Shown here: positions 1 to 64,000 of the stretch, in pieces
How the letters are laid out: the number at the start of each line of letters is the position of its first letter
How positions within the stretch are numbered: the first letter of the stretch is position 1
Origin: Candidatus Pacearchaeota archaeon
Lineage (GTDB): Archaea > Nanobdellota > Nanobdellia > Pacearchaeales > GW2011-AR1
Assembly: GCA_017609915.1 (NCBI GenBank)
Contig: JAFCDA010000001.1
Span: 5,033-69,032 of the forward strand
Length of the DNA stretch: 64,000 bases
Reading direction: 5' to 3'
Program-made: the position numbers and the translations under genes
The notes under the pieces: generated by a model
What the model was told of the DNA's origin: nothing
Databases searched by the model: none
Seen by the model: the letters and a program-made list of their open reading frames with translations, nothing else

Positions 1-557
1 TTCAGGGGACTAGAAATCTAATTAATGCATGTGAAAAAAATAAAGTTAAAAAAATAATTTTTATGAGTTCATTAGATATTAAATTTAATACACCTTATGG
101 AAAATCTAAATTAAAAGCAGAAGAGATTATTAAAAACTCTAAATTAAAATATGTATTTTTAAGGCCTACTGCAATATATGGTGAAGGATTTAAAACAGGA
201 GTAAACTCTCTTGTTAAACTTGTAAAAAAAACACCTGTTTTTCCAATACCTGGTTCTGGAAAAAATCTATATCAACCACTTTATGTTAAAGATCTGATTT
301 TATTAATAAAACAAATTCTTGATAAAAATAAATTTAATAATAAAGTTTATTTTTTAGGTGGAAGTAAGATTATGAATTTAAATCAATTAGTAAATTTGAT
401 AAGTTTTAATCTTGGAAAGAAAACAATTAAAATTCATTTGCCAATTAAATCTAAAAACTTTAAATTTAATAAGATCTGCAGTAATGATAAGATCAAAAAA
501 GATTTTGATTTTGATCCTCTTCCGATAACAAAGGGGGTTCAGAAGATATTATGCTAG
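1..557 (+). CDS. NAD-dependent epimerase/dehydratase family protein, 5' partial (frame open from window edge)
   Basis: Frame open from nt 3: GTRNLINACEKNKVKKIIFMSS...YGKSKLKAE resembles the SDR sugar epimerase catalytic YxxxK region; only C-terminal part present. Confidence 0.7.
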   Translation, partial: QGTRNLINACEKNKVKKIIFMSSLDIKFNTPYGKSKLKAEEIIKNSKLKYVFLRPTAIYGEGFKTGVNSLVKLVKKTPVFPIPGSGKNLYQPLYVKDLILLIKQILDKNKFNNKVYFLGGSKIMNLNQLVNLISFNLGKKTIKIHLPIKSKNFKFNKICSNDKIKKDFDFDPLPITKGVQKILC

Positions 558-2100
558 AATAATCTGATCTATCAAACCTATAAATTATCAAACTTGGTTG
601 AGAGTTTTGTGCATCTACAAAATAAATCTTAAGAGGGTTTAAATTATTTTCTTGAGGATAAGTATAAGCCCAATCTTGATGAGGTTCATATATTGAAATC
701 ATTAAAAGAGTTATATTAGGATTAGATGCTACTAATTCTTCAAATTCTTCTTTTGTATTTGGAAGCCTTAGGGCTGTTATTTCACCATAAAATTGAATAT
801 GTGGCCAACTTTTTGTTACTATTACATCTTCTGGTTGAGAATTCTCTTTTATCCATAATCCTGCTTGTTTTACTTGCAAATAAGAATCTTTCTTTAATTT
901 AATTAAATTATCTGCGTCTTGTAATTGTAAATACCCAACTGTGCCTAAAAGAACTATTAAAAACAAAACTGCTATGAATTTGCCTTTTTTCCTTATGATC
1001 TCATATAAACTTATTATAAAAGCCCCAGCCATAGCAAAAACTACTGGAAAAATATTTATGATATATCTATCTTCGTTAAAAGCAACTGAAAAACTAACCA
1101 CAAGAATTGGTATTATTATTAATAAAATTAAAAATAAATCTTTTTTTAATTTAAAATCCTTTCCTTTAATTAACATATCAACCCCTATAAATATCTTATA
1201 TAAGGAGAATAATCCTAAGATAAAAAATATTAAAAGAGGCCATGAAAGAAGGGTTGGAAACATATGGATATAAGCCTTAAGATTAGTATATCCATTTGAA
1301 AAATATTCTCCTTCTGCAGGCGCATTCCATCCTCCTGCCTGAGTTATTACAAATCCTCCAAACTCAAAATAACCCCAAATAAGATATGGTGAAAGAATCA
1401 ATGCAAAGATTAATGCAGCTATCCATAATTCCTTTTTCTTAATAAATCTTAATCTTTCTGTTATTAAAAGATAAATTAAAAGAGAAAATAAGATTGTTGC
1501 TGTTGGTAATTTAAATAAGGTTCCGATTGCAACCATTACTGCTGCCCAGTATAATGATTTAACTGAGCCATCTTTAATATACTTATAAAGAAAAAAAGCA
1601 GAAAAAGTATAAAATGCTAAGGAAGGCACTTCAACTAAAAGTCTAAAACTGTAAAAAATATTAAGGTAAAAAACAGACATTAAAAATGTAGCTACTAAAG
1701 CTGCTTTTTTGTTATACAATTCTTTTGTAAAATAATATATTCCAAAAACAGAAGCCATTGATATAATCAACAAGAATAATCTTGGTAAAAACTCATTATA
1801 AGCTAATCTTAAAAATAATGACATGATAAAAGGAAAAAAAGCAGGCCTTACTACAAGAAATTCATATTCTAAGCCTAATGCCCAGGCTCTTGCCATACTC
1901 ATATATTCTGCCCCATCCCACCATAAAGGCTGGTTTTGGGTCATTAGAAAATAATATAAACGAATTATAAGAGCAAAGGCAATGATTAATGTAAAAATCA
2001 AATTGTGTGGTTTTTTTATCCAGTTAATTATTTTATCTGTTCTTTTTTCTATTGTTTTTTCTACATCTCCTACATCTTTTAAAAGTTCTTGTGCATCCAT
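493..2100 (-). CDS. GT-C fold membrane glycosyltransferase (GT39 / ArnT / PMT-like)
   Basis: 535 aa, about 11-13 hydrophobic helices in N-terminal two thirds plus soluble C-terminal domain, architecture of dolichyl/undecaprenyl-phosphate-sugar dependent GT-C enzymes; 65-nt convergent overlap with epimerase. Confidence 0.55.
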   Translation of the reverse strand: MDAQELLKDVGDVEKTIEKRTDKIINWIKKPHNLIFTLIIAFALIIRLYYFLMTQNQPLWWDGAEYMSMARAWALGLEYEFLVVRPAFFPFIMSLFLRLAYNEFLPRLFLLIISMASVFGIYYFTKELYNKKAALVATFLMSVFYLNIFYSFRLLVEVPSLAFYTFSAFFLYKYIKDGSVKSLYWAAVMVAIGTLFKLPTATILFSLLIYLLITERLRFIKKKELWIAALIFALILSPYLIWGYFEFGGFVITQAGGWNAPAEGEYFSNGYTNLKAYIHMFPTLLSWPLLIFFILGLFSLYKIFIGVDMLIKGKDFKLKKDLFLILLIIIPILVVSFSVAFNEDRYIINIFPVVFAMAGAFIISLYEIIRKKGKFIAVLFLIVLLGTVGYLQLQDADNLIKLKKDSYLQVKQAGLWIKENSQPEDVIVTKSWPHIQFYGEITALRLPNTKEEFEELVASNPNITLLMISIYEPHQDWAYTYPQENNLNPLKIYFVDAQNSQPSLIIYRFDRSDYSSIISSEPPLLSEEDQNQNLF

Positions 2101-2158
2101 TTTTTTATTTTATTCTTTTTCTATTATCTCTATAAACATTTAAGTTTAATTATCTAGC

Positions 2159-2183
2159 AAGGGCACATCCCTTCCGTAACCCT
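2159..2183 (-). promoter_or_regulatory. conserved 5' leader hairpin motif (coding strand AGGGTTACGGAAGGGATGTGCCCTT) 60-80 nt upstream of GT-C ATG
   Basis: Near-identical 25-mer also at 34173-34197 upstream of secF; can fold as 6-bp stem with GGAAGGGAT loop. Confidence 0.5.
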
Positions 2184-2192
2184 ATCTTTAAG

Positions 2193-2237
2193 CTTATCTT
2201 CTCAGCTGAGCATCTCTCCCTATGCTTATAAGATATT
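2193..2237 (-). promoter_or_regulatory. about 44-nt conserved promoter module ending in TATA box (cttataagatatt)
   Basis: cttatcttctcagctgagcatctctccctatgcttataagatatt; homologous copies at 31501-31544, 33107-33150, 34201-34244. Confidence 0.45.
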
Positions 2238-2289
2238 GATATTCTTTTTATCTCTTAAATGAGATTCCTTTCTATTTAAAAATTATTGT

Positions 2290-2601
2290 TTAACTAAGTA
2301 AACTAAAAATTCCTTTTTGAACTAAGAAAAGAGTCACTATAATCACCATAAATCTTGGCATTATCATCATTGTACTTAAAATAATAACTCCTGCTGAAAG
2401 AATATCTAAAACACTTGTTATATTTATTTTAATTGAAAAAATAAGTCCTTTTACTAATAAGAACAAACCTAAAAATAAAATAAATTTGTCAGAAATTATA
2501 TTAAAAATACCAAATATCCAAAAACATATTGCAATAAAAATATCCATTACTCCTAATATTTTAATTATCATCTTTATTAAGAGCCTCCAAAACCTGTTCA
2601 A
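2290..2601 (-). CDS. small hydrophobic membrane protein, hypothetical
   Basis: 103 aa ORF, 3 predicted TM segments; start may be at internal Met (2550) avoiding overlap with upstream gene. Confidence 0.3.
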   Translation of the reverse strand: MNRFWRLLIKMIIKILGVMDIFIAICFWIFGIFNIISDKFILFLGLFLLVKGLIFSIKINITSVLDILSAGVIILSTMMIMPRFMVIIVTLFLVQKGIFSLLS

Positions 2602-3676
2602 TAGAAATACTTTCTTCTAACTCAGGGACATATTGATTAATAAGAAAATATTTTTCTAATAAAGGAGAAGTTAATTTTTTAAGATTATCATAATCTTCTA
2701 TTTCCCAATCAGGAGTTGAAAAAAACAAAGAAATTATTTTTTTATTTAATGCTGAAGCAAGATGTAGTGCCATTGTGTCTCCACATATAATTGTATCACA
2801 AATATTTACAACAGAAGCAAATTCTCTTAAAGAATTATTTGGGTCATTACTCATTAAAGAAATTCCTTGTTCTTTCATTTCTTTTATTAAATTTTCTTGT
2901 TTTTCAATTTCATTTGGACCTGCTAAAATAATTATCTTATTTCCTTGCAATCTTCTTATTAATTGTTTTATTTTTTCATTATTCCAAAATTTAACCCATC
3001 TATCTGAAGAACCTATATTTATCCCAATTATTTTATCATTATCAGAAAGATTATTTTGTAGTTTAAATTTTTCTGAAAACTCAATCTCTTTATTAGTTAA
3101 ATTAAAAACAGGTCTTTCTTTAGAATAATAAGATTCTAATTCACAAGCTTCTATAGTAAGTTGCTGATAAGTTTTTCTATTCTTTATCTTAACATGATTT
3201 AAAAAAGCTGTTTCTAAATAAGGTTCTGCAAATTCATTAAAATATGAGGTTGTTCCATTATCAAAAAAATAACCTAACTTTTCATTTGCTTTTACTAAAT
3301 TTGCCAATAATGTTGCAGGAGTGTCTATTTCTAGGGCAAATAAAATATCAAATTCTTCTTGTTGAATCCTTAAAATATTTTCAGGGTTATATGCAAGAAC
3401 TTTATCTACTAAAGGATTATTTTTAAGTAAATCAACAGATTCTGGATTAGTCATCCAATAAACTAAAATATCTGGCCCATATTTTTTCTTTAGAGCTGGT
3501 AAAATGCATGTTGTTCTTAAAACATCTCCCATTTCTCCAAGTTTTATAATCAAGATTTTTTTTGAGTATTCTTGTGCAAATTTGCATTCTTCACAAGACT
3601 TGTAATTTTCAGTAGATAATGTATCACAAGCATATTTTTCATTGAAAAACCTGCATTTTTTATTCCATTTTATCAT
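2561..3676 (-). CDS. GT9 family glycosyltransferase (heptosyltransferase-like) with N-terminal Cys4 motif
   Basis: ILIIKLGEMGDVLRTTCILPALKKKYP and C-terminal Rossmann half are typical of RfaF/WaaC-type GT9; N-terminus CRFFNEKYAC...CEEC Cys cluster. Confidence 0.65.
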   Translation of the reverse strand: MIKWNKKCRFFNEKYACDTLSTENYKSCEECKFAQEYSKKILIIKLGEMGDVLRTTCILPALKKKYGPDILVYWMTNPESVDLLKNNPLVDKVLAYNPENILRIQQEEFDILFALEIDTPATLLANLVKANEKLGYFFDNGTTSYFNEFAEPYLETAFLNHVKIKNRKTYQQLTIEACELESYYSKERPVFNLTNKEIEFSEKFKLQNNLSDNDKIIGINIGSSDRWVKFWNNEKIKQLIRRLQGNKIIILAGPNEIEKQENLIKEMKEQGISLMSNDPNNSLREFASVVNICDTIICGDTMALHLASALNKKIISLFFSTPDWEIEDYDNLKKLTSPLLEKYFLINQYVPELEESISIEQVLEALNKDDN

Positions 3677-4080
3677 TTTAATTTTTCTAATTCTATTTTT
3701 AACTTTTCAATTGAGTCTATGATATGAACTTTTCCAACTATTATCACACTAATATCACTAATAGATTCTTTAATATCTCTATCTGTTTTTAATCCAATTA
3801 CTTTTTTTCCTATAGCTTGTGCATAACCCATTTCCCAAGCAGTTCCTGCTCCAACATAAATTCCATTTAAAACTCCAACCATAATCTCACATTTATTTAT
3901 CTCTTCTAAATCTCTTTCAGAAATTTCTTTAATTTTGTTTAAATCTCCATCATATAATCCAGCATCTCTATGAGGTAAAAATGTTTCAAAACCTAAATCT
4001 TTACAGATTTTATCTATTTGCTCTAAAAAATTTCTGTTTTTTTGTTCACACAAAGGGCCTGCAATATAAATCTTCACCAT
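3673..4080 (-). CDS. nucleoside 2-deoxyribosyltransferase-like protein
   Basis: KIYIAGPL N-terminus and GTAWEMGYAQAIGKKV C-terminal motif of the Nuc_deoxyrib_tr/Rcl fold. Confidence 0.5.
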   Translation of the reverse strand: MVKIYIAGPLCEQKNRNFLEQIDKICKDLGFETFLPHRDAGLYDGDLNKIKEISERDLEEINKCEIMVGVLNGIYVGAGTAWEMGYAQAIGKKVIGLKTDRDIKESISDISVIIVGKVHIIDSIEKLKIELEKLK

Positions 4081-4133
4081 AATTTTAAATAATTTAGGGC
4101 TTCTTAAAGATTATTAAGGTTGGATAGGGTATC

Positions 4134-5054
4134 TTAATCCAAACTCCTAGTGCTCTTTGTTTCTTGTTTTCTCCAACCATCTACATATTTTTGTTTTTTG
4201 AACTTTAGCTCATAAAAAGCTCTTAAATAAATGTAAAATCTTGTTGAAAAAAGAGGTATTGTGAAAAAAACTTCTCGAAGGTTTTTTGGGTAAGTTAAAG
4301 CAAAAATAGCTCCTTGTTTTATTTCATTGAAAAAAGATTTGGTTCTTGGCATATCTGGAGCAATTTTATTCAAACTTTCATGTCCTTTTATGTTTCTTAT
4401 TTTTTGTATTTTAAAATCTTTCCAGTTTTGAGGATTTATAACATAAACTTCTACTTTTGGTAAATATTTTATTTTATATCCTTGCTTATGAAATAAATAA
4501 GAAATAACACCATCTTCAGAAGATTCTAAAGGGAATCCTTGTAAAACTCCGTTTCTAATCGCAAATAAATAACCTGAACATTCAAAAAACTTTTTCTGAT
4601 TTGAAAATCTTAATCTTGTTTTATGAATCCCATCAAAGGCTACATGAGAAGCATAGCCCCAAAACTTTTCTCTAGGATTTAATAAAACAGGTCTTCCAGT
4701 TATACATCCAACTTCTTTGTCTTTAAATGCTTTCATGATTTCATTTACTGTGTTTTGTGAAACATAAACATCTCCATCAGTAAGGATGATAATGTCATCT
4801 TTGTTCTGAGAATAAATTCTTTCTAAGAAAATGTTTAAAGCATAACTTTTACCTTCTCCTGGATCTAAGAAAAAGTCTATTTTGTTTTTCTTAAACTCTT
4901 TTTTATACTTTTTATTTAGAAATTCCTCTGTTTTTAGAAAAGGGTCTATTATTGTTATTTTAAATTCTTGCTTAATATTTTGATTAAGAAAACAATCAAT
5001 TGCCCTTGAAGTTGCTTTTGGTTCTCCATAAGAGGTTATAATTATGTTAATCAT
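4134..5054 (-). CDS. GT2 family glycosyltransferase
   Basis: IIITSYGEPKATSRAIDCFLNQ...ILTDGDVYV (DxD) GT-A fold signature. Confidence 0.7.
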   Translation of the reverse strand: MINIIITSYGEPKATSRAIDCFLNQNIKQEFKITIIDPFLKTEEFLNKKYKKEFKKNKIDFFLDPGEGKSYALNIFLERIYSQNKDDIIILTDGDVYVSQNTVNEIMKAFKDKEVGCITGRPVLLNPREKFWGYASHVAFDGIHKTRLRFSNQKKFFECSGYLFAIRNGVLQGFPLESSEDGVISYLFHKQGYKIKYLPKVEVYVINPQNWKDFKIQKIRNIKGHESLNKIAPDMPRTKSFFNEIKQGAIFALTYPKNLREVFFTIPLFSTRFYIYLRAFYELKFKKQKYVDGWRKQETKSTRSLD

Positions 5055-5254
5055 TCTGTTTCAATCATATCTTCTGCTAATCTTATAACAACCACTGGCT
5101 TGTTATCTTTTAGAGATTCTGCTTCTATTCTACATTTAACTCTTCCTTGTTTAATTCCTTTTCCAGAAGTCTCTATTTTTTTAACAACTGCTTTATCTCC
5201 ATAAACAAGAATTATATCACCTTGTTTTATTTCTGAAGCTTTTTTCTGTGCCAT
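5051..5254 (-). CDS. small beta-barrel protein, eIF5A N-domain-like, hypothetical
   Basis: 67 aa; GDIILVYGDKAVVKKIETSGKGIKQGRVKC resembles KOW/SH3-like N-domain of eIF5A around the hypusine loop; 4-nt overlap with upstream GT2 suggests co-translation. Confidence 0.35.
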   Translation of the reverse strand: MAQKKASEIKQGDIILVYGDKAVVKKIETSGKGIKQGRVKCRIEAESLKDNKPVVVIRLAEDMIETE

Positions 5255-5344
5255 ACAAAAATACTACAAGCTCATTATATAAAGTTTTTTATACTCCCAA
5301 CCCTTTAAAAAAGGCTTGACCTAAATTTTAAAATCATAGAAAAT

Positions 5345-6037
5345 ATGGCTAATGCAATCATATTATGTTCTGGTGGATTAGATAGTGTTGTTTTAGCACA
5401 TTATTTGAAGAAGGTTCAAAAAATTGAAAAAATTAGGTTGGTTTTCTTAGATTATAATCAAAAAGCTTTAGAAGAGGAAAAATTTTGTGTTGAGAAATTA
5501 GCTAAAGATTTGGATGCTGATTTAAAAATTATTAATGTTAAATGGCTTGGAGAAATTAGTACTTCTTTGATTAATAAAGATGCTGATAAAAATGAAATTG
5601 ATTCTGAAGAATTAATTTCATGGTATGTTCCTTGTAGGAATTCCTTGTTTTTATTAATAGGATTATCATTAGCAGAATCTGAATTTATTTCTAAAAATGA
5701 AAAATATGATGTTTATCTTGGAATAAAATATGAAGGAGAACTTCAATTTAAAGATACTACTCCTGAATTTCTTGAACAAATGAATAAAATAACCAATTTT
5801 TCAACTCAAACAGGAGATTATAAGTTTATTGCTCCTTTTTTAAACAAAGATAAAGAAAAGGTTATTGAATTAGGTTTGGAGTTAGGAGTTGATTTAAAGA
5901 ACACTTATAGTTGTTATATTGGAAAAGGTTTTGAAAATGAGGTTCCTGTTCATTGTGGAGTTTGTAGTGCTTGTAAATCAAGAAAAAAAGCTTTTAAGTT
6001 TTCAAATAATAATGATGTTAGTGTTTATGGGTGTTAA
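5345..6037 (+). CDS. queC: 7-cyano-7-deazaguanine synthase QueC
   Basis: PP-loop ILCSGGLDSVV at N-terminus and C-terminal zinc motif SCYxG...HCGVCSACKSR characteristic of QueC. Confidence 0.8.
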   Translation: MANAIILCSGGLDSVVLAHYLKKVQKIEKIRLVFLDYNQKALEEEKFCVEKLAKDLDADLKIINVKWLGEISTSLINKDADKNEIDSEELISWYVPCRNSLFLLIGLSLAESEFISKNEKYDVYLGIKYEGELQFKDTTPEFLEQMNKITNFSTQTGDYKFIAPFLNKDKEKVIELGLELGVDLKNTYSCYIGKGFENEVPVHCGVCSACKSRKKAFKFSNNNDVSVYGC

Positions 6038-6462
6038 ACAAGATCTAAGTCACCATATACACGTAAAGACCCTGGCCCCTCATTAAGAGGGTCATATTTA
6101 TTTACATGTTCTATTAAACGTCTCTTAATCTCATATAATTTTTTTATAGGAATATTTGCCCCTATTATCTGTTTAGAATCTATTAGCTGTATTGATGGTA
6201 TTGGTTTTTCTTGATAATATCTCACATACATATTTACATCATCCATTAATCCACTAATTTCTCTTTTTAAACTATTTGTTTTAATTGCTTCATCCCAATC
6301 TTTATTATATTCACATACTTGATTAGTTTTATTTTCTCTAGAATTTTCTGAAGATTTTCCAAAAATAGTAGATGAAGTAATACCTAAGGTAGCTCCTACA
6401 AGTCCTGTTCCTTTCATAAAACTTCTTCTTGTTATATTTTGTGGTTTTTTCATATTTATCAA
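6034..6462 (-). CDS. secreted protein with twin-arginine (Tat) signal, hypothetical
   Basis: N-terminus ITRRSFMKGTGLVGATLGITSST is a Tat signal; no recognisable domain. Confidence 0.45.
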   Translation of the reverse strand: MINMKKPQNITRRSFMKGTGLVGATLGITSSTIFGKSSENSRENKTNQVCEYNKDWDEAIKTNSLKREISGLMDDVNMYVRYYQEKPIPSIQLIDSKQIIGANIPIKKLYEIKRRLIEHVNKYDPLNEGPGSLRVYGDLDLV

Positions 6463-6492
6463 TGATATATTGGGTTTTTAAGGTTTATTGTT

Positions 6493-8037
6493 TTAAACCC
6501 TATACCTAACTTTATCATACCAGACTTTAAAATCTAAAGGAAGGCTTCTATAAGTTGGTTTTAATATTCTTTCTCTTATTAAATCATAAATACTCACGAA
6601 TTTTAAAATAAATAATGTATTAGAGGGGTTTGTTAGATTTTTTTTAATTCTTTCTGGTTTAAGAAGATGGTTAATCAAAGAATTTGATATTATTCCAAAT
6701 CTTTTTTCTGTTACAACTCCCCTCATTAAATTTAAAATTAAAACTAAATACATGTTTTTTCTTTTTAATAAAATATGCGCTCCTCTGTCCCAATAATTAA
6801 GAGTAACTGCTGAATCTTTTGGAGTTTTTATTATGCCTTCATTTACAGCTCTTTCATGAAGTTTAGATCCATGAAAAAAAACTAAGTTATTAACAGATAA
6901 AAAATAAGGTTTTGGAAGCTTTTGCAATAATCTTATCATATTTATTATATCTTCTGGTTTTTCATAAGGATTGCAAGTTATGACATCATACATAACAGCT
7001 AATTTGTCCTTGTACTTGTTTAAGATTTTTGCTGCATTAATTACTTCTTTATTTGTTTGATTCCTGTGATAAACTTCTTTATTAACTCTTTCTTCTCCTT
7101 GAATTCCCATAATTATATCTGTACACCCTGCATTTACAAGAAGTTTTATTTTTTCATCTGAAACAGTATGGGGATCTGTAAGACATTTAAACCTAAGATT
7201 AACTTTTTCTTTGTATTTTTTTGTGAATTCTCTTATTTGCTCAATAGGTCTTAAAGAAAAAGTGTCATCTCTTATATCAAAATAACTTAAACTTGGAAAT
7301 TTTTCTTTTAATTTTAAAATCCCTTTAATTATATAATCCACACTATGCCATCTTACTATTTTTTTTCTTTTTCCCTTGTAAAGTTCATTTAATAAACTAT
7401 TACTACAATAATCACACCCATAAGGGCATCCTCTTCCTGTTAAGAAAAATATTGCTCCATCTAAATCTTGTTCTCTAAATCTTCTTAATCTATGATTGTC
7501 AAGAATATAATGTGTTTTTGTATCATAATCTGGAAGAGGAATAGAATCTAAATTATCTATTAAAAGTCTTACAGGGTTTTTAATTATCTTTTCCGTTTCT
7601 TTGTTTTTAATCCAAAGATTTTTTATTTTTTTAATTGATTTATTTTTTTCTATTGCATTAACTAAATCAAGAATTGTTTCTTCTCCTTCTCCAACACATA
7701 CAATATTACAATATTTAATACATTCTTTTGGTGAAATTGTTGCATGAATTCCTCCCCAAACAATTGGGATTTTTACACATGTTTTTTCTAAATATTTTAT
7801 TATCTGAATAGCTCTTGGTGCAGTTGAAACAAAAGAACTAATTCCAATTAATTCTGAATCTTTGCAAATTTGATAAAGTTGTCTTAATTCCTGTCTTTTG
7901 TAAAACTTAGAATAATCTTCACTTAGGTTCATAAAAACTAATTTAACATCATGTCCTGCTTTTTTTAAAACAGCAGAAATTGTCCTTATTCCTTGATCTG
8001 AAGGATATGTTGCTGCAGAAATTAAAGTTATTTTCAT
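6493..8037 (-). CDS. B12-binding domain radical SAM protein (class B methyltransferase-like)
   Basis: N-terminal cobalamin-binding Rossmann (KITLISAATYPSDQG...GGIHAT) followed by radical SAM CPYGCDYCS motif. Confidence 0.8.
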   Translation of the reverse strand: MKITLISAATYPSDQGIRTISAVLKKAGHDVKLVFMNLSEDYSKFYKRQELRQLYQICKDSELIGISSFVSTAPRAIQIIKYLEKTCVKIPIVWGGIHATISPKECIKYCNIVCVGEGEETILDLVNAIEKNKSIKKIKNLWIKNKETEKIIKNPVRLLIDNLDSIPLPDYDTKTHYILDNHRLRRFREQDLDGAIFFLTGRGCPYGCDYCSNSLLNELYKGKRKKIVRWHSVDYIIKGILKLKEKFPSLSYFDIRDDTFSLRPIEQIREFTKKYKEKVNLRFKCLTDPHTVSDEKIKLLVNAGCTDIIMGIQGEERVNKEVYHRNQTNKEVINAAKILNKYKDKLAVMYDVITCNPYEKPEDIINMIRLLQKLPKPYFLSVNNLVFFHGSKLHERAVNEGIIKTPKDSAVTLNYWDRGAHILLKRKNMYLVLILNLMRGVVTEKRFGIISNSLINHLLKPERIKKNLTNPSNTLFILKFVSIYDLIRERILKPTYRSLPLDFKVWYDKVRYRV

Positions 8038-8146
8038 TTTATATTGTTTATCTGGAATTTGATAAGCTCAATTTAGTTTTGAAGATGATTTGTTTAACTT
8101 AATCTTATCTTCTCCAAAGCTCTAGGTTTAATAAGATATTGATATT

Positions 8147-9307
8147 TCATTTATTGTTTTTATTGTTTATTGAGGATTCATACTCTTCCATATATCTTTT
8201 TGAAATAAGATCCCAAGCATAATCTTTAGATTTTTTAAAATTGTTTTTAGATATTTGTTTTGCTAATTTTGGATTATCTAGAATTTTTAAAATGTTTTTT
8301 TCAAGGTTTTTTATATCTCCATACTTTACTAAAAATCCATTTTCAGGCTCTTTTACCTCATATGGGACACCATTTACAGGAGATGCTACAATAGGTAAAC
8401 CAGAAGCCATTGCTTCAAATAATGTTAAAGGAAGCCCTTCTCTATAACTTGGTAAAACATAAACATCTGCTGCTTGATACATTTCTGCTATTTTTTCTTT
8501 TCCTCTAATTGCTCCAAGATATTTCATATTTTTGTGCGATTTAATTAATCTTTCTACTTCTTGTGCTTTTCCTTCATCTGGACCAACCCAAATAAAAGCT
8601 ATATCTTTTCTTTTTTTAGAAATATTAATTGCTGCTAATGCTAATTTTTCTGCTCCTTTTGTTGGATTTAATCTACCAAAAAATAAAACTAATTTTTTTT
8701 CTTTTATTTTGTGTTGTTTTTTAAAATTATTTTTCTTTACTTTTTTGTAAAGAATTTTATCTGTTCCATTTGGAATAACTTTAATCTTATTTTTGTTTTT
8801 AATATATTTATTAAGAATATCTAATTCCCAAGGAGTTATTGCTATTACTTTGTCAACTAATTTAAAAGATATTTTATTAAAAATTAGATTATTTAAAAAT
8901 AAAAATGGGCGTAAGATTAATGGGCGGAATTCTGCTCCTGTCCATGAACAATGTGTTGTATGTATATGTTTACTTTTGTTTAATTTAGAGAGTATTCCTG
9001 CAAACAAAATATAAGCATGTCCTGATACATGTGTATGGATAATATCAAATTTTCCTTTAAATCTCCAAAGTAAGGAAGGCCAAATAAACGTGCTTAAAGA
9101 TAATCTAAACCAATAAGGAAACCTATGAATATGAACTCCTTGTATAATTTCTTTTTTTAATTTTATTCTTTTGTTTTTATCAGAATCACAACAAAAAACA
9201 TGAACTTCATGCCCTTGTTTAACTTGTCTTTGAGCTAGTTCATACATTACCTGCTCAACACCTCCAAAAGTTGGTAAATAAAACATATTAATGTGAGCTA
9301 TTTTCAT
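8147..9307 (-). CDS. GT4 family glycosyltransferase
   Basis: GGVEQVMYELAQRQVKQGHEVHVF N-domain and EGLPLTLFEAMASGLPIVAS GT-B retaining signature; track ORF extends to 9517 but start at Met 9307 avoids overlap with next gene. Confidence 0.8.
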   Translation of the reverse strand: MKIAHINMFYLPTFGGVEQVMYELAQRQVKQGHEVHVFCCDSDKNKRIKLKKEIIQGVHIHRFPYWFRLSLSTFIWPSLLWRFKGKFDIIHTHVSGHAYILFAGILSKLNKSKHIHTTHCSWTGAEFRPLILRPFLFLNNLIFNKISFKLVDKVIAITPWELDILNKYIKNKNKIKVIPNGTDKILYKKVKKNNFKKQHKIKEKKLVLFFGRLNPTKGAEKLALAAINISKKRKDIAFIWVGPDEGKAQEVERLIKSHKNMKYLGAIRGKEKIAEMYQAADVYVLPSYREGLPLTLFEAMASGLPIVASPVNGVPYEVKEPENGFLVKYGDIKNLEKNILKILDNPKLAKQISKNNFKKSKDYAWDLISKRYMEEYESSINNKNNK

Positions 9308-9413
9308 GATTTTTTTGAGAAGTTGATTGTTTATAAAGTTATATTGGATATACTTAATAAATTGTTTTTTTGTTCTAGTAACATTTATATAGTTTTCCAA
9401 AGGTATTTTACTT

Positions 9414-10829
9414 ATGGCTAATAAAATAAGGAAACTCATCATTATTGGGATAGATGGGGGGACCTTTAATGTTTTAAATCCTTTATTCCAAAAAGGGTTA
9501 TTGCCTAATTTAAACAAATTTAAGAATAAACTAATACTTGAATCAACAATTCCTCCTGGAACTGCTGTTTCTTGGGCAAGTTTCTCAACAGGAAATCTAC
9601 CTGATAAAACAAATATTTATGATTTTACAATTGTTAGTGAAAATTCTTGGAAAATAAATTTTGTTAATAGGAAAATAGCTAAAGGTAAAAAATTATGGAA
9701 CTATCTTGATGAGGCAGGATTAAAAAGCTGTTTTATTAATCTTCCTTTGACTTATCCTGTTGAGGAAATAAATGGGGTTATGATTTCTGGAATTGATACA
9801 CCAAGCAAATTAAGCAATTATACTTATCCTAAAGAGATTAAAGAAGAATTAAATAAAATAGGATACGAAATAGAAGTTTCTGGTTTAAAAGAAAAATCAG
9901 AAGTAAGTGATGAAGCACTTGCAGTTTTGGATAAAAGAATAATAATTGCAAGGAAATTTTTAAAAGAAAACTTTGATTTTTTTATTGTTTTATTTAGAGG
10001 AAGTGATGTTGTTCAACATTATGCTTGGGGAGAAAATCAAGTTGAAGATGCTTACAAAAAAATAGATAAATTTATTGGAGAGGTTCAAGATTATTGTGGA
10101 AAAAATAATGCTGACTTAATGGTTATATCAGATCATGGTGAAGAAAAAGTCAATAAAGCTTTTAATATAAATTCTTGGTTAGAAAAAGAAGGATATCTTA
10201 AAACTCATATAAAGAAAAAGAATGTTCTTTCTTATCTTGGAGTTAATAGGGAAAGAATTTTCAAAATTTTAGAAAAATTACAATTACAATTTTTAGTAAG
10301 AGTTATTCCAAGAAATATTGGTAAAAAAATACCTACAAAACAAATTAATTTTGAAGAAGCAATAATTACTAAACAAATAGATTTTAATCAAACAAAAGCC
10401 ATTGCTAAACGAGCTGTTAAAACAGCACAAATTTTCATAAGTAGTGAAAAAAGAAAAGGAATTGTTAAGAAAGAGGAAATAAAAGAACTTAAACAAGAAA
10501 TTAAGAACAAATTAAAAAGATTTTTTGAAAAAGAAAAATTAGATGTTATAATTAAGACTAAAGAAGAATTATATCCAAATAGTGAAAATTTTGCTCCAGA
10601 TATTAATTTATATTTTAAAGAAAAAGGTTATGATATCACTGCTTCTTTTTCATCAAATAAGGGCTTATGGAATAATCCTCGAGAAAAAGCAACTCATAAT
10701 AGTGAAGGAATTTTATTTACAGATATAAATATAAAATCAAAATCCCAAAAAATTATTGATTTAGCACCTACAATTTTGAAATATTTTAATATAAAAAAGA
10801 AAAATTTTGATGGAGAAAGTTTAATTTAA
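9414..10829 (+). CDS. alkaline-phosphatase-superfamily phosphodiesterase / nucleotide pyrophosphatase-like protein
   Basis: IIIGIDGGTFNVL metal-site N-terminus and DHGEEKV motif typical of type I phosphodiesterase/NPP (PF01663-like) fold. Confidence 0.6.
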   Translation: MANKIRKLIIIGIDGGTFNVLNPLFQKGLLPNLNKFKNKLILESTIPPGTAVSWASFSTGNLPDKTNIYDFTIVSENSWKINFVNRKIAKGKKLWNYLDEAGLKSCFINLPLTYPVEEINGVMISGIDTPSKLSNYTYPKEIKEELNKIGYEIEVSGLKEKSEVSDEALAVLDKRIIIARKFLKENFDFFIVLFRGSDVVQHYAWGENQVEDAYKKIDKFIGEVQDYCGKNNADLMVISDHGEEKVNKAFNINSWLEKEGYLKTHIKKKNVLSYLGVNRERIFKILEKLQLQFLVRVIPRNIGKKIPTKQINFEEAIITKQIDFNQTKAIAKRAVKTAQIFISSEKRKGIVKKEEIKELKQEIKNKLKRFFEKEKLDVIIKTKEELYPNSENFAPDINLYFKEKGYDITASFSSNKGLWNNPREKATHNSEGILFTDINIKSKSQKIIDLAPTILKYFNIKKKNFDGESLI

Positions 10830-10830
10830 A

Positions 10831-11592
10831 CTAAGTATATCCTAAATCTCTTAGTCTTTGCATGATTTCTTCTCTTACTATTCCTCTTCCAGCCCTTTCA
10901 TGGGCATTTGGATCATCATTTATCTCAGTACAATGGGTACATCCCAAAGAAGTATATCCTTTAGCATAAAGGGGATTACATTTTATATCAAATTCTTTAA
11001 CATAATTTAAAACATCTTCCTGTGTCCAAAATAATAAAGGATGAATTCTAAAATGTGTATCTCTTGGTGAAACAATTGTTTCTTTTGCTCTTTCTTCATG
11101 TTCTACTCCTCTAATTCCTGCCATAAATGCTGATAATTTCAAATCTTCAATAGCTTTTTTTAAAGGAGCGATTTTATGATATCCACAACAGATTTCAGTA
11201 AAATCTGGGGTTTTCCATCCAAATTTTTCTTTTATACTTTCTAATCTATTTTCAGGAGCTTTAACTTCATGGAAATTAGTTAATCCCCATCCCTTGATAA
11301 TTTCATCAATATACTTGTAAGTTTCTTCAAATTGATGTTGAGTATTAACAAAAATTATTGGTAAATCTTTAGGGATTATTGGTAAAGCTACATGCAATAA
11401 AACAACACTATCTGTTCCACCACTAAACCCTAACCCTGTAGTAGGATATCTTTCAATAGTTTCTCTTATTATTTCTTGAGATTTTCTTATTTTTTTATGC
11501 AAAGGCAATTCTGTAAGTTTTTTAATTTCTTCACTCATTAAATCTATACATCTTTGAGTTCTATTAGCTTTTGTATATTTTTCATCTACCAT
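10831..11592 (-). CDS. PAPS/APS reductase family protein (PP-loop, CC...CxxC iron-sulfur type)
   Basis: GLGFSGGTDSVVLLHVA PP-loop, EICCGYHK and C-terminal GCTHCT cysteine pairs as in thioredoxin-dependent APS reductases. Confidence 0.65.
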   Translation of the reverse strand: MVDEKYTKANRTQRCIDLMSEEIKKLTELPLHKKIRKSQEIIRETIERYPTTGLGFSGGTDSVVLLHVALPIIPKDLPIIFVNTQHQFEETYKYIDEIIKGWGLTNFHEVKAPENRLESIKEKFGWKTPDFTEICCGYHKIAPLKKAIEDLKLSAFMAGIRGVEHEERAKETIVSPRDTHFRIHPLLFWTQEDVLNYVKEFDIKCNPLYAKGYTSLGCTHCTEINDDPNAHERAGRGIVREEIMQRLRDLGYT

Positions 11593-11665
11593 TTTTTTAT
11601 TGATTAGATTTAATTAAATATAATGACTATTTAAAGATTATTATGTTTAGATATAGATGAATCAT

Positions 11666-12874
11666 CTATTCTAAAAATTTCATAAGGTAACTATCTCCAG
11701 AATAAATATTAATAGATTCTTCAGGGTCTTTTTCTAAATCATATTCTTCTATTTTCTCATGATGGCTTGCCTTACACAAATTACAAAAATTATTTTTTGC
11801 TAAAATTAATTTTCTGTTTTTGGTTCTTACAGTTTTAATATCTTCACAAAGCCCATCAAATGAAAAAATCTTATCCCTAATTGGCTGATTAGTTTTTATT
11901 AAAGGTAAAAAAGATTTTCCATCAAATTCTTCTTGTGTTTCTAATTGAAGATAATCTAAAATACTTGGGACAATATCAATGTCTTGAACAAATTCTGTTA
12001 TTTTTTTAGATTCAAGTCCTGGAAAATGCATTACAGAGGGAATATGTATTGAATCTTCATATAATCCTGAAGAACTAAAATAAATTCCCTGCTCTGTTAA
12101 ATTTGTTCCATGATCTCCTACAATTATTAATATAGTGTCTTCCCATAAATTTTGTTCTATTAAAACCTCTTTAATCCTTTTTATTTCATTATCTATATCT
12201 TTTATTGAAGTGTCATATTTATTTATCATATCTTGGATAGTGTAAAGTTTTTTTCCTTCAATTCTCTTTTTCAAATATTCTCTCTGACTTTCATCTTTAA
12301 TATTTTCTAATGTTTTTTGAAAATCTGTTTCATTATTTTCTGATTCATATTTTGTATTTGGAAAAGGAAAATGAGTATCCCATATATGCATAAACAAGAA
12401 AAAAGACTTGTCTGTGTTTTGATTTTCTTTTATTTTAGAAATAGCTAAATCTGTCATTTCGTTTATTGGAGCAAATGGTGCTGGAGATTTTTTAAAATCA
12501 AAATTTTCTCCTTCCCCATAATAATTAAATCCTCGTTTAAACCAAAGTCCAATCCAATCTACACAAATTGTCTCATATCCTTTATTTTTCAAATATTCAG
12601 GAAACCAGAATTTTACTTTTTGAACTTTATCAATTTCTTCTTGCTTAGTATATGGGAGTTGATGAATTACTCCATGATTATTTGGATATTTTCCAGTAAA
12701 TATAGAGCTTAATGCAGGAGCAGTAGAATTTGATGCTGAAAAATAATTATCAAACCAGAGATTTTCTTTTGCAATTTCTTTTATGTTTTTATCTGTTTCC
12801 TTATGATAACCATATAAACTTAGATTTTTTCTTCTAAAAGCATCTACAAGGATGATAATTATATTCTTTTTCAT
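11666..12874 (-). CDS. sulfatase-fold (alkaline phosphatase superfamily) hydrolase/transferase lacking FGly cysteine
   Basis: IIILVDAFRR metal-binding N-terminus and GDHG motif; sulfatase signature CxPxR replaced by TAPAL (Thr nucleophile as in phosphotransferases such as EptA/LtaS). Confidence 0.6.
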   Translation of the reverse strand: MKKNIIIILVDAFRRKNLSLYGYHKETDKNIKEIAKENLWFDNYFSASNSTAPALSSIFTGKYPNNHGVIHQLPYTKQEEIDKVQKVKFWFPEYLKNKGYETICVDWIGLWFKRGFNYYGEGENFDFKKSPAPFAPINEMTDLAISKIKENQNTDKSFFLFMHIWDTHFPFPNTKYESENNETDFQKTLENIKDESQREYLKKRIEGKKLYTIQDMINKYDTSIKDIDNEIKRIKEVLIEQNLWEDTILIIVGDHGTNLTEQGIYFSSSGLYEDSIHIPSVMHFPGLESKKITEFVQDIDIVPSILDYLQLETQEEFDGKSFLPLIKTNQPIRDKIFSFDGLCEDIKTVRTKNRKLILAKNNFCNLCKASHHEKIEEYDLEKDPEESINIYSGDSYLMKFLE

Positions 12875-12922
12875 TTTACTTAATTAAATTTAATTACTGT
12901 ATTTAAAGATTTATGAGTAAAA

Positions 12923-13150
12923 CTAGTCTAAATAACCTAGGGCTTTTAATCTCTTTCTTATTGCCTCTTCTTCTTCCTTAGAAAATCCTTCTCCTTTAGT
13001 TTCTGGAGATTCAGATAATAATTGCCTTAAAATAAAGGTCACATATGCTGAAGGAGAATGCATCCCAGTTCCTTTTATCTTTTCTTTTATTTTATCTACT
13101 AATTGGGTTGGTAGAGAGATTGTACTAAATTTTGATTTTTTATTTTTCAT
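12923..13150 (-). CDS. ribbon-helix-helix (CopG/Arc-like) small protein
   Basis: 75 aa; STISLPTQLVDKIKEKI beta-strand-helix pattern of RHH; C-terminal tail RKRLKALGYLD. Confidence 0.4.
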   Translation of the reverse strand: MKNKKSKFSTISLPTQLVDKIKEKIKGTGMHSPSAYVTFILRQLLSESPETKGEGFSKEEEEAIRKRLKALGYLD

Positions 13151-13229
13151 AATTTACTTAAGAATATAGAGATTTTAAAACTTTCTTAATTAAGCATATC
13201 TTTAAAAATATGAGGTAGATTTAATTAAT

Positions 13230-13346
13230 ATGACTGAAGAAAACAATAATGAAGATAATAAAGATAAAGAAGAAGATAATGCATATACTCCTGAAGAAGA
13301 ATTAGAAGTAAAAAAAAGACTTGAGAGCTTGGGGTATTTGGATTAA
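13230..13346 (+). CDS. small acidic ORF (38 aa) ending in the same KKRLESLGYLD tail, hypothetical
   Basis: Not in ORF track (short); ATG 13230 to TAA 13346; tail matches C-terminus of neighbouring RHH protein. Confidence 0.2.
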   Translation: MTEENNNEDNKDKEEDNAYTPEEELEVKKRLESLGYLD

Positions 13347-13442
13347 ATATAACTTTCTTAGTGTCTCTAATCATAATTAGGACTTAAACTTCTCTTCTTT
13401 AAAGCATTATATTTTATAATATATAGATTAGAATTTTGGTTT

Positions 13443-15155
13443 TCACATTCTCTTTTTTAACAAATTGTCTCTGATTAATAAATAATTTCTTCTCAAAAAA
13501 TCTAATTTTTCATAATGATAAACTTCTATTTTGTATAAAAAACTTGTAATCCAAAACTGCATTCCGCATTTTCTACATGGCAACATAAATTGGTAACGAA
13601 ATTTGTTTTTAATTAAACAATTTTCATACTGAATTTTTTCATGGCAAAAAGGACATTTAACCTTAACCCTGTATCTATCTTTATTTGTTTTTTTAATTTT
13701 GAGGGGAATAACATAACGAGCATATTTTCTTCTTGCATCTACTATATCTTTTTTTAATTTCAGAATTTCATTATCTGTCATTTTATCAGTCATATTTATC
13801 CAATTAGTATGGGCTATTTTGTTTTTAATAAAAGATAATTTATCTTTAATAATTCCTTTTTTAATACAATGGTGATAAATAGCACTTCCAGGATATGGTT
13901 GAATAAATCCTATTCTAATTGAAGAATCTAAAGGAATATAACCAATGCCTTTTGTTATTTTTTTCCAATAATTAAGAGTTTTATAAGCAGTTTCTTTTGT
14001 TTCAGCAACATCTCCAAAAATAAAATTTCCTTGAATACCTATACCTACTTCTCTTGAAAGTTTTATAACATTATCAATTTGTTGAGGGGTTATTGGTTTT
14101 TTCATACTTTTAAGTACTTTTTCACTATAACTTTCAAAACCAAAACCAACAACAGTACATCCTGCATCTTTTAATGTTTTTAATAATTTTTTATCTACTC
14201 CAGCCACTACTAGTTGACAAGTCCATTTAATTTTCCAAGGTGTGTTTTTAATAAGTTTTTTTATTTTTTTACAAAACTCATATACTCTTTCTTTATTAAC
14301 TGAAAATAAATCATCATAAATTTCAATAGCATTGATTTTATATTTTTTTATTGCTATTTCAAGTTCTTTAATAACTGAATCAATTTGCCTTTCCCTATAT
14401 TTTCTTCCAATACTATGATAACAAAAAGTGCATTGAAAAGCACACCCTCTGCTGGCAAGTATTGGGTAAGACCTTGGATAATCAAATTCTCCATAGAGAA
14501 AATAAGAATTACTTTGATTTTTTAATTTTTCTTCATATCCAAATCCTTCAAAATCTGGCAAAGGCAAGGAATCTAAATCCATTATAAGCTCTCTTGGTTT
14601 TGTGAAAAAAGGTTTTTTATTTTTTGGTTTTGTGAAAAAAGGTTTTTTATTTTTTATATAACCTATTCCATTTATTTTGCTTAAGTTTCTTTTTTTTTCT
14701 AAACATTTTAATAACTCGATTATTGTTGTTTCTCCTTCACCAACTACTACAAAATCTGGGTGTAATGATTTAAGCATTAATTCTGGTTCGCTTGTTATTA
14801 ATGCTCCTCCCACAATAGTTTTTGGTTTAGAAGGATGATTTTTAGCTGCTTTTAATATTTTCTCTATTACCACATAACCTATTCCAGTATGTCCTGAACA
14901 AACAATATCATATTTCTTTTTATTTAATTGTCGAAAAACTAATTCTTCTGTTTTTCCATTTAAATGATTTAAATTTAGGCAATCTACATCATATTTTGCT
15001 TTTTTTAAAACAGCAGAAATATAACCCAATCCTAAAGGAAAATTATACTGATAATTTGTTTTATTGCTCAAATTATATCTTGGAATTACAAGCAATATTT
15101 TCATATTTTCTTTTGTATTTTTTTTAGTGTGTTTTATTAATTTTTGTTTTATCAT
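13443..15155 (-). CDS. B12-binding domain radical SAM protein with C-terminal zinc ribbon
   Basis: Cobalamin-binding N-domain, ASRGCAFQCTFCYHS radical SAM motif, C-terminal CPFCHEK...CRKC; contains in-frame 30-bp tandem duplication. Confidence 0.8.
   Translation of the reverse strand: MIKQKLIKHTKKNTKENMKILLVIPRYNLSNKTNYQYNFPLGLGYISAVLKKAKYDVDCLNLNHLNGKTEELVFRQLNKKKYDIVCSGHTGIGYVVIEKILKAAKNHPSKPKTIVGGALITSEPELMLKSLHPDFVVVGEGETTIIELLKCLEKKRNLSKINGIGYIKNKKPFFTKPKNKKPFFTKPRELIMDLDSLPLPDFEGFGYEEKLKNQSNSYFLYGEFDYPRSYPILASRGCAFQCTFCYHSIGRKYRERQIDSVIKELEIAIKKYKINAIEIYDDLFSVNKERVYEFCKKIKKLIKNTPWKIKWTCQLVVAGVDKKLLKTLKDAGCTVVGFGFESYSEKVLKSMKKPITPQQIDNVIKLSREVGIGIQGNFIFGDVAETKETAYKTLNYWKKITKGIGYIPLDSSIRIGFIQPYPGSAIYHHCIKKGIIKDKLSFIKNKIAHTNWINMTDKMTDNEILKLKKDIVDARRKYARYVIPLKIKKTNKDRYRVKVKCPFCHEKIQYENCLIKNKFRYQFMLPCRKCGMQFWITSFLYKIEVYHYEKLDFLRRNYLLIRDNLLKKRM
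14596..14655 (-). repeat. perfect 2 x 30-bp tandem duplication inside CDS (encodes KKPFFTKPKN twice)
   Basis: ggttttgtgaaaaaaggttttttatttttt repeated head-to-tail at 14596-14625 and 14626-14655. Confidence 0.9.
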
Positions 15156-15241
15156 TTTATTTAGTTTAATTTAGAATATTTAAGATTTATTAATGTATAA
15201 TCATACCTTATTGCCCCCATATTTCTAAGAATTTTACTGGT

Positions 15242-15728
15242 TCACTTTATAACTCTTAATTCAACATGAACTTGAGATACTAAACCACCAAAAAACAAAG
15301 CTAATTTTTCTCTAAGTGGTTTGAATATAAATTTTCCAATTCTTGTGGGTATTAATTCTAATTTGATTATCTCAAACTTTTTTTATTTTTTTATTTTATT
15401 TGGTCCTTCTACAAATACTTTAAATGTCGCATCTGAAAAATAATGTAAATGTTCCATATCATTAAAAGCTCCTTTACTATTATAATAGGGCACTTCAATA
15501 ATAATTACTGCATTTTGCTTACATATTCGATATAACTCATTTAATACTTTTTTGGTTTTAAATAAGATAATATTTGATTCATTAAAACATAATCATAACA
15601 ATCTGCATTTAAGGGATAAGGAAATTTATTAAAATCAAAGCTCTTGAAGATTTTTGGATTTTTTGTATATCTACATTATCCCATCCTTCTCTTATATCTG
15701 GCCCACATCCAAAATTAAGTTTTCTCAT
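15242..15728 (-). pseudogene. class I SAM-dependent methyltransferase (Methyltransf_11-like) pseudogene, two frameshifts and one in-frame stop
   Basis: Minus strand reads MRKLNFGCGPDIREGWDNVDI then continues in +1 frame (FDFNKFPYPLNADCYDYVLMNQ), then another frame (LNELYRICKQNAVIIIEVPYYNSKGAFNDMEHLHYF), stop, then in-frame KKFEIIKLELIP...; breaks lie at poly-A runs. Confidence 0.6.
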
Positions 15729-15813
15729 GATTATAATCACTTCTTATTTTAAAAATTTTTTAGAGTAAAAAGAACGCAATAATGTTTAAAAAGCTTCTTA
15801 TAAAATAAAGTAT

Positions 15814-16686
15814 ATGTTAAAAAGAATAAAAAAAAGAATAAAAAAAAGAATAAGAAAGATAATGAAAGGGTCTTTTTTACATCTAATATTTGAGTATAAA
15901 TGGTATCTTATCAATAGGGCGGCATTAAGAAGATTATTAAAAAAGAATTATAAAAAAAATTTCAAACAACTTCAACCTTCTTCAAAAGTTGCTATTCTTT
16001 TTTTAGGAACCAGGACATATGTTAATCTTTTTCCAAATTATTATAAAAATATAAAAAAATATTTTTTACCAAATATAAAAAAATATTTTTTTGTTTATAC
16101 AGACCAAGTAGATTATCCTTTTTTGTCAAAAAAAGATGTTATTGTTGTTCCTATTAAACATAGAAAATATCCTTTGCCTATGCTTTATACATTTAAATCA
16201 ATAAATAAAGCAGCTGATAAATTAAAAAAATATGACCATATAATCTGGTTTGATGCAGATATGATTGTCAATAGGGTGGTTAAAGAAGAAGAGTTTTTTT
16301 GCCATGATAAACAATTATTTGGGGTCAGACATCCAAATTTTTTAGCTAGAAAAGGAACTTTTGATAATAATCCTAAATCATTAGCTTATGTTCGACCTGA
16401 AGATAATTCTTCTATTTATTATCAAGCTTGTCTTTGGGGAGGTCAATCTAAACCTTTTCTTAAACTATTAAAAGAATTAGAAAAAAGAGTAGATATTGAC
16501 TTATCAAAGAATATTCGTTCAAGAATTTTAGATGAATCTTATTTAAATAAATATTTTATAGAAAAAAAAGATATCACACATGCATATGACCCAACCTATG
16601 CTTATCCTAAAAATCAACCTATTCCCCAACCTTTTAAAAAAAAGATTTTGCATGTTGATTTTAAAAAACATAAAATAATTAAGTGA
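15814..16686 (+). CDS. GT6 family glycosyltransferase (ABO / alpha-1,3-Gal(NAc) transferase-like), DxD type
   Basis: Colinear motifs with vertebrate ABO transferases: FFVYTDQ (HYYVFTDQ), IIWFDADM (VCVDVDM), LFGVRHPNF (LFGTLHPGF), AYVRPEDNSSIYY..LWGG (AYIPKDEGDFYYLGGFFGG), LDESYLNKY (HDESHLNKY). Confidence 0.8.
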   Translation: MLKRIKKRIKKRIRKIMKGSFLHLIFEYKWYLINRAALRRLLKKNYKKNFKQLQPSSKVAILFLGTRTYVNLFPNYYKNIKKYFLPNIKKYFFVYTDQVDYPFLSKKDVIVVPIKHRKYPLPMLYTFKSINKAADKLKKYDHIIWFDADMIVNRVVKEEEFFCHDKQLFGVRHPNFLARKGTFDNNPKSLAYVRPEDNSSIYYQACLWGGQSKPFLKLLKELEKRVDIDLSKNIRSRILDESYLNKYFIEKKDITHAYDPTYAYPKNQPIPQPFKKKILHVDFKKHKIIK

Positions 16687-16749
16687 TGTGGAATTTAATA
16701 CATATTTTAACTACATAAAAGCTTTTAAATTAAAAAGATAGTCAAAAAT

Positions 16750-17823
16750 ATGGAAGAGTATGAAAAAGAGTTTGAAAATAAAAAGATTCTTATTACTGGG
16801 GGTTTGGGTTTTATAGGAAGTAATTTAGCTCATAAATTAATTCAACTAAATCCTCAAAGAATAGTTGTTGTAGATTCTCTTATTCCAGAATGTGGAGGAA
16901 ATGAGCATAATTTAGATAAAATTAAAGAGGAAATTGATATTTTTAATGTAGATATAAGACAGACTAAAACAATGGATGCTATTATAAGATCATTAAAACC
17001 TGATTTTATATTTAATTTAGCAGGATTATTAAGTCATACAGAAAGTTTAAAAGATCCAAAAAAAGATGCAGAAATAAATGCATGGGCACAATACAATATA
17101 TTAGAACCTTGTAAAATAAATAAGAATAAAGTTAAAATAATTTATGCAGGAACCAGAGGACAATATGGAAAAGATATAAAAATAATGCCTATTACTGAGA
17201 ATTTATCTACTTTAAAACCTGCAGACCCTAATGGAATAAGTAAAAATTCAGGAGAACAAAGTTGTTTATTTTATGGTGAAAAATTTGAAAATATAAGTGT
17301 CTGTTCTTTGAGAATGACTAATACTTATGGTCCAAAACATCAAATGATTTCACCTAAACAAGGATTTTTAAATTGGTTTATAAGGTTAGCTATGGATAAT
17401 AAAGAAATTTCAGTTTATGAACCTGGAAGTCAATTAAGAGATTTTAATTATGTTGATGATGTTGTTAGAGCTTTATTAATGGCTATGGCTTCTAATAAAA
17501 CAAATAATGAGGTTTACAATCTAGGAAGTTGTTTAAATGATGGATATGAACTAAAAGAGTTATGTGGGAATATAATCTCAGTAAAAGATGTTGCAAAAAA
17601 GATAACTGAAATTTGTCATGAAGAACTTGGAGAGTCTGGCAAATTAATAATGATGCCTTATCCTGAAGAAATGAAAAAAATAGAAGTGGGAAATATTAAA
17701 ATGGACTTTACAAAATTTAATAGGGACACTGGTTGGAAGCCTTTAATTAATTTAGATGAAGGATTAAGAAAAACCATAAGATTTTACAATCAAAATAAAG
17801 AAAAATACTGGGGATTAAAATGA
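16750..17823 (+). CDS. NAD-dependent sugar-nucleotide epimerase/dehydratase (SDR family)
   Basis: KILITGGLGFIGSNLAHKL Rossmann motif, YxxxK region; 4-nt overlap with downstream aminotransferase. Confidence 0.8.
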   Translation: MEEYEKEFENKKILITGGLGFIGSNLAHKLIQLNPQRIVVVDSLIPECGGNEHNLDKIKEEIDIFNVDIRQTKTMDAIIRSLKPDFIFNLAGLLSHTESLKDPKKDAEINAWAQYNILEPCKINKNKVKIIYAGTRGQYGKDIKIMPITENLSTLKPADPNGISKNSGEQSCLFYGEKFENISVCSLRMTNTYGPKHQMISPKQGFLNWFIRLAMDNKEISVYEPGSQLRDFNYVDDVVRALLMAMASNKTNNEVYNLGSCLNDGYELKELCGNIISVKDVAKKITEICHEELGESGKLIMMPYPEEMKKIEVGNIKMDFTKFNRDTGWKPLINLDEGLRKTIRFYNQNKEKYWGLK

Positions 17824-18911
17824 TTCCTTTTGGAAATTTAAAAAAACATTATAGTTTAATAAAATCTAATATTGATAAAGCTATATCTGATGTTTTGCAA
17901 GGAGGGTGGTTTATTTTAGGAGAAACATTAAAATCATTTGAAAAAGAATTTGCAGAGTATTGTGGCAAGAAATATGGGGTTGGTGTTGGAAATGGGACAG
18001 ATGCTTTATTATTAGCATTAAAAGCGTACGGAATCAAGCAAGGTGATGAGGTGATAAGTGTTCCAAATACAGCTATTCCAACAATTTCGGCTATTGTTAG
18101 TTCTGGGGCAAAGCCTGTTTTTGTAGATGTTGGTGAAGATTATTTAATAGATGTTAATAAAATAGAGGCAGCTATAACTGAAAAAACAAAAGCAATTATG
18201 CCTGTGCATTTATATGGTCAAGTTTGTGATATGGAACCTATATTAAAAATAGCTGAAAAATATAATCTTCATGTTATAGAAGATTGTGCACAATCTCATG
18301 GAGCAGAATATAAAGAAAAAAAATCTCCTATTGGAGAAACTGGATGTTTTAGTTTTTATCCAAGTAAAAACTTAGGTGCTTTTGGAGATGCAGGAATGAT
18401 TGTGACAGATAATGAAGACTTAGCAAAAAAATTAAGAATGTTAAGAGATTATGGAAAATCAGAAAGAAATAGTGCTAAACTTCATGGATATAATAGCAGA
18501 TTAGATGATATTCAAGCAGCAATATTAAGTGTTAAATTAAAATATCTTGATATGTGGAATAATGAAAGAAGAAAAATTGCTTTTATATATGATATTTTAT
18601 TAAAAAATAATTTTAAAATCCCTATAGAAAACAAAAATAACAAACATGTTTATCATTTGTATGTTATAAAAACAGATAAAAGAGATGAATTACAAAATTT
18701 TTTGAAAAATAAAGGAATTGGAAGTGTGATCCATTACCCAATACCAATCCATTTACAACCTGCTTATGAATATTTAGGATATAAAGAAGGAGATTTTCCA
18801 AAAGCTGAGCAATATGCAAGTGAAATTCTTTCATTACCTATTTTTCCTGAATTAGAAAATGAAGAAATTCAGGAAGTTGTTAAGGTAATTAAAGAGTTTT
18901 TTGAAAATTAG
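17820..18911 (+). CDS. DegT/DnrJ/EryC1/StrS family PLP-dependent sugar aminotransferase
   Basis: GGWFILGETLKSFEKEFAEYCG..GNGTDAL and PLP-lysine region SFYPSKNLGAFGDAG. Confidence 0.85.
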   Translation: MIPFGNLKKHYSLIKSNIDKAISDVLQGGWFILGETLKSFEKEFAEYCGKKYGVGVGNGTDALLLALKAYGIKQGDEVISVPNTAIPTISAIVSSGAKPVFVDVGEDYLIDVNKIEAAITEKTKAIMPVHLYGQVCDMEPILKIAEKYNLHVIEDCAQSHGAEYKEKKSPIGETGCFSFYPSKNLGAFGDAGMIVTDNEDLAKKLRMLRDYGKSERNSAKLHGYNSRLDDIQAAILSVKLKYLDMWNNERRKIAFIYDILLKNNFKIPIENKNNKHVYHLYVIKTDKRDELQNFLKNKGIGSVIHYPIPIHLQPAYEYLGYKEGDFPKAEQYASEILSLPIFPELENEEIQEVVKVIKEFFEN

Positions 18912-19023
18912 AAGGTGAATAAACTAATATCTTATAAGTATAGGAAAGATATTCAATGAGGAGCTTAAACTTATCAGATAATAAAACTTAAGATTTATAG
19001 AGATATTTAAAATAAAATATAAA

Positions 19024-19932
19024 ATGAATGGAGAAAATTTTTTTAAAAAAAGCTTAATAAAGTCTTATAAAATAGTTAGGGATAGATTTAGTAAATATGG
19101 TTTTGGGAATTTTTATTTTGTTAGAAAAATTAATGCAACTTTTTTAAAATATGTGACGCCTAATTTAATAATAATTAAAGGACATAAAATGTTTTTAGAC
19201 CCCTCAGATTCTTTAAGGCTATCAATATATGGTAATCATGAGACAAATGAAAAAGAGATTTATAAAAAATATATTAAAAAAGGAGATGTTGTTTTAGATG
19301 TTGGAGCCAATATAGGGTATGATACTTTGATTCTTGCAAAACTTGTTGGTAAAAATGGCAGGGTTTTTGCTTTTGAACCAGGCCCGATTAATTTTCAATT
19401 ACTTGAAAAGAATATTAAAATTAATGAATATAATAATGTAACTTTAGTAAATAAAGCAGTTTCAAAAGATAATAAATCGATTAAATTATATTTAAATGAA
19501 ACTAATGGGACAGGACATAAAATAGATGATATAAGTAATTTAGGTGTTAAACTTAACAGAAAATCAATCGATATAGAGTCAATTAAATTAGATGATTTTT
19601 TAAAGAATAAAAAAATTAAAAAAATTGATTTTGTTAAAATAGATGTTGAAGGTTCAGAAAGTGAAGTAATTAAGGGAATGAATAATATTTTTAAAAACAA
19701 TAAATCTTTAAAAATGATATTAGAATTTACTCCTGGTGCACTTAAAAACTATGGAAAAGACCCTAAAAAATATTTAAAAGAATTTATTTCTAAAGGATTT
19801 AAATTATATGAGATACCAGATAAAGGTTCTTTTGATAAAGATAAAATACCAATAAATAATGATAAAGATATTCATGATTTATTAAAAAGATGGGGCAAAA
19901 GTGGAACAAATCTGTTTTGTATAAGGGATTGA
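19024..19932 (+). CDS. FkbM family methyltransferase
   Basis: VLDVGANIGYDTLILAKLVGKNGRVFAFEPGPINFQLL motif of FkbM-type MTases. Confidence 0.75.
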   Translation: MNGENFFKKSLIKSYKIVRDRFSKYGFGNFYFVRKINATFLKYVTPNLIIIKGHKMFLDPSDSLRLSIYGNHETNEKEIYKKYIKKGDVVLDVGANIGYDTLILAKLVGKNGRVFAFEPGPINFQLLEKNIKINEYNNVTLVNKAVSKDNKSIKLYLNETNGTGHKIDDISNLGVKLNRKSIDIESIKLDDFLKNKKIKKIDFVKIDVEGSESEVIKGMNNIFKNNKSLKMILEFTPGALKNYGKDPKKYLKEFISKGFKLYEIPDKGSFDKDKIPINNDKDIHDLLKRWGKSGTNLFCIRD

Positions 19933-20001
19933 GATGTATAAACGAAAAACATATATTGCTCCTAAGATAAATTTTTAAACCATTATATTTACTAACTAAT
20001 C

Positions 20002-20973
20002 ATGAAAAAAAAGGAAATTCCTGTTTCATTGGTTATGCTTACTTTTGAGATAGATAAAACTGAACCAGCAATTAGAAATGCTCTTGAACAAGATTATCCT
20101 AATAAAGAAATAATTGTTGTAAATGACAATCCAAAATTAAAAATTCCTGATTCTATACTTAAATTAGAAAAACAACGTAAAATTAAAATTGTAAATAATG
20201 TAAAAAATCTTGGTATGGCAGGAAGTTTAAATGCAGGAATCAAGGCTTCAAAAACTAATACAATATTATTTACTTGTCATGATTATTTTTTTGAAAGTAA
20301 TCAATGGATTAGACATATTGTAGAAAAACTTTATTCTGATAAAAAACTAGGAACTATTGGTTCTGTTGTTAGATTGCCTATAGAAGAATGGAAAAATTAT
20401 AGTTTCTTAAACAAACTTTTTACATTTAGGCATATGCTTAAACCATCACGTAATTTACATAGTTGTTATAAAAGAGAGGTATTTAATAAATTAGGATTAT
20501 TTGATTCAAAAAATTTTAAGCGTGGTGGAGAAGATGGAGATTTTTATTCTAAGGTTATAAAAGCCGGGTATAAAACAGGGTGTATTGAAGATAGCCTAAT
20601 CCATAAACATTATAATAAAGATGATAGTTTATTAAAAATACTTAGAAAAGAATATGAGTATGGAAGATCTCATGGAGCACGTAAAAGAAAAGATGGTCTT
20701 TTTTCAAGACTGGGTTTATTTGATTTTGAAATTCGTATTTTACTTATACTAGGATTTATAATGGGTTTATTTATTCATCCTATAATAAGTTTTCTTTATT
20801 TTTTGCCTTTCTTTTTTGTAGCTTTATTTAAGTGCATTAAAGCATATCCTCAAACAAAATGGATTCCTGGATTAATTCTTTCTCCTTTTGCAGGAGTACT
20901 TATTTTATTAATCCAAACTATTGGGGCAACAAAAGAATATTTAGTCCTTCCTAAAACTAAAAGCAAAAAATAA
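20002..20973 (+). CDS. GT2 family glycosyltransferase with C-terminal membrane helices
   Basis: VSLVMLTFEIDKTEPAIRNALEQDYPNKEIIVVNDNP GT-A N-terminus; two C-terminal TM helices. Confidence 0.7.
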   Translation: MKKKEIPVSLVMLTFEIDKTEPAIRNALEQDYPNKEIIVVNDNPKLKIPDSILKLEKQRKIKIVNNVKNLGMAGSLNAGIKASKTNTILFTCHDYFFESNQWIRHIVEKLYSDKKLGTIGSVVRLPIEEWKNYSFLNKLFTFRHMLKPSRNLHSCYKREVFNKLGLFDSKNFKRGGEDGDFYSKVIKAGYKTGCIEDSLIHKHYNKDDSLLKILRKEYEYGRSHGARKRKDGLFSRLGLFDFEIRILLILGFIMGLFIHPIISFLYFLPFFFVALFKCIKAYPQTKWIPGLILSPFAGVLILLIQTIGATKEYLVLPKTKSKK

Positions 20974-21051
20974 AAGTGTTAAAATTATCTAGATCCTAGA
21001 TATAGATTTCACAACAATAAATCTTTTAAAGGGTTTAAACAAACTTAATCT

Positions 21052-22473
21052 ATGAAAAAAGTGATATTAATGTATCCTAATTGTAGGTGGAAAAAAGGGT
21101 TTGAAAATAAAACCATATGGAACCTTCATCCTTATAATCTTTGTTTACTTTCTGCAATGATAGAACAAGATTATGAAACTAAAATAGTAGATACTAATAT
21201 TGATGATATATCTAAAGAAGATTTTGTAAAGATTATAGAAGAATATAAACCAGATATAGTTGGAATTTCAGTTCTTACAAATGAATATTTAGATTCTGGT
21301 TTAATTGCTGCAGAAATAGTTAAATCAATAAATTCTGAAATAAAAACAGTTATAGGAGGGGTTGCAACTTTTGATCCTGAATCTATAATTAAAAATGAAA
21401 ACATTGATTATGTTGTAGTGGGTGAAGGAGAATTTACTTTTAAAAAATTATGTAATCATATTTTTAGTGATGGAGATTTGCCATCTAAAGGCCTTGTTTT
21501 TAAAAAAGATGGAGAAATAATAAATCTTGGTCGTTCAGATTTTATAGAAGATTTAGATAGTCTTCCTTTTCCATCATATGATAAAGTTGATTATTTAAAA
21601 TATGCTAATTCAATTCAAAGAGAAAGTGTAGATAGCCCAAGAGAAATGCCTTATGCAAACATAATAACATCAAGAGGCTGTCCTTATAATTGTTGTTTTT
21701 GCCAGGCTGGAAAAATTTCTGGTAAAAAACCAAGGTTTCGTAGTGTAGAAAATATTCTTAAGGAAATTAGTTGGTTAAAAGAAAAATATGGAATAAAAGC
21801 TCTTATTTTTGATGATGATAATCTTCTTGTTGATAAAGAAAGAGCTAAAAATTTATTTAGGGGAATGATTGATAGAGGATTTAATCTAAAATGGAATGCT
21901 ATTGCTATGGCTGCATTTAAATTAGACGAAGAAATGATAGATTTAATGAAAAAAAGTGGATGTCAATATGTAGATATTGCTATTGAATCAGGTGTTGAAA
22001 GAGTACTTCATGATATTATTCATAAACCTTTAAATTTAGAACATGCAAGAGAAGTTCGAGATTTATTAAAAAAATATGAGATTGATTTTGCTGCAAATTT
22101 TATTATGGGATTTCCAGGAGAAACCTGGGATGAAATTAGAAAAACAATTAAATTTGCAGAAGAATTTGATGCAGATTATACTAAAATATTTATTGCAACA
22201 CCTTTACCAAACACAGAATTATATGAAGTTGCCAGAGAAAAAGGTTATTTAAAAGAAAATTTTAGTTTTGATAAACACTTATGGACTGATGGATGGATAG
22301 AAACTGAAGAATTTCGTCCAGAAGATCTAAAAATCTTAAGGGCATATGAATGGGATAGGATAAATTTCTCAAGCCCAGAAAAAATAAAAAAAATTATCTC
22401 TATGATGGACATTAGTGTAGAAAGACTTAATGAGATAAGAAAAAATACACGCAAGAGGGCAAACCCTCAATAA
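21052..22473 (+). CDS. B12-binding domain radical SAM protein
   Basis: Cobalamin-binding N-domain (VILMYPN...VGISVLT..GG) then SRGCPYNCCFCQAG radical SAM motif. Confidence 0.8.
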   Translation: MKKVILMYPNCRWKKGFENKTIWNLHPYNLCLLSAMIEQDYETKIVDTNIDDISKEDFVKIIEEYKPDIVGISVLTNEYLDSGLIAAEIVKSINSEIKTVIGGVATFDPESIIKNENIDYVVVGEGEFTFKKLCNHIFSDGDLPSKGLVFKKDGEIINLGRSDFIEDLDSLPFPSYDKVDYLKYANSIQRESVDSPREMPYANIITSRGCPYNCCFCQAGKISGKKPRFRSVENILKEISWLKEKYGIKALIFDDDNLLVDKERAKNLFRGMIDRGFNLKWNAIAMAAFKLDEEMIDLMKKSGCQYVDIAIESGVERVLHDIIHKPLNLEHAREVRDLLKKYEIDFAANFIMGFPGETWDEIRKTIKFAEEFDADYTKIFIATPLPNTELYEVAREKGYLKENFSFDKHLWTDGWIETEEFRPEDLKILRAYEWDRINFSSPEKIKKIISMMDISVERLNEIRKNTRKRANPQ

Positions 22474-22483
22474 ACTTTATAAA

Positions 22484-23134
22484 ATGAGTCCAAATTTAAA
22501 AAATCTTTCAGATGAAGAAAAAGAAATTAAGATGATTGAGTTTGTAAAAGAGATTGTTGAATTATGGGAAGCTGCAAAAATACCTTATCCTATTCATTTT
22601 AGTGGGGGAAATGAAAAAGAATTAATTAAAATCTTTTCTGAAATTAAAGAAGGAGATTATGTTTTTTCTACGCATAGGGGGCATTATCATTATTTATTAA
22701 AAGGTGGAGATTTTGAAAAGTTAAAAGAATTTATTTTAAGAGGAGATAGTATGCATATTTTTGATAAAGATTTAAAATTTCTTACATCTGCTATTGTTGC
22801 TGGAACTCCCTCTATTGCTGCAGGAGTTGCTTATGCTTTAAAAAAGAAAAATAGTGAAAATAAAGTATGGTGTTTTATTGGAGATGGGGCAGAAGATGAA
22901 GGGCATTTTTATGAAGCAGTTAGGTATGTTGATGGATGGGATTTGCCATGCACATTTATTATAGAAGATAATGATCGGTCTGTTGAAACTCCAAAAAGTG
23001 AAAGATATGGAAAATCTCAAATTCAGTGGCCATCATGTGTTAGAAGATATATGTACAAGCCAAAATATCCTCATGTAGCAACTGAAAATTGGGTTGATTT
23101 TTCAGGAATGAAAGCTGGAGGTCCTTCTTTTTAA
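22484..23134 (+). CDS. thiamine-diphosphate enzyme E1-alpha-like PP-domain protein (truncated, 216 aa)
   Basis: STHRGHYHYLLKG (YRxHG-like) and TPP-binding IGDGAEDEGHFYEAV...FIIEDNDRS (GDG-x-NN-like); stop overlaps next start (TAATG). Confidence 0.6.
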   Translation: MSPNLKNLSDEEKEIKMIEFVKEIVELWEAAKIPYPIHFSGGNEKELIKIFSEIKEGDYVFSTHRGHYHYLLKGGDFEKLKEFILRGDSMHIFDKDLKFLTSAIVAGTPSIAAGVAYALKKKNSENKVWCFIGDGAEDEGHFYEAVRYVDGWDLPCTFIIEDNDRSVETPKSERYGKSQIQWPSCVRRYMYKPKYPHVATENWVDFSGMKAGGPSF

Positions 23135-24774
23135 TGAAATATAAAGAATTAATTAGTGAAGAAATGAAAAAATTAGCAAAAAATGATAAAACTGTCTTTA
23201 TAGGATATAATATTAAAAGAGGTTCAAAAGCTTATGGGACCTTAACAGATGTTCAAGATAAATGTATTGAAATGCCCCTTGCAGAAAATTTAATGACAAG
23301 TTTTGCTATTGGCATGTCTTTAGAAGGCTATAAACCAGTAGTTTTCTTTGAGAGACAAGATTTTATTTTAAATGCCTTAGACTCTATTGTTAATCATTTA
23401 GATAAAATTAAAGAAATGTCTAAAGGAGAATTTGAAACTCCTATAATAATCAGAGCCCCTGTAGGCGGCAAAAAACCTTTAGATCCTGGGATGCAGCATA
23501 CTCAAGATTTTAGTGAGGTATTGAAAAAAATTATTAAATTTCCAGTTTATGAATTAAAAACTGAAGAAGATTTTGCTAATTATTCTAAAATTATTCAAAA
23601 TATAAAAGAACCAACCCTTTTTATAGAGTATAAGGACCTTTATGGAAAAGAAATTGAGCAAAAAGAAAAAATAATTCTTGATAGTCATAAATTAATCTGG
23701 CATACAGAAAGAGTTAATGCATGGTTAAGAGGAGAAAGAATTGCTCCTATAACAATAGATTGCGCATTAACCAGGAGATGTAATTATAGATGTACTTATT
23801 GTTATGGACAATTACAAGCAAATGATGAAAAAAAGATGACTTTAGAGGTAATTCAAAGATTTTTAAAAGATGCTTCTGAAATAGGGGTAAAAGCTGTAAG
23901 TTTTGTAAGTGATGGAGAAAGTTCATGCTCTCCTCATCTTTATGATTCAATAATTTATGGGAAAAAACAAGGACTAGATATGGCTCTTGGAACAAATGGG
24001 TCTTTGCTTAAAAAAGAAGGGCTTAAAGAAGCAATAGAGTGCTTAACCTATCTTAGATTTAATATTTCTGCTGGAGAAAAAGAACGATATAAAGAAATAC
24101 ATGGATGTTCTGATTTAGATTATGATAAAACAATTGAAAATATTAAAGAATGTGTAAAAATAAAAAAAGAAAATAATTTAGATGTTACAATTGGTTTACA
24201 AATGGTTCTCATGTCTGAATTTAAAGACCAAATAATTCCTTTAACAAAATTAGGAAAAGAACTAGGAGTTGATTATTTAGTTATTAAACATTGTAGTGAT
24301 GATGAAGAAGGTAGTTTAGGAATAGATTATGATAAATATTTTGATAAAGATTTAATTGAAAAAATAAAAGAAGCTGAATCTTATTCAGATGAAAATTACT
24401 TAGTTAAAGCAAAATGGTCAAAAATCTTAAGTGGGGGAAAAAGAAATTATTCACGATGTTTTGGACCTCCTTTTATCTTACAGATGTCTGGTTCTGGATT
24501 AGTTGCTCCTTGCGGAATGTTTTTTAATGATAAATATGAAAAATATCATATTGGAAATATAGCTGAAAAATCTTTTAAAGAGATTTGGGAAAGCGATAGA
24601 TATTGGGAAGTTATGGATTTAATTGCTTCTGAAGATTTTGATGCAAAAACAATGTGTGGAACTTTATGCTTGCAGCATAAAGTAAATGAATATCTCTGGG
24701 ATTTAAAAGATAAAGGGGTAACTAATATAGATGTACCAGAAGGAGAAGCTCCAATGCATCTTAATTTTATTTGA
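23134..24774 (+). CDS. fusion protein: E1-beta/transketolase Pyr-domain-like N-terminus + radical SAM/SPASM domain
   Basis: N-terminal ~190 aa match E1-beta Pyr domain (CIEMPLAENLMTSFAIGMSLEGYKPVVFF...IIRAPVGG); then CALTRRCNYRCTYCYG radical SAM and C-terminal Cys-rich SPASM-like region (CFGPPF...APCG). Confidence 0.7.
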   Translation: MKYKELISEEMKKLAKNDKTVFIGYNIKRGSKAYGTLTDVQDKCIEMPLAENLMTSFAIGMSLEGYKPVVFFERQDFILNALDSIVNHLDKIKEMSKGEFETPIIIRAPVGGKKPLDPGMQHTQDFSEVLKKIIKFPVYELKTEEDFANYSKIIQNIKEPTLFIEYKDLYGKEIEQKEKIILDSHKLIWHTERVNAWLRGERIAPITIDCALTRRCNYRCTYCYGQLQANDEKKMTLEVIQRFLKDASEIGVKAVSFVSDGESSCSPHLYDSIIYGKKQGLDMALGTNGSLLKKEGLKEAIECLTYLRFNISAGEKERYKEIHGCSDLDYDKTIENIKECVKIKKENNLDVTIGLQMVLMSEFKDQIIPLTKLGKELGVDYLVIKHCSDDEEGSLGIDYDKYFDKDLIEKIKEAESYSDENYLVKAKWSKILSGGKRNYSRCFGPPFILQMSGSGLVAPCGMFFNDKYEKYHIGNIAEKSFKEIWESDRYWEVMDLIASEDFDAKTMCGTLCLQHKVNEYLWDLKDKGVTNIDVPEGEAPMHLNFI

Positions 24775-24938
24775 ATAAAAAATAATCTTAAAATATTAAA
24801 AGGTAACTAAATAATATCCATATCTTGATAAGAATAACGAGTGAGAAAAAGATTTGTAAAGCTTTAAAATGAGTAGAGATTCAAGATGGTTTGCATAACT
24901 TAAAGATATAATAAGATTCCAGTAAATAATATAAAAAA

Positions 24939-25997
24939 ATGGCAGTAGATAGTAAAATTGACGGGCATAAATTAATCCTGCATCCAAAAAGGGTGGCTGA
25001 ATGGAAAGAAAAAGGAGATTGTTATCCAATATATATTGAGATAGGTCCTACAAATATATGTAATCATAGATGTATTTTTTGTGCTTTAGATTATCTTGGA
25101 CATGAAGGATTTAATATAGACACAGAACTTATGATTAATACCTTAAAAGAAATCGGGGAAAAGGGTGTTAAATCTATAATGTTTGCCGGAGAAGGAGAAC
25201 CTCTTGCGCATAAAGATATTGGATTATTTGTTCAAACAGCAAAACAATCTGGAATAGATGTTTCTATTACAACAAATGGGGTATTATTTAATAAAGAAAA
25301 AGCAGAACAATTTCTTCATCATTTATCTTGGATAAGGTTTAGTATTGATGCTGGAACTTCTGAAACTTATAATAAAGTTCATAGAGGGGGAGAAAATGAT
25401 TTTAACAAAGTTATAGAAAACATAAAAAATGCTGTTGAAATTAAAAAAGCAAAAAATCTAAACACTGTGATTGGAATTCAGTTTTTAATGATTCCTGATA
25501 ATCTAAATGATGTTCTTAAACTTGCTCAAATAGCAAAAGATATTGGGGCAGATAATTTGCAAATAAAACCTTATTCTCAGCATCCAAAAAGTGAAAATAG
25601 TTTAGTACTATATTATGAAGATTATGCGCATTTAGAAAAAGAACTTGAAAAGTTTAATTCACCTGATTTTAAAATCTTCTTTAGAAAACAGACAATGCAA
25701 AGAGTTGAACAAGGAATCAATTATTCTGGATGTCATGGGCTTCCATTTTTTGCTCTAATAGATGCAAAAGGAAACATAATTCCATGCAATCTTTTTTATG
25801 ATATTCCAGAATTTACATATGGAAATTTACATGAAAACAGTTTTTCAGAAATTTGGAAAAGTGAAAAAAGACAACAAGTTTTACAAAGAATAAGAGAAAA
25901 AGGAATTGAAGATTGCAGACATGCATGTAGATTAGATGTTATTAACAGATATTTACAAAGATTAAAAAATCCTCAATCACATGATAATTTTGTGTGA
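24939..25997 (+). CDS. radical SAM/SPASM domain protein (paralog of C-terminal half of preceding gene)
   Basis: IEIGPTNICNHRCIFCALDY radical SAM motif; C-terminal GCHGLPFFALIDAKGNIIPCNLFYD..ENSFSEIWKSE parallels SPASM region of 23134..24774. Confidence 0.8.
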   Translation: MAVDSKIDGHKLILHPKRVAEWKEKGDCYPIYIEIGPTNICNHRCIFCALDYLGHEGFNIDTELMINTLKEIGEKGVKSIMFAGEGEPLAHKDIGLFVQTAKQSGIDVSITTNGVLFNKEKAEQFLHHLSWIRFSIDAGTSETYNKVHRGGENDFNKVIENIKNAVEIKKAKNLNTVIGIQFLMIPDNLNDVLKLAQIAKDIGADNLQIKPYSQHPKSENSLVLYYEDYAHLEKELEKFNSPDFKIFFRKQTMQRVEQGINYSGCHGLPFFALIDAKGNIIPCNLFYDIPEFTYGNLHENSFSEIWKSEKRQQVLQRIREKGIEDCRHACRLDVINRYLQRLKNPQSHDNFV

Positions 25998-26067
25998 TTG
26001 AGTTAACAAATCATAACTACGGAAAATTTTTAAATGAGGTATCAATTAAATAAAAATAATAAAAAAG

Positions 26068-27015
26068 ATGATGAATAAAGTATTAATTATAAAAACTGGG
26101 TATTCTGAGGTTTTAGATAGAAGAAATAATTCAAGAGTAGTAAGTTTTGGAGATGTATTAAGAACAACTCCATTATTACATCTTTATAAAGACAATCATA
26201 TAACTTGGGTCACAGATGAAAAAGCGATTCCATTACTTAAACACAACCATTTAATTAATCGTCTACTCGTTTTAGATTTTATTTCAATATCTCAATTACA
26301 AACAGAAGAATTTGATGTTGTGATAAATCTTGAAAAAATTCCTGGAATATGTGCACTTGCAGACAAAATAAGAGCAAGAAGAAATAGATATGGATTTACT
26401 TTTAATAGTCAAACTGGAGAAGCAGAAGCATATGATAAATCCCATGATATCCTTAGCCTGAGTACAAATCAAGAATTAAAAAGAAGTAATAAAAAAACTG
26501 CCCAAGAACTTTTATTTGAAATAGTTGGGGAAGAATGGAAAGGGGAAGAATATGTTCTTGGATATCAACCTAAAACAGAGGAAAAATACACTGTTGGTTT
26601 AAACAGCATTGTAGGACTTAAATGGCCAACTAAAGCCTGGCCAGCAGAAAATTGGGATGAATTAACTGAAATATTAAAAAATGGAGGGATAGTAGTAAGC
26701 AGACAAGACCAACAACCTAAAGAAACATTAACAGACCTCTTTAAGTATATGGATTGGATAAATTCTTGTAAATTAATTGTTAGCAATGATAGTCTTGGAA
26801 TGCATTTGGGAATAGCATTAAAGAAAAAAATTTTAGGATTATTTGGAGCAACATCTCCTTATGAAGTGCATTTTTATGGTGATGGAAAACCAATTATGCC
26901 AAATCCTATCCCAAGTTGTTTACCTTGTTTTAGAGGTTCTTGTGAAAGAAGAAAAAATTGTATAAATGAGATTACTCCTGAAAAAGTATATCAAGAGATT
27001 AGGAAGCTTATATAA
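26068..27015 (+). CDS. GT9 family glycosyltransferase (heptosyltransferase-like) with C-terminal Cys4 motif
   Basis: KVLIIKTGYSEVLDRR...FGDVLRTTPLLH GT9 N-terminus; C-terminal CLPCFRGSCERRKNC. Confidence 0.65.
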   Translation: MMNKVLIIKTGYSEVLDRRNNSRVVSFGDVLRTTPLLHLYKDNHITWVTDEKAIPLLKHNHLINRLLVLDFISISQLQTEEFDVVINLEKIPGICALADKIRARRNRYGFTFNSQTGEAEAYDKSHDILSLSTNQELKRSNKKTAQELLFEIVGEEWKGEEYVLGYQPKTEEKYTVGLNSIVGLKWPTKAWPAENWDELTEILKNGGIVVSRQDQQPKETLTDLFKYMDWINSCKLIVSNDSLGMHLGIALKKKILGLFGATSPYEVHFYGDGKPIMPNPIPSCLPCFRGSCERRKNCINEITPEKVYQEIRKLI

Positions 27016-27066
27016 AATATATTCAATAAGAATCATCTTTAAAAACAAATCTTTTTTGCAATAAGA

Positions 27067-28032
27067 ATGAATAAAAAAGATTTAGAAACATATGGTTCTG
27101 GTTTATTAGATTTTCATACTCATTCAACTTTCTCTGATGGGGGAGATACCCCAACACAACTTGTAGAAAGAGCTAAAAAACAGGGGGTTACTGCAATGGC
27201 TTTAACAGACCATCATGGTCATAAAGGATTACCTGAATTTATAGCTGCATGTAAGCAATATGATATATTTCCAATACCTTTTGGAGTTGAAATTGCTGCA
27301 GAACTTCCTGAAAAAGTTTTAACACCACAAGATATGTCTTCTCCTGATTTAATTATTCTTGGAAAAAATCCAAATGTAAAACCTATGAAAGGATATCAAG
27401 AAATATATTTTAATGATTTGGAAAAAAGGCATTTACCTGAAATATTAGCTGGATTAAGAAAGGTTGGTTTTGAATTACCTGTTGTAAATCTAAAAGAACA
27501 ATGTGCTTCTTTTCATGCTCCTCCAGATATACTTCATGATTTTGTTCATTATAAAAAAAATATGCAAGTTTTAAAAAATTATGTTAAAACAAAGGATTCA
27601 AATGTTAGTGATGCAGACATTGAAAAAAAACCAATAGCATTTGCTAATAGATGGTTATATGCTGTAGGTATGCCTGCTTATACAGCAAGATTTAAAGGTT
27701 TTAGCCTTGATAGTGCACTTCAATTAGTTGAAGAGATGAACTGTAAACTATTTATTGCACACCCTGGAGGAGATTATGGGTTTTTAACAGATGCTATGTT
27801 AAATTATTTTACTGAGAAGAAAATCCATGGAATTGAGATAAGAAGTTATCTTAACAGCCCTGAACAAAATGCTAAATTTGATAAATTAGCTAAAGAACAC
27901 AATCTAATAAGATCTGGAGGTTCTGATTGTCATGGTGCCAAGGGGCCTTTTAGAATGGGAATATATGATCGTCCACAAAATCAACTTCCTAAAGATGTTT
28001 TAGAAGAGCTTATGGACTGGTTGCCTTCTTAA
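27067..28032 (+). CDS. PHP domain metal-dependent phosphoesterase
   Basis: LDFHTHSTFSDGGDTPTQLVERAKKQGVTAMALTDHH PHP motif I/II. Confidence 0.7.
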   Translation: MNKKDLETYGSGLLDFHTHSTFSDGGDTPTQLVERAKKQGVTAMALTDHHGHKGLPEFIAACKQYDIFPIPFGVEIAAELPEKVLTPQDMSSPDLIILGKNPNVKPMKGYQEIYFNDLEKRHLPEILAGLRKVGFELPVVNLKEQCASFHAPPDILHDFVHYKKNMQVLKNYVKTKDSNVSDADIEKKPIAFANRWLYAVGMPAYTARFKGFSLDSALQLVEEMNCKLFIAHPGGDYGFLTDAMLNYFTEKKIHGIEIRSYLNSPEQNAKFDKLAKEHNLIRSGGSDCHGAKGPFRMGIYDRPQNQLPKDVLEELMDWLPS

Positions 28033-28224
28033 TTATTAGTTTAAATTCTTTCTTCAACATTATTCTCTAAAATATATATCTTTCCTACAATAGTTTTTTT
28101 AAAGGAGTTTTTATAATCTTTAATATCCTTAATTTAAAACTATCACATATAAAACTTAAAGTTCCACACCTCAATTGTGTATAACTTGATTATGTAAAGA
28201 TATTGAATTAATAAAATAAAAAAG

Positions 28225-29136
28225 ATGGACCCAATACAAATCCCTCAAGGTTACAATTATATATCTGCATTTTTAACAATGAGATGCAATCTTAATTGTA
28301 GTTTTTGCTTAAATTCAATTGACAAAAGCAGAGAATTTAATAGGACAAAATTTAAAGAGCTTTCTGGAGAGCAATGGGTTAAAGCATTAAATAGGATTGA
28401 ATCACGTCCAGAAGTTCCAGTAACCTTTTCAGGAGGAGAGCCTTTTTTACATCCAGATTTTCTTTATATCCTTAAGAATCTTAAAAAAGATTTAAACATA
28501 GATATTTTAACTAATTTATCTTTTGAAGTAGCTGTTGAAAAATTTTTAAAAGAAATAGACCCAGAAAGAATAAAGAGAAATGTTCCTTATGCTTGTATTC
28601 GTGTTTCTTATCATCCAGAACAAATGGGAAATGGTGCAGAACTTATTGAAACAGTTAAAAAACTAAAAGATGCTGGATTTAGTATTGGTGTATGGAGTGT
28701 TTTATATCCTTCTTTTGAAAATCTCTCTGCAATAAATCAAATGCAATTTAGATGTATAGATGCAGGAATTGATTTTAGATTAAAAGAATATACTGGAACC
28801 TATAAGGGAGACTTATATGGAGATTATTCTAAATATTCTAACTCAGTTTTATCAAATAAATTAAAAAAATGCTTATGTAAGGGCTCTGAATTATTAATAG
28901 CTCCAAATGGAAATATTTACAAATGTCACAGTGATTTATTTAGTGAAGAATTTCCTATAGGAAATATTCTTGACCCTAATTTCCAAATTAAAAACGAATT
29001 TAGAAAATGTGAGAAATATGGTCAGTGCCATCCATGTGATGTAAAACTTAAGACAAATTATAAACAAGAATTAGGGAATACCTCTGTTGAAATAAAAGAA
29101 ATAGAAGATAATTCTCAACCGAAAGTTATAGTTTAA
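28225..29136 (+). CDS. radical SAM protein with SPASM-like C-terminal Cys cluster
   Basis: ISAFLTMRCNLNCSFCLNS CxxxCxxC motif; C-terminal CKGSELLIAPNGNIYKCHSD...CEKYGQCHPCD. Confidence 0.75.
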   Translation: MDPIQIPQGYNYISAFLTMRCNLNCSFCLNSIDKSREFNRTKFKELSGEQWVKALNRIESRPEVPVTFSGGEPFLHPDFLYILKNLKKDLNIDILTNLSFEVAVEKFLKEIDPERIKRNVPYACIRVSYHPEQMGNGAELIETVKKLKDAGFSIGVWSVLYPSFENLSAINQMQFRCIDAGIDFRLKEYTGTYKGDLYGDYSKYSNSVLSNKLKKCLCKGSELLIAPNGNIYKCHSDLFSEEFPIGNILDPNFQIKNEFRKCEKYGQCHPCDVKLKTNYKQELGNTSVEIKEIEDNSQPKVIV

Positions 29137-29223
29137 ATTTTTTGGTATTTATAAAAATATGATGAGATAAAGAAGAGGGATTAAGTTATTCAGATAATAT
29201 CTCTTGATTGAGCTTATAAAATA

Positions 29224-30840
29224 TTAAAATGTTTTTTTTATAGATTTTTTAACTAATTTTAAATCCTTAAATAATTTTTTTATAACTGATTTTATCACCA
29301 TTAAATCCTCTTTATCAAGAGAATGTGAAATAATTATTAAAGACAAGTAAAGTAAAATAAACAAAGAGGTTAAAATTATAATTGAAAAAACATTAATTGT
29401 AACTTTTTCTATTAAATAAAATAAAACTCCTGTTGGGATTATTGAAACTAAGATTATAGTAAACATCTTTCTTTTTAAAGGTATAAATGAAAGATGTTTT
29501 TTTGTTTGTATAATCAAAAGGGTATTTAAAAAGATTATAGATAAAACAGTTGCAAGAGAAGCTCCGATTAAACCATTTGAATTATCTAAAGAAAACAAAA
29601 CAGGTATTGGAACTAATATTGAATTTAATATTAAATTAACAATTGCAGATATAGATATATTAAACAAGATTAACTTAGATTTACCTAACATTGAAATAAG
29701 ATTTGTTGAAATCATAAATAATGCAGAAATAAATGTTCCAATTAGCAAAAATTTAAGGGCAATTTGTGCAATAACATATTGACTTCCAAAAAGGATATTT
29801 AATGATGCTCCTGAAAAAAAGAATATTAAAATAAAAATTGGAAGAATTGCCATAAATATCCATTTATTTACTTGTTTACTAAGCTGTTTGATTAAAGCAT
29901 TATTTTTTGCAGAATATTGTCTTGTTATAAGTGGAAAAAATAACTGCATAAATAATTGTGGGACAATCATTATAAGCATTGCAATTGGCACAGCTGCATT
30001 ATAAAACCCAACTTCTACTGCAGATTTATAATAACCTAAAGAAATAGTATCAATCCAATGAAAAATAATAGATATAGCTGCAAAAAATAATAATGGCCAG
30101 GAATATTGAAAAAACTCTTTACTAATCTTTGAATAATCTTTTTTCTCATAAGAACCAAAGATTTTATTTATTTTATTTTTACAAACTAAATAAGCAGCAA
30201 ATAATGTAAGAATTGAACCAGATATGTAAGACCAAACAACAGCATTTCCTCCTGAATTAAAACCTATGAAAATAAGAATTATAAGCACACCTACACGGAC
30301 TAAATTTTGAAAAATATTAAAAATAAAAGAATACCATCCAATCTTTTCAAACCCTCTAAGCACTGTGAGAAATATACTTGCAAGCATTACAGCAAGAATT
30401 GAAAAACTCATTATTTTTAGAAAAATAGAAAGGCTTGGATTATGAAATATTTGTATTGAAATAAAATCTGATAAACCAATTAAAACTATTGAAGCAATTA
30501 TCCCAGAGATTAAATAAAATCTCAGTGTTTTTCTAAATAAATACCTCATCTCATTAATCTTTTTTCTCTCTCTTAATAATGGGACAAATCTTAATAATCC
30601 ATCTACAAAACCAAAAGAAGCAATTGTGATAAAAAGAGGGATTACAGATAAAACAAGAGAAAATAATCCATAAATTTCTGGGCCATAATAACGAGCAATA
30701 ATTATCCTATAAGCATACATTAAAACTTTTGATAAAAAAAGTCCAATAAAAACAATAAAAGAAGATTTCATAATTAGTTTAAGAGATTTATTAAGCTGAT
30801 TTTCTCTTGTAATATGTTCCTGATTTTTCAAATGTTCCAT
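29224..30840 (-). CDS. polysaccharide/oligosaccharide flippase (MOP/Wzx family)
   Basis: 538 aa, about 14 TM helices, MATE-like Wzx architecture, located in glycan locus. Confidence 0.65.
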   Translation of the reverse strand: MEHLKNQEHITRENQLNKSLKLIMKSSFIVFIGLFLSKVLMYAYRIIIARYYGPEIYGLFSLVLSVIPLFITIASFGFVDGLLRFVPLLRERKKINEMRYLFRKTLRFYLISGIIASIVLIGLSDFISIQIFHNPSLSIFLKIMSFSILAVMLASIFLTVLRGFEKIGWYSFIFNIFQNLVRVGVLIILIFIGFNSGGNAVVWSYISGSILTLFAAYLVCKNKINKIFGSYEKKDYSKISKEFFQYSWPLLFFAAISIIFHWIDTISLGYYKSAVEVGFYNAAVPIAMLIMIVPQLFMQLFFPLITRQYSAKNNALIKQLSKQVNKWIFMAILPIFILIFFFSGASLNILFGSQYVIAQIALKFLLIGTFISALFMISTNLISMLGKSKLILFNISISAIVNLILNSILVPIPVLFSLDNSNGLIGASLATVLSIIFLNTLLIIQTKKHLSFIPLKRKMFTIILVSIIPTGVLFYLIEKVTINVFSIIILTSLFILLYLSLIIISHSLDKEDLMVIKSVIKKLFKDLKLVKKSIKKTF

Positions 30841-30904
30841 AAAGAAGATAAGAATTTGTTTTTTTTAAAGCTATATGTAGGAATTATATGTTTTTTAATC
30901 TAAT

Positions 30905-31333
30905 TCAAAAATATTTGTTTGGATATTTTTCTCTTAATACTAAATGTCTTATTAAACTAAATTCCCTAACATAAAGCATATTTTTATGCCCAAAGTATAA
31001 TAAATCTAATATTGAATGAAATATCATTCCAATTAAAGCAAAATAAAATCCTCTCCAGAAAAAAGATAAAATAAAAACAAGAATTAAAAATTCTATTGTG
31101 TGGAAAACCATCATTATTGGTTTTTTTAAATTTTTACTTAGTTTTTCAAGATAATTATAAGAATTTTTTAAATCCCAATCTTTTTTTCTTGCTACATACC
31201 ATAAGTAATGGTCAAAGTCTATTAAAATAGAACTTAAAAAAACTAAAAGAGTTTGGAAGATAGTTAATGAAAATAACCAATATAATAATGCTGAAAATAT
31301 TGCTCCTAATATGATGTGGTGTTTTGGCAGCAT
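30905..31333 (-). CDS. membrane protein, possible YdjM/DUF457-like membrane-bound hydrolase
   Basis: 142 aa, 4 TM, MLPKHHIILGAIFS N-terminus with conserved His residues. Confidence 0.35.
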   Translation of the reverse strand: MLPKHHIILGAIFSALLYWLFSLTIFQTLLVFLSSILIDFDHYLWYVARKKDWDLKNSYNYLEKLSKNLKKPIMMVFHTIEFLILVFILSFFWRGFYFALIGMIFHSILDLLYFGHKNMLYVREFSLIRHLVLREKYPNKYF

Positions 31334-31500
31334 TTTTACCTCTTTTTTATGTTTCTTTTTTTATCTCTATAATCTTAGGTTTAATTATCTGAGTTTTTCT
31401 TAATCCCAGTAGAACAAATCTCCCTATACTTATAAATTATTTGTATAAAATATTTATATTCTTATTGTATTTTTAAGCTATGCTCTTCTTTTCTTTAAAT

Positions 31501-31544
31501 CTTAATCTCATCATAACATCTTTTCTTATGCTTATAAGATATTT
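31501..31544 (-). promoter_or_regulatory. copy of 44-nt promoter module
   Basis: cttaatctcatcataacatcttttcttatgcttataagatattt. Confidence 0.4.
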
Positions 31545-31556
31545 GTTTTTAATAGA

Positions 31557-33062
31557 TTAATCTCTCAAAATCTTTTTTACCATTTCTGAGAATGCAGGAC
31601 GAGTAATAAATACTCCTGCTGAGATTCCAATTATTGTTGTGATTGCAAATCCTTTTAATAAACCTGCTCCTGCCCACATAAGAGGAAGCAAAGCAAATAA
31701 TGTAGTTACATATGTTCCTAAAATAATAAACAAAGCTCTTTTAATTCTCTGTTTTAATGAAAGAATATGACTCATTTGAGATTCATCTAAGATAATTATT
31801 TGTGAATCAACCCCTGTTCCAATTGCTGCTATAATTCCTGCAATTGCTGGTAAATCTAAATTTCTTTTAAATAATGCTGAAATTCCTAAAATTATTAAAA
31901 CTTCACACAAACTTGTTAATAAAACTGCTAAAGATAATTTTATTTTTCTATATCTTAAAAAAATCATTAAACCTACTGCAAGAATTGCAGCAGCTCCTGC
32001 AATTAAAATTGTGTTAATAAATTTTTTCCCAAGTAATGGAGAAATTGTATCTAATTTTTCTATTTGTAATTTAAAAGGTAGAGAGCCTGTTTTTAGAACT
32101 GTTTGTAATCTATTCATCTCAATTTTAGTATTTTCTATTGCTTCATTCCTTGTTTCTCCAGACCCAGATCCGCTAATTTGAATCTGAGTTGTTGTACTCC
32201 CCCTCAATCCTTCAGAAATAGATAAAGAACTAAATAATTCATCATCTAAATATAAATCTATTTTTTTATCTAATGATTGTGGATTTTCAGGGTCTAATCC
32301 CAACCCTTTTGTTATCTTTGCAAATCTTTCTGCAGCTTCTGGGCTTAAGGTTATTCCAAATCTAAAGTTACAAAATTCTTCTTCTTGAGTGGTTCTACAA
32401 TCATAAATTCCTGCCTGTTCTCCTGTTTTTGCAACATAAGTTATATCCCTATTCCCACCAATAAATACAGTTTTGTTTCCGATTTTTGCTTCAAATTTTC
32501 CTTGTTGAGAAATTAAATTTCCAAGTTCTTCACGGGTTGAACCAGCTATTTCAATTAACATATAATTATTTCCAGAAAGGTCTGTAACAGGCCTAATTAT
32601 AATATCTTTTAGTCCATAAACATTTAATCTCTGGCTTGTTATGTCTATAAGATCTTGCAACTCCTGAACATTTAATTTTTTATCCTTAGCTACAACTAAT
32701 GCTCTTGATCCACCTGATAAATCTAATCCTGTTTTGATTCTTGTTTTATCTATATTTGCAACACTTATTTGTGGAGCTTTATTTGTAAATAAAATAAATT
32801 CTCCTTTTTTAGTTGTTATTGTTATTTTTTGATTTTCACTTAAAAAAACTTTTGAATTAATTATTTCTTTATAATCTTCAAAACTTAATATTTTTTGCCC
32901 ATCAATATGGGTAATTATCTGTCCTTGCCTTAATCCTTGTTCATAAGCTGTTGAATTTTGTTCTATTGAAATAATTTCAACTCCTTTTTCAAAATTTAAA
33001 GGAACCATAGCTAATATAGAACCTAAAACTACAAATATTAATAACCAAATTTTCCAGTTCAT
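31557..33062 (-). CDS. secD: protein-export membrane protein SecD
   Basis: N-terminal TM, large periplasmic-type domain, C-terminal six-TM SecD/SecF domain (LAVLLTSLCEVLIILGISALF...IAGIIAAIGTGVDSQIII). Confidence 0.8.
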   Translation of the reverse strand: MNWKIWLLIFVVLGSILAMVPLNFEKGVEIISIEQNSTAYEQGLRQGQIITHIDGQKILSFEDYKEIINSKVFLSENQKITITTKKGEFILFTNKAPQISVANIDKTRIKTGLDLSGGSRALVVAKDKKLNVQELQDLIDITSQRLNVYGLKDIIIRPVTDLSGNNYMLIEIAGSTREELGNLISQQGKFEAKIGNKTVFIGGNRDITYVAKTGEQAGIYDCRTTQEEEFCNFRFGITLSPEAAERFAKITKGLGLDPENPQSLDKKIDLYLDDELFSSLSISEGLRGSTTTQIQISGSGSGETRNEAIENTKIEMNRLQTVLKTGSLPFKLQIEKLDTISPLLGKKFINTILIAGAAAILAVGLMIFLRYRKIKLSLAVLLTSLCEVLIILGISALFKRNLDLPAIAGIIAAIGTGVDSQIIILDESQMSHILSLKQRIKRALFIILGTYVTTLFALLPLMWAGAGLLKGFAITTIIGISAGVFITRPAFSEMVKKILRD

Positions 33063-33106
33063 TTTTTGTTTTTCATTTTTATTTAATTTTTAATTATCTT
33101 ATATCC

Positions 33107-33150
33107 TTAATCTTCTCATCTGAATCTCGTTCTATGCTTATAAGATATTA
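33107..33150 (-). promoter_or_regulatory. copy of 44-nt promoter module upstream of secD
   Basis: cttaatcttctcatctgaatctcgttctatgcttataagatatt. Confidence 0.45.
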
Positions 33151-33168
33151 ATTATTTTCCTCCATAAT

Positions 33169-34122
33169 TTAATCCCTCTCCTTCTTTTCCAAATACCATT
33201 TTAATATTGAAGCATTTGTAATCCATGTATTAAGAATATCAAAACCTAAACCAATTAACAAGATAGTGAATATTTGTTTTAAAACAGGTGAAAATGATTG
33301 AGTGATAATTAAAGCTACACTAAGTGCAATTATAGAAGTTAGAGTCATTGTTATCCCTGTTTTAAATGCATCTTTAAGTTTTGTGTTTATTTGCCCTTGT
33401 CTTTTTAATAGACGTGTTGTAAGCATAATATCAGTATCTACACTATAACCAATTAACATTAAAAATGCAATAATTCCTGCACTTGAAACTCTTATTCCTA
33501 ATATATTTACTAAAGCTAAAGTCATCATAATATCTGCAAAAGCAGAAAGAACAACTGCCATACTTGGTGCAAAAGTTCTAAAAATAATAAAAACAACTAT
33601 TGCCATTAAAATAAAAGATATTAAAATTGCAAATTGTAATTGTTTGTAAAAAGACTCTCCTAAAGTTGAGCCTGTTGAGACCACGCTTGAATTTTCACTT
33701 GTTAAGTCATAACCTAAGAAATCTTCTATTGAAGAAGTTATGGTTTTATACTCTTCAGAAGTTGATTCTATTGGAATTTCAATAATAATTGCTTCTTGTT
33801 TTCCTGTTCTAAAATTAGATAGTTCTCTGATATTAAAATCATCTATTTTCTGAGATAATCTGTTTGTTAAATCATTTATATTTATTTCTTCTTGTTCAGA
33901 AAAAATAGTTATTGTTGTTCCTCCTGTTAAAGAAACATCTCTTTTTATGAAGTCGTTGTTTTGCTGGTGGAAATATGCTATATAACCTAATGATAGGATT
34001 AATAAAATTAAGGGGATTAAAAGTAGTAACTTATAGTTTTTATTATAAAATTTTAGGGCTTTTCTTCCTAATTTCTTTTCTTCTTGTTCTATTTCATTGA
34101 GGATGTTGTTTTCTTGTTCCAT
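33169..34122 (-). CDS. secF: protein-export membrane protein SecF
   Basis: VSLTGGTTITIF motif and C-terminal SecD/SecF TM bundle; start set at MEQENN (34122) rather than track start 34182, which would overlap the conserved leader motif. Confidence 0.75.
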   Translation of the reverse strand: MEQENNILNEIEQEEKKLGRKALKFYNKNYKLLLLIPLILLILSLGYIAYFHQQNNDFIKRDVSLTGGTTITIFSEQEEININDLTNRLSQKIDDFNIRELSNFRTGKQEAIIIEIPIESTSEEYKTITSSIEDFLGYDLTSENSSVVSTGSTLGESFYKQLQFAILISFILMAIVVFIIFRTFAPSMAVVLSAFADIMMTLALVNILGIRVSSAGIIAFLMLIGYSVDTDIMLTTRLLKRQGQINTKLKDAFKTGITMTLTSIIALSVALIITQSFSPVLKQIFTILLIGLGFDILNTWITNASILKWYLEKKERD

Positions 34123-34172
34123 ATTTTGTTTTATCTGGTATCTTAATATCTTAAGCTGAATTGATGAGTGGC

Positions 34173-34197
34173 AAGGGTACATCCCTTCCGTAACCCT
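34173..34197 (-). promoter_or_regulatory. second copy of conserved 5' leader hairpin motif, upstream of secF
   Basis: aagggtacatcccttccgtaaccct versus aagggcacatcccttccgtaaccct at 2159-2183. Confidence 0.5.
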
Positions 34198-34200
34198 TTT

Positions 34201-34244
34201 CTTAATCTTCTCATCTGAGTATCTCTCTATGCTTATAAAATATT
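34201..34244 (-). promoter_or_regulatory. copy of 44-nt promoter module upstream of secF leader
   Basis: cttaatcttctcatctgagtatctctctatgcttataaaatatt. Confidence 0.45.
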
Positions 34245-34272
34245 AGTTTTTTATTTGATTTTTATTATTAAA

Positions 34273-34343
34273 TGCGCGGACTGGGAATCGAACCCAGGTT
34301 TTCTGGTTGGAAGCCAGAAGTTCTACCACTAAACTATCCACGC
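34273..34343 (-). tRNA. tRNA-Gly (anticodon TCC)
   Basis: Cloverleaf GCGTGGA-TA-GTTT-AGTGGTA-GAAC-T-TCTGG-CTTCCAA-CCAGA-AAAC-CTGGG-TTCGATT-CCCAG-TCCGCGC-A; no encoded CCA. Confidence 0.85.
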
Positions 34344-34392
34344 ATGATTTCACTAATTTCTAAGGGTTTTTAAAGATTATTAAGCCTTATGA

Positions 34393-34466
34393 TGCTCCTG
34401 ACAGGACTCGAACCTGCGACCCCTTCCTTAGGAGGGAAGTGCTCTATCCAACTGAGCTACAGGAGC
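34393..34466 (-). tRNA. tRNA-Arg (anticodon CCT)
   Basis: GCTCCTG-TA-GCTC-AGTTGGATA-GAGC-A-CTTCC-CTCCTAA-GGAAG-GGGTC-GCAGG-TTCGAGT-CCTGT-CAGGAGC-A. Confidence 0.85.
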
Positions 34467-34539
34467 TTACTTGAGTAATACATTACATTATACCAATTAT
34501 CTTTATAAACTTTAAATATTCGGATAATATATTACAAAA

Positions 34540-35223
34540 ATGGCGGCACAAACAAAATGGCAAAGTTTTGAGGAATTTTTAGTTAATCAACCAATCCAAG
34601 TAGATTATTTTTATTTGATAATTGCTTTACTAATAGCTGCATTACTTTCATTTATATTAGGTAAACTTTATGTGAAATATGGGACTTCTATTTCAAATAG
34701 GAGAAAATTTTCATCTAATTTTGTCTTGGTTACAACTACTACTACTTTAATTATAATGATTGTTAAATCATCTCTTGCACTTTCATTAGGGCTTGTTGGA
34801 GCATTATCAATTGTAAGATTTAGGGCAGCAATAAAAGAACCTGAAGAACTAGCTTTCTTGTTTCTCACAATTTCAATTGGATTAGGATTAGGTGCAGGAC
34901 AATTATTAACAACAATTATAGCTTTTTTTATAATTTCTTTATTAATTTGTGGGCGTCATTTTTATTATAAAAAAGAAGAAAATCAAAATCTATATTTAAC
35001 TGTTTCTGGAAAAAATATTAAACTAAAAGATATAGTTGATGCATTAAACAAACATTGCTCATCTGTTCATTTAAAACGTTTTGACCAATTAGAAGAAGGA
35101 TTAGAAGCCTCTTTTTTAGTTGATTTTGATTCTTTCCAAAAATTAGAAAAAACAAAAAGAGAGTTAAATTCTCTTTCAAAAGAAGTTAATATAACATACC
35201 TTGATAAATCGGGCTTAGATTAA
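34540..35223 (+). CDS. membrane protein, DUF4956-like (N-terminal TM helices, soluble C-terminal domain)
   Basis: 227 aa; 3-4 TM helices then soluble tail; placement immediately 5' of CotH and VTC genes mirrors bacterial DUF4956-VTC-CotH neighbourhoods. Confidence 0.4.
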   Translation: MAAQTKWQSFEEFLVNQPIQVDYFYLIIALLIAALLSFILGKLYVKYGTSISNRRKFSSNFVLVTTTTTLIIMIVKSSLALSLGLVGALSIVRFRAAIKEPEELAFLFLTISIGLGLGAGQLLTTIIAFFIISLLICGRHFYYKKEENQNLYLTVSGKNIKLKDIVDALNKHCSSVHLKRFDQLEEGLEASFLVDFDSFQKLEKTKRELNSLSKEVNITYLDKSGLD

Positions 35224-35225
35224 AA

Positions 35226-37982
35226 ATGAAATTAAAAGAAAGGAAAGAAGGTAATTTTTTTTATTATTTAAAGAAAAGTTTAAAATTTATTTCTAGAGGT
35301 ATATTTAATAAAAAAACAAAAATCATTTTCTGGATTTTAATTCTGATTGTTCTTTTTTCAATGGGAACGCTTTTTGGATTATTAATTTCTGGTTTTTTTG
35401 GGACATTTGATGAGCCCTCACAAAGAGTTATAGATTTATTGCATTCTAAAGGCATAATAGGGCTTAAAAATATTAAACGCCAAATGGAAGGGGTTATTAG
35501 TGAAAATTTCAAGATTCCAATTAATTACATAGCAGGCCAATTTTCAAAACCTAAGAAAATCTTTATTGATATTGGTCTTGATAATTATAAAAGAATAGAG
35601 TATAAACGTGAACAAGCATTAGATATTGGGGTGCTTGTTACTTCTGGAGAAGATTATGTTCCTGCAGAGATTAGATATAAAGACCAGGTAGTTAATGTAA
35701 ACTTAAGATTAAAAGGAGATTGGGTGGATCATCTTGAAGGAGATAAATGGTCTTTTAGAATTAAAACAAAAGGAGATACGCTTTTTGGAATGAAAACTTT
35801 TTCAATACAAGACCCAAAAACTAGAAATTATTTAAATGAATGGTTGTATCATCAGGCTCTTGAAAGAGAAGATGTCTTATCTCTTAAGTATGATTTTGTA
35901 GAGGTTGTTATAAATGGAGAAAATAAAGGCATATATGCTTTAGAAGAACATTTTGAAAAACAATTAATTGAACGAAATAATAGGAGAGAAGGATTGATTA
36001 TTAAATTTAATGAAGATCCTATGTGGGATGAAATTGTAAAAATAAATAATTATTATACTCATCCTCTTGAATTAATTAGTGCTTTAGATAATAAATCTTT
36101 AGATTGGTTTTATAGTAGCAGTATAGAAACTTTTACTAATGAAAAATCTTTAAAAGATCCTTATTTAGCTAAACAATTTGAAGAAGCTAGTAGTTTATTA
36201 GAATCTTTTAGAAGAGGTTCATTAGGAGTTTCAGAAGTTTTTGATACAGATAAACTTGCAAAATATTTTGCTATTAATACATTAATGGGAACTGGACATG
36301 CTTCTACATGGAATAATATTAGATTTTATTATAATCCTATAACTTCCCGTTTAGAACCAATTGGTTTTGATGCAAATTGTGATGTTGAGGCCCCATATAA
36401 TGTTATCGGAGATTATATTCCTCCTTGTTTATCTAATGAAAACAATTGTTCTCAAAAAATAGAATCTTTTTCTGATTTATTTCTCAGGGATAAAGAATTT
36501 TTTGAAAAATATATGAAAGAATTAGATAAATTTTCTCAAAAATCTTATTTAGATAGCTTATTTTTAGATTTGGGTGATGACCTTGAAAAAAATTTAAACA
36601 TTATTCATAAGAATTATCCCTTTTATTGTTTTTCCATCCAATCTTTTTATGAAAGACAGAAACGAATAAGAGAAGGATTAACCCCTTTGAAAAGTATAAA
36701 TGCATATTTTCAGAAAAGTTTACCTTCTCAAAATGAACTTGTTTTATATATTGGAAATGTGAAGTTCATCCCTTTAGAAATTGAAAATTTAGTTTATAAT
36801 GATTCTGTTATCTTTCACTTAATTGAAGGTGATAAACTTCTTCAACCAAAAATAGCTTCTGAGCCTGTAGATTATCAAAAGTTTAATTTTAAAATTCCTG
36901 CTGGTTTTTCATGGAATGACAGCTTTGCTTCAGATTTAAAGATTAATTATAAAATCTTGGGAATTGAGGGGATAAAAGAAGAGATTGTTTCTCCCTGGTC
37001 TTATGTTGAAGAAAACTTCTTAGAAGAAGATTTTATAAGGCAAGAAACAAATATTAGTTCTTTTGAATTATTAATAATAGAAGAAGATACTAAATCAATA
37101 TTTATTCAAAAAGGGTCGTGGATTTTAAATCAAAGTATGACTATTCCTCCAGGATTTAGTGTGTATTGTAATGAAGGAACAAGTATTAATCTTATGAATG
37201 GTGCAACAATACTTTCTTATTCAGACTTACAATTTTCTGGATCAGACGAAAATCCAATTAAAATCTTTTCATCTGATAGAACTGGGCAAGGCCTTACATT
37301 ATTAAATGTCGAACGTGTTTCTAATCTTAAACATGTTATTTTTAATGATTTGACAAGTCCAATTAAAAAAGGCTGGGAACTTTCTGGAGCAATCAACTTT
37401 TATAAATCTCCTGTTAAATTAGAGAATATTATTATCAAAGATATTAATTCAGAAGATGGTTTAAATATAATTGACTCTGAATTTGAAATTAGAGATTCTC
37501 ATTTTGAAAATTGTATTTCAGATTGTTTTGATGGTGATTTTGTAGAAGGTCCTATAAAATCTTCTTCATTTATTGGTTGTGGAAATGATGGTTTAGATTT
37601 TTCAGGAAGTTTTGTTGATATAGAAAATATTGATATTTTAAATGTAGGAGACAAAGGGATAAGTGTTGGAGAAGATAGTAATGTAACAATAGAGAATGCA
37701 AAGATAAATGGAGATAAGTTAAATAAAGGTTATATTGGAATTGCAAGTAAGGATAAATCACAAGTTTTTATTAAAAATAGTGAAATTTCAAATGTTGAGT
37801 ATGGTCTTGCAGTTTATGAAAAAAAATCTGAATTTGGAGCTGCTTCAATAAATGCTATCAATATTAATTTTTCTAATATAAATAATAGTTATATTATTGA
37901 AAAAGAATCATCTCTTTTAATTGATGATGTTATGATGCTTAATAAAGAAGAAGAAGTTTATAAAAAATTATATGAATTATGA
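35226..37982 (+). CDS. CotH kinase-like domain protein with C-terminal right-handed parallel beta-helix repeats
   Basis: N-terminal TM anchor; CotH-like block LRLKGDWVDHLEGDKWSFRIKTKGD...FVEVVINGENKGIYALEEHF...WNNIRFYYNPITSRLEPIGFDAN; C-terminus with GxDG/NxxI beta-helix repeats. Confidence 0.6.
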   Translation: MKLKERKEGNFFYYLKKSLKFISRGIFNKKTKIIFWILILIVLFSMGTLFGLLISGFFGTFDEPSQRVIDLLHSKGIIGLKNIKRQMEGVISENFKIPINYIAGQFSKPKKIFIDIGLDNYKRIEYKREQALDIGVLVTSGEDYVPAEIRYKDQVVNVNLRLKGDWVDHLEGDKWSFRIKTKGDTLFGMKTFSIQDPKTRNYLNEWLYHQALEREDVLSLKYDFVEVVINGENKGIYALEEHFEKQLIERNNRREGLIIKFNEDPMWDEIVKINNYYTHPLELISALDNKSLDWFYSSSIETFTNEKSLKDPYLAKQFEEASSLLESFRRGSLGVSEVFDTDKLAKYFAINTLMGTGHASTWNNIRFYYNPITSRLEPIGFDANCDVEAPYNVIGDYIPPCLSNENNCSQKIESFSDLFLRDKEFFEKYMKELDKFSQKSYLDSLFLDLGDDLEKNLNIIHKNYPFYCFSIQSFYERQKRIREGLTPLKSINAYFQKSLPSQNELVLYIGNVKFIPLEIENLVYNDSVIFHLIEGDKLLQPKIASEPVDYQKFNFKIPAGFSWNDSFASDLKINYKILGIEGIKEEIVSPWSYVEENFLEEDFIRQETNISSFELLIIEEDTKSIFIQKGSWILNQSMTIPPGFSVYCNEGTSINLMNGATILSYSDLQFSGSDENPIKIFSSDRTGQGLTLLNVERVSNLKHVIFNDLTSPIKKGWELSGAINFYKSPVKLENIIIKDINSEDGLNIIDSEFEIRDSHFENCISDCFDGDFVEGPIKSSSFIGCGNDGLDFSGSFVDIENIDILNVGDKGISVGEDSNVTIENAKINGDKLNKGYIGIASKDKSQVFIKNSEISNVEYGLAVYEKKSEFGAASINAININFSNINNSYIIEKESSLLIDDVMMLNKEEEVYKKLYEL

Positions 37983-38014
37983 AATATCAGATTAAAAACT
38001 AATATCTTGATTGA

Positions 38015-38028
38015 GCTTATAAAATATA
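38015..38028 (+). promoter_or_regulatory. TATA box 22 nt upstream of VTC gene ATG
   Basis: gcttataaaatata; 23-nt block tcttgattgagcttataaaatat duplicated at 29202-29224. Confidence 0.4.
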
Positions 38029-38049
38029 GGTTAATAGAATAACACAAAA

Positions 38050-38736
38050 ATGAAAAATAATGATTTAAAGAGATTTAGATATGAAAGAAAATTTGTTATA
38101 TCTGAATTAAATTCTTATGAAATAGAACATTTAATCAGACATAATCCTGCAATTTTTTCTGAAATATTTTATGAAAGAATGGTTAATAATATTTATTTAG
38201 ATTCTATAGATTTGAAAAATTATAATGAAAATTTAATTGGAATTTCTAATAGAATAAAAATTAGAATTAGATGGTATGGGGGTGTTTTTGGAATTATTAA
38301 AAAGCCTGTATTAGAATTAAAAGTAAAAAATAATGAATTAGGGAGAAAACTATCTTTTCCATTAAAGGGATTTATTTTAGATAAAAAATTTTCCTTAAAT
38401 TTATTACAAAAAGTTTTCTCAAAATCAAATCTTCCAAAGTGGTTAGTTGAAAGATTAAAATTATATTCTCCAAGTCTTCTTAATTCTTATAAGAGAAAAT
38501 ATTTTATTTCTGCTAATAAAAAATATAGGATTACTTTAGATAAAGATCAAATTTTTTATAAAATAAAAAATAGAAATAATTTCTTTAAGGAAAAAATTAC
38601 AAATAAAAAAATCTGTATTTTAGAAATAAAATATGCTTTAGAAGATTATAAAAGAGCAGCCAATATAACTAGATATTTTCCATTTAGATTAATAGCAAAC
38701 TCCAAATATGTTAATGGAATGGATTTGTTTGGTTAG
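38050..38736 (+). CDS. VTC domain (polyphosphate polymerase / CYTH-like) protein
   Basis: FRYERKFVISELNSYEIEHLIRHNPAIFSEIFYERMVNNIYLDS...IKIRIRWYG pattern of VTC domain. Confidence 0.55.
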   Translation: MKNNDLKRFRYERKFVISELNSYEIEHLIRHNPAIFSEIFYERMVNNIYLDSIDLKNYNENLIGISNRIKIRIRWYGGVFGIIKKPVLELKVKNNELGRKLSFPLKGFILDKKFSLNLLQKVFSKSNLPKWLVERLKLYSPSLLNSYKRKYFISANKKYRITLDKDQIFYKIKNRNNFFKEKITNKKICILEIKYALEDYKRAANITRYFPFRLIANSKYVNGMDLFG

Positions 38737-38764
38737 TTTGTTTAATCACTAAGGTAGATTTCAT

Positions 38765-39592
38765 TTAACTTAAATTTATTCTCATTTTAGAGAGGCCTAA
38801 TCTTAAAGCAAAATAAAATGCGTGTTTTGTAAAACCACTATAAGAAATTTCTTGTTTATCATTTAACCAATCGTTGTGTTCTCTAATTTTTTCATCAAGA
38901 GATTTATTTAGTTTTTCAGGATTTTGATTACAATCAATTTCAGATAAAACAGAATAAGAACGTCCAATTTCAAAAGGAGAATGAGCATCAGAAGATGAAA
39001 GGGCCCCAATATTTTTATTTTCACAGAATTTTTTATAAAATTTCTGGGCTTTTTTATTTCCTACAATAGCTTCTCCATCATGAACCATTATTGCAGAAAA
39101 AAAATCTAATATTTCTGGATTTTTTAATAAATAATCTCCAAGTTTTGACATAAAAAAGATGTGACTTGCTTCAGCAGGGCACCCTTTAGCTTTTGTTTCT
39201 CTAAGAGACTCTGTTATTTTTCTTTGTTTAAGATTTGTTCCATAAGGAAGTCCTAAAACTAAAATATGTCCTTCAGGAAATTCCATTTCCTGGGTTTTTA
39301 ATATATGAACTCCATAGGGATTAACATGAAACATATTGCTTTTATCAATAGAAGGTCCATTAACTTCAATTTTTCTATATCCAAATTCTTTTAAGCAAGT
39401 TTTAAAAAATAATTCATATCTATAATCATAATCTGGTTTTCTATCAAAAGTTTTTCCCCATTGACTATTTGCAATTCCAAAAACCCCATTAGGCCCTAAC
39501 CTTTGTTCAGCAATTTCTAAAATATGCTTGGCACTAGTTGGGCAATGTTGTCTTTCATATGCATGATTATGTAAATCTGCTCTTATTTCCAT
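38765..39592 (-). CDS. PHP family metal-dependent phosphoesterase
   Basis: MEIRADLHNHAYE (DLHxH) N-terminus and later His/Asp metal ligands. Confidence 0.6.
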   Translation of the reverse strand: MEIRADLHNHAYERQHCPTSAKHILEIAEQRLGPNGVFGIANSQWGKTFDRKPDYDYRYELFFKTCLKEFGYRKIEVNGPSIDKSNMFHVNPYGVHILKTQEMEFPEGHILVLGLPYGTNLKQRKITESLRETKAKGCPAEASHIFFMSKLGDYLLKNPEILDFFSAIMVHDGEAIVGNKKAQKFYKKFCENKNIGALSSSDAHSPFEIGRSYSVLSEIDCNQNPEKLNKSLDEKIREHNDWLNDKQEISYSGFTKHAFYFALRLGLSKMRINLS

Positions 39593-39625
39593 TTTAATTT
39601 ATTATCAGAACTCTTTTTAAATTTA

Positions 39626-39709
39626 TGCAGAGGATAGGATTCGAACCTATGAAGGCACTAAGCCACAAGATCTTGAGTCTTGCCCGTTTGACCACTCCGG
39701 AACCTCTGC
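39626..39709 (-). tRNA. tRNA-Leu (anticodon CAA), type II with long variable arm
   Basis: GCAGAGG-TT-CCG-GAGTGGTCAAA-CGG-G-CAAGA-CTCAAGA-TCTTG-TGGCTTAGTGCCTTCA-TAGGT-TCGAATC-CTATC-CTCTGC-A. Confidence 0.8.
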
Positions 39710-39780
39710 TTAAATATTATGAAAAAGCCAATAATTGTTTATATAAAAACCTTTATAAAGAGTTATTTTTAAGTTATATT

Positions 39781-39894
39781 GGAGACGACCATAATAATCT
39801 GGTCACACCTGATCCGATTTCCAACTCAGAAGTTAAGCAGATTATGTTTAAGGTATTAGTTTCAGAGATGAAGTGAAGCCATAAAGTTGTCTTC
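39781..39894 (+). rRNA. 5S ribosomal RNA (stand-alone)
   Basis: GGAGACGACC...CCGATTTCCAACTCAGAAGTTAAGC (loop B / helix III signature) ...GTTGTCTTC closing helix pairs with 5' end; 114 nt. Confidence 0.7.
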
Positions 39895-39931
39895 TTTATA
39901 TTCCAAACAACTTTATATAAAAAGCCAGTAT

Positions 39932-39944
39932 CTTATAAAATATA
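39932..39944 (+). promoter_or_regulatory. TATA box (cttataaaatata) 21 nt upstream of rpoN ATG, leaderless-type promoter
   Basis: Matches recurring cTTATAArATAT element found 20-25 nt upstream of many ATGs in this window. Confidence 0.4.
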
Positions 39945-39964
39945 AATAAACATAAAAATAAAAA

Positions 39965-40162
39965 ATGATAATACCTCTTCGTTGCATATCTTGTGGAAAG
40001 CCAATTGGTCATTTGTGGCAGGATTTTAAAGAAAGAACTGAAAAAGGAGAAGATTCTAAAAAAGTCTTAGATGAATTAGGTTTAGAAAGATATTGCTGCA
40101 GAGCTATGTTTTTAGGGCAAGTTGATATATTAGAGTTAGTTAATAAGTTTAAGAAGTTCTGA
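39965..40162 (+). CDS. rpoN: DNA-directed RNA polymerase subunit N (Rpo10)
   Basis: MIIPLRCISCGKPIGHLW...ERYCCRAMF zinc-binding motif of RpoN/Rpb10. Confidence 0.85.
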   Translation: MIIPLRCISCGKPIGHLWQDFKERTEKGEDSKKVLDELGLERYCCRAMFLGQVDILELVNKFKKF

Positions 40163-40332
40163 TATTTCATTATATTAATAGCCTATAAGCTTAATTAAGA
40201 GATTATCTGAGTAGCTTAAAAAACTCCTCTTCTAAACTTCAAATTTTATAGAGATATTAATATATTGTATTAACTCCTTAGAAGTAACAAACAAGAAACA
40301 TTTATAAGGGGGTTTTTCTTGGGGAAATTAAG

Positions 40333-40659
40333 ATGAAAACAAAGAAACATATCCAAAAAGTTAGAAATGCAATCAATAAATTTGATATAGTTACTACTGA
40401 TTTATTTGCTCAAAGCGTGATACAAAGAGCTAAGGCCTTAGAGGAATCTGTGGATGAGGGTTGGTTTATACCTTTTCTTAAAATATCTGAGGTAACTGGA
40501 GCAAGCGTAGCTACCTATGGAGCTTTAACAAATAAACCTTATGTGATTGGGGCTGGGGCAGGATTTGCTTTAATGGCAGGAATTTATCATTTATTAATAA
40601 ATAGAGTTGTGAAAAAACAAAATGAAACAGACAATAATTCAATTAAAAAACGTACATAA
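40333..40659 (+). CDS. hypothetical protein with C-terminal hydrophobic segment
   Basis: 108 aa ORF leading the ABC-transporter cluster; no recognisable domain. Confidence 0.35.
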   Translation: MKTKKHIQKVRNAINKFDIVTTDLFAQSVIQRAKALEESVDEGWFIPFLKISEVTGASVATYGALTNKPYVIGAGAGFALMAGIYHLLINRVVKKQNETDNNSIKKRT

Positions 40660-41296
40660 AGACTATAAAATAGGGGATACTATAATCCCTGCTGTTGATG
40701 GTGTAGATTTAGAAATAAAACAAGGAGATTTTATTGCTATTGTTGGACCTTCTGGAAGTGGTAAAAGTACCATGATGAATCTTGTTGGGGCATTAGATTT
40801 AGCTACAAAAGGAGATATTTTTCTAGATGATGTTAATATTGAACATTTACATGAATCTGAATTAGCTCAACTAAGAGGAAAGAAAATAGGATTTGTATTT
40901 CAAACATTTAATTTAATTCCTACACTTACAGCACTTGAAAATGTTATGTTACCTATGATTTTTCAAAATGTTGAATTAGAAGAAAGAAAAGAAAGAGCTA
41001 CTAAGCTTTTAGCAGATTTGGGATTAGGTGAAAGATTAAAACACCTTCCAAGTGAATTATCAGGTGGAGAAAGACAAAGAGTTGCACTTGCTCGTGCACT
41101 TGCAAATGATCCTGAAGTTATTTTAGCTGATGAACCTACAGGTAATCTTGATTCAAAAAGAAGCAAAGAAATTGCTGAAATGTTTGTTAAATTAAGCAAA
41201 CAAGGAAAGACAATAATCCTTGTTACACATGATTTAGATATAGCAAAGTATGCTAGTAAAGTTTATAAACTAAAAGATGGGAGGATAAGTAAGTAA
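40622..41296 (+). CDS. ABC transporter ATP-binding protein (MacB/LolD/FtsE-like)
   Basis: Walker A GPSGSGKST, signature LSGGERQRVALARAL, Walker B ILADEPTGNLD. Confidence 0.9.
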   Translation: MKQTIIQLKNVHKDYKIGDTIIPAVDGVDLEIKQGDFIAIVGPSGSGKSTMMNLVGALDLATKGDIFLDDVNIEHLHESELAQLRGKKIGFVFQTFNLIPTLTALENVMLPMIFQNVELEERKERATKLLADLGLGERLKHLPSELSGGERQRVALARALANDPEVILADEPTGNLDSKRSKEIAEMFVKLSKQGKTIILVTHDLDIAKYASKVYKLKDGRISK

Positions 41297-41297
41297 A

Positions 41298-41501
41298 ATG
41301 GAATATAGACAAAATAAATTAGGATCTTTGTTAACTACAATGGGATTACTTATGGTAGTTGCTTTTGGAACAGTGAGGGGTTATAAAAGATGCCAAAGAG
41401 AATGCGAACAAATTACAAGAAATTTTGAAGTATCAGATATAAATGTTAAAGATATTGATAAAGGTGGTTTAAACGATATTATTAAATTTGGAAATAGATA
41501 A
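41298..41501 (+). CDS. small membrane protein, hypothetical
   Basis: 67 aa, one N-terminal TM helix. Confidence 0.3.
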   Translation: MEYRQNKLGSLLTTMGLLMVVAFGTVRGYKRCQRECEQITRNFEVSDINVKDIDKGGLNDIIKFGNR

Positions 41502-41721
41502 AATGACAGAAAAATTAACTGAAAAATTGAACTTTTCATTTACAACAGATCATAATGGGAAAACATATGGAGTTATACCTAAAGGCAATGAAGGACATCT
41601 TGATTGGAGCAAGAGTGATGTTTATGAAATAATTAATGAAAAAACAAACCAGTATGTTGAAGTAATGGGCCCTATAAAATCTCAAATAATGGAAAAATTT
41701 GATAATGCAAGGAAAAAATAA
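41488..41721 (+). CDS. small hypothetical protein
   Basis: 77 aa ORF in ABC cluster. Confidence 0.3.
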   Translation: MEIDKMTEKLTEKLNFSFTTDHNGKTYGVIPKGNEGHLDWSKSDVYEIINEKTNQYVEVMGPIKSQIMEKFDNARKK

Positions 41722-41766
41722 AATGAAAACTAAAATAATTGTTAAATTGGATGATAAGTAAGTAAA

Positions 41767-42117
41767 ATGGGAATAAAAACAGTAAAAAACTTTTTAAATC
41801 CTATATATCATATGATCAATTATATTGATCTTGACAATAGAGGGTTGTCTGATGCAAAATTTGTTGTAAAAGGCTGTGCATCTATTTTATTAGGGGGTTT
41901 AGAATCTGTATTATACGGAAGTTTATTAGGTGGAGTAAGTGTAGCTGTTTTTGGTGGAGATTCTAAAAAAATAATTATAGGCTCTGCTGTGGGGGCAGTT
42001 GCTGGGGTCGGTGCTTGGGCAACTAAAGGAATACAATTAGGAATCATGGAAAATGAAAATCCTAAGAAATATAAACAATATTTAGCAAAAATAAAATACA
42101 AAACAAAATTAAAATGA
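41767..42117 (+). CDS. glycine-zipper membrane protein, hypothetical
   Basis: GGxxxG/AxxxG rich hydrophobic core (LLGGLESVLYGSLLGGVSVAVFGG...GSAVGAVAGVGAWA). Confidence 0.35.
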   Translation: MGIKTVKNFLNPIYHMINYIDLDNRGLSDAKFVVKGCASILLGGLESVLYGSLLGGVSVAVFGGDSKKIIIGSAVGAVAGVGAWATKGIQLGIMENENPKKYKQYLAKIKYKTKLK

Positions 42118-43031
42118 AAACTCAAACACTAACACTAATAACCGCATTATTCATCATTCTTAGTTTAGCAAGTATTCAAGCTTTAGTAATTGATTCTGTA
42201 AAAATGTATCCTAGTGAAATAGCACCTGGTGAAACAGCTGTTATAACTGTGGGTATTGAAAATGATGGAGATGAAGATGTTACAAATGTTGCAGTTATTT
42301 TAGATTTAACAGGGATTATTGAATCAGACATTCCTGGAGCACCTTTAACAGCTTTAGATATCCCTTTTGCGCCTTATGAATCAAGTTCAGAACATAGTTT
42401 TGATGAAATTGAAGAAGATGAAACAGATTATGCTGAATTTGAAATCATAGCATTAGGTGATGCTAAATCAGGAGTATATAAAATTCCTTTAAGAATAAGT
42501 TATACAGAAGATGATGAATTAAAAACTAGAAATTCTTTAATTGGGGTTACTGTTAATTCAAAACCTATAATTGGAGTTAATATTGAAGATGGCTTATTGT
42601 TAAAACCTCAAGAAAATGAAATAGATATTAAAGTAATAAATAAAGGATTATCAGATGTAAGATTTTTAGAAGTTGAAATTGGAAGCTCTACTTATTTTGA
42701 TGTATTATCTAATAAACAAGTTTATATTGGAGATATTGATAGTGATGATTTTGATACTGCTGATTTTAAGATTTATTTTAAGAGCAATGCTCCAAGTACT
42801 TTAACTCTTCCTATAAGTATTACATATAAAGATGCTGTTAATAATGAATATAATGAAGATTTTGATATACAAGTAAAAGTTTATACAAGAGATAAAGCTA
42901 TTGAGCTTGGTTTATTGGAAAGAAGTTATACTAGTATATATGTGGGTGTTGTTGTTGGTGTTATAATCCTTTGGATAATTTATAGGAAAATAAAGAAAAG
43001 AAGAAAGTTGAAAAAGAGGAAGGAGGGTTAA
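42114..43031 (+). CDS. cell-surface protein with signal peptide, beta-rich ectodomain (CARDB/DUF11-like) and C-terminal TM anchor with basic tail
   Basis: Signal peptide LITALFIILSLASIQA; C-terminal TM + RKIKKRRKLKKRKEG, typical archaeal surface anchor. Confidence 0.5.
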   Translation: MKTQTLTLITALFIILSLASIQALVIDSVKMYPSEIAPGETAVITVGIENDGDEDVTNVAVILDLTGIIESDIPGAPLTALDIPFAPYESSSEHSFDEIEEDETDYAEFEIIALGDAKSGVYKIPLRISYTEDDELKTRNSLIGVTVNSKPIIGVNIEDGLLLKPQENEIDIKVINKGLSDVRFLEVEIGSSTYFDVLSNKQVYIGDIDSDDFDTADFKIYFKSNAPSTLTLPISITYKDAVNNEYNEDFDIQVKVYTRDKAIELGLLERSYTSIYVGVVVGVIILWIIYRKIKKRRKLKKRKEG

Positions 43032-43034
43032 AAG

Positions 43035-43307
43035 ATGGGATTCGATTGTTATATTACCATTTTAAGAGATAATAGAGGTTTAATTGATTGGTTGAGAAAG
43101 GATTATAATCAAGAAGAAATAGATAAATTTGGTGATTTGGATGTTATCGAAATATTTAGAGGTGATTTAAAGAGTGTTCAAGAAAAAGCACATGATTATA
43201 TAGAACAACATAAAGGAAAAGAGAAAGATTTAAAGGCATTAAATAGAATAGAAATTTCAAGTAGATTAGAACAATTATCTAAAACGCAAGCAGAAGTGTC
43301 TGCTTAG
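43035..43307 (+). CDS. hypothetical protein
   Basis: 90 aa ORF. Confidence 0.3.
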   Translation: MGFDCYITILRDNRGLIDWLRKDYNQEEIDKFGDLDVIEIFRGDLKSVQEKAHDYIEQHKGKEKDLKALNRIEISSRLEQLSKTQAEVSA

Positions 43308-43316
43308 GAGCTCAAA

Positions 43317-43568
43317 ATGAAAGATGAAAAATATATAGATCATATAAAAAAATTTGTCGCTGAAAAACAAGGAGGATATAATAAAATAGGCTTAGTTAAA
43401 GAATTAAGAACCTATGGATTAATAAAAGATTCAAGAGATCCAGGACTTATACCTGCTAAAAATATTGTAGAAAGAATGATTCAAGAGGGGATATTAGAAA
43501 TGAAAACTCAAGAAGTAGGGGCATTTTTACAAATGAATTTACCTAAAAGGGCATTTGTTGGGTGGTAA
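43317..43568 (+). CDS. hypothetical protein (possible winged-helix)
   Basis: 83 aa ORF. Confidence 0.3.
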   Translation: MKDEKYIDHIKKFVAEKQGGYNKIGLVKELRTYGLIKDSRDPGLIPAKNIVERMIQEGILEMKTQEVGAFLQMNLPKRAFVGW

Positions 43569-44785
43569 TCAAAATGATTAAAGATTTCTTTGTATTGGGT
43601 TTAAACAATTTGAAAAGGCGTAGACTTAGAAGCTGGCTTACTATGATTGGAATTTTTATTGGAATTGCTGCTGTTGTTGCGCTGATATCATTAGGGCAAG
43701 GACTTCAAGATTATATTTCAGAGGAATTTGAAAAATTAGGTGCTGATAAAATAATTATTCAACCAAGAGGTATGGGGCCTCCTGGAACAGCAGGACCCAG
43801 CTTAATTTTGACGAGTGATGATTTAGAAACTATTGAAAAAGTTCGGGGTGTTAAATGGGCTATAGGTTTCTTAATTAAACAAGGACAAGCTATGTATAAA
43901 GATGAAGCAGGAATTGGTTTTGCAATTGGTTCTAATCCAGAAGATTTAGAACTTATGTCTGAAATACAAAGTTTTGAAATCTTTGATGGAAGAGATTTAA
44001 AACATGGAGACAAGTACAAATTAGTTGTAGGTTATAATCATATTTATGGAGATATTTGGGAAAAACCAATGCAAATAGGAAGCACAATAGAGGTTGAAGG
44101 TTATGATTTTAAAGTTATTGGAGTTTTAGATAAAATAGGAAATCCTATTGATGATAGTTCTCTTTATATGTCAAAAGATGTTTTAAAAGAAATTTTAGAC
44201 ATAGAAGATGAGGAAAGTCAAATTATGGTTAAAACAGCAGAAGGATTTAATCCTGAAGAAGTTGCAGATACAATTGAAAGAAAATTAAGAAAATCAAGAG
44301 GAGAAAAAGAAGATCAAGAAACATTTAATGTTCAAACTTCTGAACAATTATTAGAAACTTTTCAAAGTATTTTTGCTGTTGTTCAAGGAGTTTTAGTTGG
44401 AATAGCTGCTATTTCTCTTTTAGTTGGAGGAATAGGGATTATGAATACAATGTATACTTCTGTAATAGAAAGAACAAAAGAGATTGGAACTATGAAAGCT
44501 ATTGGTGCTAAAAATTCTCATGTTTTATTATTATTCTTATTAGAATCAGGATTATTAGGATTAGTAGGGGGTTTAATTGGTGTTGGAATAGGTGTAGGTT
44601 TAGCTAAAAGTGCAGAATACTTGGCAGCAGTTGCAATTGGAACAGATTTATTACAAGCATCTATGAGTCCTGTAATATTAGGTGGAGCATTAGCATTTTC
44701 ATTTGTAATAGGAACATTATCAGGAATCTTACCTGCATTACAAGCATCAAAACTTAAACCTGCTGATGCATTGAGATTTGAGTGA
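43562..44785 (+). CDS. ABC transporter permease, FtsX/MacB family with MacB-type periplasmic core domain
   Basis: N-terminal TM, large extracytoplasmic domain, C-terminal FtsX 3-TM bundle (GIAAISLLVGGIGIMNTMYTSVIERTKEIGTMKAIGA). Confidence 0.85.
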   Translation: MVIKMIKDFFVLGLNNLKRRRLRSWLTMIGIFIGIAAVVALISLGQGLQDYISEEFEKLGADKIIIQPRGMGPPGTAGPSLILTSDDLETIEKVRGVKWAIGFLIKQGQAMYKDEAGIGFAIGSNPEDLELMSEIQSFEIFDGRDLKHGDKYKLVVGYNHIYGDIWEKPMQIGSTIEVEGYDFKVIGVLDKIGNPIDDSSLYMSKDVLKEILDIEDEESQIMVKTAEGFNPEEVADTIERKLRKSRGEKEDQETFNVQTSEQLLETFQSIFAVVQGVLVGIAAISLLVGGIGIMNTMYTSVIERTKEIGTMKAIGAKNSHVLLLFLLESGLLGLVGGLIGVGIGVGLAKSAEYLAAVAIGTDLLQASMSPVILGGALAFSFVIGTLSGILPALQASKLKPADALRFE

Positions 44786-44833
44786 ATTTTTTAGAAAAAT
44801 ATTTAAACCAAAGTAATTGTATATTATTTTAAA

Positions 44834-44989
44834 ATGAAGCGGTGTATTTATTGTAAATGTGGTTTATCTGAAGAATCTGTTATTGATTTTTGTGAAAGAT
44901 GTGGACATGGTGCTTTTGGAGAAAAAATGTTTAAGGTGATTGTTCAAAACATGAAAGACGCCAAGGAAAGAGGGGACTTACATCAATAA
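44834..44989 (+). CDS. small zinc-ribbon protein (51 aa), not in ORF track
   Basis: MKRCIYCKCG...DFCERCGHG two CxxC pairs. Confidence 0.35.
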   Translation: MKRCIYCKCGLSEESVIDFCERCGHGAFGEKMFKVIVQNMKDAKERGDLHQ

Positions 44990-45164
44990 GAAACCTTTTT
45001 AAAGCTCTTATTTTTAAGGATTTTATATTAAACTAAACTAATACCCAAAAAAATCAAATAGATTTTTTGGGCCTAGAAAACCATAAAAATTTTCTTAGGT
45101 CTTATAAAACTTTAAGTTATGCCCCATTAAGATTTAACTACTCAGATAATCAAAATCTCATGAG

Positions 45165-45177
45165 CTTATAAGATATA
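45165..45177 (+). promoter_or_regulatory. TATA box (cttataagatata) 23 nt upstream of rpl21e ATG
   Basis: Consensus cTTATAArATAT element; spacing implies leaderless transcript. Confidence 0.4.
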
Positions 45178-45199
45178 GATAAACAAATTAAAACAAAAA

Positions 45200-45463
45200 A
45201 TGATAAAAAGAAAAAGACAAAGAGAACACGGGAAAATTAAACTTGGAAGATATTTTCAAGATTTTAAAAAAGGAGACAAAGTAGGTGTTATAAGAGAATT
45301 ATCTGTTCAACCTAAGTTCCCTAAACAGCTCCAAGGGAGATCTGGAGTTATAGAAGGTAAAAGAGGGAATAGTTATGTTGTTAAAATAAAGGATTTAAAT
45401 AAGGAAAAGACTTATATAATACATCCTGTACACTTAAAAAGATTAAAACAAACTAAAAAATGA
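45200..45463 (+). CDS. rpl21e: 50S ribosomal protein L21e
   Basis: GDKVGVIREL...QGRSGVIEGKRGNSYVVKI...IIHPVHLKRL pattern of L21e. Confidence 0.75.
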   Translation: MIKRKRQREHGKIKLGRYFQDFKKGDKVGVIRELSVQPKFPKQLQGRSGVIEGKRGNSYVVKIKDLNKEKTYIIHPVHLKRLKQTKK

Positions 45464-45762
45464 TATTAGAAAGAACGCCCTTAAATTTAGAAGAAGTAAA
45501 AGAAATACTTGAGAGTATTGAAGATAGTGATAAAAAAGAAGAAATGAAAACATACTTGAAGAAGTTTTTAAAAACCAAACCAGAAAAAGTAAAAAAGATT
45601 AAAGAAGAACTAAGAAAATTAGATTTATTAAAAATGAAAAGGGAACACCTAGTCAAAATTGTTGATTTAGTCCCAGAAGATGCAACAGATTTAAATAAAA
45701 TTTTTACTGATGTTAGTTTAAACGAAGAAGAAACTAATAAAATACTCAATGTCGTTAAATAG
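45460..45762 (+). CDS. DNA-directed RNA polymerase subunit F/Rpo4-like (Rpb4 family)
   Basis: 100 aa helical protein immediately after L21e (conserved archaeal L21e-RpoF-DUF655 order); EEVKEILESIED...EHLVKIVDLVPED. Confidence 0.55.
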   Translation: MILERTPLNLEEVKEILESIEDSDKKEEMKTYLKKFLKTKPEKVKKIKEELRKLDLLKMKREHLVKIVDLVPEDATDLNKIFTDVSLNEEETNKILNVVK

Positions 45763-45770
45763 GAAAAACA

Positions 45771-46310
45771 ATGGAAAAAGAAGAATATTCAATAATCTTA
45801 GATTCCCTGCCTTATGGTTATCCTTTAGAACAGAAAATGATGCCTATAGCTCAAGCTATAGGGCTTAAGAATTTTACATTGCTTCAATTAGTTCCTAGGA
45901 GGGGGATAAAACTAGAAGTTGGAGAAAAAGTATATATTGGAGAAGGTAAAAGGGATAAAATATATTATATTCTTGGAAAACTTCAGGAAGAAAAGCTTAC
46001 TGAAACTACAAAAGAACAATTACAAGAATTTATTAGGGAACAGATTAAAGAAACCGAAGAAAAATTCATTGATTTTTTTAATAAAGCAGAAGCGATAAAT
46101 ACTAGATTACATCAATTTGAACTTCTTCCAGGATTTGGAAAAAGACATACAGAAGCAATTTTAGAAGAAAGAAATAAAACACTTTTTAAATCTTTGGAAG
46201 ATTTAAAGAAAAGAGTTTCTAACCTTCCAGACCCTAAAAAAGCAATTGAAAAAAGAATTTTTGATGAAATAATTGGTAAGGAAAGATATTATTTATTTAT
46301 AAATAAATAA
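45771..46310 (+). CDS. DUF655-family RNA-binding protein (S1-like + helix-hairpin-helix)
   Basis: PIAQAIGLKNFTLLQLVPRRGIKLEVGEKVYIGEG and HQFELLPGFGKRHTEAILEERN HhH motif. Confidence 0.6.
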   Translation: MEKEEYSIILDSLPYGYPLEQKMMPIAQAIGLKNFTLLQLVPRRGIKLEVGEKVYIGEGKRDKIYYILGKLQEEKLTETTKEQLQEFIREQIKETEEKFIDFFNKAEAINTRLHQFELLPGFGKRHTEAILEERNKTLFKSLEDLKKRVSNLPDPKKAIEKRIFDEIIGKERYYLFINK

Positions 46311-46387
46311 AATGTGTTATCAGAACCAAATATCTAAAAAAATAAAGATTTAAAAACCCAATTATTGATTATTTAATAAGCTCAATG

Positions 46388-46402
46388 CCTTATAAAATAT
46401 TA
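46388..46402 (+). promoter_or_regulatory. TATA box upstream of rps13
   Basis: ccttataaaatatta about 14-28 nt upstream of ATG 46416. Confidence 0.35.
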
Positions 46403-46415
46403 TATAGATAAAAAA

Positions 46416-46958
46416 ATGCAAGAACAAACACAAGAAATCAAAGAAAATAACATTTCTTCTTTAGAAAAGAAGACAAGATTGAACAAAGAAGAAACTAAGG
46501 AAGAATACTTTTCTATAATTAGGATTCTACAAACAGATATTCCTGGGAATAAAAAAACTTTGGTTGGTTTAACATATATTAAAGGAGTTTCTTGGGCTAT
46601 TTCTAATGCTTTATGTAAAATTCTTAATTTAGATCCTGAAAAAAAAATTCTAGATTTAGATAAAAAAGAAATAAAAATAATAGAGGATTTTTTAAAAAAT
46701 CCTCAAAACTTGCCTGAATTTTTAAAAAATAGAAGAAATGAATTTGAAACAGGAGAAGATTCTCATTTAGTTGGAGCTGAACTTGATATGAAAAAAGAGT
46801 TTGATATTAGAAGATTAAAAAAAATAAGATCTTACAGGGGATTAAGACATGCTTTTGGACATCCTACAAGAGGGCAAAGAACAAGAAGCCATTTTAGGGC
46901 TAAAGGAAAGAAAAAAGCAATTGGAGTTAAAACAAAGAAAGTAGGAAAGAAAGGATAA
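46416..46958 (+). CDS. rps13: 30S ribosomal protein S13 (uS13) with about 30-aa N-terminal extension
   Basis: IRILQTDIPGNKKTLVGLTYIKGV...RGLRHAFGHPTRGQRTRS. Confidence 0.9.
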   Translation: MQEQTQEIKENNISSLEKKTRLNKEETKEEYFSIIRILQTDIPGNKKTLVGLTYIKGVSWAISNALCKILNLDPEKKILDLDKKEIKIIEDFLKNPQNLPEFLKNRRNEFETGEDSHLVGAELDMKKEFDIRRLKKIRSYRGLRHAFGHPTRGQRTRSHFRAKGKKKAIGVKTKKVGKKG

Positions 46959-47020
46959 AAACAACCCCTTAAAAAAGGCTTGACCCAAACCAATAAAAAT
47001 AAACCATCAAAATATTAAAA

Positions 47021-47668
47021 ATGCCAAAAAGAAAACGTAAAAAATATTCAAGACCGCAAAGGCCTTTTGATAAAGCAAGAATACAAGAAGAAAATCTTCT
47101 TAGAGACAAATATGGACTTAAAAATAAAAAAGAAATATGGAAAGCAGATGCTGCAATAGCAAGGATTAGAAATCTTGTAAAACAATTAATTACAAAACCT
47201 GAAGAAGAGAAAAAAGCATTTGTTAAAAAACTCCAAACAAAAGGATTTAAAGTTAATAATATTGCAGATTCTTTAGCTTTAGATAAAGAAGATTGGTTAA
47301 AAAGAAGATTACAAACAATAGTGTTTAGTAAAAAATTAGCAAGAACACCTAAACAAGCAAGACAATTAGTTGCTCATAAACAAGTATCTATTGGAAATAA
47401 AACAATTAATATTCCTTCATACCAAGTTAGTTTAGAACAAGAGCCTGAAATAAAATTAAATATTGTATTAAAAAAACCTAAAAATTCTAAAAAAGATTCT
47501 AAAGAAAAAATAGAAGAAGCTAAAAGTGAAGAGATTAAACCTGTTGAAGAGATTGCTGAAAAAACTGAAACTAAAGAACAAACCCCTAAACCTATAGAAA
47601 AACAACCTGAACAACCAATAACAAATACTAATAAAATAGAAAAAGTTAAAGAGAAAGAAAATGCCTAA
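47021..47668 (+). CDS. rps4: 30S ribosomal protein S4 (uS4) with K/E-rich C-terminal extension
   Basis: MPKRKRKKYSRPQRPFDKARI...LARTPKQARQLVAHKQVSIGNK; low-complexity tail after residue about 160. Confidence 0.9.
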   Translation: MPKRKRKKYSRPQRPFDKARIQEENLLRDKYGLKNKKEIWKADAAIARIRNLVKQLITKPEEEKKAFVKKLQTKGFKVNNIADSLALDKEDWLKRRLQTIVFSKKLARTPKQARQLVAHKQVSIGNKTINIPSYQVSLEQEPEIKLNIVLKKPKNSKKDSKEKIEEAKSEEIKPVEEIAEKTETKEQTPKPIEKQPEQPITNTNKIEKVKEKENA

Positions 47669-47897
47669 AAATCTTAAAAAAATAATCGGAACAGGAATAC
47701 TCTTATTAGCTTTAGGTGGAAATATGAATAAAAACCTTAATCCTATTCAAACAGGGGTTGCTCAAAAAAGATATATTAAACAACCAAATAATGTTGAAAA
47801 AGCAATCTATATGGGGGCTTTTGTAGGAACTTCCCTATTAGCAACTTTAGGAATTCATAAACTTCTAACTAAATATAGAACTAATGAAAATGCCTAA
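47661..47897 (+). CDS. small two-TM ORF between rps4 and rps11, hypothetical
   Basis: 78 aa, two hydrophobic helices; sits in a position normally without genes in archaeal S13-S4-S11 operons. Confidence 0.2.
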   Translation: MPKNLKKIIGTGILLLALGGNMNKNLNPIQTGVAQKRYIKQPNNVEKAIYMGAFVGTSLLATLGIHKLLTKYRTNENA

Positions 47898-48444
47898 AAA
47901 AGAAACTAAAGAAAAAATTGAGAAAGAAAAACCAAAGGTAGAAGTTAAAAAAAATAAATCAACTAATATCTCTCAAAAATCTGAAGAAAAGCCTATTGAA
48001 GATAAAAAATTAATGGGTAAAGATCCTGAAGAGAAAAAAGAGACAAAAATTGAAAAAAGAAAAGAGAAAAAAGATAGAATAGGTATTCTTAATATTTATA
48101 CTACTTTTAATAATACAATTATGAATCTAACAGACTTATCTGGAAAAAGTATTGCTAAATTTGGTGGAGGACAATCAACAAAACAAGATAGATTAAAAGC
48201 TAATCCAACAATAGCAATGTTTGTTTCTCAAAGAATAGCTGAAGAAGCAAGAGACAATGGAATAACAGGGTTTTATGTTAAAGTAAGGGCTAAAACAGGG
48301 CAAAACAACCCTGGACCAGGAGCTCATGCAGCAATTAAATCACTTACAAGAGCAGGGTTTAGAATTTTAAGTATTATGGATACTACAAAGATTCCTAGAG
48401 GAGGGCCTAAAAAGAAAGGAGGAAGAAGAGGAAGAAGACCATAA
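47884..48444 (+). CDS. rps11: 30S ribosomal protein S11 (uS11) with K/E-rich N-terminal extension
   Basis: GILNIYTTFNNTIMNLTDLSGK...GPGAHAAIKSLTRAGFRI; real start may be internal Met (about 48013). Confidence 0.85.
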   Translation: MKMPKKETKEKIEKEKPKVEVKKNKSTNISQKSEEKPIEDKKLMGKDPEEKKETKIEKRKEKKDRIGILNIYTTFNNTIMNLTDLSGKSIAKFGGGQSTKQDRLKANPTIAMFVSQRIAEEARDNGITGFYVKVRAKTGQNNPGPGAHAAIKSLTRAGFRILSIMDTTKIPRGGPKKKGGRRGRRP

Positions 48445-48478
48445 ATAGGTTTAAAAATGATAAAAATTACTCAATAAA

Positions 48479-49144
48479 ATGATAAAAATACAAAATTATG
48501 ATAAAGAAAAGCAAAAGATGGGTTTTATAACAGACATGTCTTTTAATCTAGCTAATGCTATTAGGCGGAGTGTTTTAGAAATTCCAACCATGGCAATTGA
48601 TGAAGTTCAAATCTCTAAAAATGATTCTGCATTATATGATGAAATAATCGCTCATAGAATTGGTTTGGTTCCCATAAAAACAAATAAAATATCTAAAGAA
48701 ACAAAATTCAAATTAAAAGAAAAAGGACCAAAAACAGTTTATTCAACAGATATAAGCCCATCTATAGGTGTAGATTATAAATTGCCTATTGTGATTTTAG
48801 ATGAAGGGCAAGAAATTGAGATGGTTATAAATGCAAAATTAGGTAAGGGAATTGAACATATTAAATATTCTCCTGGCTTACTTTATTATTCTTATAATTT
48901 AGAACCTGAAGTTTTAGATTTCACTAATGTGAATGAAAAAGGGAAAATTAGTTATGATGAAAAAGAAATAAGAAAAGATAAATTATCAGAAGAGCAAATA
49001 AATAAAATAAAAAAATTAGATAATGTTAAAGAATTAATCATAAATATTGAATCTTGGAAACAAATAGAAGTTAAGGATATTTTTCTAAGAGCTATTGAAG
49101 TTTTAGATAGTAATTTAAGTGAATTAGGTAAGGCTGTAAAATAG
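48479..49144 (+). CDS. rpoD: DNA-directed RNA polymerase subunit D (Rpo3)
   Basis: ANAIRRSVLEIPTMAIDEVQI...IIAHRIGLVPI dimerisation motif; short form without Fe-S domain. Confidence 0.8.
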   Translation: MIKIQNYDKEKQKMGFITDMSFNLANAIRRSVLEIPTMAIDEVQISKNDSALYDEIIAHRIGLVPIKTNKISKETKFKLKEKGPKTVYSTDISPSIGVDYKLPIVILDEGQEIEMVINAKLGKGIEHIKYSPGLLYYSYNLEPEVLDFTNVNEKGKISYDEKEIRKDKLSEEQINKIKKLDNVKELIINIESWKQIEVKDIFLRAIEVLDSNLSELGKAVK

Positions 49145-49191
49145 TAAAATAATAACAATTATAAACCAAATTCTCTGCTTAATTCATATAA

Positions 49192-49275
49192 GCGGAGATG
49201 CCGGAGCGGTCAAACGGGCTTGGTTAAGGTCCAAGTGGCTTAGTGCCTACGAGGGTTCGAATCCTTCTCTCCGCA
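49192..49275 (+). tRNA. tRNA-Leu, type II; anticodon loop TTAAGGT gives apparent anticodon AAG
   Basis: GCGGAGA-TG-CCG-GAGCGGTCAAA-CGG-G-CTTGG-TTAAGGT-CCAAG-TGGCTTAGTGCCTAC-GAGGG-TTCGAAT-CCTTC-TCTCCGC-A. Confidence 0.75.
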
Positions 49276-49281
49276 TAAAAA

Positions 49282-49644
49282 ATGAGAATCACAAAAACAC
49301 AACTCAGCAAAAGAATAAAGAAAAAAACAAATCCAGAATTAGTTGAAACTATTAAATTAGCTAAGAAAAATAATCTTTTAGAATTAGGAAAAAGACTTTC
49401 TAAACCTACAAGATTACAAAAAAAAATCAATTTAGATGAACTTAATAAATTAAAAGAAGAAAAAGTTCTTATTGTTGGCAAAGTTCTTAGTAAAGGAGAG
49501 ATTAATAAAAAAATGAAGATTGCTGCATTGGGTTTTTCAGAAAAAGCTAAAGAAAAACTAGAAAAAGCAGGATGTAAAATATTTACAATAAAACATGCAA
49601 TTGAAAAAAATAATAATTTAGATGGTGTTAAAATATTAGATTAA
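49282..49644 (+). CDS. rpl18e: 50S ribosomal protein L18e
   Basis: TNPELVETIKLAKKNN...KVLIVGKVLSKGEI pattern of L18e. Confidence 0.8.
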   Translation: MRITKTQLSKRIKKKTNPELVETIKLAKKNNLLELGKRLSKPTRLQKKINLDELNKLKEEKVLIVGKVLSKGEINKKMKIAALGFSEKAKEKLEKAGCKIFTIKHAIEKNNNLDGVKILD

Positions 49645-49645
49645 A

Positions 49646-50056
49646 ATGGCAGACAAAAAAATAATAATTGATGGAAATGGAGCAATTTTTGGAAGAATAT
49701 GTAGTTTTGCTGCTAAAAAAGCATTAGAAGGAAATGAGATAGTGATTATTAATTCTGAAAAAGTTATTATTAGTGGGAATAAAAAAGATGTTCTTAAAAA
49801 ACACAAGAGAATTAGAGAGGTTGGAGGACATTCTTTAAAGGGCCCAAAATATTCAACAATTGCTTATAAAATATTAAAAAGAGGAGTAAAAGGCATGCTC
49901 CCTGATTTTAGAAAAGGAATTGGAAAACAAACTCTTTTAAGAATCAAATGTTATAATGGAGTTCCTAAAGAATTTGAAAATGAAAAAATGATTAAATCAA
50001 AAAAAACAAAACCTGGAAAATATATTAGATTAAAAGAATTAAGTGAAAAGCTTTAA
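49646..50056 (+). CDS. rpl13: 50S ribosomal protein L13 (uL13)
   Basis: IIIDGNGAIFGRICSFAAKKALEGNEIVIIN...GMLP. Confidence 0.9.
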   Translation: MADKKIIIDGNGAIFGRICSFAAKKALEGNEIVIINSEKVIISGNKKDVLKKHKRIREVGGHSLKGPKYSTIAYKILKRGVKGMLPDFRKGIGKQTLLRIKCYNGVPKEFENEKMIKSKKTKPGKYIRLKELSEKL

Positions 50057-50193
50057 AAATAAATAATAATATAAACCCATATCTTATAAGGCCGTCTTTT
50101 AGAAAAAGATGGTGACAAAAATTATAGAGATGTTATGAGAAGATTAAGTAATTCATCTTCAAAACTCAAGATTAAGAGATATCAAATAAAAAA

Positions 50194-50607
50194 ATGCCGA
50201 AAATTGATAAAAATTTAACAGTAAGTGGAAAAAGAAAAACAGCAATAGCAAAAGCTACAATAAAAAAAGGTGAAGGGAAAATTTTGGTTAATAAAAAACC
50301 TTATGAAAACTTAGATTTTTTTAAAAAATTGACAATAAAAGAACCTATTGAAATTGCTAAAAAGGTTTTAGGAGTGTTTGATTTTGATATTAGTATTAAT
50401 ATTAAAGGAGGGGGAAGTGAAAGTCAAATTTTTGCTGCAAGATTAGCTCTTGCTAGAGCTTTAGTTAAATTTACAAAATCTGATGAATTAAAAACAGCTT
50501 TTACTAAATATGATAAAAACCTATTAGTTGCCGATACTAGAAGAAAAGAACCTAATAAGCCAGGAGATAGTAAGGCTAGAAAAAAGAGACAAAAAAGTTT
50601 TAGATAA
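50194..50607 (+). CDS. rps9: 30S ribosomal protein S9 (uS9)
   Basis: SGKRKTAIAKATIKKGEGKILVN...DTRRKEPNKPGDSKARKKRQKSFR. Confidence 0.9.
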   Translation: MPKIDKNLTVSGKRKTAIAKATIKKGEGKILVNKKPYENLDFFKKLTIKEPIEIAKKVLGVFDFDISINIKGGGSESQIFAARLALARALVKFTKSDELKTAFTKYDKNLLVADTRRKEPNKPGDSKARKKRQKSFR

Positions 50608-50774
50608 AAGTATATTTTATTTTTTAGTATCTTATTGTATTTTTAAGATATGCTAAACTGTTCTTTATCTCTCATCTTCAAAACTTAATATTTTACAAGA
50701 TATGGAGAAAATCCATAACATTTATTAATTCTTAATTATAATCATTAATATAAAAAGAGGTAAAGTTTTGTAAA

Positions 50775-51431
50775 ATGCTATTTGAATCAGTTGTAAGTTT
50801 TTTTGAAGGATTAATAAATTCAGTTCCTACAGAATATCGAATATTAGTGAGTCTTTTTATTTACACCTTTTTTATTGCAATATATGCTATCTTTATTTGG
50901 AAATTTTATAAATTTCTTGCAAGTAGAGATATTATTGAACTAAATCTAAAACAATATAATCATTCAAAATATCCTGGATTAGAGAAATTTTTTGCAGTTC
51001 TTCTTTATACTGTTGAATATATGATTATTTTGCCTTTTTTAGTATTATTTTGGTTTGCAATCTTTTCTATGTTTTTATTAATCTTATCTGAATCACAAAG
51101 TGCTCAACAAATACTTTTAATTTCTGCAGCAATTATTGCCTCAACAAGAATAAGTGCTTATATTAGTGAAGATTTATCAAAAGATATTGCAAAAATTCTT
51201 CCATTTACTGTTTTAGCAATGTTTATTTTAGGTAATCAATTTTTTAATTTAGAAACTATCTTCTTAAAAATCTATCAAATTCCTTCATTGTTTAATAATG
51301 TTGTAATGTTTATTATATTTATTTTTATAACAGAGTTTGTTCTTAGAGGAATTCATTCTATTATTCAATTAATTTATTCTTCTTCAGGAAGCTCTGGAAC
51401 TGGTGGAGGAACTTCAGTTAAGGAAGGTTGA
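50775..51431 (+). CDS. polytopic membrane protein, hypothetical
   Basis: 218 aa, about 6 TM helices, Gly/Ser-rich C-terminus. Confidence 0.4.
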   Translation: MLFESVVSFFEGLINSVPTEYRILVSLFIYTFFIAIYAIFIWKFYKFLASRDIIELNLKQYNHSKYPGLEKFFAVLLYTVEYMIILPFLVLFWFAIFSMFLLILSESQSAQQILLISAAIIASTRISAYISEDLSKDIAKILPFTVLAMFILGNQFFNLETIFLKIYQIPSLFNNVVMFIIFIFITEFVLRGIHSIIQLIYSSSGSSGTGGGTSVKEG

Positions 51432-52210
51432 GAATTAAATAAATCACAATTACTTCTAAATTCACACCATTTACATAATTTACTTGGTGTTGGAGGAAAC
51501 TCTGTTGTAGATTCAATTTTATCAATTAACCTTATGATTTCTTGTTTTAAGTTTTCAAGCTCTTGCTCTGTTCTTTTTGAGACTATTTTCTTATTAAAAG
51601 CAAGAAAATGCCAAACCAGATGCACATCATTAACATTATCAAAACTGTTTTTTATACCAATTGCATATAATGCTAATTGCCTATCTTTATCTAATTCTTC
51701 TTGAGATTTTAGAAATCCTCCTGTCTTATAGTCATGAATCTCATAAATGTTGTTATCTTTATTGTGAACTAATCTATCAATATATCCTTGAAGTTTATAT
51801 TTTCCTTCAGAATCTAAATTAATAATTATTCTTTTTTCTGTTGCAATAGTATTATCTTTGAATGGGGAATGTTTTAAAAAATAATCTATTAAAAACTTGA
51901 TTCCTTGATTAAAATAATGTTCTGCATTATATTCTTTTTTTGTTATTTGGATTTTATTATTAAAATCTTTATTCCAAAGATCAATAAAATATCTAAGAAC
52001 ATCATCTAACTGGAAGATTCTTCCTATAATAACTTGGTCATAAATAAATCTTAGAGTTTCATGGACTTTGTGCCCAAGAAAAGCTTCTATTGTCTCTTCT
52101 ATATCTGGTCTAATTCTATCAATATATCTAAATTTAAATTTAAGAGCACATTGTTCAAATGAAGCTAATCTTGAATGAGAGTAAATCACCATTTTTAAGT
52201 ATAAACTCAA
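51374..52210 (-). CDS. Cas4-like PD-(D/E)XK nuclease with four-Cys cluster (RecB-family, DUF83-like), stand-alone
   Basis: N-terminal Cys (SFEQCALKF), PD-(D/E)XK core IHDYKTG, C-terminal CKWCEFRSNC triad as in Cas4/AddB Fe-S nucleases; no cas genes or CRISPR nearby. Confidence 0.6.
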   Translation of the reverse strand: MSLYLKMVIYSHSRLASFEQCALKFKFRYIDRIRPDIEETIEAFLGHKVHETLRFIYDQVIIGRIFQLDDVLRYFIDLWNKDFNNKIQITKKEYNAEHYFNQGIKFLIDYFLKHSPFKDNTIATEKRIIINLDSEGKYKLQGYIDRLVHNKDNNIYEIHDYKTGGFLKSQEELDKDRQLALYAIGIKNSFDNVNDVHLVWHFLAFNKKIVSKRTEQELENLKQEIIRLIDKIESTTEFPPTPSKLCKWCEFRSNCDLFNSQPSLTEVPPPVPELPEEE

Positions 52211-52323
52211 ATAAATAGTCTATTAAAAAGATTTCTGTGGTGGAAATCGAGAAATCTTTTTTGTTTTTTTAGTATCTAAAAATTTTCAGTTAAGTTTTTA
52301 AAAATCATTTTCCTAATCCTTGT

Positions 52324-52590
52324 ATGGTAAATTTTGTTATGTTAAAAAATGGGTTAGGTTTTGGTCTTAAAGGATTTGGATTTTTTTGGGGGATTGCAGA
52401 TAGGTTTTTATGTAATTGGTTATGTATTGGAAATTCTTGCTCAACAAATCAGCCAGGAACATGTTCATTTTTATTTCTTCTTGTAGCTATTATTTTTGTT
52501 GTATGTGGATATGCAATAGTCCATTTACCTAAGAAAGAAAGAGAAAAAGTACAAAAAGTTGTAGAAACAGACATAGAAAAAGAGAAGTGA
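52324..52590 (+). CDS. small Cys-rich membrane protein, hypothetical
   Basis: 88 aa, two hydrophobic helices. Confidence 0.3.
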   Translation: MVNFVMLKNGLGFGLKGFGFFWGIADRFLCNWLCIGNSCSTNQPGTCSFLFLLVAIIFVVCGYAIVHLPKKEREKVQKVVETDIEKEK

Positions 52591-52599
52591 ACATAATCT

Positions 52600-53343
52600 T
52601 TACTCATTTTTAATATCTAAAATATCTGCATAAGTTACTATCTCCTTATTTTGCCTTAGCTCATTAATAGCATTTAAGGTTAATTGAAAAAATCCAGATT
52701 CTATGTCTTGAGGGTGGATTGCAACACGTGCGATTCTTTGATTTTTAAATTTTCTTTTGATTAAGTGTTGATTATACCATTCAAATCCTTTATTAATCAA
52801 ACCGCCTCCAGAAGTAAAAACAACTATATTTGAAGATTCTTTTTTGTATGGTGAAAAAAATTCAATATTACTAAAACTTGTAGTATATTGAAAATCTTCT
52901 TTTAATGCTTTTTCTGATTCTGGGTTTAATAACCAGGCAGGTGCAACAAAACCTACTGCTCCAAATCCATTAGCTTTAAAAATTTCTTTTCCTTTCCAAA
53001 TTTTTTCTTTTGCTTCTTTATAAGAAATATTTTGAAATTCCCCACAACCCTGAGCTATTTGTTCTCCAATAAATTTTTCTAAAAAAGAAGGATAATTATG
53101 ATTTGTTGAAATATGCTCAAGCCCATGTTGAACAATTTCATTTCCTTTATCTTGCAAAGAATGCAACCATTCAATAAATTCACCAGATTGGGAAATACTG
53201 TTTTTTCCAAGATAATCTGGAATAACTAAAATACTTTTTTTATTTACTCCTATTTTATCTAACTCAGATATAATTTTTGTTAATTGACTATTGAAATTAG
53301 GTGTAACATCATGAATTGAAACCACTAAATATTTATTTTTCAT
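52600..53343 (-). CDS. DUF2334-like predicted polysaccharide deacetylase-fold protein
   Basis: YLVVSIHDVTPNFNS N-terminus typical of DUF2334; start set at internal Met (53343) to avoid overlap. Confidence 0.5.
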   Translation of the reverse strand: MKNKYLVVSIHDVTPNFNSQLTKIISELDKIGVNKKSILVIPDYLGKNSISQSGEFIEWLHSLQDKGNEIVQHGLEHISTNHNYPSFLEKFIGEQIAQGCGEFQNISYKEAKEKIWKGKEIFKANGFGAVGFVAPAWLLNPESEKALKEDFQYTTSFSNIEFFSPYKKESSNIVVFTSGGGLINKGFEWYNQHLIKRKFKNQRIARVAIHPQDIESGFFQLTLNAINELRQNKEIVTYADILDIKNE

Positions 53344-53344
53344 T

Positions 53345-54058
53345 TTATTGAACTTTTTCCCCAATATATAAGAATTGTTTTGGATTTTTTCCCCAAGGAG
53401 TTTGAATTTCATAAGATACTAAGTCTAATTCTTTTAACCCTAAGCTCTCAAAAATTTCAAGGTAATCTTTTCTTCCAAGGGCTGTGTGATTTTTTATACA
53501 GTTCACTTCAATCACAGTATTATCTCTTTTATTTTTTATTAAATCTATTCCATTTTCCATTCCTAAAACTGCACACTCATTATCTTCTATAAATAAATAC
53601 TTTGAGAAATTTTCTCTAATAGTTGAAACGTTCCAATTTTTTTCCTTAGCTAAATCTAAAAACCAAGGCAAATCATAATCTACACAACAAAACTTTCCTC
53701 CAACACTTACTTTTTCAAGTGATTTCCTTAGGCTTCTTTTTGGACCTTTTAGTTCATGTAATGTGAAAAGAGCAAGTGCAAAATCGTAAGGAGGCCTTAA
53801 TTTTTTATGTGAAGTAATAACATCTAAATTATTAATTCTTTCTACTTCTGGACTTACTTTATCAATCCTAATACTATCTTCTCTAAAATGATCAAATTGT
53901 GAATTTGGATACCACTTAGCAAGTCTTTCAACAGCTTTTGGAGGTTTGTATCCTGCAAGATCTAAAACATTATTTGGTTCAGAACCTAAACGAAATCTAA
54001 CTATTTTTATCATATCTAATAAACTTTCTCCTTTTCTACCATATTTTTTAGTTTTCAT
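53345..54058 (-). CDS. putative class I SAM-dependent methyltransferase-like protein (degenerate motif I)
   Basis: VLDLAGYKPP (motif I-like), DFALALFTLHEL, GGKFCCVDYD (motif III-like). Confidence 0.35.
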   Translation of the reverse strand: MKTKKYGRKGESLLDMIKIVRFRLGSEPNNVLDLAGYKPPKAVERLAKWYPNSQFDHFREDSIRIDKVSPEVERINNLDVITSHKKLRPPYDFALALFTLHELKGPKRSLRKSLEKVSVGGKFCCVDYDLPWFLDLAKEKNWNVSTIRENFSKYLFIEDNECAVLGMENGIDLIKNKRDNTVIEVNCIKNHTALGRKDYLEIFESLGLKELDLVSYEIQTPWGKNPKQFLYIGEKVQ

Positions 54059-54109
54059 CCTAATGTAATTTTTAAAACTTATTTAATAAATTTAATCATG
54101 ATGGGATAG

Positions 54110-54877
54110 TTATTTTTTATTGTTTTTTGAGAGCTCAGGGTATAGATTAACCATATAAATTTCATAGTCTTTTAAAACATTTCTTTTTATTTTATCTAAT
54201 ATTCCTCTTCCAAAAAGCCATTCAAAAGGTCCAAGAGTTCCTTTTAATGAACCATAGTATGCTGTTATGGCCTTACAATGTTTGTCATGATATTCTTTAT
54301 ATTCTTTAGATGAAAAAGTATTTTTAACTAAACTATTAACAGATTGCTCTACATTTATTGTTGGATAAGTCTTTAAATTATTTTTTAATAATTTAATGTA
54401 ATATAGTGTGTTTGTTTTAATAATTTCTGCTTGTGTTTTAAGAACTTTTTTTGCTGTAGGGTTTACTGCGCTTTTATCAAATTTTTTACTTTCTGTACCT
54501 AATTTCTTTGCAATAGTAAGATAATTTTTATTTGAAATTAACTCTGGTTTTTGTGTTTTCAGATATTTTTGAGCTAAATCAATACAATATAATCTTTCTG
54601 TTATATTATGTTCAAGAGTTTTTTGAAATCCGTGTTTTTTAATTTGCTCTTTAAATGGTGTTCCTGACTTATGTTTTTTTATAAAACTTGAGGTTGATCT
54701 TAAAATATCTAATTTAAAAAGTTCTGAAGCAGAAACTTTTTGTTCTAAAGAAACTTGTTTTGTAAGGGTAGATTTTTTAGGGGCTTCTTGTGCTTTTGAA
54801 ATAGCATTTAAATTTTGAAATGTTAAACTAGTAACTAATAAACTTGTCAACAATTTATATTTAAATTTTGATTTCAT
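54110..54877 (-). CDS. secreted protein with signal peptide, hypothetical
   Basis: N-terminal signal peptide LLTSLLVTSLTFQNLNA; helical K-rich body. Confidence 0.45.
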   Translation of the reverse strand: MKSKFKYKLLTSLLVTSLTFQNLNAISKAQEAPKKSTLTKQVSLEQKVSASELFKLDILRSTSSFIKKHKSGTPFKEQIKKHGFQKTLEHNITERLYCIDLAQKYLKTQKPELISNKNYLTIAKKLGTESKKFDKSAVNPTAKKVLKTQAEIIKTNTLYYIKLLKNNLKTYPTINVEQSVNSLVKNTFSSKEYKEYHDKHCKAITAYYGSLKGTLGPFEWLFGRGILDKIKRNVLKDYEIYMVNLYPELSKNNKK

Positions 54878-55707
54878 CTTTTATTTAAAATTTGATTTAT
54901 ACTTCTAATATATTGTGGGGCAAATCTATTTTCAAGAGGGGTTAAATGATGACCTCTAAGATGATGATTTCTAAACGTTGTTTTAAAATTAGCAAAATCA
55001 CTTTTCCTAAGTTTTCTCCCTTCATAAGGTCCATCTGTGACATAGTTTTCAACATGAATAACATTAGAAGGAATTGTAAAATTATTAAACAATCCATCAA
55101 CAATTGGGGGGAAATATTCTTCTGATTTCAAGTGGGTTGAATCAACAAGCATAAGCCCAACAGGCACATTTACTTTTTCTAAAACTTTTGTTGCTTTAAT
55201 TGCATTACTTCCTCCACCACTATGACCTATTAAAATTATTGGACTTTGTTTAAAATATTGGTGTTTAATTTTTTCCAAAGAATCCCTCCAATCCTCAAAA
55301 TTAAAAACCTGATAATCTGAATGTTCTATGTTTAAGGCTATATTATCTGTCATTCTAAAAATTTGATTGTTATTATTTAAATCCCATCCTCCAAAACAAT
55401 AAAAAGCAGGATTAAAATCAAAATTATTAATTTGAGGTTGTAAATTATGAAAATTTCTTTGGTACGCTTGCCAATTAAAGTTTGTTGGGCTTTGAGAAGG
55501 TTTAGCACCTAATGCAGAAAAGAGTACTATAAAGATGTCTTCAACTGGAGAAGACCCTTTTACCACTTTTTGGTCTTGAGGTGTCTTTAAAAGTCTAGGA
55601 TTTCTTTGGTAAACTGGAGCACAGCCTGTAACAGCCATTAATGCTACTAATCCCATTACTTTTGCTTTATTTTTAAATCTAATTTTTTCCATGTCTAAAA
55701 CTTTCAA
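54874..55707 (-). CDS. alpha/beta hydrolase (lipase/esterase-like) lipoprotein
   Basis: Lipobox-like LMAVTGC signal; nucleophile elbow IGHSGGG. Confidence 0.55.
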   Translation of the reverse strand: MKVLDMEKIRFKNKAKVMGLVALMAVTGCAPVYQRNPRLLKTPQDQKVVKGSSPVEDIFIVLFSALGAKPSQSPTNFNWQAYQRNFHNLQPQINNFDFNPAFYCFGGWDLNNNNQIFRMTDNIALNIEHSDYQVFNFEDWRDSLEKIKHQYFKQSPIILIGHSGGGSNAIKATKVLEKVNVPVGLMLVDSTHLKSEEYFPPIVDGLFNNFTIPSNVIHVENYVTDGPYEGRKLRKSDFANFKTTFRNHHLRGHHLTPLENRFAPQYIRSINQILNKR

Positions 55708-56923
55708 ATCCTTTTTTAATATATTTAACTGCTGTTTCTATAGGGTCTGGCTCTGCATTTATTTGTTCTGAAATTCTTTTTGTAACCTTTTTAAACTTGG
55801 GGTCAATTAATAATCTGTAAACTTGTTCCCTAAGTGTTTGTGGATTTCTTTGACTTTTAGATAAACTTAAACCTGCACTTAATCTTTCAAGGGTTATACA
55901 AGTAGCAGCTTGTTCAAGATGGTTAGCCATGCCTAAAATAGGTTTTCCTGCTTTTAATGAAAAATAAGTAGACCCTAAACCCCCTTGAATTACTACTGCA
56001 TCAACTAAAGGCAACACGCTATTAAAATTAAAATAATTTCCACCATAGAAATTTTCAGGCATTTCTTTTGGGATGTTTTTAGTATGCAATGCTACTGCTA
56101 ATCCACTATCTTTAAATGTTTTTATAAAAAAATCAGATTTACTATACTTTCCAGTTGACCCTTCTGAAATAAGAACTTTTTTTTGATTATCATTTTTAAA
56201 ATCTAAAATCCAATCTGGAGCAGCCCCATTATTAGGGATTAATAAGGGACCCATATATTTGTAACTTTCAGGTTTTTCTTTTAATTTAAAGACACTTTCT
56301 GAATCACATAAAAGTGTTAAGTCAGGAGCAACCCCTTCATAACTCCTTTCATTTACCCCTAAACCAAGGTTTCTACATTCAGTATAAAGATTTTTAGATG
56401 TAGATCTCCTAATATTTTTCTCTAAGCTTCCGATTCTATTTAAAATCGATTCAGGTAATCTTTCAAAAAAATTTGCGATTATACTAGGGACATTAGGAGG
56501 GATAAAATCAAATTCAAAAAAAGGGCAAACATTAACTTGACCTAAAAAAACATCAAAAATTCCTTGTTTTTTCGCATGTATTCCTGCTAAATCTCTAAAA
56601 TTATCTCTGATAATTATGTCTGGTTTTTGTGTTTTTAAAAGCTCCTCTTCTATTTTTGAGAAATATTCCACCATTTTTGGAGTATATAATCTTGGGATAA
56701 ATGTGCTCATAGATTTTGAAATAAGTTCTGGTTTAACCCCTGGAGTATAAATAAATTCAAATCCCTGATTCCTTATTAATCCTTCATGATGATTTTCTCC
56801 TGCTATGGTGATATCATGCTCCCCTGTATTTTTTAATCCTTCACAAATTGCAAGAACCCTTACTAAATGGCTTGTCCCTAAATTTCCACTATAAGGCAAA
56901 CCTAAAACTTTCTGTTTTTCCAT
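55679..56923 (-). CDS. GT1/GT28-like UDP-glycosyltransferase (MGT/MurG-like GT-B)
   Basis: C-terminal GGLGSTYFSLKAGKPILGMANHLEQ nucleotide-sugar binding motif; N-terminal acceptor domain. Confidence 0.65.
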   Translation of the reverse strand: MEKQKVLGLPYSGNLGTSHLVRVLAICEGLKNTGEHDITIAGENHHEGLIRNQGFEFIYTPGVKPELISKSMSTFIPRLYTPKMVEYFSKIEEELLKTQKPDIIIRDNFRDLAGIHAKKQGIFDVFLGQVNVCPFFEFDFIPPNVPSIIANFFERLPESILNRIGSLEKNIRRSTSKNLYTECRNLGLGVNERSYEGVAPDLTLLCDSESVFKLKEKPESYKYMGPLLIPNNGAAPDWILDFKNDNQKKVLISEGSTGKYSKSDFFIKTFKDSGLAVALHTKNIPKEMPENFYGGNYFNFNSVLPLVDAVVIQGGLGSTYFSLKAGKPILGMANHLEQAATCITLERLSAGLSLSKSQRNPQTLREQVYRLLIDPKFKKVTKRISEQINAEPDPIETAVKYIKKGFESFRHGKN

Positions 56924-56981
56924 TTTACTAGACTAAACTAATTAAAATTTAGCATATATAAAGACAATACACATTAGATAA

Positions 56982-57425
56982 GTGTTAATAAAAAATATAT
57001 CTACAAAAACATATATCTCTAAGAATAGATTTATTTTTAAACCATGGGATAATTTAAGACATATGAATAAACTAAAAAGAGAATTGATTTGGATTACTTT
57101 ATCCCTTCTTGCCATTTCTGGATGTGAAAATTCAATGATTGGGGGGAAAAATTATGTTTGTTTATGTAAGTCTCGTCATGCAGATTCTTATCTTAAAAAA
57201 TCAAAATTAATTGAGAAAAAATTAGAAGATTTTCCCACTTTAGAAGATAAAAAAGAAGCAGTCCATATTTATGGGCTTTTAGGAAAAACAGAATTAATGG
57301 ATAAATACATTAAAGAAATAATTGAAGAATCAAAGGTTTTAGATGGAGAGCTTTATGATTGGATAGGAGAACAATATCGTAAAGCACACAAGAAATGCGA
57401 TAGTCAAATAAGATTTTTAAGATAA
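56982..57425 (+). CDS. hypothetical protein with N-terminal hydrophobic segment and possible lipobox (ISGC)
   Basis: 147 aa ORF. Confidence 0.35.
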   Translation: MLIKNISTKTYISKNRFIFKPWDNLRHMNKLKRELIWITLSLLAISGCENSMIGGKNYVCLCKSRHADSYLKKSKLIEKKLEDFPTLEDKKEAVHIYGLLGKTELMDKYIKEIIEESKVLDGELYDWIGEQYRKAHKKCDSQIRFLR

Positions 57426-57579
57426 ATTCTAAAAATAACTATCACCACTTTGAAATTACTTGTAACTACTTTTAAGATTTGCAGTATTTAAACACTATCA
57501 GACTAAAATATATATTTTAGTATATAAGTTTATATTTAAAAGAATTTTTGCTATTTTTAATGTAAAGTGGTGAAAGACA

Positions 57580-57744
57580 ATGATAATTGAGATATCTTTT
57601 GGATTAGTAGGGGGATTAAATTTTGGATTAGAAAAATCTTTAGGATTAATAAAAAATTTAACTATAAAATATCCTCATGCTGTTTGGAAAAAAGTTGTAG
57701 ATGTAAGACGAGGAATTGGTAAATATATTGTAGAGATTGATTAG
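57580..57744 (+). CDS. small ORF (54 aa), hypothetical, not in ORF track
   Basis: ATG 57580 to TAG 57744; Gly/Leu-rich N-terminus. Confidence 0.15.
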   Translation: MIIEISFGLVGGLNFGLEKSLGLIKNLTIKYPHAVWKKVVDVRRGIGKYIVEID

Positions 57745-57804
57745 TTCTTAATAGAATATTCCTAAAAACAAAAAATCTAAAAACCCTTAGAATTTATATA
57801 TAAA

Positions 57805-58326
57805 ATGGTAAAACTTTATGTTTGTAAAATATGCGGAGAACCTTATATTGGAGGAGAAGCCCCAGATGACTGCCCTTTTTGTGGAGCCCCTAAAAATTAT
57901 TTAAGGCCTGTAGAGGAATTTAATGAATTGTGGAAACAAGAATTAAATGAACAAGAAAAAAAAGATATGCAAGAAACTCTTGATTTAGAGATTAATGCTA
58001 CAGCATATTATCAAAAAGTAAGCGACAATCATGAAAAATATTCAAAACAAAATAGGTTATTTAAACAACTAACTAGGGTTGAAAAAGAACATGCAGAAAT
58101 AGCAGCAAAATTTCTTAATATAGAAATGCCTGAAATTAAAGGAGAAGATCCAAAAGGTTCTGTTGAAAAAGATTTAGAAAGAACAAAAGAACTTGAAAAA
58201 GGATCTATTGAAAAATATCAACAATTTCTTAAAAATGCAGATAATAGTGAGGTGAAAAACCTTTATGTTGCATTAATACATGCAGAGCAAGGGCATCATG
58301 ATATTGCTTCAAAAGAACTTGAATAA
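57805..58326 (+). CDS. rubrerythrin-family protein with N-terminal rubredoxin-like zinc ribbon
   Basis: CKICGEPY...CPFCGAP then ferritin-like EKEHAEIAAKF and HAEQGHHD diiron ligands. Confidence 0.65.
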   Translation: MVKLYVCKICGEPYIGGEAPDDCPFCGAPKNYLRPVEEFNELWKQELNEQEKKDMQETLDLEINATAYYQKVSDNHEKYSKQNRLFKQLTRVEKEHAEIAAKFLNIEMPEIKGEDPKGSVEKDLERTKELEKGSIEKYQQFLKNADNSEVKNLYVALIHAEQGHHDIASKELE

Positions 58327-58331
58327 CTTAT

Positions 58332-59150
58332 TTATAAATCATCTAATGGATTTTTAATAGATTTAAGTTGTTCATGACTTATATGAGTATAAATCTGAGT
58401 TGTTGCAATACTTGAATGCCCAAGTAATTCTTGGATTTTTCTTAAATCTGTTCCCTTATCTAAAAGATGTGTGGCAAAAGAATGGCGTAAGGTGTGTGGA
58501 TGGACTGATTTATCAATACCTGCTCTTTGAGCTGTTTTTTGAACAATTTTTTGAATATTTCTTGTAGTCAAGGGTTTATTTTTTGAAAAAACATATATCC
58601 AATCTGAATTTTTTTTAATAAATTTATCAAGTTTTTTTGATAGTTTTTTTGATAAAATAAGCATCCTATCTTTTCCCCCTTTACCAGAACGAACCCAACC
58701 AATATTTTCATTAAAATCTAAATTTGTTGGTTTTAAATTAACTATTTCAGAAACCCTAAGTCCAGAAGAATATAATAATTGAATAATTAATTTGCTTTTT
58801 AGATTATTTGAACTTTCAATTAAGTCAGTTGTTTCTTGTCTAGTTAAAACAATTGGTATTTTATTTTCTTTTTTTGGGCGTTTAACTCCTGCTGTAGGAT
58901 CTTTTCCTAAAACATTAGAATATGCAAATTTAATTGAAGCTAAAAATAAAATAATTGAACTTGAAGCCCTATCTGTCATTTTATCTGCAAGAAAATATTT
59001 TACATCTTGTTGCTCAATTTGTTCTGGTTGTTTTTTTGCATGATTTAATAATTGATTATTAAGTTCTAAATAGTTTTTCAAAGTATAAGGTGATAATTTA
59101 GAAATTTTAATTTCTGTTTCAAGATGTTTTAGAAATTCTTGCTTATCCAT
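58332..59150 (-). CDS. xerA: tyrosine recombinase XerA/XerC/XerD family
   Basis: LRVSEIVNL (R), HTLRHSFATHLL (HxxR), LLGHSSIATTQIYTH (catalytic Tyr); start set at Met 59150 not track start 59216. Confidence 0.85.
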   Translation of the reverse strand: MDKQEFLKHLETEIKISKLSPYTLKNYLELNNQLLNHAKKQPEQIEQQDVKYFLADKMTDRASSSIILFLASIKFAYSNVLGKDPTAGVKRPKKENKIPIVLTRQETTDLIESSNNLKSKLIIQLLYSSGLRVSEIVNLKPTNLDFNENIGWVRSGKGGKDRMLILSKKLSKKLDKFIKKNSDWIYVFSKNKPLTTRNIQKIVQKTAQRAGIDKSVHPHTLRHSFATHLLDKGTDLRKIQELLGHSSIATTQIYTHISHEQLKSIKNPLDDL

Positions 59151-59191
59151 GATATAGATAGTGCGAACTTCTTTAAAAGGTTTTTTATAAT

Positions 59192-59671
59192 TTAAGAAAA
59201 AATACTTGCTATCCAAATTCCAGTATAATGTGTTGCAAAAATAACCAAAACAGTTATAACCAAATGCTCTGAAATAGCCTTAAAAGCAGAGGTTTTTTTC
59301 CATTTAGAAGTATAATAACTTAAGATAGTTATTAATAATAATCCCCAGATTATACTAATAATTATTGCGCTTCTTAGATTTAAAAATATAAATGGAATTA
59401 AAAAAGTTAAGGAAAATAAAAGTTTAGATAAAAAAGTTGCACCTGTTGATTCCCAAATTTCTTTTTTAGTTGTTTTCCTATTTCCTGATTCTTCAGAAAT
59501 ATGAATCCCTAATGAATCTGAAAAAGCATCTGCAATTGCAATTGTTAAAATTCCTCCAAGAATAATCATTTTAGAATGTGTGCTTGAATTTAACCCTATA
59601 ATTAATCCAAGAGTTGTTATTATTCCAGAAGTTAATCCAAAGCTCATCCCTTTTCTTATTGATATCTTCAT
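59192..59671 (-). CDS. VIT1/CCC1-family-like membrane protein (TM half only)
   Basis: GMSFGLTSGIITTLGLIIGL and DAFSDSLG motifs resemble VIT1 TM core; only 159 aa. Confidence 0.45.
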   Translation of the reverse strand: MKISIRKGMSFGLTSGIITTLGLIIGLNSSTHSKMIILGGILTIAIADAFSDSLGIHISEESGNRKTTKKEIWESTGATFLSKLLFSLTFLIPFIFLNLRSAIIISIIWGLLLITILSYYTSKWKKTSAFKAISEHLVITVLVIFATHYTGIWIASIFS

Positions 59672-59790
59672 AAGTTCTTTAAGGTTTTTTATATTATAAA
59701 CCTATTTAATCTAACTAGTATCTTATAAAATATAGATAAAAATAAGTTTAAAAACAAAAACTTAATAAATATTACTTCCTTTTATATGAA

Positions 59791-60018
59791 ATGGTAAAAA
59801 GGTGGATTCAAAAAACTAAAATTAAAAAAGGAGCATTACATAAACAATTAGGGGTTCCTGAAGAGAGAAAAATTCCCATTACATTATTAAACAAAATTAT
59901 ATCTGCAGAAGTAGGAAAGGTTATTAAAAACTCTTCTAAATCAAGTAAAAAAATGATTAAGGTTACATCTTTACTTAAAAAAAGAGCTAATTTAGCTAAA
60001 AACTTAAAGAAGATATAA
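59791..60018 (+). CDS. small basic protein, hypothetical
   Basis: 75 aa, KGALHKQLGVPEERKIP motif, lysine-rich. Confidence 0.3.
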   Translation: MVKRWIQKTKIKKGALHKQLGVPEERKIPITLLNKIISAEVGKVIKNSSKSSKKMIKVTSLLKKRANLAKNLKKI

Positions 60019-60430
60019 CTAGGCCCTATTGAAGTTATGGACTGCCTTAAACCATTATAAATAGCATCCTATCCAATAAAGGCCTAGTTTAATTCTTCCT
60101 ATCTGTTAGGGAGGGTCTTGATCTTTCATTTTACAGCGGTTTAATTTTAATGTTTTTGAATAATGGATTAGTTTTGGAAAAAGAGTTTTAAAGGGAAGTT
60201 ATCAGCAAGATATTTGAAAAATCAGCCATCATATTGTGATAACCTTTTTGCATTATCAAAAACAAAAAATATGAAATTGGGTTCCTCCTTTTTTATTATT
60301 AAATTTATAAATATATTAAAGAAAAGTTATTTATAAACAGTCAGAAGTAAACATAAATATATTAGATATATAGCAATCCTCTATATTATTGAATATAAAA
60401 CCTTAAATAAACAAAAAAAATTCCAATAAT

Positions 60431-61102
60431 ATGTACTCTGAAATATATACCTTCCTCTCACAAAATAGAGAATTATTTAGATTCTTATACTCTATTTTAA
60501 TAGCATTTATTTGCCTTATTATTGTGTTAAAAACAGATAGATTATTTAGAATTAGTTCTCATCAAGGGATTAGGTATTTTAGAAATGCTTTCTTTTTTTA
60601 TGGTATTGCATTTGTTTTTAGATATCTTCTTGGGAACCCTATTTATTTTAATGAAATGCGGGTAGTATTTGAATTTTTCATGATTATTGGAGGATTTTGT
60701 TTATTTTATAGTTTAATATGGAAAAAATTTGAAAAATTTAATGAAACAAGTTCATTGTTTAATCCTAGAATAATCATCCTTTATGTTTTAGCATTTATAA
60801 TTGCTTTTTTAGATTATTTATGGATTTGTTATAATTTTCTATTTTTCTCACAGATTATCATATTCTTTTTTGCAACTATAATAAGCTATAATAATTATAA
60901 AAAAGGCGGGAAACAGCATAAATTCTTAAAACTATATTTTGTTATAATGTTGTTAAATCTTATTGCGTGGGTCCTAAATTATGCTTTTGTGCTCTTCTTA
61001 GACTGGAGATTAAGATGGGTAGCAAATATTTATATTATTAATGTTGTTGTATTCTTAATCTTTTTATATGGGGTTGTTAAATTAACAAAAAGAGGCAGAT
61101 AA
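60431..61102 (+). CDS. polytopic membrane protein (about 7 TM), hypothetical
   Basis: 223 aa, hydrophobic throughout, preceded by 410-bp non-coding region. Confidence 0.4.
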   Translation: MYSEIYTFLSQNRELFRFLYSILIAFICLIIVLKTDRLFRISSHQGIRYFRNAFFFYGIAFVFRYLLGNPIYFNEMRVVFEFFMIIGGFCLFYSLIWKKFEKFNETSSLFNPRIIILYVLAFIIAFLDYLWICYNFLFFSQIIIFFFATIISYNNYKKGGKQHKFLKLYFVIMLLNLIAWVLNYAFVLFLDWRLRWVANIYIINVVVFLIFLYGVVKLTKRGR

Positions 61103-61113
61103 TAAAATAAAAA

Positions 61114-61386
61114 ATGGCTAAAAAAAGAGAAAGATTAAAGGTAATAAAAGATATTCTTAATTCAATTAAAGATAATAGAAATATTAAACCTACAAGATTA
61201 TTATATGCTTCTAATCTGTCTCCTCAAATGTTTAAAGATTATATTAATGAACTAATCTCTAAAGGATTTATTAGTTTAGATATTGATAAAAAAGATAAAA
61301 AAACTTTTTCATTGACTTCAAAAGGTTATGAGTTTTTAGAAGAATATAAAGTAATTGAAAACTTTGTTGAAAACTTTGGGTTATAA
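61114..61386 (+). CDS. small winged-helix DNA-binding protein, hypothetical
   Basis: 90 aa, LKVIKDILNSIKDN...LSPQMFKDYINELISKGFISL pattern of wHTH regulators. Confidence 0.4.
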   Translation: MAKKRERLKVIKDILNSIKDNRNIKPTRLLYASNLSPQMFKDYINELISKGFISLDIDKKDKKTFSLTSKGYEFLEEYKVIENFVENFGL

Positions 61387-61521
61387 CACAAAACTTTGAA
61401 CAGTGTAATTCTATTTTAATAAATAATATCGCTATCTTATTAAGAATTCAGCTACACAATAAAAGACTAATCTCCTCATAGCAAAGCTTAAGATTTATCA
61501 AGATATTAAAAGACATTAAAA

Positions 61522-61623
61522 AAGCCTTATTTGAGTTTTACAGCAGTACCATATGCTAACATCTCTTCTCGATGCACATAAGCCTTATTTGAGTTTTACA
61601 GCAGTACCATATGCTAACATCTC
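61522..61623. repeat. 44-bp direct repeat, two copies 58 bp apart; second copy is the 3' end of the YbjQ-like gene
   Basis: aagccttatttgagttttacagcagtaccatatgctaacatctc at 61522-61565 and 61580-61623. Confidence 0.9.
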
Positions 61624-61908
61624 GGCTGCACCTTGCATTATCATTGATGTTGCAAATCTTATAGTGATAATTGCATCTGCCTTAAGTTCAATAGCTTGAT
61701 TAACCATTCTATTAAATGCTTCTTCTCTTGCATGAGTAGTCATATCTGTATAGCTTTTTATTTCTCCACCAACAATGTTTTTGAATCCTGCTGCAATATC
61801 TCTTCCAACATGTCGTGCTCTTATTGTGTTTCCTTTTACAACCCCTAAAATCTCTACTACTTTTTTTCCAGGTATTTCAGATGTTGTACTGGTTATTATT
61901 TCTACCAT
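61585..61908 (-). CDS. YbjQ/UPF0145 (DUF74) family protein
   Basis: IPGKKVVEILGVVKGNTIRARHVGRDIAAGFKNIVGGE...ADAIITIRF matches YbjQ fold signature. Confidence 0.7.
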   Translation of the reverse strand: MVEIITSTTSEIPGKKVVEILGVVKGNTIRARHVGRDIAAGFKNIVGGEIKSYTDMTTHAREEAFNRMVNQAIELKADAIITIRFATSMIMQGAAEMLAYGTAVKLK

Positions 61909-61909
61909 G

Positions 61910-62119
61910 TTATTTCTTTGATTTCTTTTCTTTTAAATCTTTTCTTTGTTCAATTTTATCTTCTGCCTTATACATAAGAACTAATGCAATTCCAATTCCT
62001 ATTGAGAATAAAGGATAAATTAATACCCAAATAGGAGTTTCTGAAGAAAGTGTTTTAAAAATGCCCCAAGCACCTAATAAAATAAGTGCTATTCCAATAT
62101 AAATTGCGCCTTTTCCCAT
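61910..62119 (-). CDS. small two-TM membrane protein, hypothetical
   Basis: 69 aa. Confidence 0.3.
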   Translation of the reverse strand: MGKGAIYIGIALILLGAWGIFKTLSSETPIWVLIYPLFSIGIGIALVLMYKAEDKIEQRKDLKEKKSKK

Positions 62120-62125
62120 TTTGAT

Positions 62126-62287
62126 TTATTCCTCACATTCATCTGCAGTTATCAGATAAATTTTTTCATATTCTTTTTTTCTCTGAGCAGAACATTTCTC
62201 ACAATATTTTCTAGGATATCTTGTATTTGTTTTTGCTTCAAACCCTTTTCCACAGTCCTTACATTTTTTTTTGATTGTTTTAGGCAT
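62126..62287 (-). CDS. small zinc-ribbon protein
   Basis: CKDCGKGF...CEKCSAQ two CxxC pairs; start set at MPKT (62287) rather than track start 62335. Confidence 0.4.
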   Translation of the reverse strand: MPKTIKKKCKDCGKGFEAKTNTRYPRKYCEKCSAQRKKEYEKIYLITADECEE

Positions 62288-62475
62288 AATTAAAATAAAT
62301 ATAAGCACTTTATAAGATTTTCTCCATCTCTTCAAACAACAAAGTTATAGCCCTGTTCTTTAAAGCTATACTCGCCTCATCTTCAAAAGCTATTATTGAG
62401 CTTTTAAGATAATATTAAACTTATTAAAAAAATAAAAAATAAAAAAATAAGGCTAAAGCCAATTATATTGCTTTA

Positions 62476-62880
62476 TTAAAATTCTTCGTTAGATTCATCA
62501 GAATTATCTTCTTTAGGTTTTTCAGATCCTCCAAAGTTTCCTTGTTTTTGGTCTTGAAAACATTCATTACAAAAAACATCTCTGCCTTCTGTTGGTCTAA
62601 AAGGAACCTCGCAATCTTTCTTACATTTAGCACAAACTGCTTTATGCTTTTCTTGCGGTCTTCTATCAAATCTTCGTCCACCAAAACCTCCTCTATTAAA
62701 GCCTCCTCTATTGCTTCTTTGAGGTCTGTTTTTTCTAAAACAATCTTGACATCTGACATCTTTACCTGGTGTTGGCTTAAAGGGAACTGTACATTCAGCT
62801 CCACAATCAGAACAAATTGCTTTATGCTTTTCTCTATCGTCCATATTATCGTCCATATTCTCGCTGTTCTTATCCTCCAT
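62476..62880 (-). CDS. tandem zinc-ribbon protein with central RGG/RGGF repeat and acidic termini (putative RNA-binding)
   Basis: Two copies of EKHKA[IV]C..C...C.VPF.PT.G.DV.C..CF separated by RGGFNRGGFGGRRF. Confidence 0.5.
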   Translation of the reverse strand: MEDKNSENMDDNMDDREKHKAICSDCGAECTVPFKPTPGKDVRCQDCFRKNRPQRSNRGGFNRGGFGGRRFDRRPQEKHKAVCAKCKKDCEVPFRPTEGRDVFCNECFQDQKQGNFGGSEKPKEDNSDESNEEF

Positions 62881-62923
62881 TCTACTATTCTTCTTTCCTA
62901 ATTTCTAGGTAAATTGAGGAGAT

Positions 62924-63403
62924 TTAGAAGGTATTTAAAGGTATGTTTTTACCAGGAATAAATCTTATTAGCATGGGTTTCCCTTTACTCATAACAACTT
63001 CTCCAAGAAATGGTTGTTCAGAATTTGCTACTTTTATCAAAACATTGCAAATACGTATTGCTTCTTTTCTTGCTTTTGCTAAAGCATAAGTTTTTCCTAA
63101 AGTATTTCCACTTTCAGGCAGAGGTTTTCCTGCATTTTTTTTATTACAAATTATTTTAATTAATTTAGAAGTTCTTGGGCCTCCTCCAAAAGTATGCTTA
63201 GTTACAGTATAATGATGTGGTTGTTTTAATTTATTTTCTTCTGATCCATAAAGAGCGTCTGTTGCATAAGATACCTCCCATGTAGCACCCATAACCCCGT
63301 TTTGATGATATTGAACTTCATAATCACCACTAATAGACGCTTCTGGAGAAAATAATAAAAGTCCTGTTTCTTTTTCTCTTGTTGTAGTAACTAGTTCTTC
63401 CAT
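62924..63403 (-). CDS. hypothetical protein
   Basis: 159 aa ORF, no domain recognised by eye. Confidence 0.4.
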   Translation of the reverse strand: MEELVTTTREKETGLLLFSPEASISGDYEVQYHQNGVMGATWEVSYATDALYGSEENKLKQPHHYTVTKHTFGGGPRTSKLIKIICNKKNAGKPLPESGNTLGKTYALAKARKEAIRICNVLIKVANSEQPFLGEVVMSKGKPMLIRFIPGKNIPLNTF

Positions 63404-63489
63404 AGTAAATCAAAATTTGATGCCTATTTAAGGTTTATGATGATTAAATAAATAAATTTAAAATAAAGAGATGTATAAAATTATAGAAA

Positions 63490-63696
63490 ATGAGTGTAAT
63501 TCAAATAGGGAAAGGTTTAAGTGTTAGACTTTTTTATAATTTTTTTGATTGTCCTTTGAGGGGGAATTGTGATGGTCAAGAAGCTAGGGAGGCTGGGTTA
63601 ATGAAACATCGTTGCTCTTTTAATCCTAGTATATATAAATGTAAATACTACCCAGAATTTAATTCAAAAAAAATGCTTCAAAAGTTTATTCCTTAA
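63490..63696 (+). CDS. hypothetical small Cys-containing protein
   Basis: 68 aa ORF. Confidence 0.2.
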   Translation: MSVIQIGKGLSVRLFYNFFDCPLRGNCDGQEAREAGLMKHRCSFNPSIYKCKYYPEFNSKKMLQKFIP

Positions 63697-63756
63697 ATTG
63701 TTTATAGATTGTTTATTAAAAGATAAATTTAAATAAGTTTTTTTCTTAAGTTAAAA

Positions 63757-64000
63757 ATGAAATTCACAACATTAATCTTAATAATTCTTTTAATTTCTTT
63801 TGGGGCTGTGTTAATTGTTTATACTTTAGAAGGCAAACCTAAACAAACAGCATGTACAGAAGAAGCTAAATTATGTCCTGATGGTTCTGCTGTTGGTAGA
63901 ACAGGGCCTGATTGTGAATTTGAACCCTGCCCTGTTAGCAAGAGATGTATTAGAAATAGCGATTGTGTTGTTTTTGGACAAGATGGGGATTGTAATTGTG
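63757..64000 (+). CDS. secreted Cys-rich protein, 3' partial
   Basis: Signal/TM LILIILLISFGAVLIVYT then CTEEAKLCPDG...CEFEPC...CIRNSDC Cys-rich modules; runs off window. Confidence 0.4.
   Translation, partial: MKFTTLILIILLISFGAVLIVYTLEGKPKQTACTEEAKLCPDGSAVGRTGPDCEFEPCPVSKRCIRNSDCVVFGQDGDCNC

What the first reader, a model, noticed from the sequence alone, without database searches (positions are those of the whole stretch)
1..31333. 31-kb surface-glycan biosynthesis island with eight glycosyltransferases from five families and no obvious oligosaccharyltransferase
The island encodes a GT-C/GT39-like enzyme, GT9 x2, GT2 x2, GT4 and GT6. It also encodes two SDR epimerases, a DegT aminotransferase, an FkbM methyltransferase, six radical SAM enzymes, phospho/sulfo-handling enzymes and a Wzx-type flippase. 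No AglB/STT3 or Wzy is seen in the window. The GT family mix (GT9, GT6) is bacterial- or eukaryote-like rather than typical of archaeal N-glycosylation loci. This suggests an unusual, heavily decorated (methylated, aminated, possibly phosphorylated or sulfated) surface glycan.
Basis: partly seen in the sequence, partly recalled or inferred. Interest (0 to 1): 0.6.

Follow-up and report, generated by a model that had tools for sequence, protein, structure and literature searches.

The report
DPANN archaeal surface-glycan gene locus
This is a real, native cluster of sugar-building genes in a tiny DPANN archaeon. It is most likely the variable part of the lineage's ordinary protein N-glycosylation locus, cut off by the window edge just before the transferase gene, and it contains an uncharacterised radical-SAM/thiamine enzyme cassette shared with many bacteria.

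Summary
The gene content is largely confirmed. There are seven glycosyltransferases, not eight: GT-C/PMT_2, GT9 x2, GT2 x2, GT4 and GT6. There are also six radical SAM enzymes, two SDRs, DegT, FkbM and Wzx, and no AglB or Wzy in the window. Composition does not differ from the rest of the window, so this is not a foreign island.

The host is a DPANN (Woesearchaeota-like) archaeon. In six of seven relatives the GT-C orthologue lies 1.5-6 kb from AglH and AglB/STT3. One relative shows the whole layout: AglB...GT-C...radical-SAM cassette...Wzx-SecDF. The window ends about 0.5 kb past GT-C, inside an SDR gene. The missing oligosaccharyltransferase is therefore most probably a window-edge effect, although I could not retrieve the flank.

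The "sulfatase" lacks the formylglycine motif, so sulfation is unsupported.

The most novel piece is 21.0-29.1 kb. It holds three SPASM radical SAM enzymes, a minimal PDH-E1-like thiamine enzyme fused to one of them, a GT9 and a B12-radical SAM. This cassette keeps its gene order in DPANN archaea and at least six bacterial phyla and matches no curated family. I infer that it makes and transfers a C-branched deoxysugar.

The parts
1..557 (+). 3' part of an SDR (NAD-dependent epimerase/dehydratase family) gene, cut by the window edge
   Evidence: The frame is open from base 3. The Pfam Epimerase match covers only profile positions 137-239 of 240.
493..2100 (-). GT-C fold membrane glycosyltransferase (PMT_2, 'GT39-like'), about 10 TM segments
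   Evidence: PMT_2 scores 80.5 bits. The family is conserved in DPANN at 45-72 % identity and is named 'glycosyltransferase family 39 protein'. In relatives it lies next to GT2-GtrA-AglH-AglB.
2290..2601 (-). small 3-TM membrane protein, no family match
   Evidence: No family match. It is not similar to the GtrA of relatives.
2561..3676 (-). GT9a, a heptosyltransferase-family GT-B enzyme with an N-terminal Cys-rich stretch
   Evidence: Glyco_transf_9 scores 59.8 bits. All NCBIfam heptosyltransferase equivalogs fall below their cut-offs. Orthologues are 79 % identical in L046 and 71 % in L049.
3673..4080 (-). nucleoside 2-deoxyribosyltransferase-like protein, role unknown
   Evidence: Nuc_deoxyrib_tr scores 67.6 bits. 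It keeps this position in L046 and L049.
4134..5054 (-). GT2a, soluble family-2 glycosyltransferase
   Evidence: Glyco_tranf_2_3 and Glycos_transf_2 match. Identity is 87 % in L046 and 75 % in L049.
5345..6037 (+). QueC-type PP-loop enzyme (SGGLDS P-loop, C-x13-CxxCxxC zinc site)
   Evidence: QueC scores 147.6 bits in Pfam. TIGR00364 scores 121 bits, below its 150 cut-off. It is syntenic in L046 and L049.
6034..6462 (-). small protein with a twin-arginine signal
   Evidence: The TAT_signal domain passes its cut-off. Two homologues sit at the same place in L046.
6493..8037 (-). B12-binding radical SAM enzyme 1 (putative C-methyltransferase or other B12-radical SAM chemistry)
   Evidence: B12-binding and Radical_SAM domains match. 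CPYGCDYC is at residue 204. Identity is 89 % in L046 and 79 % in L049.
8147..9307 (-). GT4 glycosyltransferase (the ORF runs to 9517; the likely start is M71 at 9307)
   Evidence: Glycos_transf_1 scores 125.8 bits and Glyco_transf_4 98.4 bits. Homologue alignments begin at residue 59-71 and the L046 protein is 386 aa.
9414..10829 (+). cytoplasmic alkaline-phosphatase-superfamily protein (Phosphodiest/NPP type); part of the variable middle block
   Evidence: Phosphodiest scores 119.3 bits. There is no TM segment. It is absent from the 43 related loci screened.
10831..11592 (-). PAPS-reductase-family protein with CC...CxxC cysteines and no Cys after them
   Evidence: PAPS_reduct scores 148.2 bits. 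NF002537 scores 143 bits, below its 154 cut-off.
11666..12874 (-). sulfatase-fold protein without the formylglycine motif (Thr at the nucleophile position), cytoplasmic
   Evidence: Sulfatase scores 172.9 bits. The alignment to 7p24 places T-A-P-A-L opposite S-G-P-S-R. There is no TM segment; the start reads MKKNIIIILVD, so I see no signal peptide.
13443..15155 (-). B12-binding radical SAM enzyme 2
   Evidence: Domain matches are. CAFQCTFC is at residue 238. Identity to L013 is 51 %.
15814..16686 (+). GT6 glycosyltransferase with a DXD (DAD) motif and a 57-aa basic N-terminal extension
   Evidence: Glyco_transf_6 scores 57.6 bits. NF041524 scores 159.7 bits, below its 250 cut-off. About 35 homologues of 45-86 % identity were found.
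16750..17823 (+). SDR, NDP-hexose 4,6-dehydratase-like
   Evidence: Epimerase scores 165 bits and GDP_Man_Dehyd 150 bits. The best NCBIfam match is dTDP-glucose 4,6-dehydratase at 137 bits, below its 365 cut-off.
17820..18911 (+). DegT/DnrJ/EryC1 PLP-dependent sugar aminotransferase
   Evidence: The Pfam match scores 403 bits. PseC scores 268 bits and DesI 147 bits, both below their cut-offs.
19024..19932 (+). FkbM-family SAM methyltransferase
   Evidence: Methyltransf_21 scores 80 bits. TIGR01444 scores 113.5 bits, above its 37.7 cut-off.
20002..20973 (+). GT2b with two C-terminal TM-like segments (a topology like polyprenyl-phosphate sugar synthases)
   Evidence: Glycos_transf_2 scores 63.5 bits. 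TM-like segments are at 236-282 and 285-310.
21052..22473 (+). B12-binding radical SAM enzyme 3, first gene of the conserved cassette
   Evidence: Domain matches are. HpnJ and Sden_1168 models score about 193 bits, below their cut-offs. Identity to L013 is 59 %.
22484..23134 (+). minimal PDH-E1-alpha-like thiamine-diphosphate-binding subunit (216 aa)
   Evidence: E1_dh scores 71.4 bits. GDG...N aligns with the ThDP/Mg motif of human E1-alpha. Identity to DPANN orthologues is 71-73 %.
23134..24774 (+). fusion of an E1-beta-like pyrimidine-binding domain (residues 1-175) with radical SAM/SPASM enzyme 'rSAM-A' (residues 178-546)
   Evidence: Transket_pyr, Radical_SAM and SPASM match. The rSAM part is 62-72 % identical to proteins in 39 genome loci from archaea and bacteria. 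The AF2 model has pLDDT 81.5, and the best PDB folds are DesII and BlsE.
24939..25997 (+). radical SAM/SPASM enzyme 'rSAM-B'
   Evidence: Domain matches are. Identity is 60 % to DPANN and 36-50 % to bacterial cassette orthologues.
26068..27015 (+). GT9b, the cassette-linked GT9 glycosyltransferase (C-terminal Cys-rich tail)
   Evidence: Glyco_transf_9 scores 60 bits. Identity is 61-65 % to DPANN and 38-50 % to bacterial orthologues at the same cassette position. The only PDB sequence match is 3tov.
27067..28032 (+). PHP-domain phosphoesterase (window-specific insert in the cassette)
   Evidence: PHP scores 53.4 bits. The 3',5'-nucleoside bisphosphate phosphatase model scores 79 bits, below its 400 cut-off. 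There is no counterpart in related loci.
28225..29136 (+). radical SAM/SPASM enzyme 'rSAM-C'
   Evidence: Domain matches are. Identity is 52-68 % to DPANN and 36-54 % to bacterial orthologues.
29224..30840 (-). Wzx/MOP-family lipid-linked oligosaccharide flippase, about 14 TM segments
   Evidence: Polysacc_synt scores 89.6 bits. Orthologues occupy the same place in L013, L003 and L007.
30905..31333 (-). small YdjM-like membrane protein, the conserved right-hand end of the locus
   Evidence: The YdjM match is weak. The same gene lies between Wzx (or a B12-radical SAM gene) and SecD in L013 and in the P0012 contig.
31557..34182 (-). secD and secF, housekeeping genes that bound the locus on the right (context)
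   Evidence: SecD_SecF_C matches. The same boundary occurs in L013 at 53 % identity and in the P0012 contig.

Best explanation
The region is the native, lineage-typical surface-glycan locus of a DPANN (Woesearchaeota/Nanoarchaeota-like) archaeon. It is most likely the variable 'glycan-building' part of an AglB-anchored protein N-glycosylation locus.

Proposed working, with each step marked shown or inferred:
1. Soluble enzymes tailor nucleotide sugars in the cytoplasm. A 4,6-dehydratase-like SDR makes a 4-keto-6-deoxy sugar and DegT aminates it. DesII/BlsE-like radical SAM enzymes carry out radical oxidation, deamination or decarboxylation. The E1-like thiamine enzyme, whose beta domain is fused to rSAM-A, adds a two-carbon unit from a 2-oxo acid to the resulting keto sugar. 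B12-radical SAM enzymes and FkbM methylate. The domain assignments are shown. The chemistry is inferred.
2. GT4, GT2a, GT6, GT9a and GT9b assemble the glycan on a dolichyl-phosphate carrier at the inner face of the membrane (inferred).
3. Wzx flips the lipid-linked glycan to the outer face (family shown, role inferred).
4. GT2b, which has two C-terminal TM-like segments, and the GT-C enzyme add further sugars outside the cell from a polyprenyl-phosphate sugar (inferred by analogy with AglD/AglS and GtrB/GtrC).
5. AglB transfers the glycan to Asn of surface proteins. AglB and the initiating AglH-type enzyme are not in the window. In relatives they lie just beyond GT-C, which is where the window is cut.
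For: - Host: an archaeal S13-S4-S11-RpoD-L18e-L13-S9 operon, RpoF and a 5S rRNA are in the window. The closest homologues are named Nanoarchaeota, Woesearchaeota or Pacearchaeota.
- Native origin: GC, GC3, RSCU and tetranucleotide usage match the rest of the window.
- Left-block synteny: window 0.5-9.3 kb is collinear with L046 at 70-89 % amino-acid identity and with L049 at 56-79 %.
- Whole-locus synteny: L047 and L013 are two pieces of one 374,879-bp archaeal contig. Together they read AglB (932 aa, WWDYG at 627) - AglH-like - GtrA - GT2 - GT-C - SDR ... B12-rSAM x2 - GT9b - rSAM-B - TPP-alpha - TPP-beta - rSAM-A - rSAM-C - Wzx - YdjM-like - SecD - SecF.
- AglB proximity: AglB lies within 10 kb of the GT-C orthologue in L047, L048, L049, L050, L052 and L055. 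That is six of seven independent contexts.
- Cassette: its gene order is kept in more than 10 loci from DPANN and bacteria, and in L001 the core genes sit with Wzx, GT9 and Bac_transf genes in a polysaccharide locus.
- Functional link: Rosetta-stone fusions tie the E1-like subunits to rSAM-A. P0012 fuses alpha, beta and rSAM. L044 fuses alpha and beta. The window fuses beta and rSAM.
- Fold: rSAM-A is closest to DesII and BlsE, the two solved radical SAM enzymes that act on nucleotide or nucleoside sugars (PMC11434129, PMC3715490).
- Co-occurrence: DegT and SDR genes sit beside the TPP and rSAM genes in bacterial loci L010, L017, L038 and L040.
- Precedent: PDH-E1-like pairs AviB1/B2 and Pau11/12 install two-carbon branches on 4-keto sugars (PMC4425429).
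Against: - AglB, AglH and GtrA are not in the 64-kb window. I could not retrieve the 6.4 kb of the source contig that lies outside it.
- The closest relative by identity, L046, has giant FG-GAP and LamG proteins beyond GT-C instead of AglB within 10 kb.
- In the window the gene beyond GT-C is a convergent SDR, an arrangement seen in none of the relatives.
- No enzyme except the FkbM domain reaches an NCBIfam cut-off, so every substrate assignment is inferred.
- The Foldseek margin of DesII over RiPP maturases is modest: E about 1e-16 against 1e-12, with TM-scores about 0.5.
- rSAM-A has extra invariant cysteines. DesII, from my own knowledge, has no auxiliary cluster.
- GT9 enzymes classically act on lipid A-Kdo or on autotransporter proteins, not on dolichol-linked glycans (my own knowledge).
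Confidence: 0.6

Rival explanations
1. It is an AglB-independent glycoconjugate locus. The glycan would be a lipoglycan, glycolipid or capsule-like polymer, or an O-linked glycan. It would be built on a lipid carrier, flipped by Wzx and finished or attached by the GT-C enzyme, which would act as the terminal transferase in place of an oligosaccharyltransferase.
For: No AglB, AglH, Wzy or initiating phosphoglycosyltransferase is in the window. GT-C/PMT_2 enzymes include protein O-mannosyltransferases and the lipid A-modifying ArnT (Pfam description; relatives annotated as ArnT-like). GT9 enzymes normally act on lipid-anchored acceptors (my own knowledge). The bacterial cassette in L001 lies with Bac_transf and Wzx in a polysaccharide locus. 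L046 lacks AglB next to GT-C.
Against: In six of seven relatives GT-C is part of a fixed GT-C-GT2-GtrA-AglH-AglB string. One relative shows a continuous locus from AglB to the cassette and SecDF. No polymerase, chain-length regulator or export ABC/OPX component is present.
Confidence: 0.2
2. It is a mosaic neighbourhood rather than one pathway. Several independent small operons would merely be adjacent. Examples are a GT-C/GT9/GT2 block, a QueC and deoxyribosyltransferase-like nucleobase module, a phospho-ester module and a sugar-tailoring cassette.
For: Genes change strand at least eight times. QueC, the NDT-like protein, the PAPS-reductase-like protein and the PHP protein have no established glycan role. 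The 9.4-15.2 kb block is absent from relatives and is replaced by other genes in L045 and L046.
Against: The left block, including QueC and the NDT-like gene, is collinear in L046 and L049. The right block is collinear in L013 and L003. The whole stretch lies between AglB and SecDF in one relative. A variable middle region is usual in surface-glycan loci (my own knowledge).
Confidence: 0.12
3. It is a secondary-metabolite cluster (a RiPP or glycosylated natural product). The SPASM radical SAM enzymes would be peptide maturases and the GTs would decorate a small molecule.
For: SPASM radical SAM enzymes are typical RiPP maturases. The NCBIfam and Foldseek lists include SuiB, CteB, SkfB, PqqE and anSME. 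PDH-E1-like pairs are known from antibiotic sugar pathways (PMC4425429).
Against: No precursor-peptide gene, protease, dedicated exporter or regulator was seen. All RiPP-family scores are far below their cut-offs. The best fold matches are the sugar-nucleotide enzymes DesII and BlsE. In L001 the core genes (rSAM-A, rSAM-B, E1-like pair) lie in a Wzx/GT9/Bac_transf polysaccharide locus. The locus is a fixed feature between AglB and SecDF in relatives.
Confidence: 0.04
4. It is a recently acquired bacterial genomic island, that is, horizontal transfer of an LPS- or O-antigen-type cluster into an archaeon.
For: GT9, GT6 and the rSAM/TPP cassette have bacterial counterparts. rSAM-A is as similar to bacterial proteins (62-72 %) as to archaeal ones (69-72 %). 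In crude NJ trees the DPANN GT9b and rSAM-C sequences form one clade among bacterial sequences.
Against: Composition and codon usage cannot be told apart from the flanking ribosomal and RNA polymerase genes. No integrase, tRNA target or repeats lie at the borders. The only integrase is at 58.3 kb. The locus position and content are conserved among several DPANN relatives. Any transfer of the cassette was therefore old and has since been inherited vertically.
Confidence: 0.04

Closest known systems
Archaeal AglB-dependent N-glycosylation (agl) gene clusters, e.g. Haloferax volcanii aglB-aglJ...aglS and Methanococcus agl loci
   Same: Soluble GT2 and GT4 enzymes, sugar-nucleotide tailoring enzymes, a MOP/Wzx-type flippase (the AglR role) and a GT-C enzyme with a membrane-anchored GT2 (the AglS/AglD roles) are all clustered. 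In relatives the cluster is physically anchored to aglB and an AglH-type PF00953 gene.
   Different: AglB and AglH are not in this window. The locus contains GT9 x2, GT6, six radical SAM enzymes and a thiamine-dependent enzyme. To my knowledge none of these is among the characterised Agl proteins. No component is an equivalog of a named Agl protein; Agl16 scores 109 bits against a 575 cut-off.
Bacterial Wzx/Wzy-dependent O-antigen and capsule loci, and LPS-core heptosyltransferase (GT9) genes
   Same: A Wzx flippase, GT9-family transferases, DegT/SDR deoxy-amino-sugar genes and an FkbM methyltransferase are present. There is a hypervariable middle region. The cassette is shared with bacterial polysaccharide loci that carry Bac_transf and Wzx.
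   Different: There is no Wzy, no chain-length regulator, no initiating phosphoglycosyltransferase and no ADP-heptose genes (GmhA, HldE) in the window. The host is an archaeon without LPS. The GT9 scores are far below the heptosyltransferase equivalog cut-offs.
TDP-desosamine early steps (DesIV 4,6-dehydratase, DesI aminotransferase, radical SAM DesII) combined with PDH-E1-like two-carbon branching enzymes (AviB1/AviB2, Pau11/Pau12)
   Same: The same enzyme classes occur together: a 4,6-dehydratase-like SDR, a DegT aminotransferase, a radical SAM enzyme whose model is closest to DesII, and an E1 alpha/beta-like ThDP enzyme with the GDG...N motif. The precedent for C2 branching is in PMC4425429 and DesII is described in PMC11434129.
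   Different: Sequence identity to DesII is only 14-16 %. rSAM-A has additional invariant cysteines and a SPASM domain. There are three SPASM radical SAM enzymes, not one. The E1-like subunits are cut down to 216 and about 175 aa, and the beta part is fused to the radical SAM enzyme. The product goes to a cell-surface glycan, not an antibiotic. No step has been tested.
GT6 family: vertebrate ABO and alpha-1,3-Gal transferases, and Bacteroides ovatus BoGT6a
   Same: The Pfam GT6 domain aligns over residues 58-277 with BoGT6a and human GTA/GTB. The DXD metal-binding motif is present, as in the vertebrate enzymes.
   Different: Bacteroides GT6 has NXN and is metal-independent, whereas this protein has DAD. 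It has a 57-residue lysine/arginine-rich N-terminal extension and no TM anchor. NCBIfam Gltr_6 scores below its cut-off at 159.7 against 250. The host is an archaeon.
Three-component periplasmic glycan modification systems (GtrA flippase, GtrB GT2 polyprenyl-phosphate sugar synthase, GtrC/GT-C transferase)
   Same: A GT-C enzyme and a GT2 with two C-terminal TM-like segments are present. Relatives have GT2-GtrA directly beside the GT-C gene.
   Different: In the window the small membrane protein next to GT-C is not GtrA-like, and GT2b is not the orthologue of the GT-C-adjacent GT2 of relatives. The true partners probably lie off the window.

Membership tests
Archaeal AglB-dependent N-glycosylation locus | Oligosaccharyltransferase AglB/STT3 (PF02516, WWDYG motif) | tested here: not met
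   There is no STT3 hit in any window ORF and no tblastn hit with a lineage AglB. It is present 1.5-6 kb from the GT-C orthologue in six of seven relatives, with WWDYG in L047. The source-contig flank could not be retrieved.
Archaeal AglB-dependent N-glycosylation locus | Initiating dolichyl-phosphate HexNAc-1-P transferase (AglH type, PF00953) | tested here: not met
   Not in the window. It lies adjacent to AglB in relatives.
Archaeal AglB-dependent N-glycosylation locus | Cytoplasmic glycosyltransferases plus a lipid-linked oligosaccharide flippase, clustered | tested here: met
   GT2 x2, GT4, GT6, GT9 x2 and a Polysacc_synt/Wzx protein are clustered.
Archaeal AglB-dependent N-glycosylation locus | Glycan shown to be N-linked to surface proteins | not testable with these tools
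   This needs glycoproteomics.
Wzx/Wzy-dependent polysaccharide locus | Wzy polymerase, chain-length regulator and initiating phosphoglycosyltransferase | tested here: not met
   There are no Wzy_C, Wzz, Bac_transf or PF00953 hits. Only two small proteins in 1-34 kb remain unassigned, at 2290-2601 (no family) and 30905-31333 (only a weak YdjM hit).
GT9 (ADP-heptose heptosyltransferases) | Pfam PF01075 above the gathering score | tested here: met
   The scores are 59.8 and 60.0 bits against a cut-off of 22.
GT9 (ADP-heptose heptosyltransferases) | Equivalog-level match to WaaC/WaaF/WaaQ, and ADP-heptose synthesis genes (GmhA, HldE, GmhB) available | tested here: not met
   All NCBIfam heptosyltransferase models score well below their cut-offs. 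No SIS, PfkB or CTP_transf gene is in the window. HldE-like and SIS genes accompany only cassette subtype II, not the GT9b-containing subtype I.
GT6 | PF03414 above the gathering score and a catalytic-domain alignment with solved GT6 structures | tested here: met
   The score is 57.6 bits against a cut-off of 25. The protein aligns to 4ayj and to ABO transferases over residues 58-277.
GT6 | DXD metal-binding motif (vertebrate type) versus NXN (Bacteroides type) | tested here: met
   'FDADM' aligns with 'FNANL' of BoGT6a.
Formylglycine-dependent sulfatases | (C/S)-x-P-x-R motif that is converted to formylglycine | tested here: not met
   The query has T-A-P-A-L at that position. The protein should not be called a sulfatase.
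PAPS/APS reductase (CysH) | Score above the equivalog cut-off and a C-terminal catalytic Cys (ECGLH) | tested here: not met
   The score is 143.1 bits against a cut-off of 154. The sequence has CC and CxxC cysteines, like the iron-sulfur site of APS reductases (my own knowledge), and no Cys after CTHC.
PDH-E1-like sugar C2-branching enzymes (AviB1/AviB2 type) | Alpha subunit with the ThDP/Mg motif GDG-x(25-30)-N, and a beta subunit with a pyrimidine-binding domain | tested here: met
   E1_dh and Transket_pyr domains match. GDG...EDN aligns with GDG...ENN of human E1-alpha.
PDH-E1-like sugar C2-branching enzymes (AviB1/AviB2 type) | [quoted passage not shown] | not testable with these tools
   This is inferred from gene context only. 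Direct similarity to AviB1/B2 was not measured.
DesII/BlsE-like sugar-nucleotide radical SAM enzymes | CX3CX2C cluster and the closest fold among solved radical SAM enzymes | tested here: inconclusive
   CNYRCTYC is at residue 216. Foldseek ranks DesII (E 1e-16) and BlsE (1e-12) first, but identity is 14-16 %, TM-scores are about 0.5 and RiPP maturases follow closely. NCBIfam rSAM_desII and BlsE models hit rSAM-B only weakly.

The most novel reading that the evidence does not exclude
The 21.0-29.1 kb cassette comprises rSAM-A, rSAM-B, rSAM-C, a PDH-E1-like thiamine enzyme, GT9b and a B12-radical SAM enzyme. It would encode a so far undescribed pathway in which radical SAM enzymes and a thiamine enzyme together build a C-branched or chain-extended sugar, which a dedicated GT9 enzyme then installs on a surface glycan. 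The pathway is shared, with conserved gene order, between DPANN archaea and at least six bacterial phyla (Omnitrophota, Planctomycetota, Nitrospirota, Desulfobacterota, Fibrobacterota, Patescibacteria). Its core enzyme is 62-72 % identical across the two domains. The archaeal form is a minimal version in which the E1-beta domain is fused to the radical SAM enzyme.
Probability: 0.3. Interest if true: 0.65.

Novelty: new variant of a known kind. Interest (0 to 1): 0.4.

Why it matters
As stated, the finding is mostly ordinary. It is a surface-glycan or N-glycosylation locus whose missing oligosaccharyltransferase is best explained by where the window was cut.

Two things give it some value.

First, it documents how Woesearchaeota-like DPANN archaea organise glycosylation. 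These cells are uncultivated and host-dependent, and their surface presumably mediates attachment. A variable glycan-building block is held between an AglB-AglH-GtrA-GT2-GT-C string on the SecY side and Wzx-SecDF on the other side.

Second, the locus contains a widespread, very strongly conserved and uncurated cassette of radical SAM, thiamine and GT9 enzymes. This points to unexplored sugar chemistry in many uncultivated bacteria and archaea. The cassette is compact enough, especially in the fused archaeal form, to be tested by heterologous expression.

Tried and rejected
1. Recovering the source contig to look for AglB beyond the window. Exact-protein look-ups found no record. Cluster look-up gave only 'NCBI, JGI, contig 70,449 bp' with no accession. 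An exact 45-mer from the window start was not in metagenome contigs. A GT-C-based metagenome scan returned relatives only.
2. A compositional island or recent horizontal transfer. Rejected on GC, GC3, RSCU and tetranucleotide usage.
3. ORF 35226-37982 (918 aa) as a possible AglB. It is a CotH-kinase and beta-helix protein.
4. The 28225-29136 radical SAM enzyme as an anaerobic sulfatase maturase for the neighbouring 'sulfatase'. Rejected because the sulfatase-fold protein has no Cys/Ser target motif, and because this radical SAM enzyme is a fixed member of the GT9 cassette in loci where I saw no sulfatase gene.
5. A phosphonate pathway (B12-radical SAM P-methyltransferase-like hits plus a thiamine enzyme). 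No PEP mutase is in the window, and the thiamine enzyme is E1-type, not phosphonopyruvate-decarboxylase-type. L048 does carry a PEP mutase and TPP_enzyme_N/C set.
6. A heptose origin for the cassette product. GmhA-like and HldE-like genes accompany only cassette subtype II, which lacks GT9b and rSAM-C, so this was not transferred to the window.
7. The small 3-TM protein as GtrA, and GT2b as the GT-C-adjacent GT2 of relatives. No similarity was found.
8. Literature searches for the cassette and for DPANN glycan loci found nothing specific.

Full report
**Observation.**
The glycosyltransferases are as follows.
- GT-C/PMT_2 membrane enzyme at 493-2100(-).
- GT9 at 2561-3676(-) and 26068-27015(+).
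- GT2 at 4134-5054(-) and 20002-20973(+).
- GT4 at 8147-9517(-). Homologue alignments and the 386-aa L046 protein place its real start at M71, base 9307.
- GT6 at 15814-16686(+).

That makes seven glycosyltransferases from five families, not eight. An eighth, GT1-like gene (EryCIII_C domain) lies far outside at 55679-56923.

Six radical SAM enzymes are present and all carry CX3CX2C. Three are B12-binding (6493, 13443, 21052). Three are SPASM-type (23134, 24939, 28225). DegT, FkbM and a Wzx-type flippase with about 14 TM segments are confirmed.

The SDR at the window start is only the 3' part of a gene. Its frame is open from base 3, so the locus runs off the left edge. The second SDR scores best as an NDP-hexose 4,6-dehydratase.

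Almost nothing reaches an NCBIfam cut-off. The exceptions are the FkbM domain and the TAT-signal domain. All labels are therefore at family or domain level.

**Phospho- and sulfo-handling genes.**
The domains are there: Phosphodiest at 9414, PAPS_reduct at 10831, Sulfatase at 11666 and PHP at 27067. The functional reading is weak for three reasons.
- The sulfatase-fold protein has T-A-P-A-L where sulfatases carry (C/S)-x-P-x-R, the site converted to formylglycine. It has no TM segment and, from reading its N-terminus, no signal peptide. It is not a canonical sulfatase.
- The PAPS-reductase-like protein is just below the equivalog cut-off. It has CC and CxxC cysteines and no Cys after them.
- No sulfotransferase, ATP sulfurylase or APS kinase was found.

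This 9.4-15.2 kb block is also the part not shared with close relatives. L045 carries CDP-alcohol phosphatidyltransferase, cytidylyltransferase-like and ABC genes in the equivalent place.

**Host and composition.**
The window carries an archaeal S13-S4-S11-RpoD-L18e-L13-S9 operon, RpoF, a lone 5S rRNA and four tRNAs. The nearest homologues of several island proteins are named Nanoarchaeota, Woesearchaeota, Pacearchaeota or Nanoarchaeia. The host is therefore a low-GC DPANN archaeon.

| Measure | Island (1-31333) | Rest of window |
|---|---|---|
| GC | 26.6 % | 27.6 % |
| GC3 | 13.7 % | 13.5 % |

The RSCU correlation between the two parts is r = 0.993. The tetranucleotide correlation with the whole window is at least 0.986 for every 8-kb chunk. 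The region is native, not a recent insertion.

**Is the missing oligosaccharyltransferase real?**
Within the window, yes. There is no STT3, PF00953, GtrA or Wzy hit. tblastn with a lineage AglB and AglH finds nothing in six frames.

Comparative context changes what this means. The GT-C protein belongs to a family conserved across DPANN at 45-72 % identity. In L047, L048, L049 and L050 the orthologue is followed by a fixed string: GT2 (about 235 aa) - GtrA - AglH-like PF00953 - STT3/AglB (909-999 aa) - SpoIIM - IF-2B - prefoldin - SecY. The L047 AglB has WWDYG at residue 627. tblastn adds L052 and L055. That makes six of seven independent contexts.

L049 is collinear with window 0.5-9.3 kb.

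| Gene | Identity to L049 |
|---|---|
| GT4 | 79 % |
| B12-rSAM1 | 79 % |
| QueC | 75 % |
| GT2a | 75 % |
| NDT-like | 76 % |
| GT9a | 71 % |
| GT-C | 56 % |

In L049, AglB lies 3.8 kb beyond GT-C.

L047 and L013 are two pieces of one 374,879-bp archaeal contig. Together they show a locus of about 34 kb running AglB ... GT-C ... B12-rSAM x2 - GT9b - rSAM-B - TPP-alpha - TPP-beta - rSAM-A - rSAM-C - Wzx - YdjM-like - SecD - SecF. The window shows the same right-hand end (rSAM-C, Wzx, YdjM-like, SecD, SecF) and ends about 0.5 kb past GT-C.

The one exception is L046, the closest relative by identity at 70-89 %. There, giant FG-GAP and LamG surface proteins follow GT-C. I could not retrieve the 6.4 kb of the source contig outside the window. 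The conclusion that AglB lies just off the window, or at least that this is the AglB-linked locus of the lineage, is an inference from synteny. AglB is reported for the DPANN superphylum (PMC8993221).

**The conserved cassette.**
The protein at 23134-24774 is a fusion. An E1-beta-like pyrimidine-binding domain (residues 1-175) is joined to a radical SAM/SPASM enzyme (rSAM-A, residues 178-546). A 216-aa E1-alpha-like protein precedes it, and that protein keeps the GDG...N thiamine-diphosphate/Mg motif.

The rSAM-A part is strikingly conserved. The 120 best database hits all score at least 618 bits. Stand-alone 367-aa proteins from Omnitrophota, Planctomycetota, Nitrospirota, Desulfobacterota, Fibrobacter, Elusimicrobia and Patescibacteria are 62-72 % identical to it, which is as close as the archaeal homologues. 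About a hundred positions are invariant in a 31-sequence alignment, including nine cysteines.

Mapping the window proteins onto 43 loci shows a cassette in conserved order: GT9b - rSAM-B - E1-alpha - E1-beta - (GT2 of 254 aa in bacteria) - rSAM-A - rSAM-C, usually with a B12-radical SAM enzyme nearby. It occurs in more than 10 loci from both domains.

Clustering separates two subtypes.
- Subtype I has GT9b, rSAM-C and B12-rSAM. It comprises 16 loci, including the window.
- Subtype II has SIS/GmhA-like, HldE-like and SDR genes with short E1 subunits.

The heptose link therefore belongs to subtype II, and I do not transfer it to the window.

Gene fusions tie the parts together functionally. P0012 fuses alpha, beta and rSAM. 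L044 fuses alpha and beta. The window fuses beta and rSAM.

In a deltaproteobacterial contig the core genes lie with Wzx, three GT9 genes and a Bac_transf gene, so the setting is polysaccharide synthesis.

Crude NJ trees of GT9b and rSAM-C place the DPANN sequences as one clade among bacterial ones. This fits an old interdomain transfer followed by vertical descent.

No NCBIfam model covers these proteins; the best match is 96-120 bits against cut-offs of 380 or more. Three literature searches found no description.

**Likely mechanism (inferred).**
An AlphaFold model of the fusion has mean pLDDT 81.5. Compared with the PDB, it is closest to DesII (E about 1e-16) and BlsE (1e-12). DesII and BlsE are the solved radical SAM enzymes that act on a nucleotide sugar and a nucleoside sugar respectively (PMC11434129, PMC3715490). 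RiPP maturases such as SuiB, CteB, SkfB and anSME follow at 1e-12 to 1e-11.

The same strand of the window encodes a 4,6-dehydratase-like SDR and a DegT aminotransferase. DegT and SDR genes also sit directly beside the E1 and rSAM-A genes in bacterial loci L010, L017, L038 and L040. PDH-E1-like pairs (AviB1/B2, Pau11/12) are the known way to add a two-carbon branch from pyruvate to a 4-keto sugar (PMC4425429).

My best model has six steps.
1. The SDR converts an NDP-hexose to a 4-keto-6-deoxy sugar.
2. DegT converts that to an amino sugar.
3. A radical SAM enzyme performs deamination or oxidation to give a keto sugar.
4. The E1-like enzyme adds a C2 branch.
5. B12-rSAM and FkbM methylate at carbon and oxygen.
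6. GT9b transfers the product.

The remaining GTs build the rest of the glycan on a dolichyl phosphate carrier, and Wzx flips it. GT2b, which has two C-terminal TM-like segments, and GT-C may add sugars on the outside. AglB then attaches the glycan to protein.

Only the domain assignments, motifs, synteny and fold ranking are shown. Every substrate and step is inferred. The fold margin is modest and rSAM-A has extra cysteines beyond the core cluster.

**The GT6.**
The GT6 aligns with Bacteroides BoGT6a and human ABO transferases over residues 58-277. It carries DAD where BoGT6a has NAN. It is thus a DXD-type, presumably metal-dependent GT6 in an archaeon. It has about 35 homologues at 45-86 % identity in metagenomes. 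One of these, in L044, lies in the same kind of locus with radical SAM enzymes, an E1 fusion, FkbM and GT9.

**Comparison and verdict.**
The locus works like, and is most probably part of, an archaeal agl N-glycosylation cluster. On the window alone it fails the defining membership test, because AglB and AglH are absent. It is not a Wzx/Wzy O-antigen locus, because Wzy, a chain-length regulator and an initiating transferase are missing. It is not a recently imported island.

Its enzyme repertoire is unusual for characterised archaeal pathways: GT9, GT6, six radical SAM enzymes and a thiamine enzyme. That repertoire recurs in related DPANN genomes.

I rate the finding as a new variant of a known kind, with interest 0.4. 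The cross-domain radical SAM/thiamine/GT9 cassette is the part worth following up.

Noticed in passing
window 34540-38736 (+): A DUF4956 protein, a 918-aa CotH-kinase-like protein with a C-terminal beta-helix, and a VTC-domain protein form a tight three-gene unit just past secDF and two tRNA genes. A CotH/VTC/DUF4956 trio in a DPANN archaeon is unexplained. It might relate to polyphosphate or surface-protein phosphorylation.
   Followed up: no
window 3673-4080 (-) and 5345-6037 (+); L046, L049: A bona fide-looking QueC (SGGLDS P-loop, Cys4 zinc site) and a nucleoside 2-deoxyribosyltransferase-like protein sit inside the glycan block. They keep that position in two relatives at 71-76 % identity. 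Their role in a glycan locus is unexplained. A nucleobase-related or 7-deazapurine-related substituent cannot be excluded.
   Followed up: partly
window 2561-3676 (-) and 26068-27015 (+): Both GT9 proteins carry Cys-rich stretches. GT9a has one at the N-terminus (C..C...CEEC). GT9b has one at the C-terminus (CLPCFRGSCERRKNC). These could be zinc-ribbon or metal sites. I do not recall such sites in LPS heptosyltransferases.
   Followed up: no
L047/L013 contig; L048-L050; window 31557-34182: In this lineage the glycosylation locus is bracketed by protein-export genes. SecY, prefoldin, SpoIIM and AglB lie on one side, and Wzx, a YdjM-like gene and SecD/SecF on the other.
   Followed up: partly
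L046 11897-20943: In the closest relative the GT-C gene is followed by two giant predicted surface proteins, an FG-GAP protein of 1618 aa and a Laminin_G_3 protein of 1382 aa. They are candidate glycoprotein acceptors or adhesins.
   Followed up: no
window 39781-39895 (+): A 5S rRNA gene stands alone next to tRNA-Leu(CAA), with no 16S or 23S rRNA in the 64 kb.
   Followed up: no
window 49192-49275 (+): tRNA-Leu(AAG) is embedded inside the ribosomal-protein/RNA polymerase operon, between the RpoD (Rpb3-like) and L18e genes.
   Followed up: no
window 52600-56923 (-): A second small envelope-related group contains a DUF2334 (polysaccharide-deacetylase-like) protein, two unassigned ORFs, the 277-aa ORF at 54874-55707 whose N-terminus reads like a lipoprotein signal, and a GT1-like (EryCIII_C) glycosyltransferase of 414 aa.
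   Followed up: no
window 51374-52210 (-) and 58332-59216 (-): A Cas4-like PD-(D/E)XK nuclease and a tyrosine recombinase (XerA/phage-integrase family) are present. Neither lies at a border of the glycan locus.
   Followed up: no
L048 1-2736: A marine relative carries a phosphonate set at the variable position of the same locus: PEP mutase fused to a cytidylyltransferase, a TPP_enzyme_N/C decarboxylase and an Fe-ADH. Glycan decoration appears to differ between relatives.
   Followed up: no
L042 (contig labelled uncultured Desulfobacteraceae): This 'bacterial' contig has the archaeal-type cassette: short E1-alpha at 63 % identity, rSAM-B at 60 %, and E1-beta directly abutting rSAM-A. Its rSAM-C branches next to the clade that holds both the DPANN and most bacterial sequences. 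It is either a mis-binned DPANN contig or a recent transfer.
   Followed up: no

Follow-up and report, generated by a model that had tools for sequence, protein, structure and literature searches.

What chemistry do three B12-binding-domain radical SAM enzymes perform in the glycan island of a tiny archaeon, and is it the same for all three? The host is a DPANN archaeon of Nanoarchaeota type with a Nanoarchaeota-like genome of about 27% GC, and within the window (the whole 64-kb stretch of DNA that was analysed) a glycan island that spans 31 kb or more houses the three genes, called P1, P2 and P3 here:

6493..8037, minus strand: P1, B12-binding-domain radical SAM protein of a Nanoarchaeota-specific family, 514 aa (PF02310 and PF04055)
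13443..15155, minus strand: P2, B12-binding-domain radical SAM protein, 570 aa as an ORF (PF02310 and PF04055)
21052..22473, plus strand: P3, B12-binding-domain radical SAM protein, 473 aa (PF02310 and PF04055)

The coordinates of these ORFs are exactly those of the first-pass annotation, and Pfam and motif searches agree with the B12-binding N-domain, radical SAM core and CxxxCxxC motif that it assigned to each. The B12-binding profile PF02310 scores 58.8, 56.4 and 75.7 bits in P1, P2 and P3, above the gathering cut-off of 32.1 bits in every case, and Radical_SAM (PF04055, cut-off 29.5 bits) scores 59.3, 69.7 and 98.5 bits. The outcome that would have refuted the first-pass annotation, N-domains lacking B12 signatures in a profile search, thus did not occur. 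Each protein has a single CxxxCxxC (CPYGCDYC at 204 in P1, CAFQCTFC at 238 in P2, CPYNCCFC at 210 in P3), a motif kept in 73 of 74 aligned family members. None of the three, and none of the 74 family members in the alignment, has the classical DxHxxG motif for cobalamin; this is the norm among B12-radical SAM enzymes, whose cobalamin is bound base-off, with no histidine ligand (PMC12931638). The 64-kb window contains no gene for cobalamin transport or salvage, and most DPANN lineages are thought to need external cofactors and vitamins (PMC8407392), which leaves P1, P2 and P3 as putative cobalamin users.

The three genes had been described as paralogous, which holds at the superfamily level and not in the sense of recent paralogy: pairwise identity is 27-28% (BLASTP E values 5e-23, 3e-19 and 6e-34), and clustering at 40% identity places P1, P2 and P3 in three separate clusters. 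Judged by sequence, they are anciently diverged superfamily members, each with its own conserved orthologous family. Across all the archaeal and bacterial loci analysed, the B12-radical SAM ORFs number 268 and form 54 clusters, and related archaeal loci carry one to four such genes per ~20 kb (mean 2.5), from many subfamilies. Three B12-radical SAM genes per locus are typical for related archaea, and the copy number loses the special significance it had been given.

Glycosyltransferase and sugar-nucleotide genes surround P1, P2 and P3, in keeping with the glycan-locus setting proposed earlier. The island contains two GT2 enzymes, one GT4, one GT6, two GT9, a PMT_2 GT-C enzyme, a 4,6-dehydratase-like SDR, a DegT aminotransferase, an FkbM methyltransferase and a Wzx-type flippase. 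Those between P2 and P3 and at the island's edge are:

16750..17823, plus strand: SDR like NDP-hexose 4,6-dehydratase (PF01370/PF16363)
17820..18911, plus strand: DegT-family sugar aminotransferase (PF01041, 403 bits)
19024..19932, plus strand: FkbM-family SAM-dependent methyltransferase (PF05050; TIGR01444, 113 bits, over cut-off)
20002..20973, plus strand: GT2 glycosyltransferase directly upstream of P3 (PF00535)
29224..30840, minus strand: Wzx-type polysaccharide flippase, the right-hand boundary of the glycan island (PF01943)

The top NCBIfam model for the SDR is dTDP-glucose 4,6-dehydratase (137 bits, under its cut-off), and the aminotransferase is PseC-like and ArnB-like, also under the cut-offs. 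SecD/SecF genes lie beyond the flippase (31557-34182), and the glycan island yielded no NTP_transferase gene. The synteny of P1, P2 and P3 with sugar-nucleotide and glycosyltransferase genes is kept across dozens of related loci, which makes a glycan-tailoring role reasonable. From the observed domain content and synteny we infer that they are most likely sugar-tailoring enzymes. The explanation we favour, and consider rather probable, is that three different B12-binding-domain radical SAM members each serve their own sub-module of one surface-glycan island. Each would generate a 5'-deoxyadenosyl radical to take a hydrogen atom from an unactivated carbon in a sugar intermediate; the same enzyme would then alkylate or rearrange the resulting sugar radical.

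The sub-module of P1 has the gene order GT4-P1-(QueC)-GT2-(NDT-GT9)-PMT_2, and its members recur in 32 P1-centred metagenomic loci as follows:

493..2100, minus strand: PMT_2/ArnT-like GT-C membrane glycosyltransferase, last gene of the module (PF13231; 26/32 loci)
2561..3676, minus strand: GT9 glycosyltransferase (PF01075; 14/32)
3673..4080, minus strand: nucleoside 2-deoxyribosyltransferase-like protein (PF05014; 14/32)
4134..5054, minus strand: GT2 glycosyltransferase, a near-constant partner of P1 (Pfam; 30/32)
5345..6037, plus strand: QueC-like PP-loop ATPase (PF06508; syntenic in 16/32)
8147..9517, minus strand: GT4 glycosyltransferase, conserved upstream neighbour of P1 (Pfam; 25/32)

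Locus L005 repeats this order, and the TPP enzyme pair found beside P3 occurs in one of the 32 loci. The QueC-like ATPase scores 121 bits against TIGR00364, below the cut-off of 150, and the GT2 enzyme matches none of the curated polyprenyl-phosphate transferase models in NCBIfam. A small hydrophobic ORF also lies near the module. The best 120 of 1751 P1 homologs are 68-92% identical to it, and the named ones are all Nanoarchaeota/Pacearchaeota. A single-sequence search of P1 against the PDB gave no match; its AF2 model (pLDDT 88.8) is predicted to be closest to QCMT, TsrM, CysS, AprD4, OxsB and TokK, and only B12-radical SAM structures head the list of fold matches. By analogy, P1 may partner the GT2 and PMT_2 GT-C enzymes in a route like that of ArnC/ArnT or Gtr: a sugar would be loaded onto polyprenyl phosphate and modified, and after flipping it would be transferred outside the cell. 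The substrate of P1 would be the polyprenyl-phosphate-loaded sugar or its nucleotide precursor.

P2 probably starts at Met18 (coordinate 15104), since its homologs begin MKILLIIP. By sequence it is a member of a Nanoarchaeota family with a C-terminal four-cysteine motif: C500, C503, C526 and C529 are invariant among aligned homologs. The best 120 homologs listed are 50-86% identical, and all named ones are archaeal. The gene also carries an exact 30-bp tandem duplication at 14594-14655. Its neighbours differ from locus to locus, and here they are:

9414..12874: three genes adjoining P2, phosphodiesterase-family (plus strand), PAPS-reductase-like (minus strand) and sulfatase-family (minus strand) (Pfam, NCBIfam)
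15814..16686, plus strand: GT6-family glycosyltransferase, divergent from P2 (PF03414)

We suggest that P2 would tailor another unit of the same glycan as P1 and P3.

Downstream of P3 lie its cassette partners and further island genes:

22484..23134, plus strand: short PDH-E1-alpha-like TPP-binding subunit, 216 aa (PF00676 E1_dh, 71 bits)
23134..24774, plus strand: radical SAM/SPASM enzyme rSPASM1, preceded in the same ORF by an E1-beta-like Transket_pyr domain at residues 2-171 (PF02779, PF04055 and PF13186)
24939..25997, plus strand: radical SAM/SPASM enzyme rSPASM2, 352 aa (Pfam)
26068..27015, plus strand: GT9 (heptosyltransferase-family) glycosyltransferase, tied to the P3 cassette in archaea (PF01075)
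27067..28032, plus strand: PHP-domain phosphoesterase (PF02811)
28225..29136, plus strand: 303-aa radical SAM enzyme, the third without a B12 domain, weakly matching SPASM (Pfam)

The ORFs at 23134-24774, 24939-25997 and 28225-29136 are three more radical SAM genes of the island, unlisted in the first-pass annotation. The P3 family is common to Archaea and many anaerobic Bacteria, with 231 relatives in species-representative genomes, the 80 listed being 41-70% identical. Among 65 P3 loci, the TPP enzyme pair is present in 21, an rSPASM2 ortholog (at least 35% identity) in 27 and rSPASM1 in 11. TPP and SPASM partners are missing from about 45% of these loci, so P3 is not strictly dependent on them. 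The archaeal and bacterial counterparts of the rSPASM1 part are stand-alone genes with 59-72% identity to it, and the fusion to E1-beta in this window argues for functional coupling. By sequence, the closest solved relatives of rSPASM2 are BlsE, MoaA, DesII, BtrN and viperin, and BlsE, DesII and BtrN have sugar or nucleoside substrates. A Desulfovibrionaceae locus (L023) has the order 4,6-dehydratase, NTP_transferase, DegT, rSPASM2, E1a, E1b, rSPASM1, P3, followed by a second B12-radical SAM gene, and in Omnitrophota and archaeal loci (L001, L008) the P3 partners recur alongside heptose and nonulosonate genes. Orthologs of the GT9 enzyme (61-65% identical) adjoin the cassette in L010, L013, L016 and L129, and the same loci hold orthologs of the third radical SAM enzyme (56-68% identical). 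The P3 pathway would involve an NDP-4-keto-6-deoxy(amino)hexose, onto which the PDH-E1-like TPP enzyme would build a pyruvate-derived two-carbon branch; the branched sugar would be remodelled by P3 and the two SPASM radical SAM enzymes, and then transferred by the GT9 enzyme.

The first-pass annotation proposed a single chemistry, with P1, P2 and P3 all methylcobalamin-dependent class B C-methyltransferases that give a glycan with several C-methylated sugars. We regard this as unlikely. The B12 and radical SAM domains of all three would suit it, and in sequence alignments the P3 N-domain matches those of the cobalamin binders TokK, CysS and OxsB. Most characterised superfamily members are methyltransferases, C-methyltransferases occur in every functionally characterised group, and GenK and GenD1 offer a precedent as Csp3-methyltransferases; however, non-methylating members have no features that set them apart from alkylating ones, and sequence cannot separate the two (PMC12931638, a 2026 review). 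All three proteins fall below the cut-offs of the curated NCBIfam families, methylase or other: the best scores are 84 bits for P1, 148 for P2 and 194 for P3 against cut-offs of 251 to 578. The top model for P2 and P3 is the non-methylase HpnJ (cut-off 577.6), which is placed among members of other or unknown chemistry (PMC12931638); the uncharacterised MJ_1487 family is also among the top profile matches, and the best-scoring models for P3 include a P-methylase as well. AprD4 (PDB 6FD2), which does not methylate, is the closest solved structure by sequence for P2 and P3, an FkbM methyltransferase is already present in the locus, and nothing obliges three different families to use a single chemistry. 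C-methylation, the most frequent chemistry known in the superfamily, probably applies to one or more of P1, P2 and P3, but is assignable to none of them individually.

Dehydration as in AprD4, or rearrangement as in HpnJ, is a serious competing possibility, most of all for P3. A stricter version, which we find improbable, holds that at least one of the three, P3 in particular, is a cobalamin-independent AprD4-type enzyme that dehydrates or deoxygenates a sugar 1,2-diol to a keto product that an SDR encoded nearby would reduce, the "B12 domain" persisting as a structural Rossmann remnant. Such a remnant would suit a cofactor-poor DPANN cell and a window devoid of cobalamin genes, and AprD4 and ArsL both hold a B12-type domain that binds no B12 (PMC12931638). 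SDR/epimerase genes sit on the flanks of P3 orthologs in L001 and L008, and in 20 of 65 loci such a gene is no more than 6 kb away. AprD4 is also the best match for P3 in sequence (78 bits, rising to 106 when the family profile is used) and in predicted fold (AF2 model pLDDT 91.7, E 2e-26, TM 0.71-0.75). Only B12-radical SAM structures top the fold matches of P3. Against this, the sequence alignment covers the radical SAM core alone (residues 166-428), while the N-domain resembles the cobalamin binders named above and has the strong Pfam score of 75.7 bits. The AprD4 NCBIfam model gives P3 101 bits and P2 71 bits against a cut-off of 500, and P3 scores higher with the HpnJ, Sden_1168, BchE and PhpK models.

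It is very unlikely that the substrates are a lipid carrier, membrane lipids, protein or peptide and the glycan co-location incidental: archaeal GDGT ring synthases/methylases and HpnP/HpnR are lipid precedents, B12-radical SAM enzymes have a prominent place in archaeal lipid modification (bioRxiv 10.1101/2025.10.20.683597, PMC11214058), and P1 shows unusually high conservation among those best 120 homologs, as for a housekeeping function, adjoins a GT-C enzyme with lipid-linked donors and weakly matches the lipid-biosynthesis model TIGR04072 (82 bits), but the lipid-model scores are far under their cut-offs, lipid-biosynthesis genes are absent from the island, and the glycosyltransferase synteny is tight and specific, extending for P3 to NDP-sugar enzymes in Archaea and Bacteria alike.

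The reading of three sugar-tailoring enzymes in separate sub-modules can be set against known systems. AprD4, the apramycin radical SAM 1,2-diol dehydratase, is ~20% identical to P2 and P3, shares their layout of a Rossmann N-domain and a radical SAM barrel, and acts on a sugar. It belongs to antibiotic biosynthesis and does not bind cobalamin, whereas P2 and P3 lie in a cell-surface glycan setting and their N-domains score well on the B12-binding profile. HpnJ is a hopanoid-associated B12-radical SAM enzyme thought to use a lipid-linked amino sugar, with a proposed ring contraction of glucosamine to a cyclitol ether; P2 and P3 are not HpnJ members by the model cut-off, hopanoid genes are absent here, and the host is an archaeon. 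The class B methyltransferases QCMT/MgmA (9CCB), TsrM (6WTE), TokK (7KDX) and CysS (9N1B) are the top folds for P1 and rank high for P3. The layout of P1 and P3, and the fact that they lack DxHxxG, would suit the base-off, His-off cobalamin binding of these methyltransferases. Their identity to P1 and P3 is 14-20% (TM ~0.6-0.7), and they act on peptides, tryptophan or carbapenams, whereas sugars are proposed here. GenK and GenD1 (gentamicin), whose substrates are aminoglycoside sugars, set a precedent for sugar C-methylation; they are likened to P1-P3 by description only and belong to antibiotic pathways of actinomycetes, unlike this island.

The PDH-E1 alpha/beta pairs of paulomycin (Plm8/Plm9) and avilamycin (eurekanate) put a pyruvate-derived two-carbon branch onto NDP-4-keto-deoxyhexoses (PMC4802897). 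The E1_dh and Transket_pyr genes near P3, together with the 4,6-dehydratase-like SDR and the aminotransferase, resemble these systems. Unlike them, the subunits here are shortened, with an alpha of 216 aa and a beta of ~175 aa fused to radical SAM/SPASM, and the P3 cassette has radical SAM partners that the paulomycin and avilamycin systems lack. Finally, ArnC/ArnT and Gtr-type three-component glycosylation combine a GT2 polyprenyl-phosphate-sugar synthase with a GT-C transferase, and P1, flanked in kept order by GT2 and an ArnT-family PMT_2 GT-C enzyme, may by analogy belong to a similar arrangement.

Nearly all genes from the start of the window to a Wzx-type flippase gene are glycan-related, and three genes pairing a B12-type domain with a radical SAM core are embedded in this glycan island, as the first-pass annotation had proposed. 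The principal features of the island are as follows:

6493-8037, minus strand: P1, B12-domain radical SAM gene
9414-12874: phosphodiesterase-family, PAPS-reductase-like and sulfatase-family genes, adjoining P2
13443-15155, minus strand: P2, B12-domain radical SAM gene
16750-18911: 4,6-dehydratase-like SDR and DegT aminotransferase genes
21052-22473, plus strand: P3, B12-domain radical SAM gene
22484-23134: E1-alpha, PDH-E1-alpha-like gene
23134-24774, plus strand: ORF containing rSPASM1, a radical SAM/SPASM part
24939-25997, plus strand: rSPASM2, radical SAM/SPASM gene
28225-29136: further radical SAM gene
29224-30840: Wzx-type flippase gene

The transferases of the island comprise one PMT_2 GT-C, two GT9, two GT2, one GT4 and one GT6 enzyme, and its sugar genes include an FkbM methyltransferase.

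The three ORFs were recovered at exactly the coordinates first assigned to them, and P1, P2 and P3 are members of the B12-binding-domain radical SAM superfamily. On profile search all three N-domains lie above the Pfam cut-off for the B12-binding domain (PF02310; 58.8, 56.4 and 75.7 bits for P1, P2 and P3 against 32.1), as do the radical SAM cores (PF04055; 59.3, 69.7 and 98.5 bits against 29.5), and the predicted structures of P1 and P3 adopt the superfamily fold. The refutation named in the first-pass annotation, N-domains that fail a B12-binding profile, therefore does not occur. The CxxxCxxC motif is present as a single copy in each protein (residues 204, 238 and 210) and in 73 of the 74 aligned family members. 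The cobalamin-ligand motif DxHxxG occurs in none of the three, nor in any of the 74 aligned homologs; it would not be expected here, since the B12-radical SAM enzymes with solved structures bind base-off cobalamin and use no histidine as ligand (PMC12931638).

The description of the three genes as paralogs does not extend to recent paralogy: pairwise identities of 27%, 27% and 28% rule out a recent local duplication. The three proteins each have a large family of their own; among the best 120 homologs listed for each, identity is 68–92% for P1, 50–86% for P2 and 50–78% for P3. Across all archaeal and bacterial loci fetched, clustering of 268 B12-radical SAM-like ORFs at a 40% identity threshold gave 54 groups; P1, P2 and P3 each belong to a separate group. 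Three such genes in one locus are typical of the clade, since P1-centred loci of at least 20 kb carry between one and four (mean 2.5, n = 19 loci). Chance co-location with glycan genes is ruled out by conserved synteny. Database labels on the homologs are generic ('radical SAM protein', 'B12-binding domain-containing radical SAM protein') or, in some cases, misleading ('anaerobic Mg-protoporphyrin IX monomethyl ester cyclase'). A literature search found no paper discussing these genes, and nothing specific on B12-radical SAM enzymes in DPANN archaea or polysaccharide loci, or on sugar pathways combining TPP and radical SAM enzymes. P1, P2 and P3 represent new subfamilies, so far uncharacterised, of a known superfamily, and their context is plausible and typical. 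The B12-dependent radical SAM superfamily exceeds 220,000 sequences, with reactions known for only a few dozen, and to our knowledge almost none of the known reactions belong to cell-surface glycan pathways.

The first-pass annotation further concluded that three B12-radical SAM genes imply multiply C-methylated sugars. As a proxy for the proposed phylogeny against GenK, Fom3, TsrM and BchE, we judged kinship to characterised families by NCBIfam model scores and PDB matches. P1, P2, P3 and their radical SAM and TPP partners reach the cut-off of no NCBIfam family covering them: the top scores are 84 bits for P1 (MJ_1487), 148 for P2 (HpnJ) and 194 for P3 (HpnJ), against cut-offs of 251–578 bits. 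The class B methyltransferase models tested (PhpK, Sden_1168, KedN5, HpnR, TsrM, QCMT, RiPP C-methyltransferases and BzaD) likewise yield no score at cut-off; the best are 64 bits for P1 (ApyD), 108 for P2 (PhpK, ApyD and QCMT) and 193 for P3 (the P-methylase Sden_1168), with methyltransferase-family cut-offs of 282 to 750 bits. Two other families also fall short: HpnJ (TIGR03471, cut-off 577.6 bits) scores 69 bits in P1, 148 in P2 and 194 in P3, with no hopanoid genes within the window, and AprD4 (NF033070, cut-off 500 bits) scores 24, 71 and 101 bits. The AF2 models of P1 and P3 match QCMT, TsrM, CysS, OxsB, TokK and AprD4 with E-values from 5e-14 to 2e-26, and these fold scores do not separate functions: methylases, OxsB and AprD4 all score similarly. 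With no curated methylase cut-off reached, multiple C-methylation is a prior expectation, not a result. As an annotation, a glycan locus with three B12-radical SAM genes is correct, if ordinary for the clade; the mechanistic claim exceeds the evidence. Superfamily statistics on their own put the probability of at least one methylase among the three above one half; C-methylation by all three is unlikely.

The best solved relative by sequence is AprD4 for both P2 (59 bits) and P3 (78 bits; 106 bits with the P3 family profile), and it is also the best fold match of P3 (E 2e-26, TM 0.71–0.75, AF2 model pLDDT 91.7). AprD4, a sugar 1,2-diol dehydratase, and ArsL carry a B12-type domain without binding cobalamin (PMC12931638). 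The sequence match between AprD4 and P3 is confined to the radical SAM core, and the N-domain of P3 aligns with those of the cobalamin-binding enzymes TokK, CysS and OxsB, which leaves cobalamin use plausible.

P1 belongs to a conserved module. A metagenome scan returned 80 P1 loci, and neighbours were counted in the 32 of at least 12 kb: a GT2 gene like that at 4134-5054 accompanies P1 in 30, the PMT_2 GT-C gene in 26, GT4 in 25, a QueC-like gene in 16, and a nucleoside-deoxyribosyltransferase-like (NDT) gene and GT9 in 14 each. Gene order is constant—GT4-P1-(QueC)-GT2-(NDT-GT9)-PMT_2—and is the same in the window (493-9517) and in L005, one of the related loci fetched for neighbourhood comparison. 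Two members are unexpected in a glycan pathway yet syntenic with the module: a QueC-like PP-loop ATPase (5345-6037), which scores below the QueC equivalog cut-off, and a nucleoside 2-deoxyribosyltransferase-like protein (3673-4080). A very hydrophobic ORF of ~100 aa (2290-2601, minus strand) between the GT9 and PMT_2 genes might encode a small flippase-like membrane protein. The AF2 model of P1 (pLDDT 88.8) matches QCMT/MgmA, TsrM, CysS, AprD4, OxsB and TokK almost equally (E 4e-18 to 5e-14, TM about 0.6, about 15% identity). A single-sequence search of the PDB with P1 gave no match, and the family profile gave marginal matches to OxsB and TokK only (E about 1e-3). The combination of GT2 with a PMT_2/ArnT-type GT-C recalls pathways in which a sugar is loaded on polyprenyl phosphate and transferred outside the cell; by analogy, P1 may tailor the polyprenyl-phosphate-linked sugar.

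The listed homologs of P2 are, where named, all archaeal (Nanoarchaeota, Pacearchaeota or 'archaeon'). Its C-terminal CxxC...CxxC four-cysteine motif (13443-13700) is invariant across the family and is a candidate zinc ribbon or auxiliary cluster site. In the seven distinct P2 loci listed, a flippase gene is a neighbour in three, and elsewhere P3 or the GT4-P1 pair. In P2, the linker that joins the B12 domain to the radical SAM core contains an exact 30-bp tandem duplication (14594-14655, 2.1 copies, 100% match) that encodes an in-frame KNKKPFFTKP repeat; homologs are without it. Translation of P2 probably begins 17 codons into the ORF. The genes adjoining P2 at 9414-12874 may indicate that the glycan undergoes sulfate or phospho-substituent chemistry, and sulfatase-like and PAPS-reductase-like genes are seen again in a few related loci, such as L124.

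G+C content is ~25–30% across the whole window, which contains the archaeal gene string DUF655-S13-S4-S11-RpoD; the named close homologs of P1, P2 and P3 mostly carry Nanoarchaeota, Pacearchaeota or 'archaeon' labels. Together with a solitary 5S rRNA gene, these features place the organism among the DPANN archaea. SecD/SecF genes (31.5–34.2 kb) follow the flippase. In the marine Pacearchaeota locus L090 (GCA_002689985.1) a glycan island likewise lies between SecDF and the S13-S4-S11-RpoD operon, but with a different complement of genes: one of the P2 family and a further B12-radical SAM gene, a transketolase-like pair, another radical SAM gene, and genes for NUDIX and inositol-phosphatase proteins. 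Different genes at the same position suggest a fixed chromosomal site with variable content. Outside the island, a 5S rRNA gene (39781-39895) stands alone beside tRNA-Leu(CAA), with no 16S or 23S rRNA gene within the window. A three-gene group (34540-38736) encodes a DUF4956 protein, a 918-aa CotH-kinase/beta-helix protein and a VTC-domain protein. A second possible glycan-related group (52600-56923) comprises DUF2334, three ORFs without family match and an EryCIII-like GT1 glycosyltransferase. The right-hand part of the window may contain an integrated element, as a PD-(D/E)XK (Cas4-like) nuclease and a tyrosine integrase are encoded there (51374-52210 and 58332-59216).

A check for cobalamin uptake or salvage genes had been proposed for the genome; Pfam recognises none within the 64-kb window. 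The ABC/MacB genes at 40.6–44.8 kb resemble an efflux-type system rather than BtuCD. Within DPANN, comparative genomics places genes for cofactor and vitamin biosynthesis, including that of cobalamin, mainly in Altiarchaeota, Diapherotrites and Micrarchaeota, and the remaining lineages are presumed to depend on an external cofactor supply (PMC8407392).

The most valuable lead here is the cross-domain cassette around P3. A scan with one genome per species returned 231 P3 relatives; the 80 listed are 41–70% identical and come from Nanoarchaeota, Omnitrophota, Nitrospirota, Desulfovibrionaceae, Lachnospiraceae, Arcobacter, Sulfurimonas, Pelagibacteraceae and others, with family members also in the isolates Pseudodesulfovibrio karagichevae 9FUS, Arcobacter sp. 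YIC-464 and Lachnospiraceae bacterium 47-T17. Across 65 P3 loci of at least 12 kb, the TPP pair of E1-alpha and E1-beta is present in 21, an rSPASM2 ortholog (at least 35% identity) in 27 and an rSPASM1 ortholog (at least 55% identity; 59–72% where found) in 11; at least one of these partners occurs in 36, and a second B12-radical SAM gene in 27. Only one of the 32 P1-centred loci contains the TPP pair. The Desulfovibrionaceae locus L023 is a complete NDP-sugar tailoring operon, in the order 4,6-dehydratase, NTP_transferase, DegT, rSPASM2, E1-alpha, E1-beta, rSPASM1, P3, an unknown gene and a B12-radical SAM gene of 764 aa. In L001 (archaeal) and L008 (Omnitrophota) the cassette partners stand beside heptose genes (SIS, PfkB, CTP_transf_like) and nonulosonate genes (NeuB, Epimerase_2). 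The window ORF 23134-24774 fuses a short E1-beta-like Transket_pyr domain (23134-23650) to rSPASM1, and its E1-alpha partner is truncated to 216 aa; E1-beta and rSPASM1 are separate adjacent genes in archaeal (L010, L016, L129) and bacterial (L023, L027, L035, L037) loci. The fusion argues that the TPP enzyme and rSPASM1 work together.

The P3 module may represent an undescribed nucleotide-sugar pathway, common to DPANN archaea and many anaerobic bacteria, built from a minimal PDH-E1-like TPP enzyme, two or three radical SAM enzymes of the SPASM type and one B12-radical SAM enzyme. These would couple TPP-dependent C–C bond formation to radical (cobamide-dependent) remodelling, giving a sugar with a new kind of branching or alkylation. 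It would follow that genome-reduced Nanoarchaeota use the cobamide they scavenge chiefly for surface decoration, with one to four such enzymes per glycan island. We offer this reading as a whole tentatively, with well under even confidence. If true, vitamin B12 supply would be a hidden determinant of Nanoarchaeota surface chemistry and host interaction. For DPANN biology, our results raise the question whether these cofactor-poor cells depend on imported cobamide for making surface glycans. The window locus and the ~170 related loci gathered point to three well-conserved, tractable families; because P3 travels with defined partner genes, its family is a realistic target for new sugar chemistry.

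Among solved structures, the nearest relatives of rSPASM2 are BlsE, MoaA, DesII, BtrN and viperin. In known systems, PDH-E1-like pairs extend NDP-4-keto-deoxyhexoses with a two-carbon branch that derives from pyruvate (PMC4802897). The window resembles these two-carbon branching systems in its E1_dh and Transket_pyr subunits and in the 4,6-dehydratase-like SDR and DegT genes at 16750-18911: the gene set of a PDH-E1-like branching system, whose activity here is a prediction from sequence, is present in the window, and the full set, including NTP_transferase, in L023.
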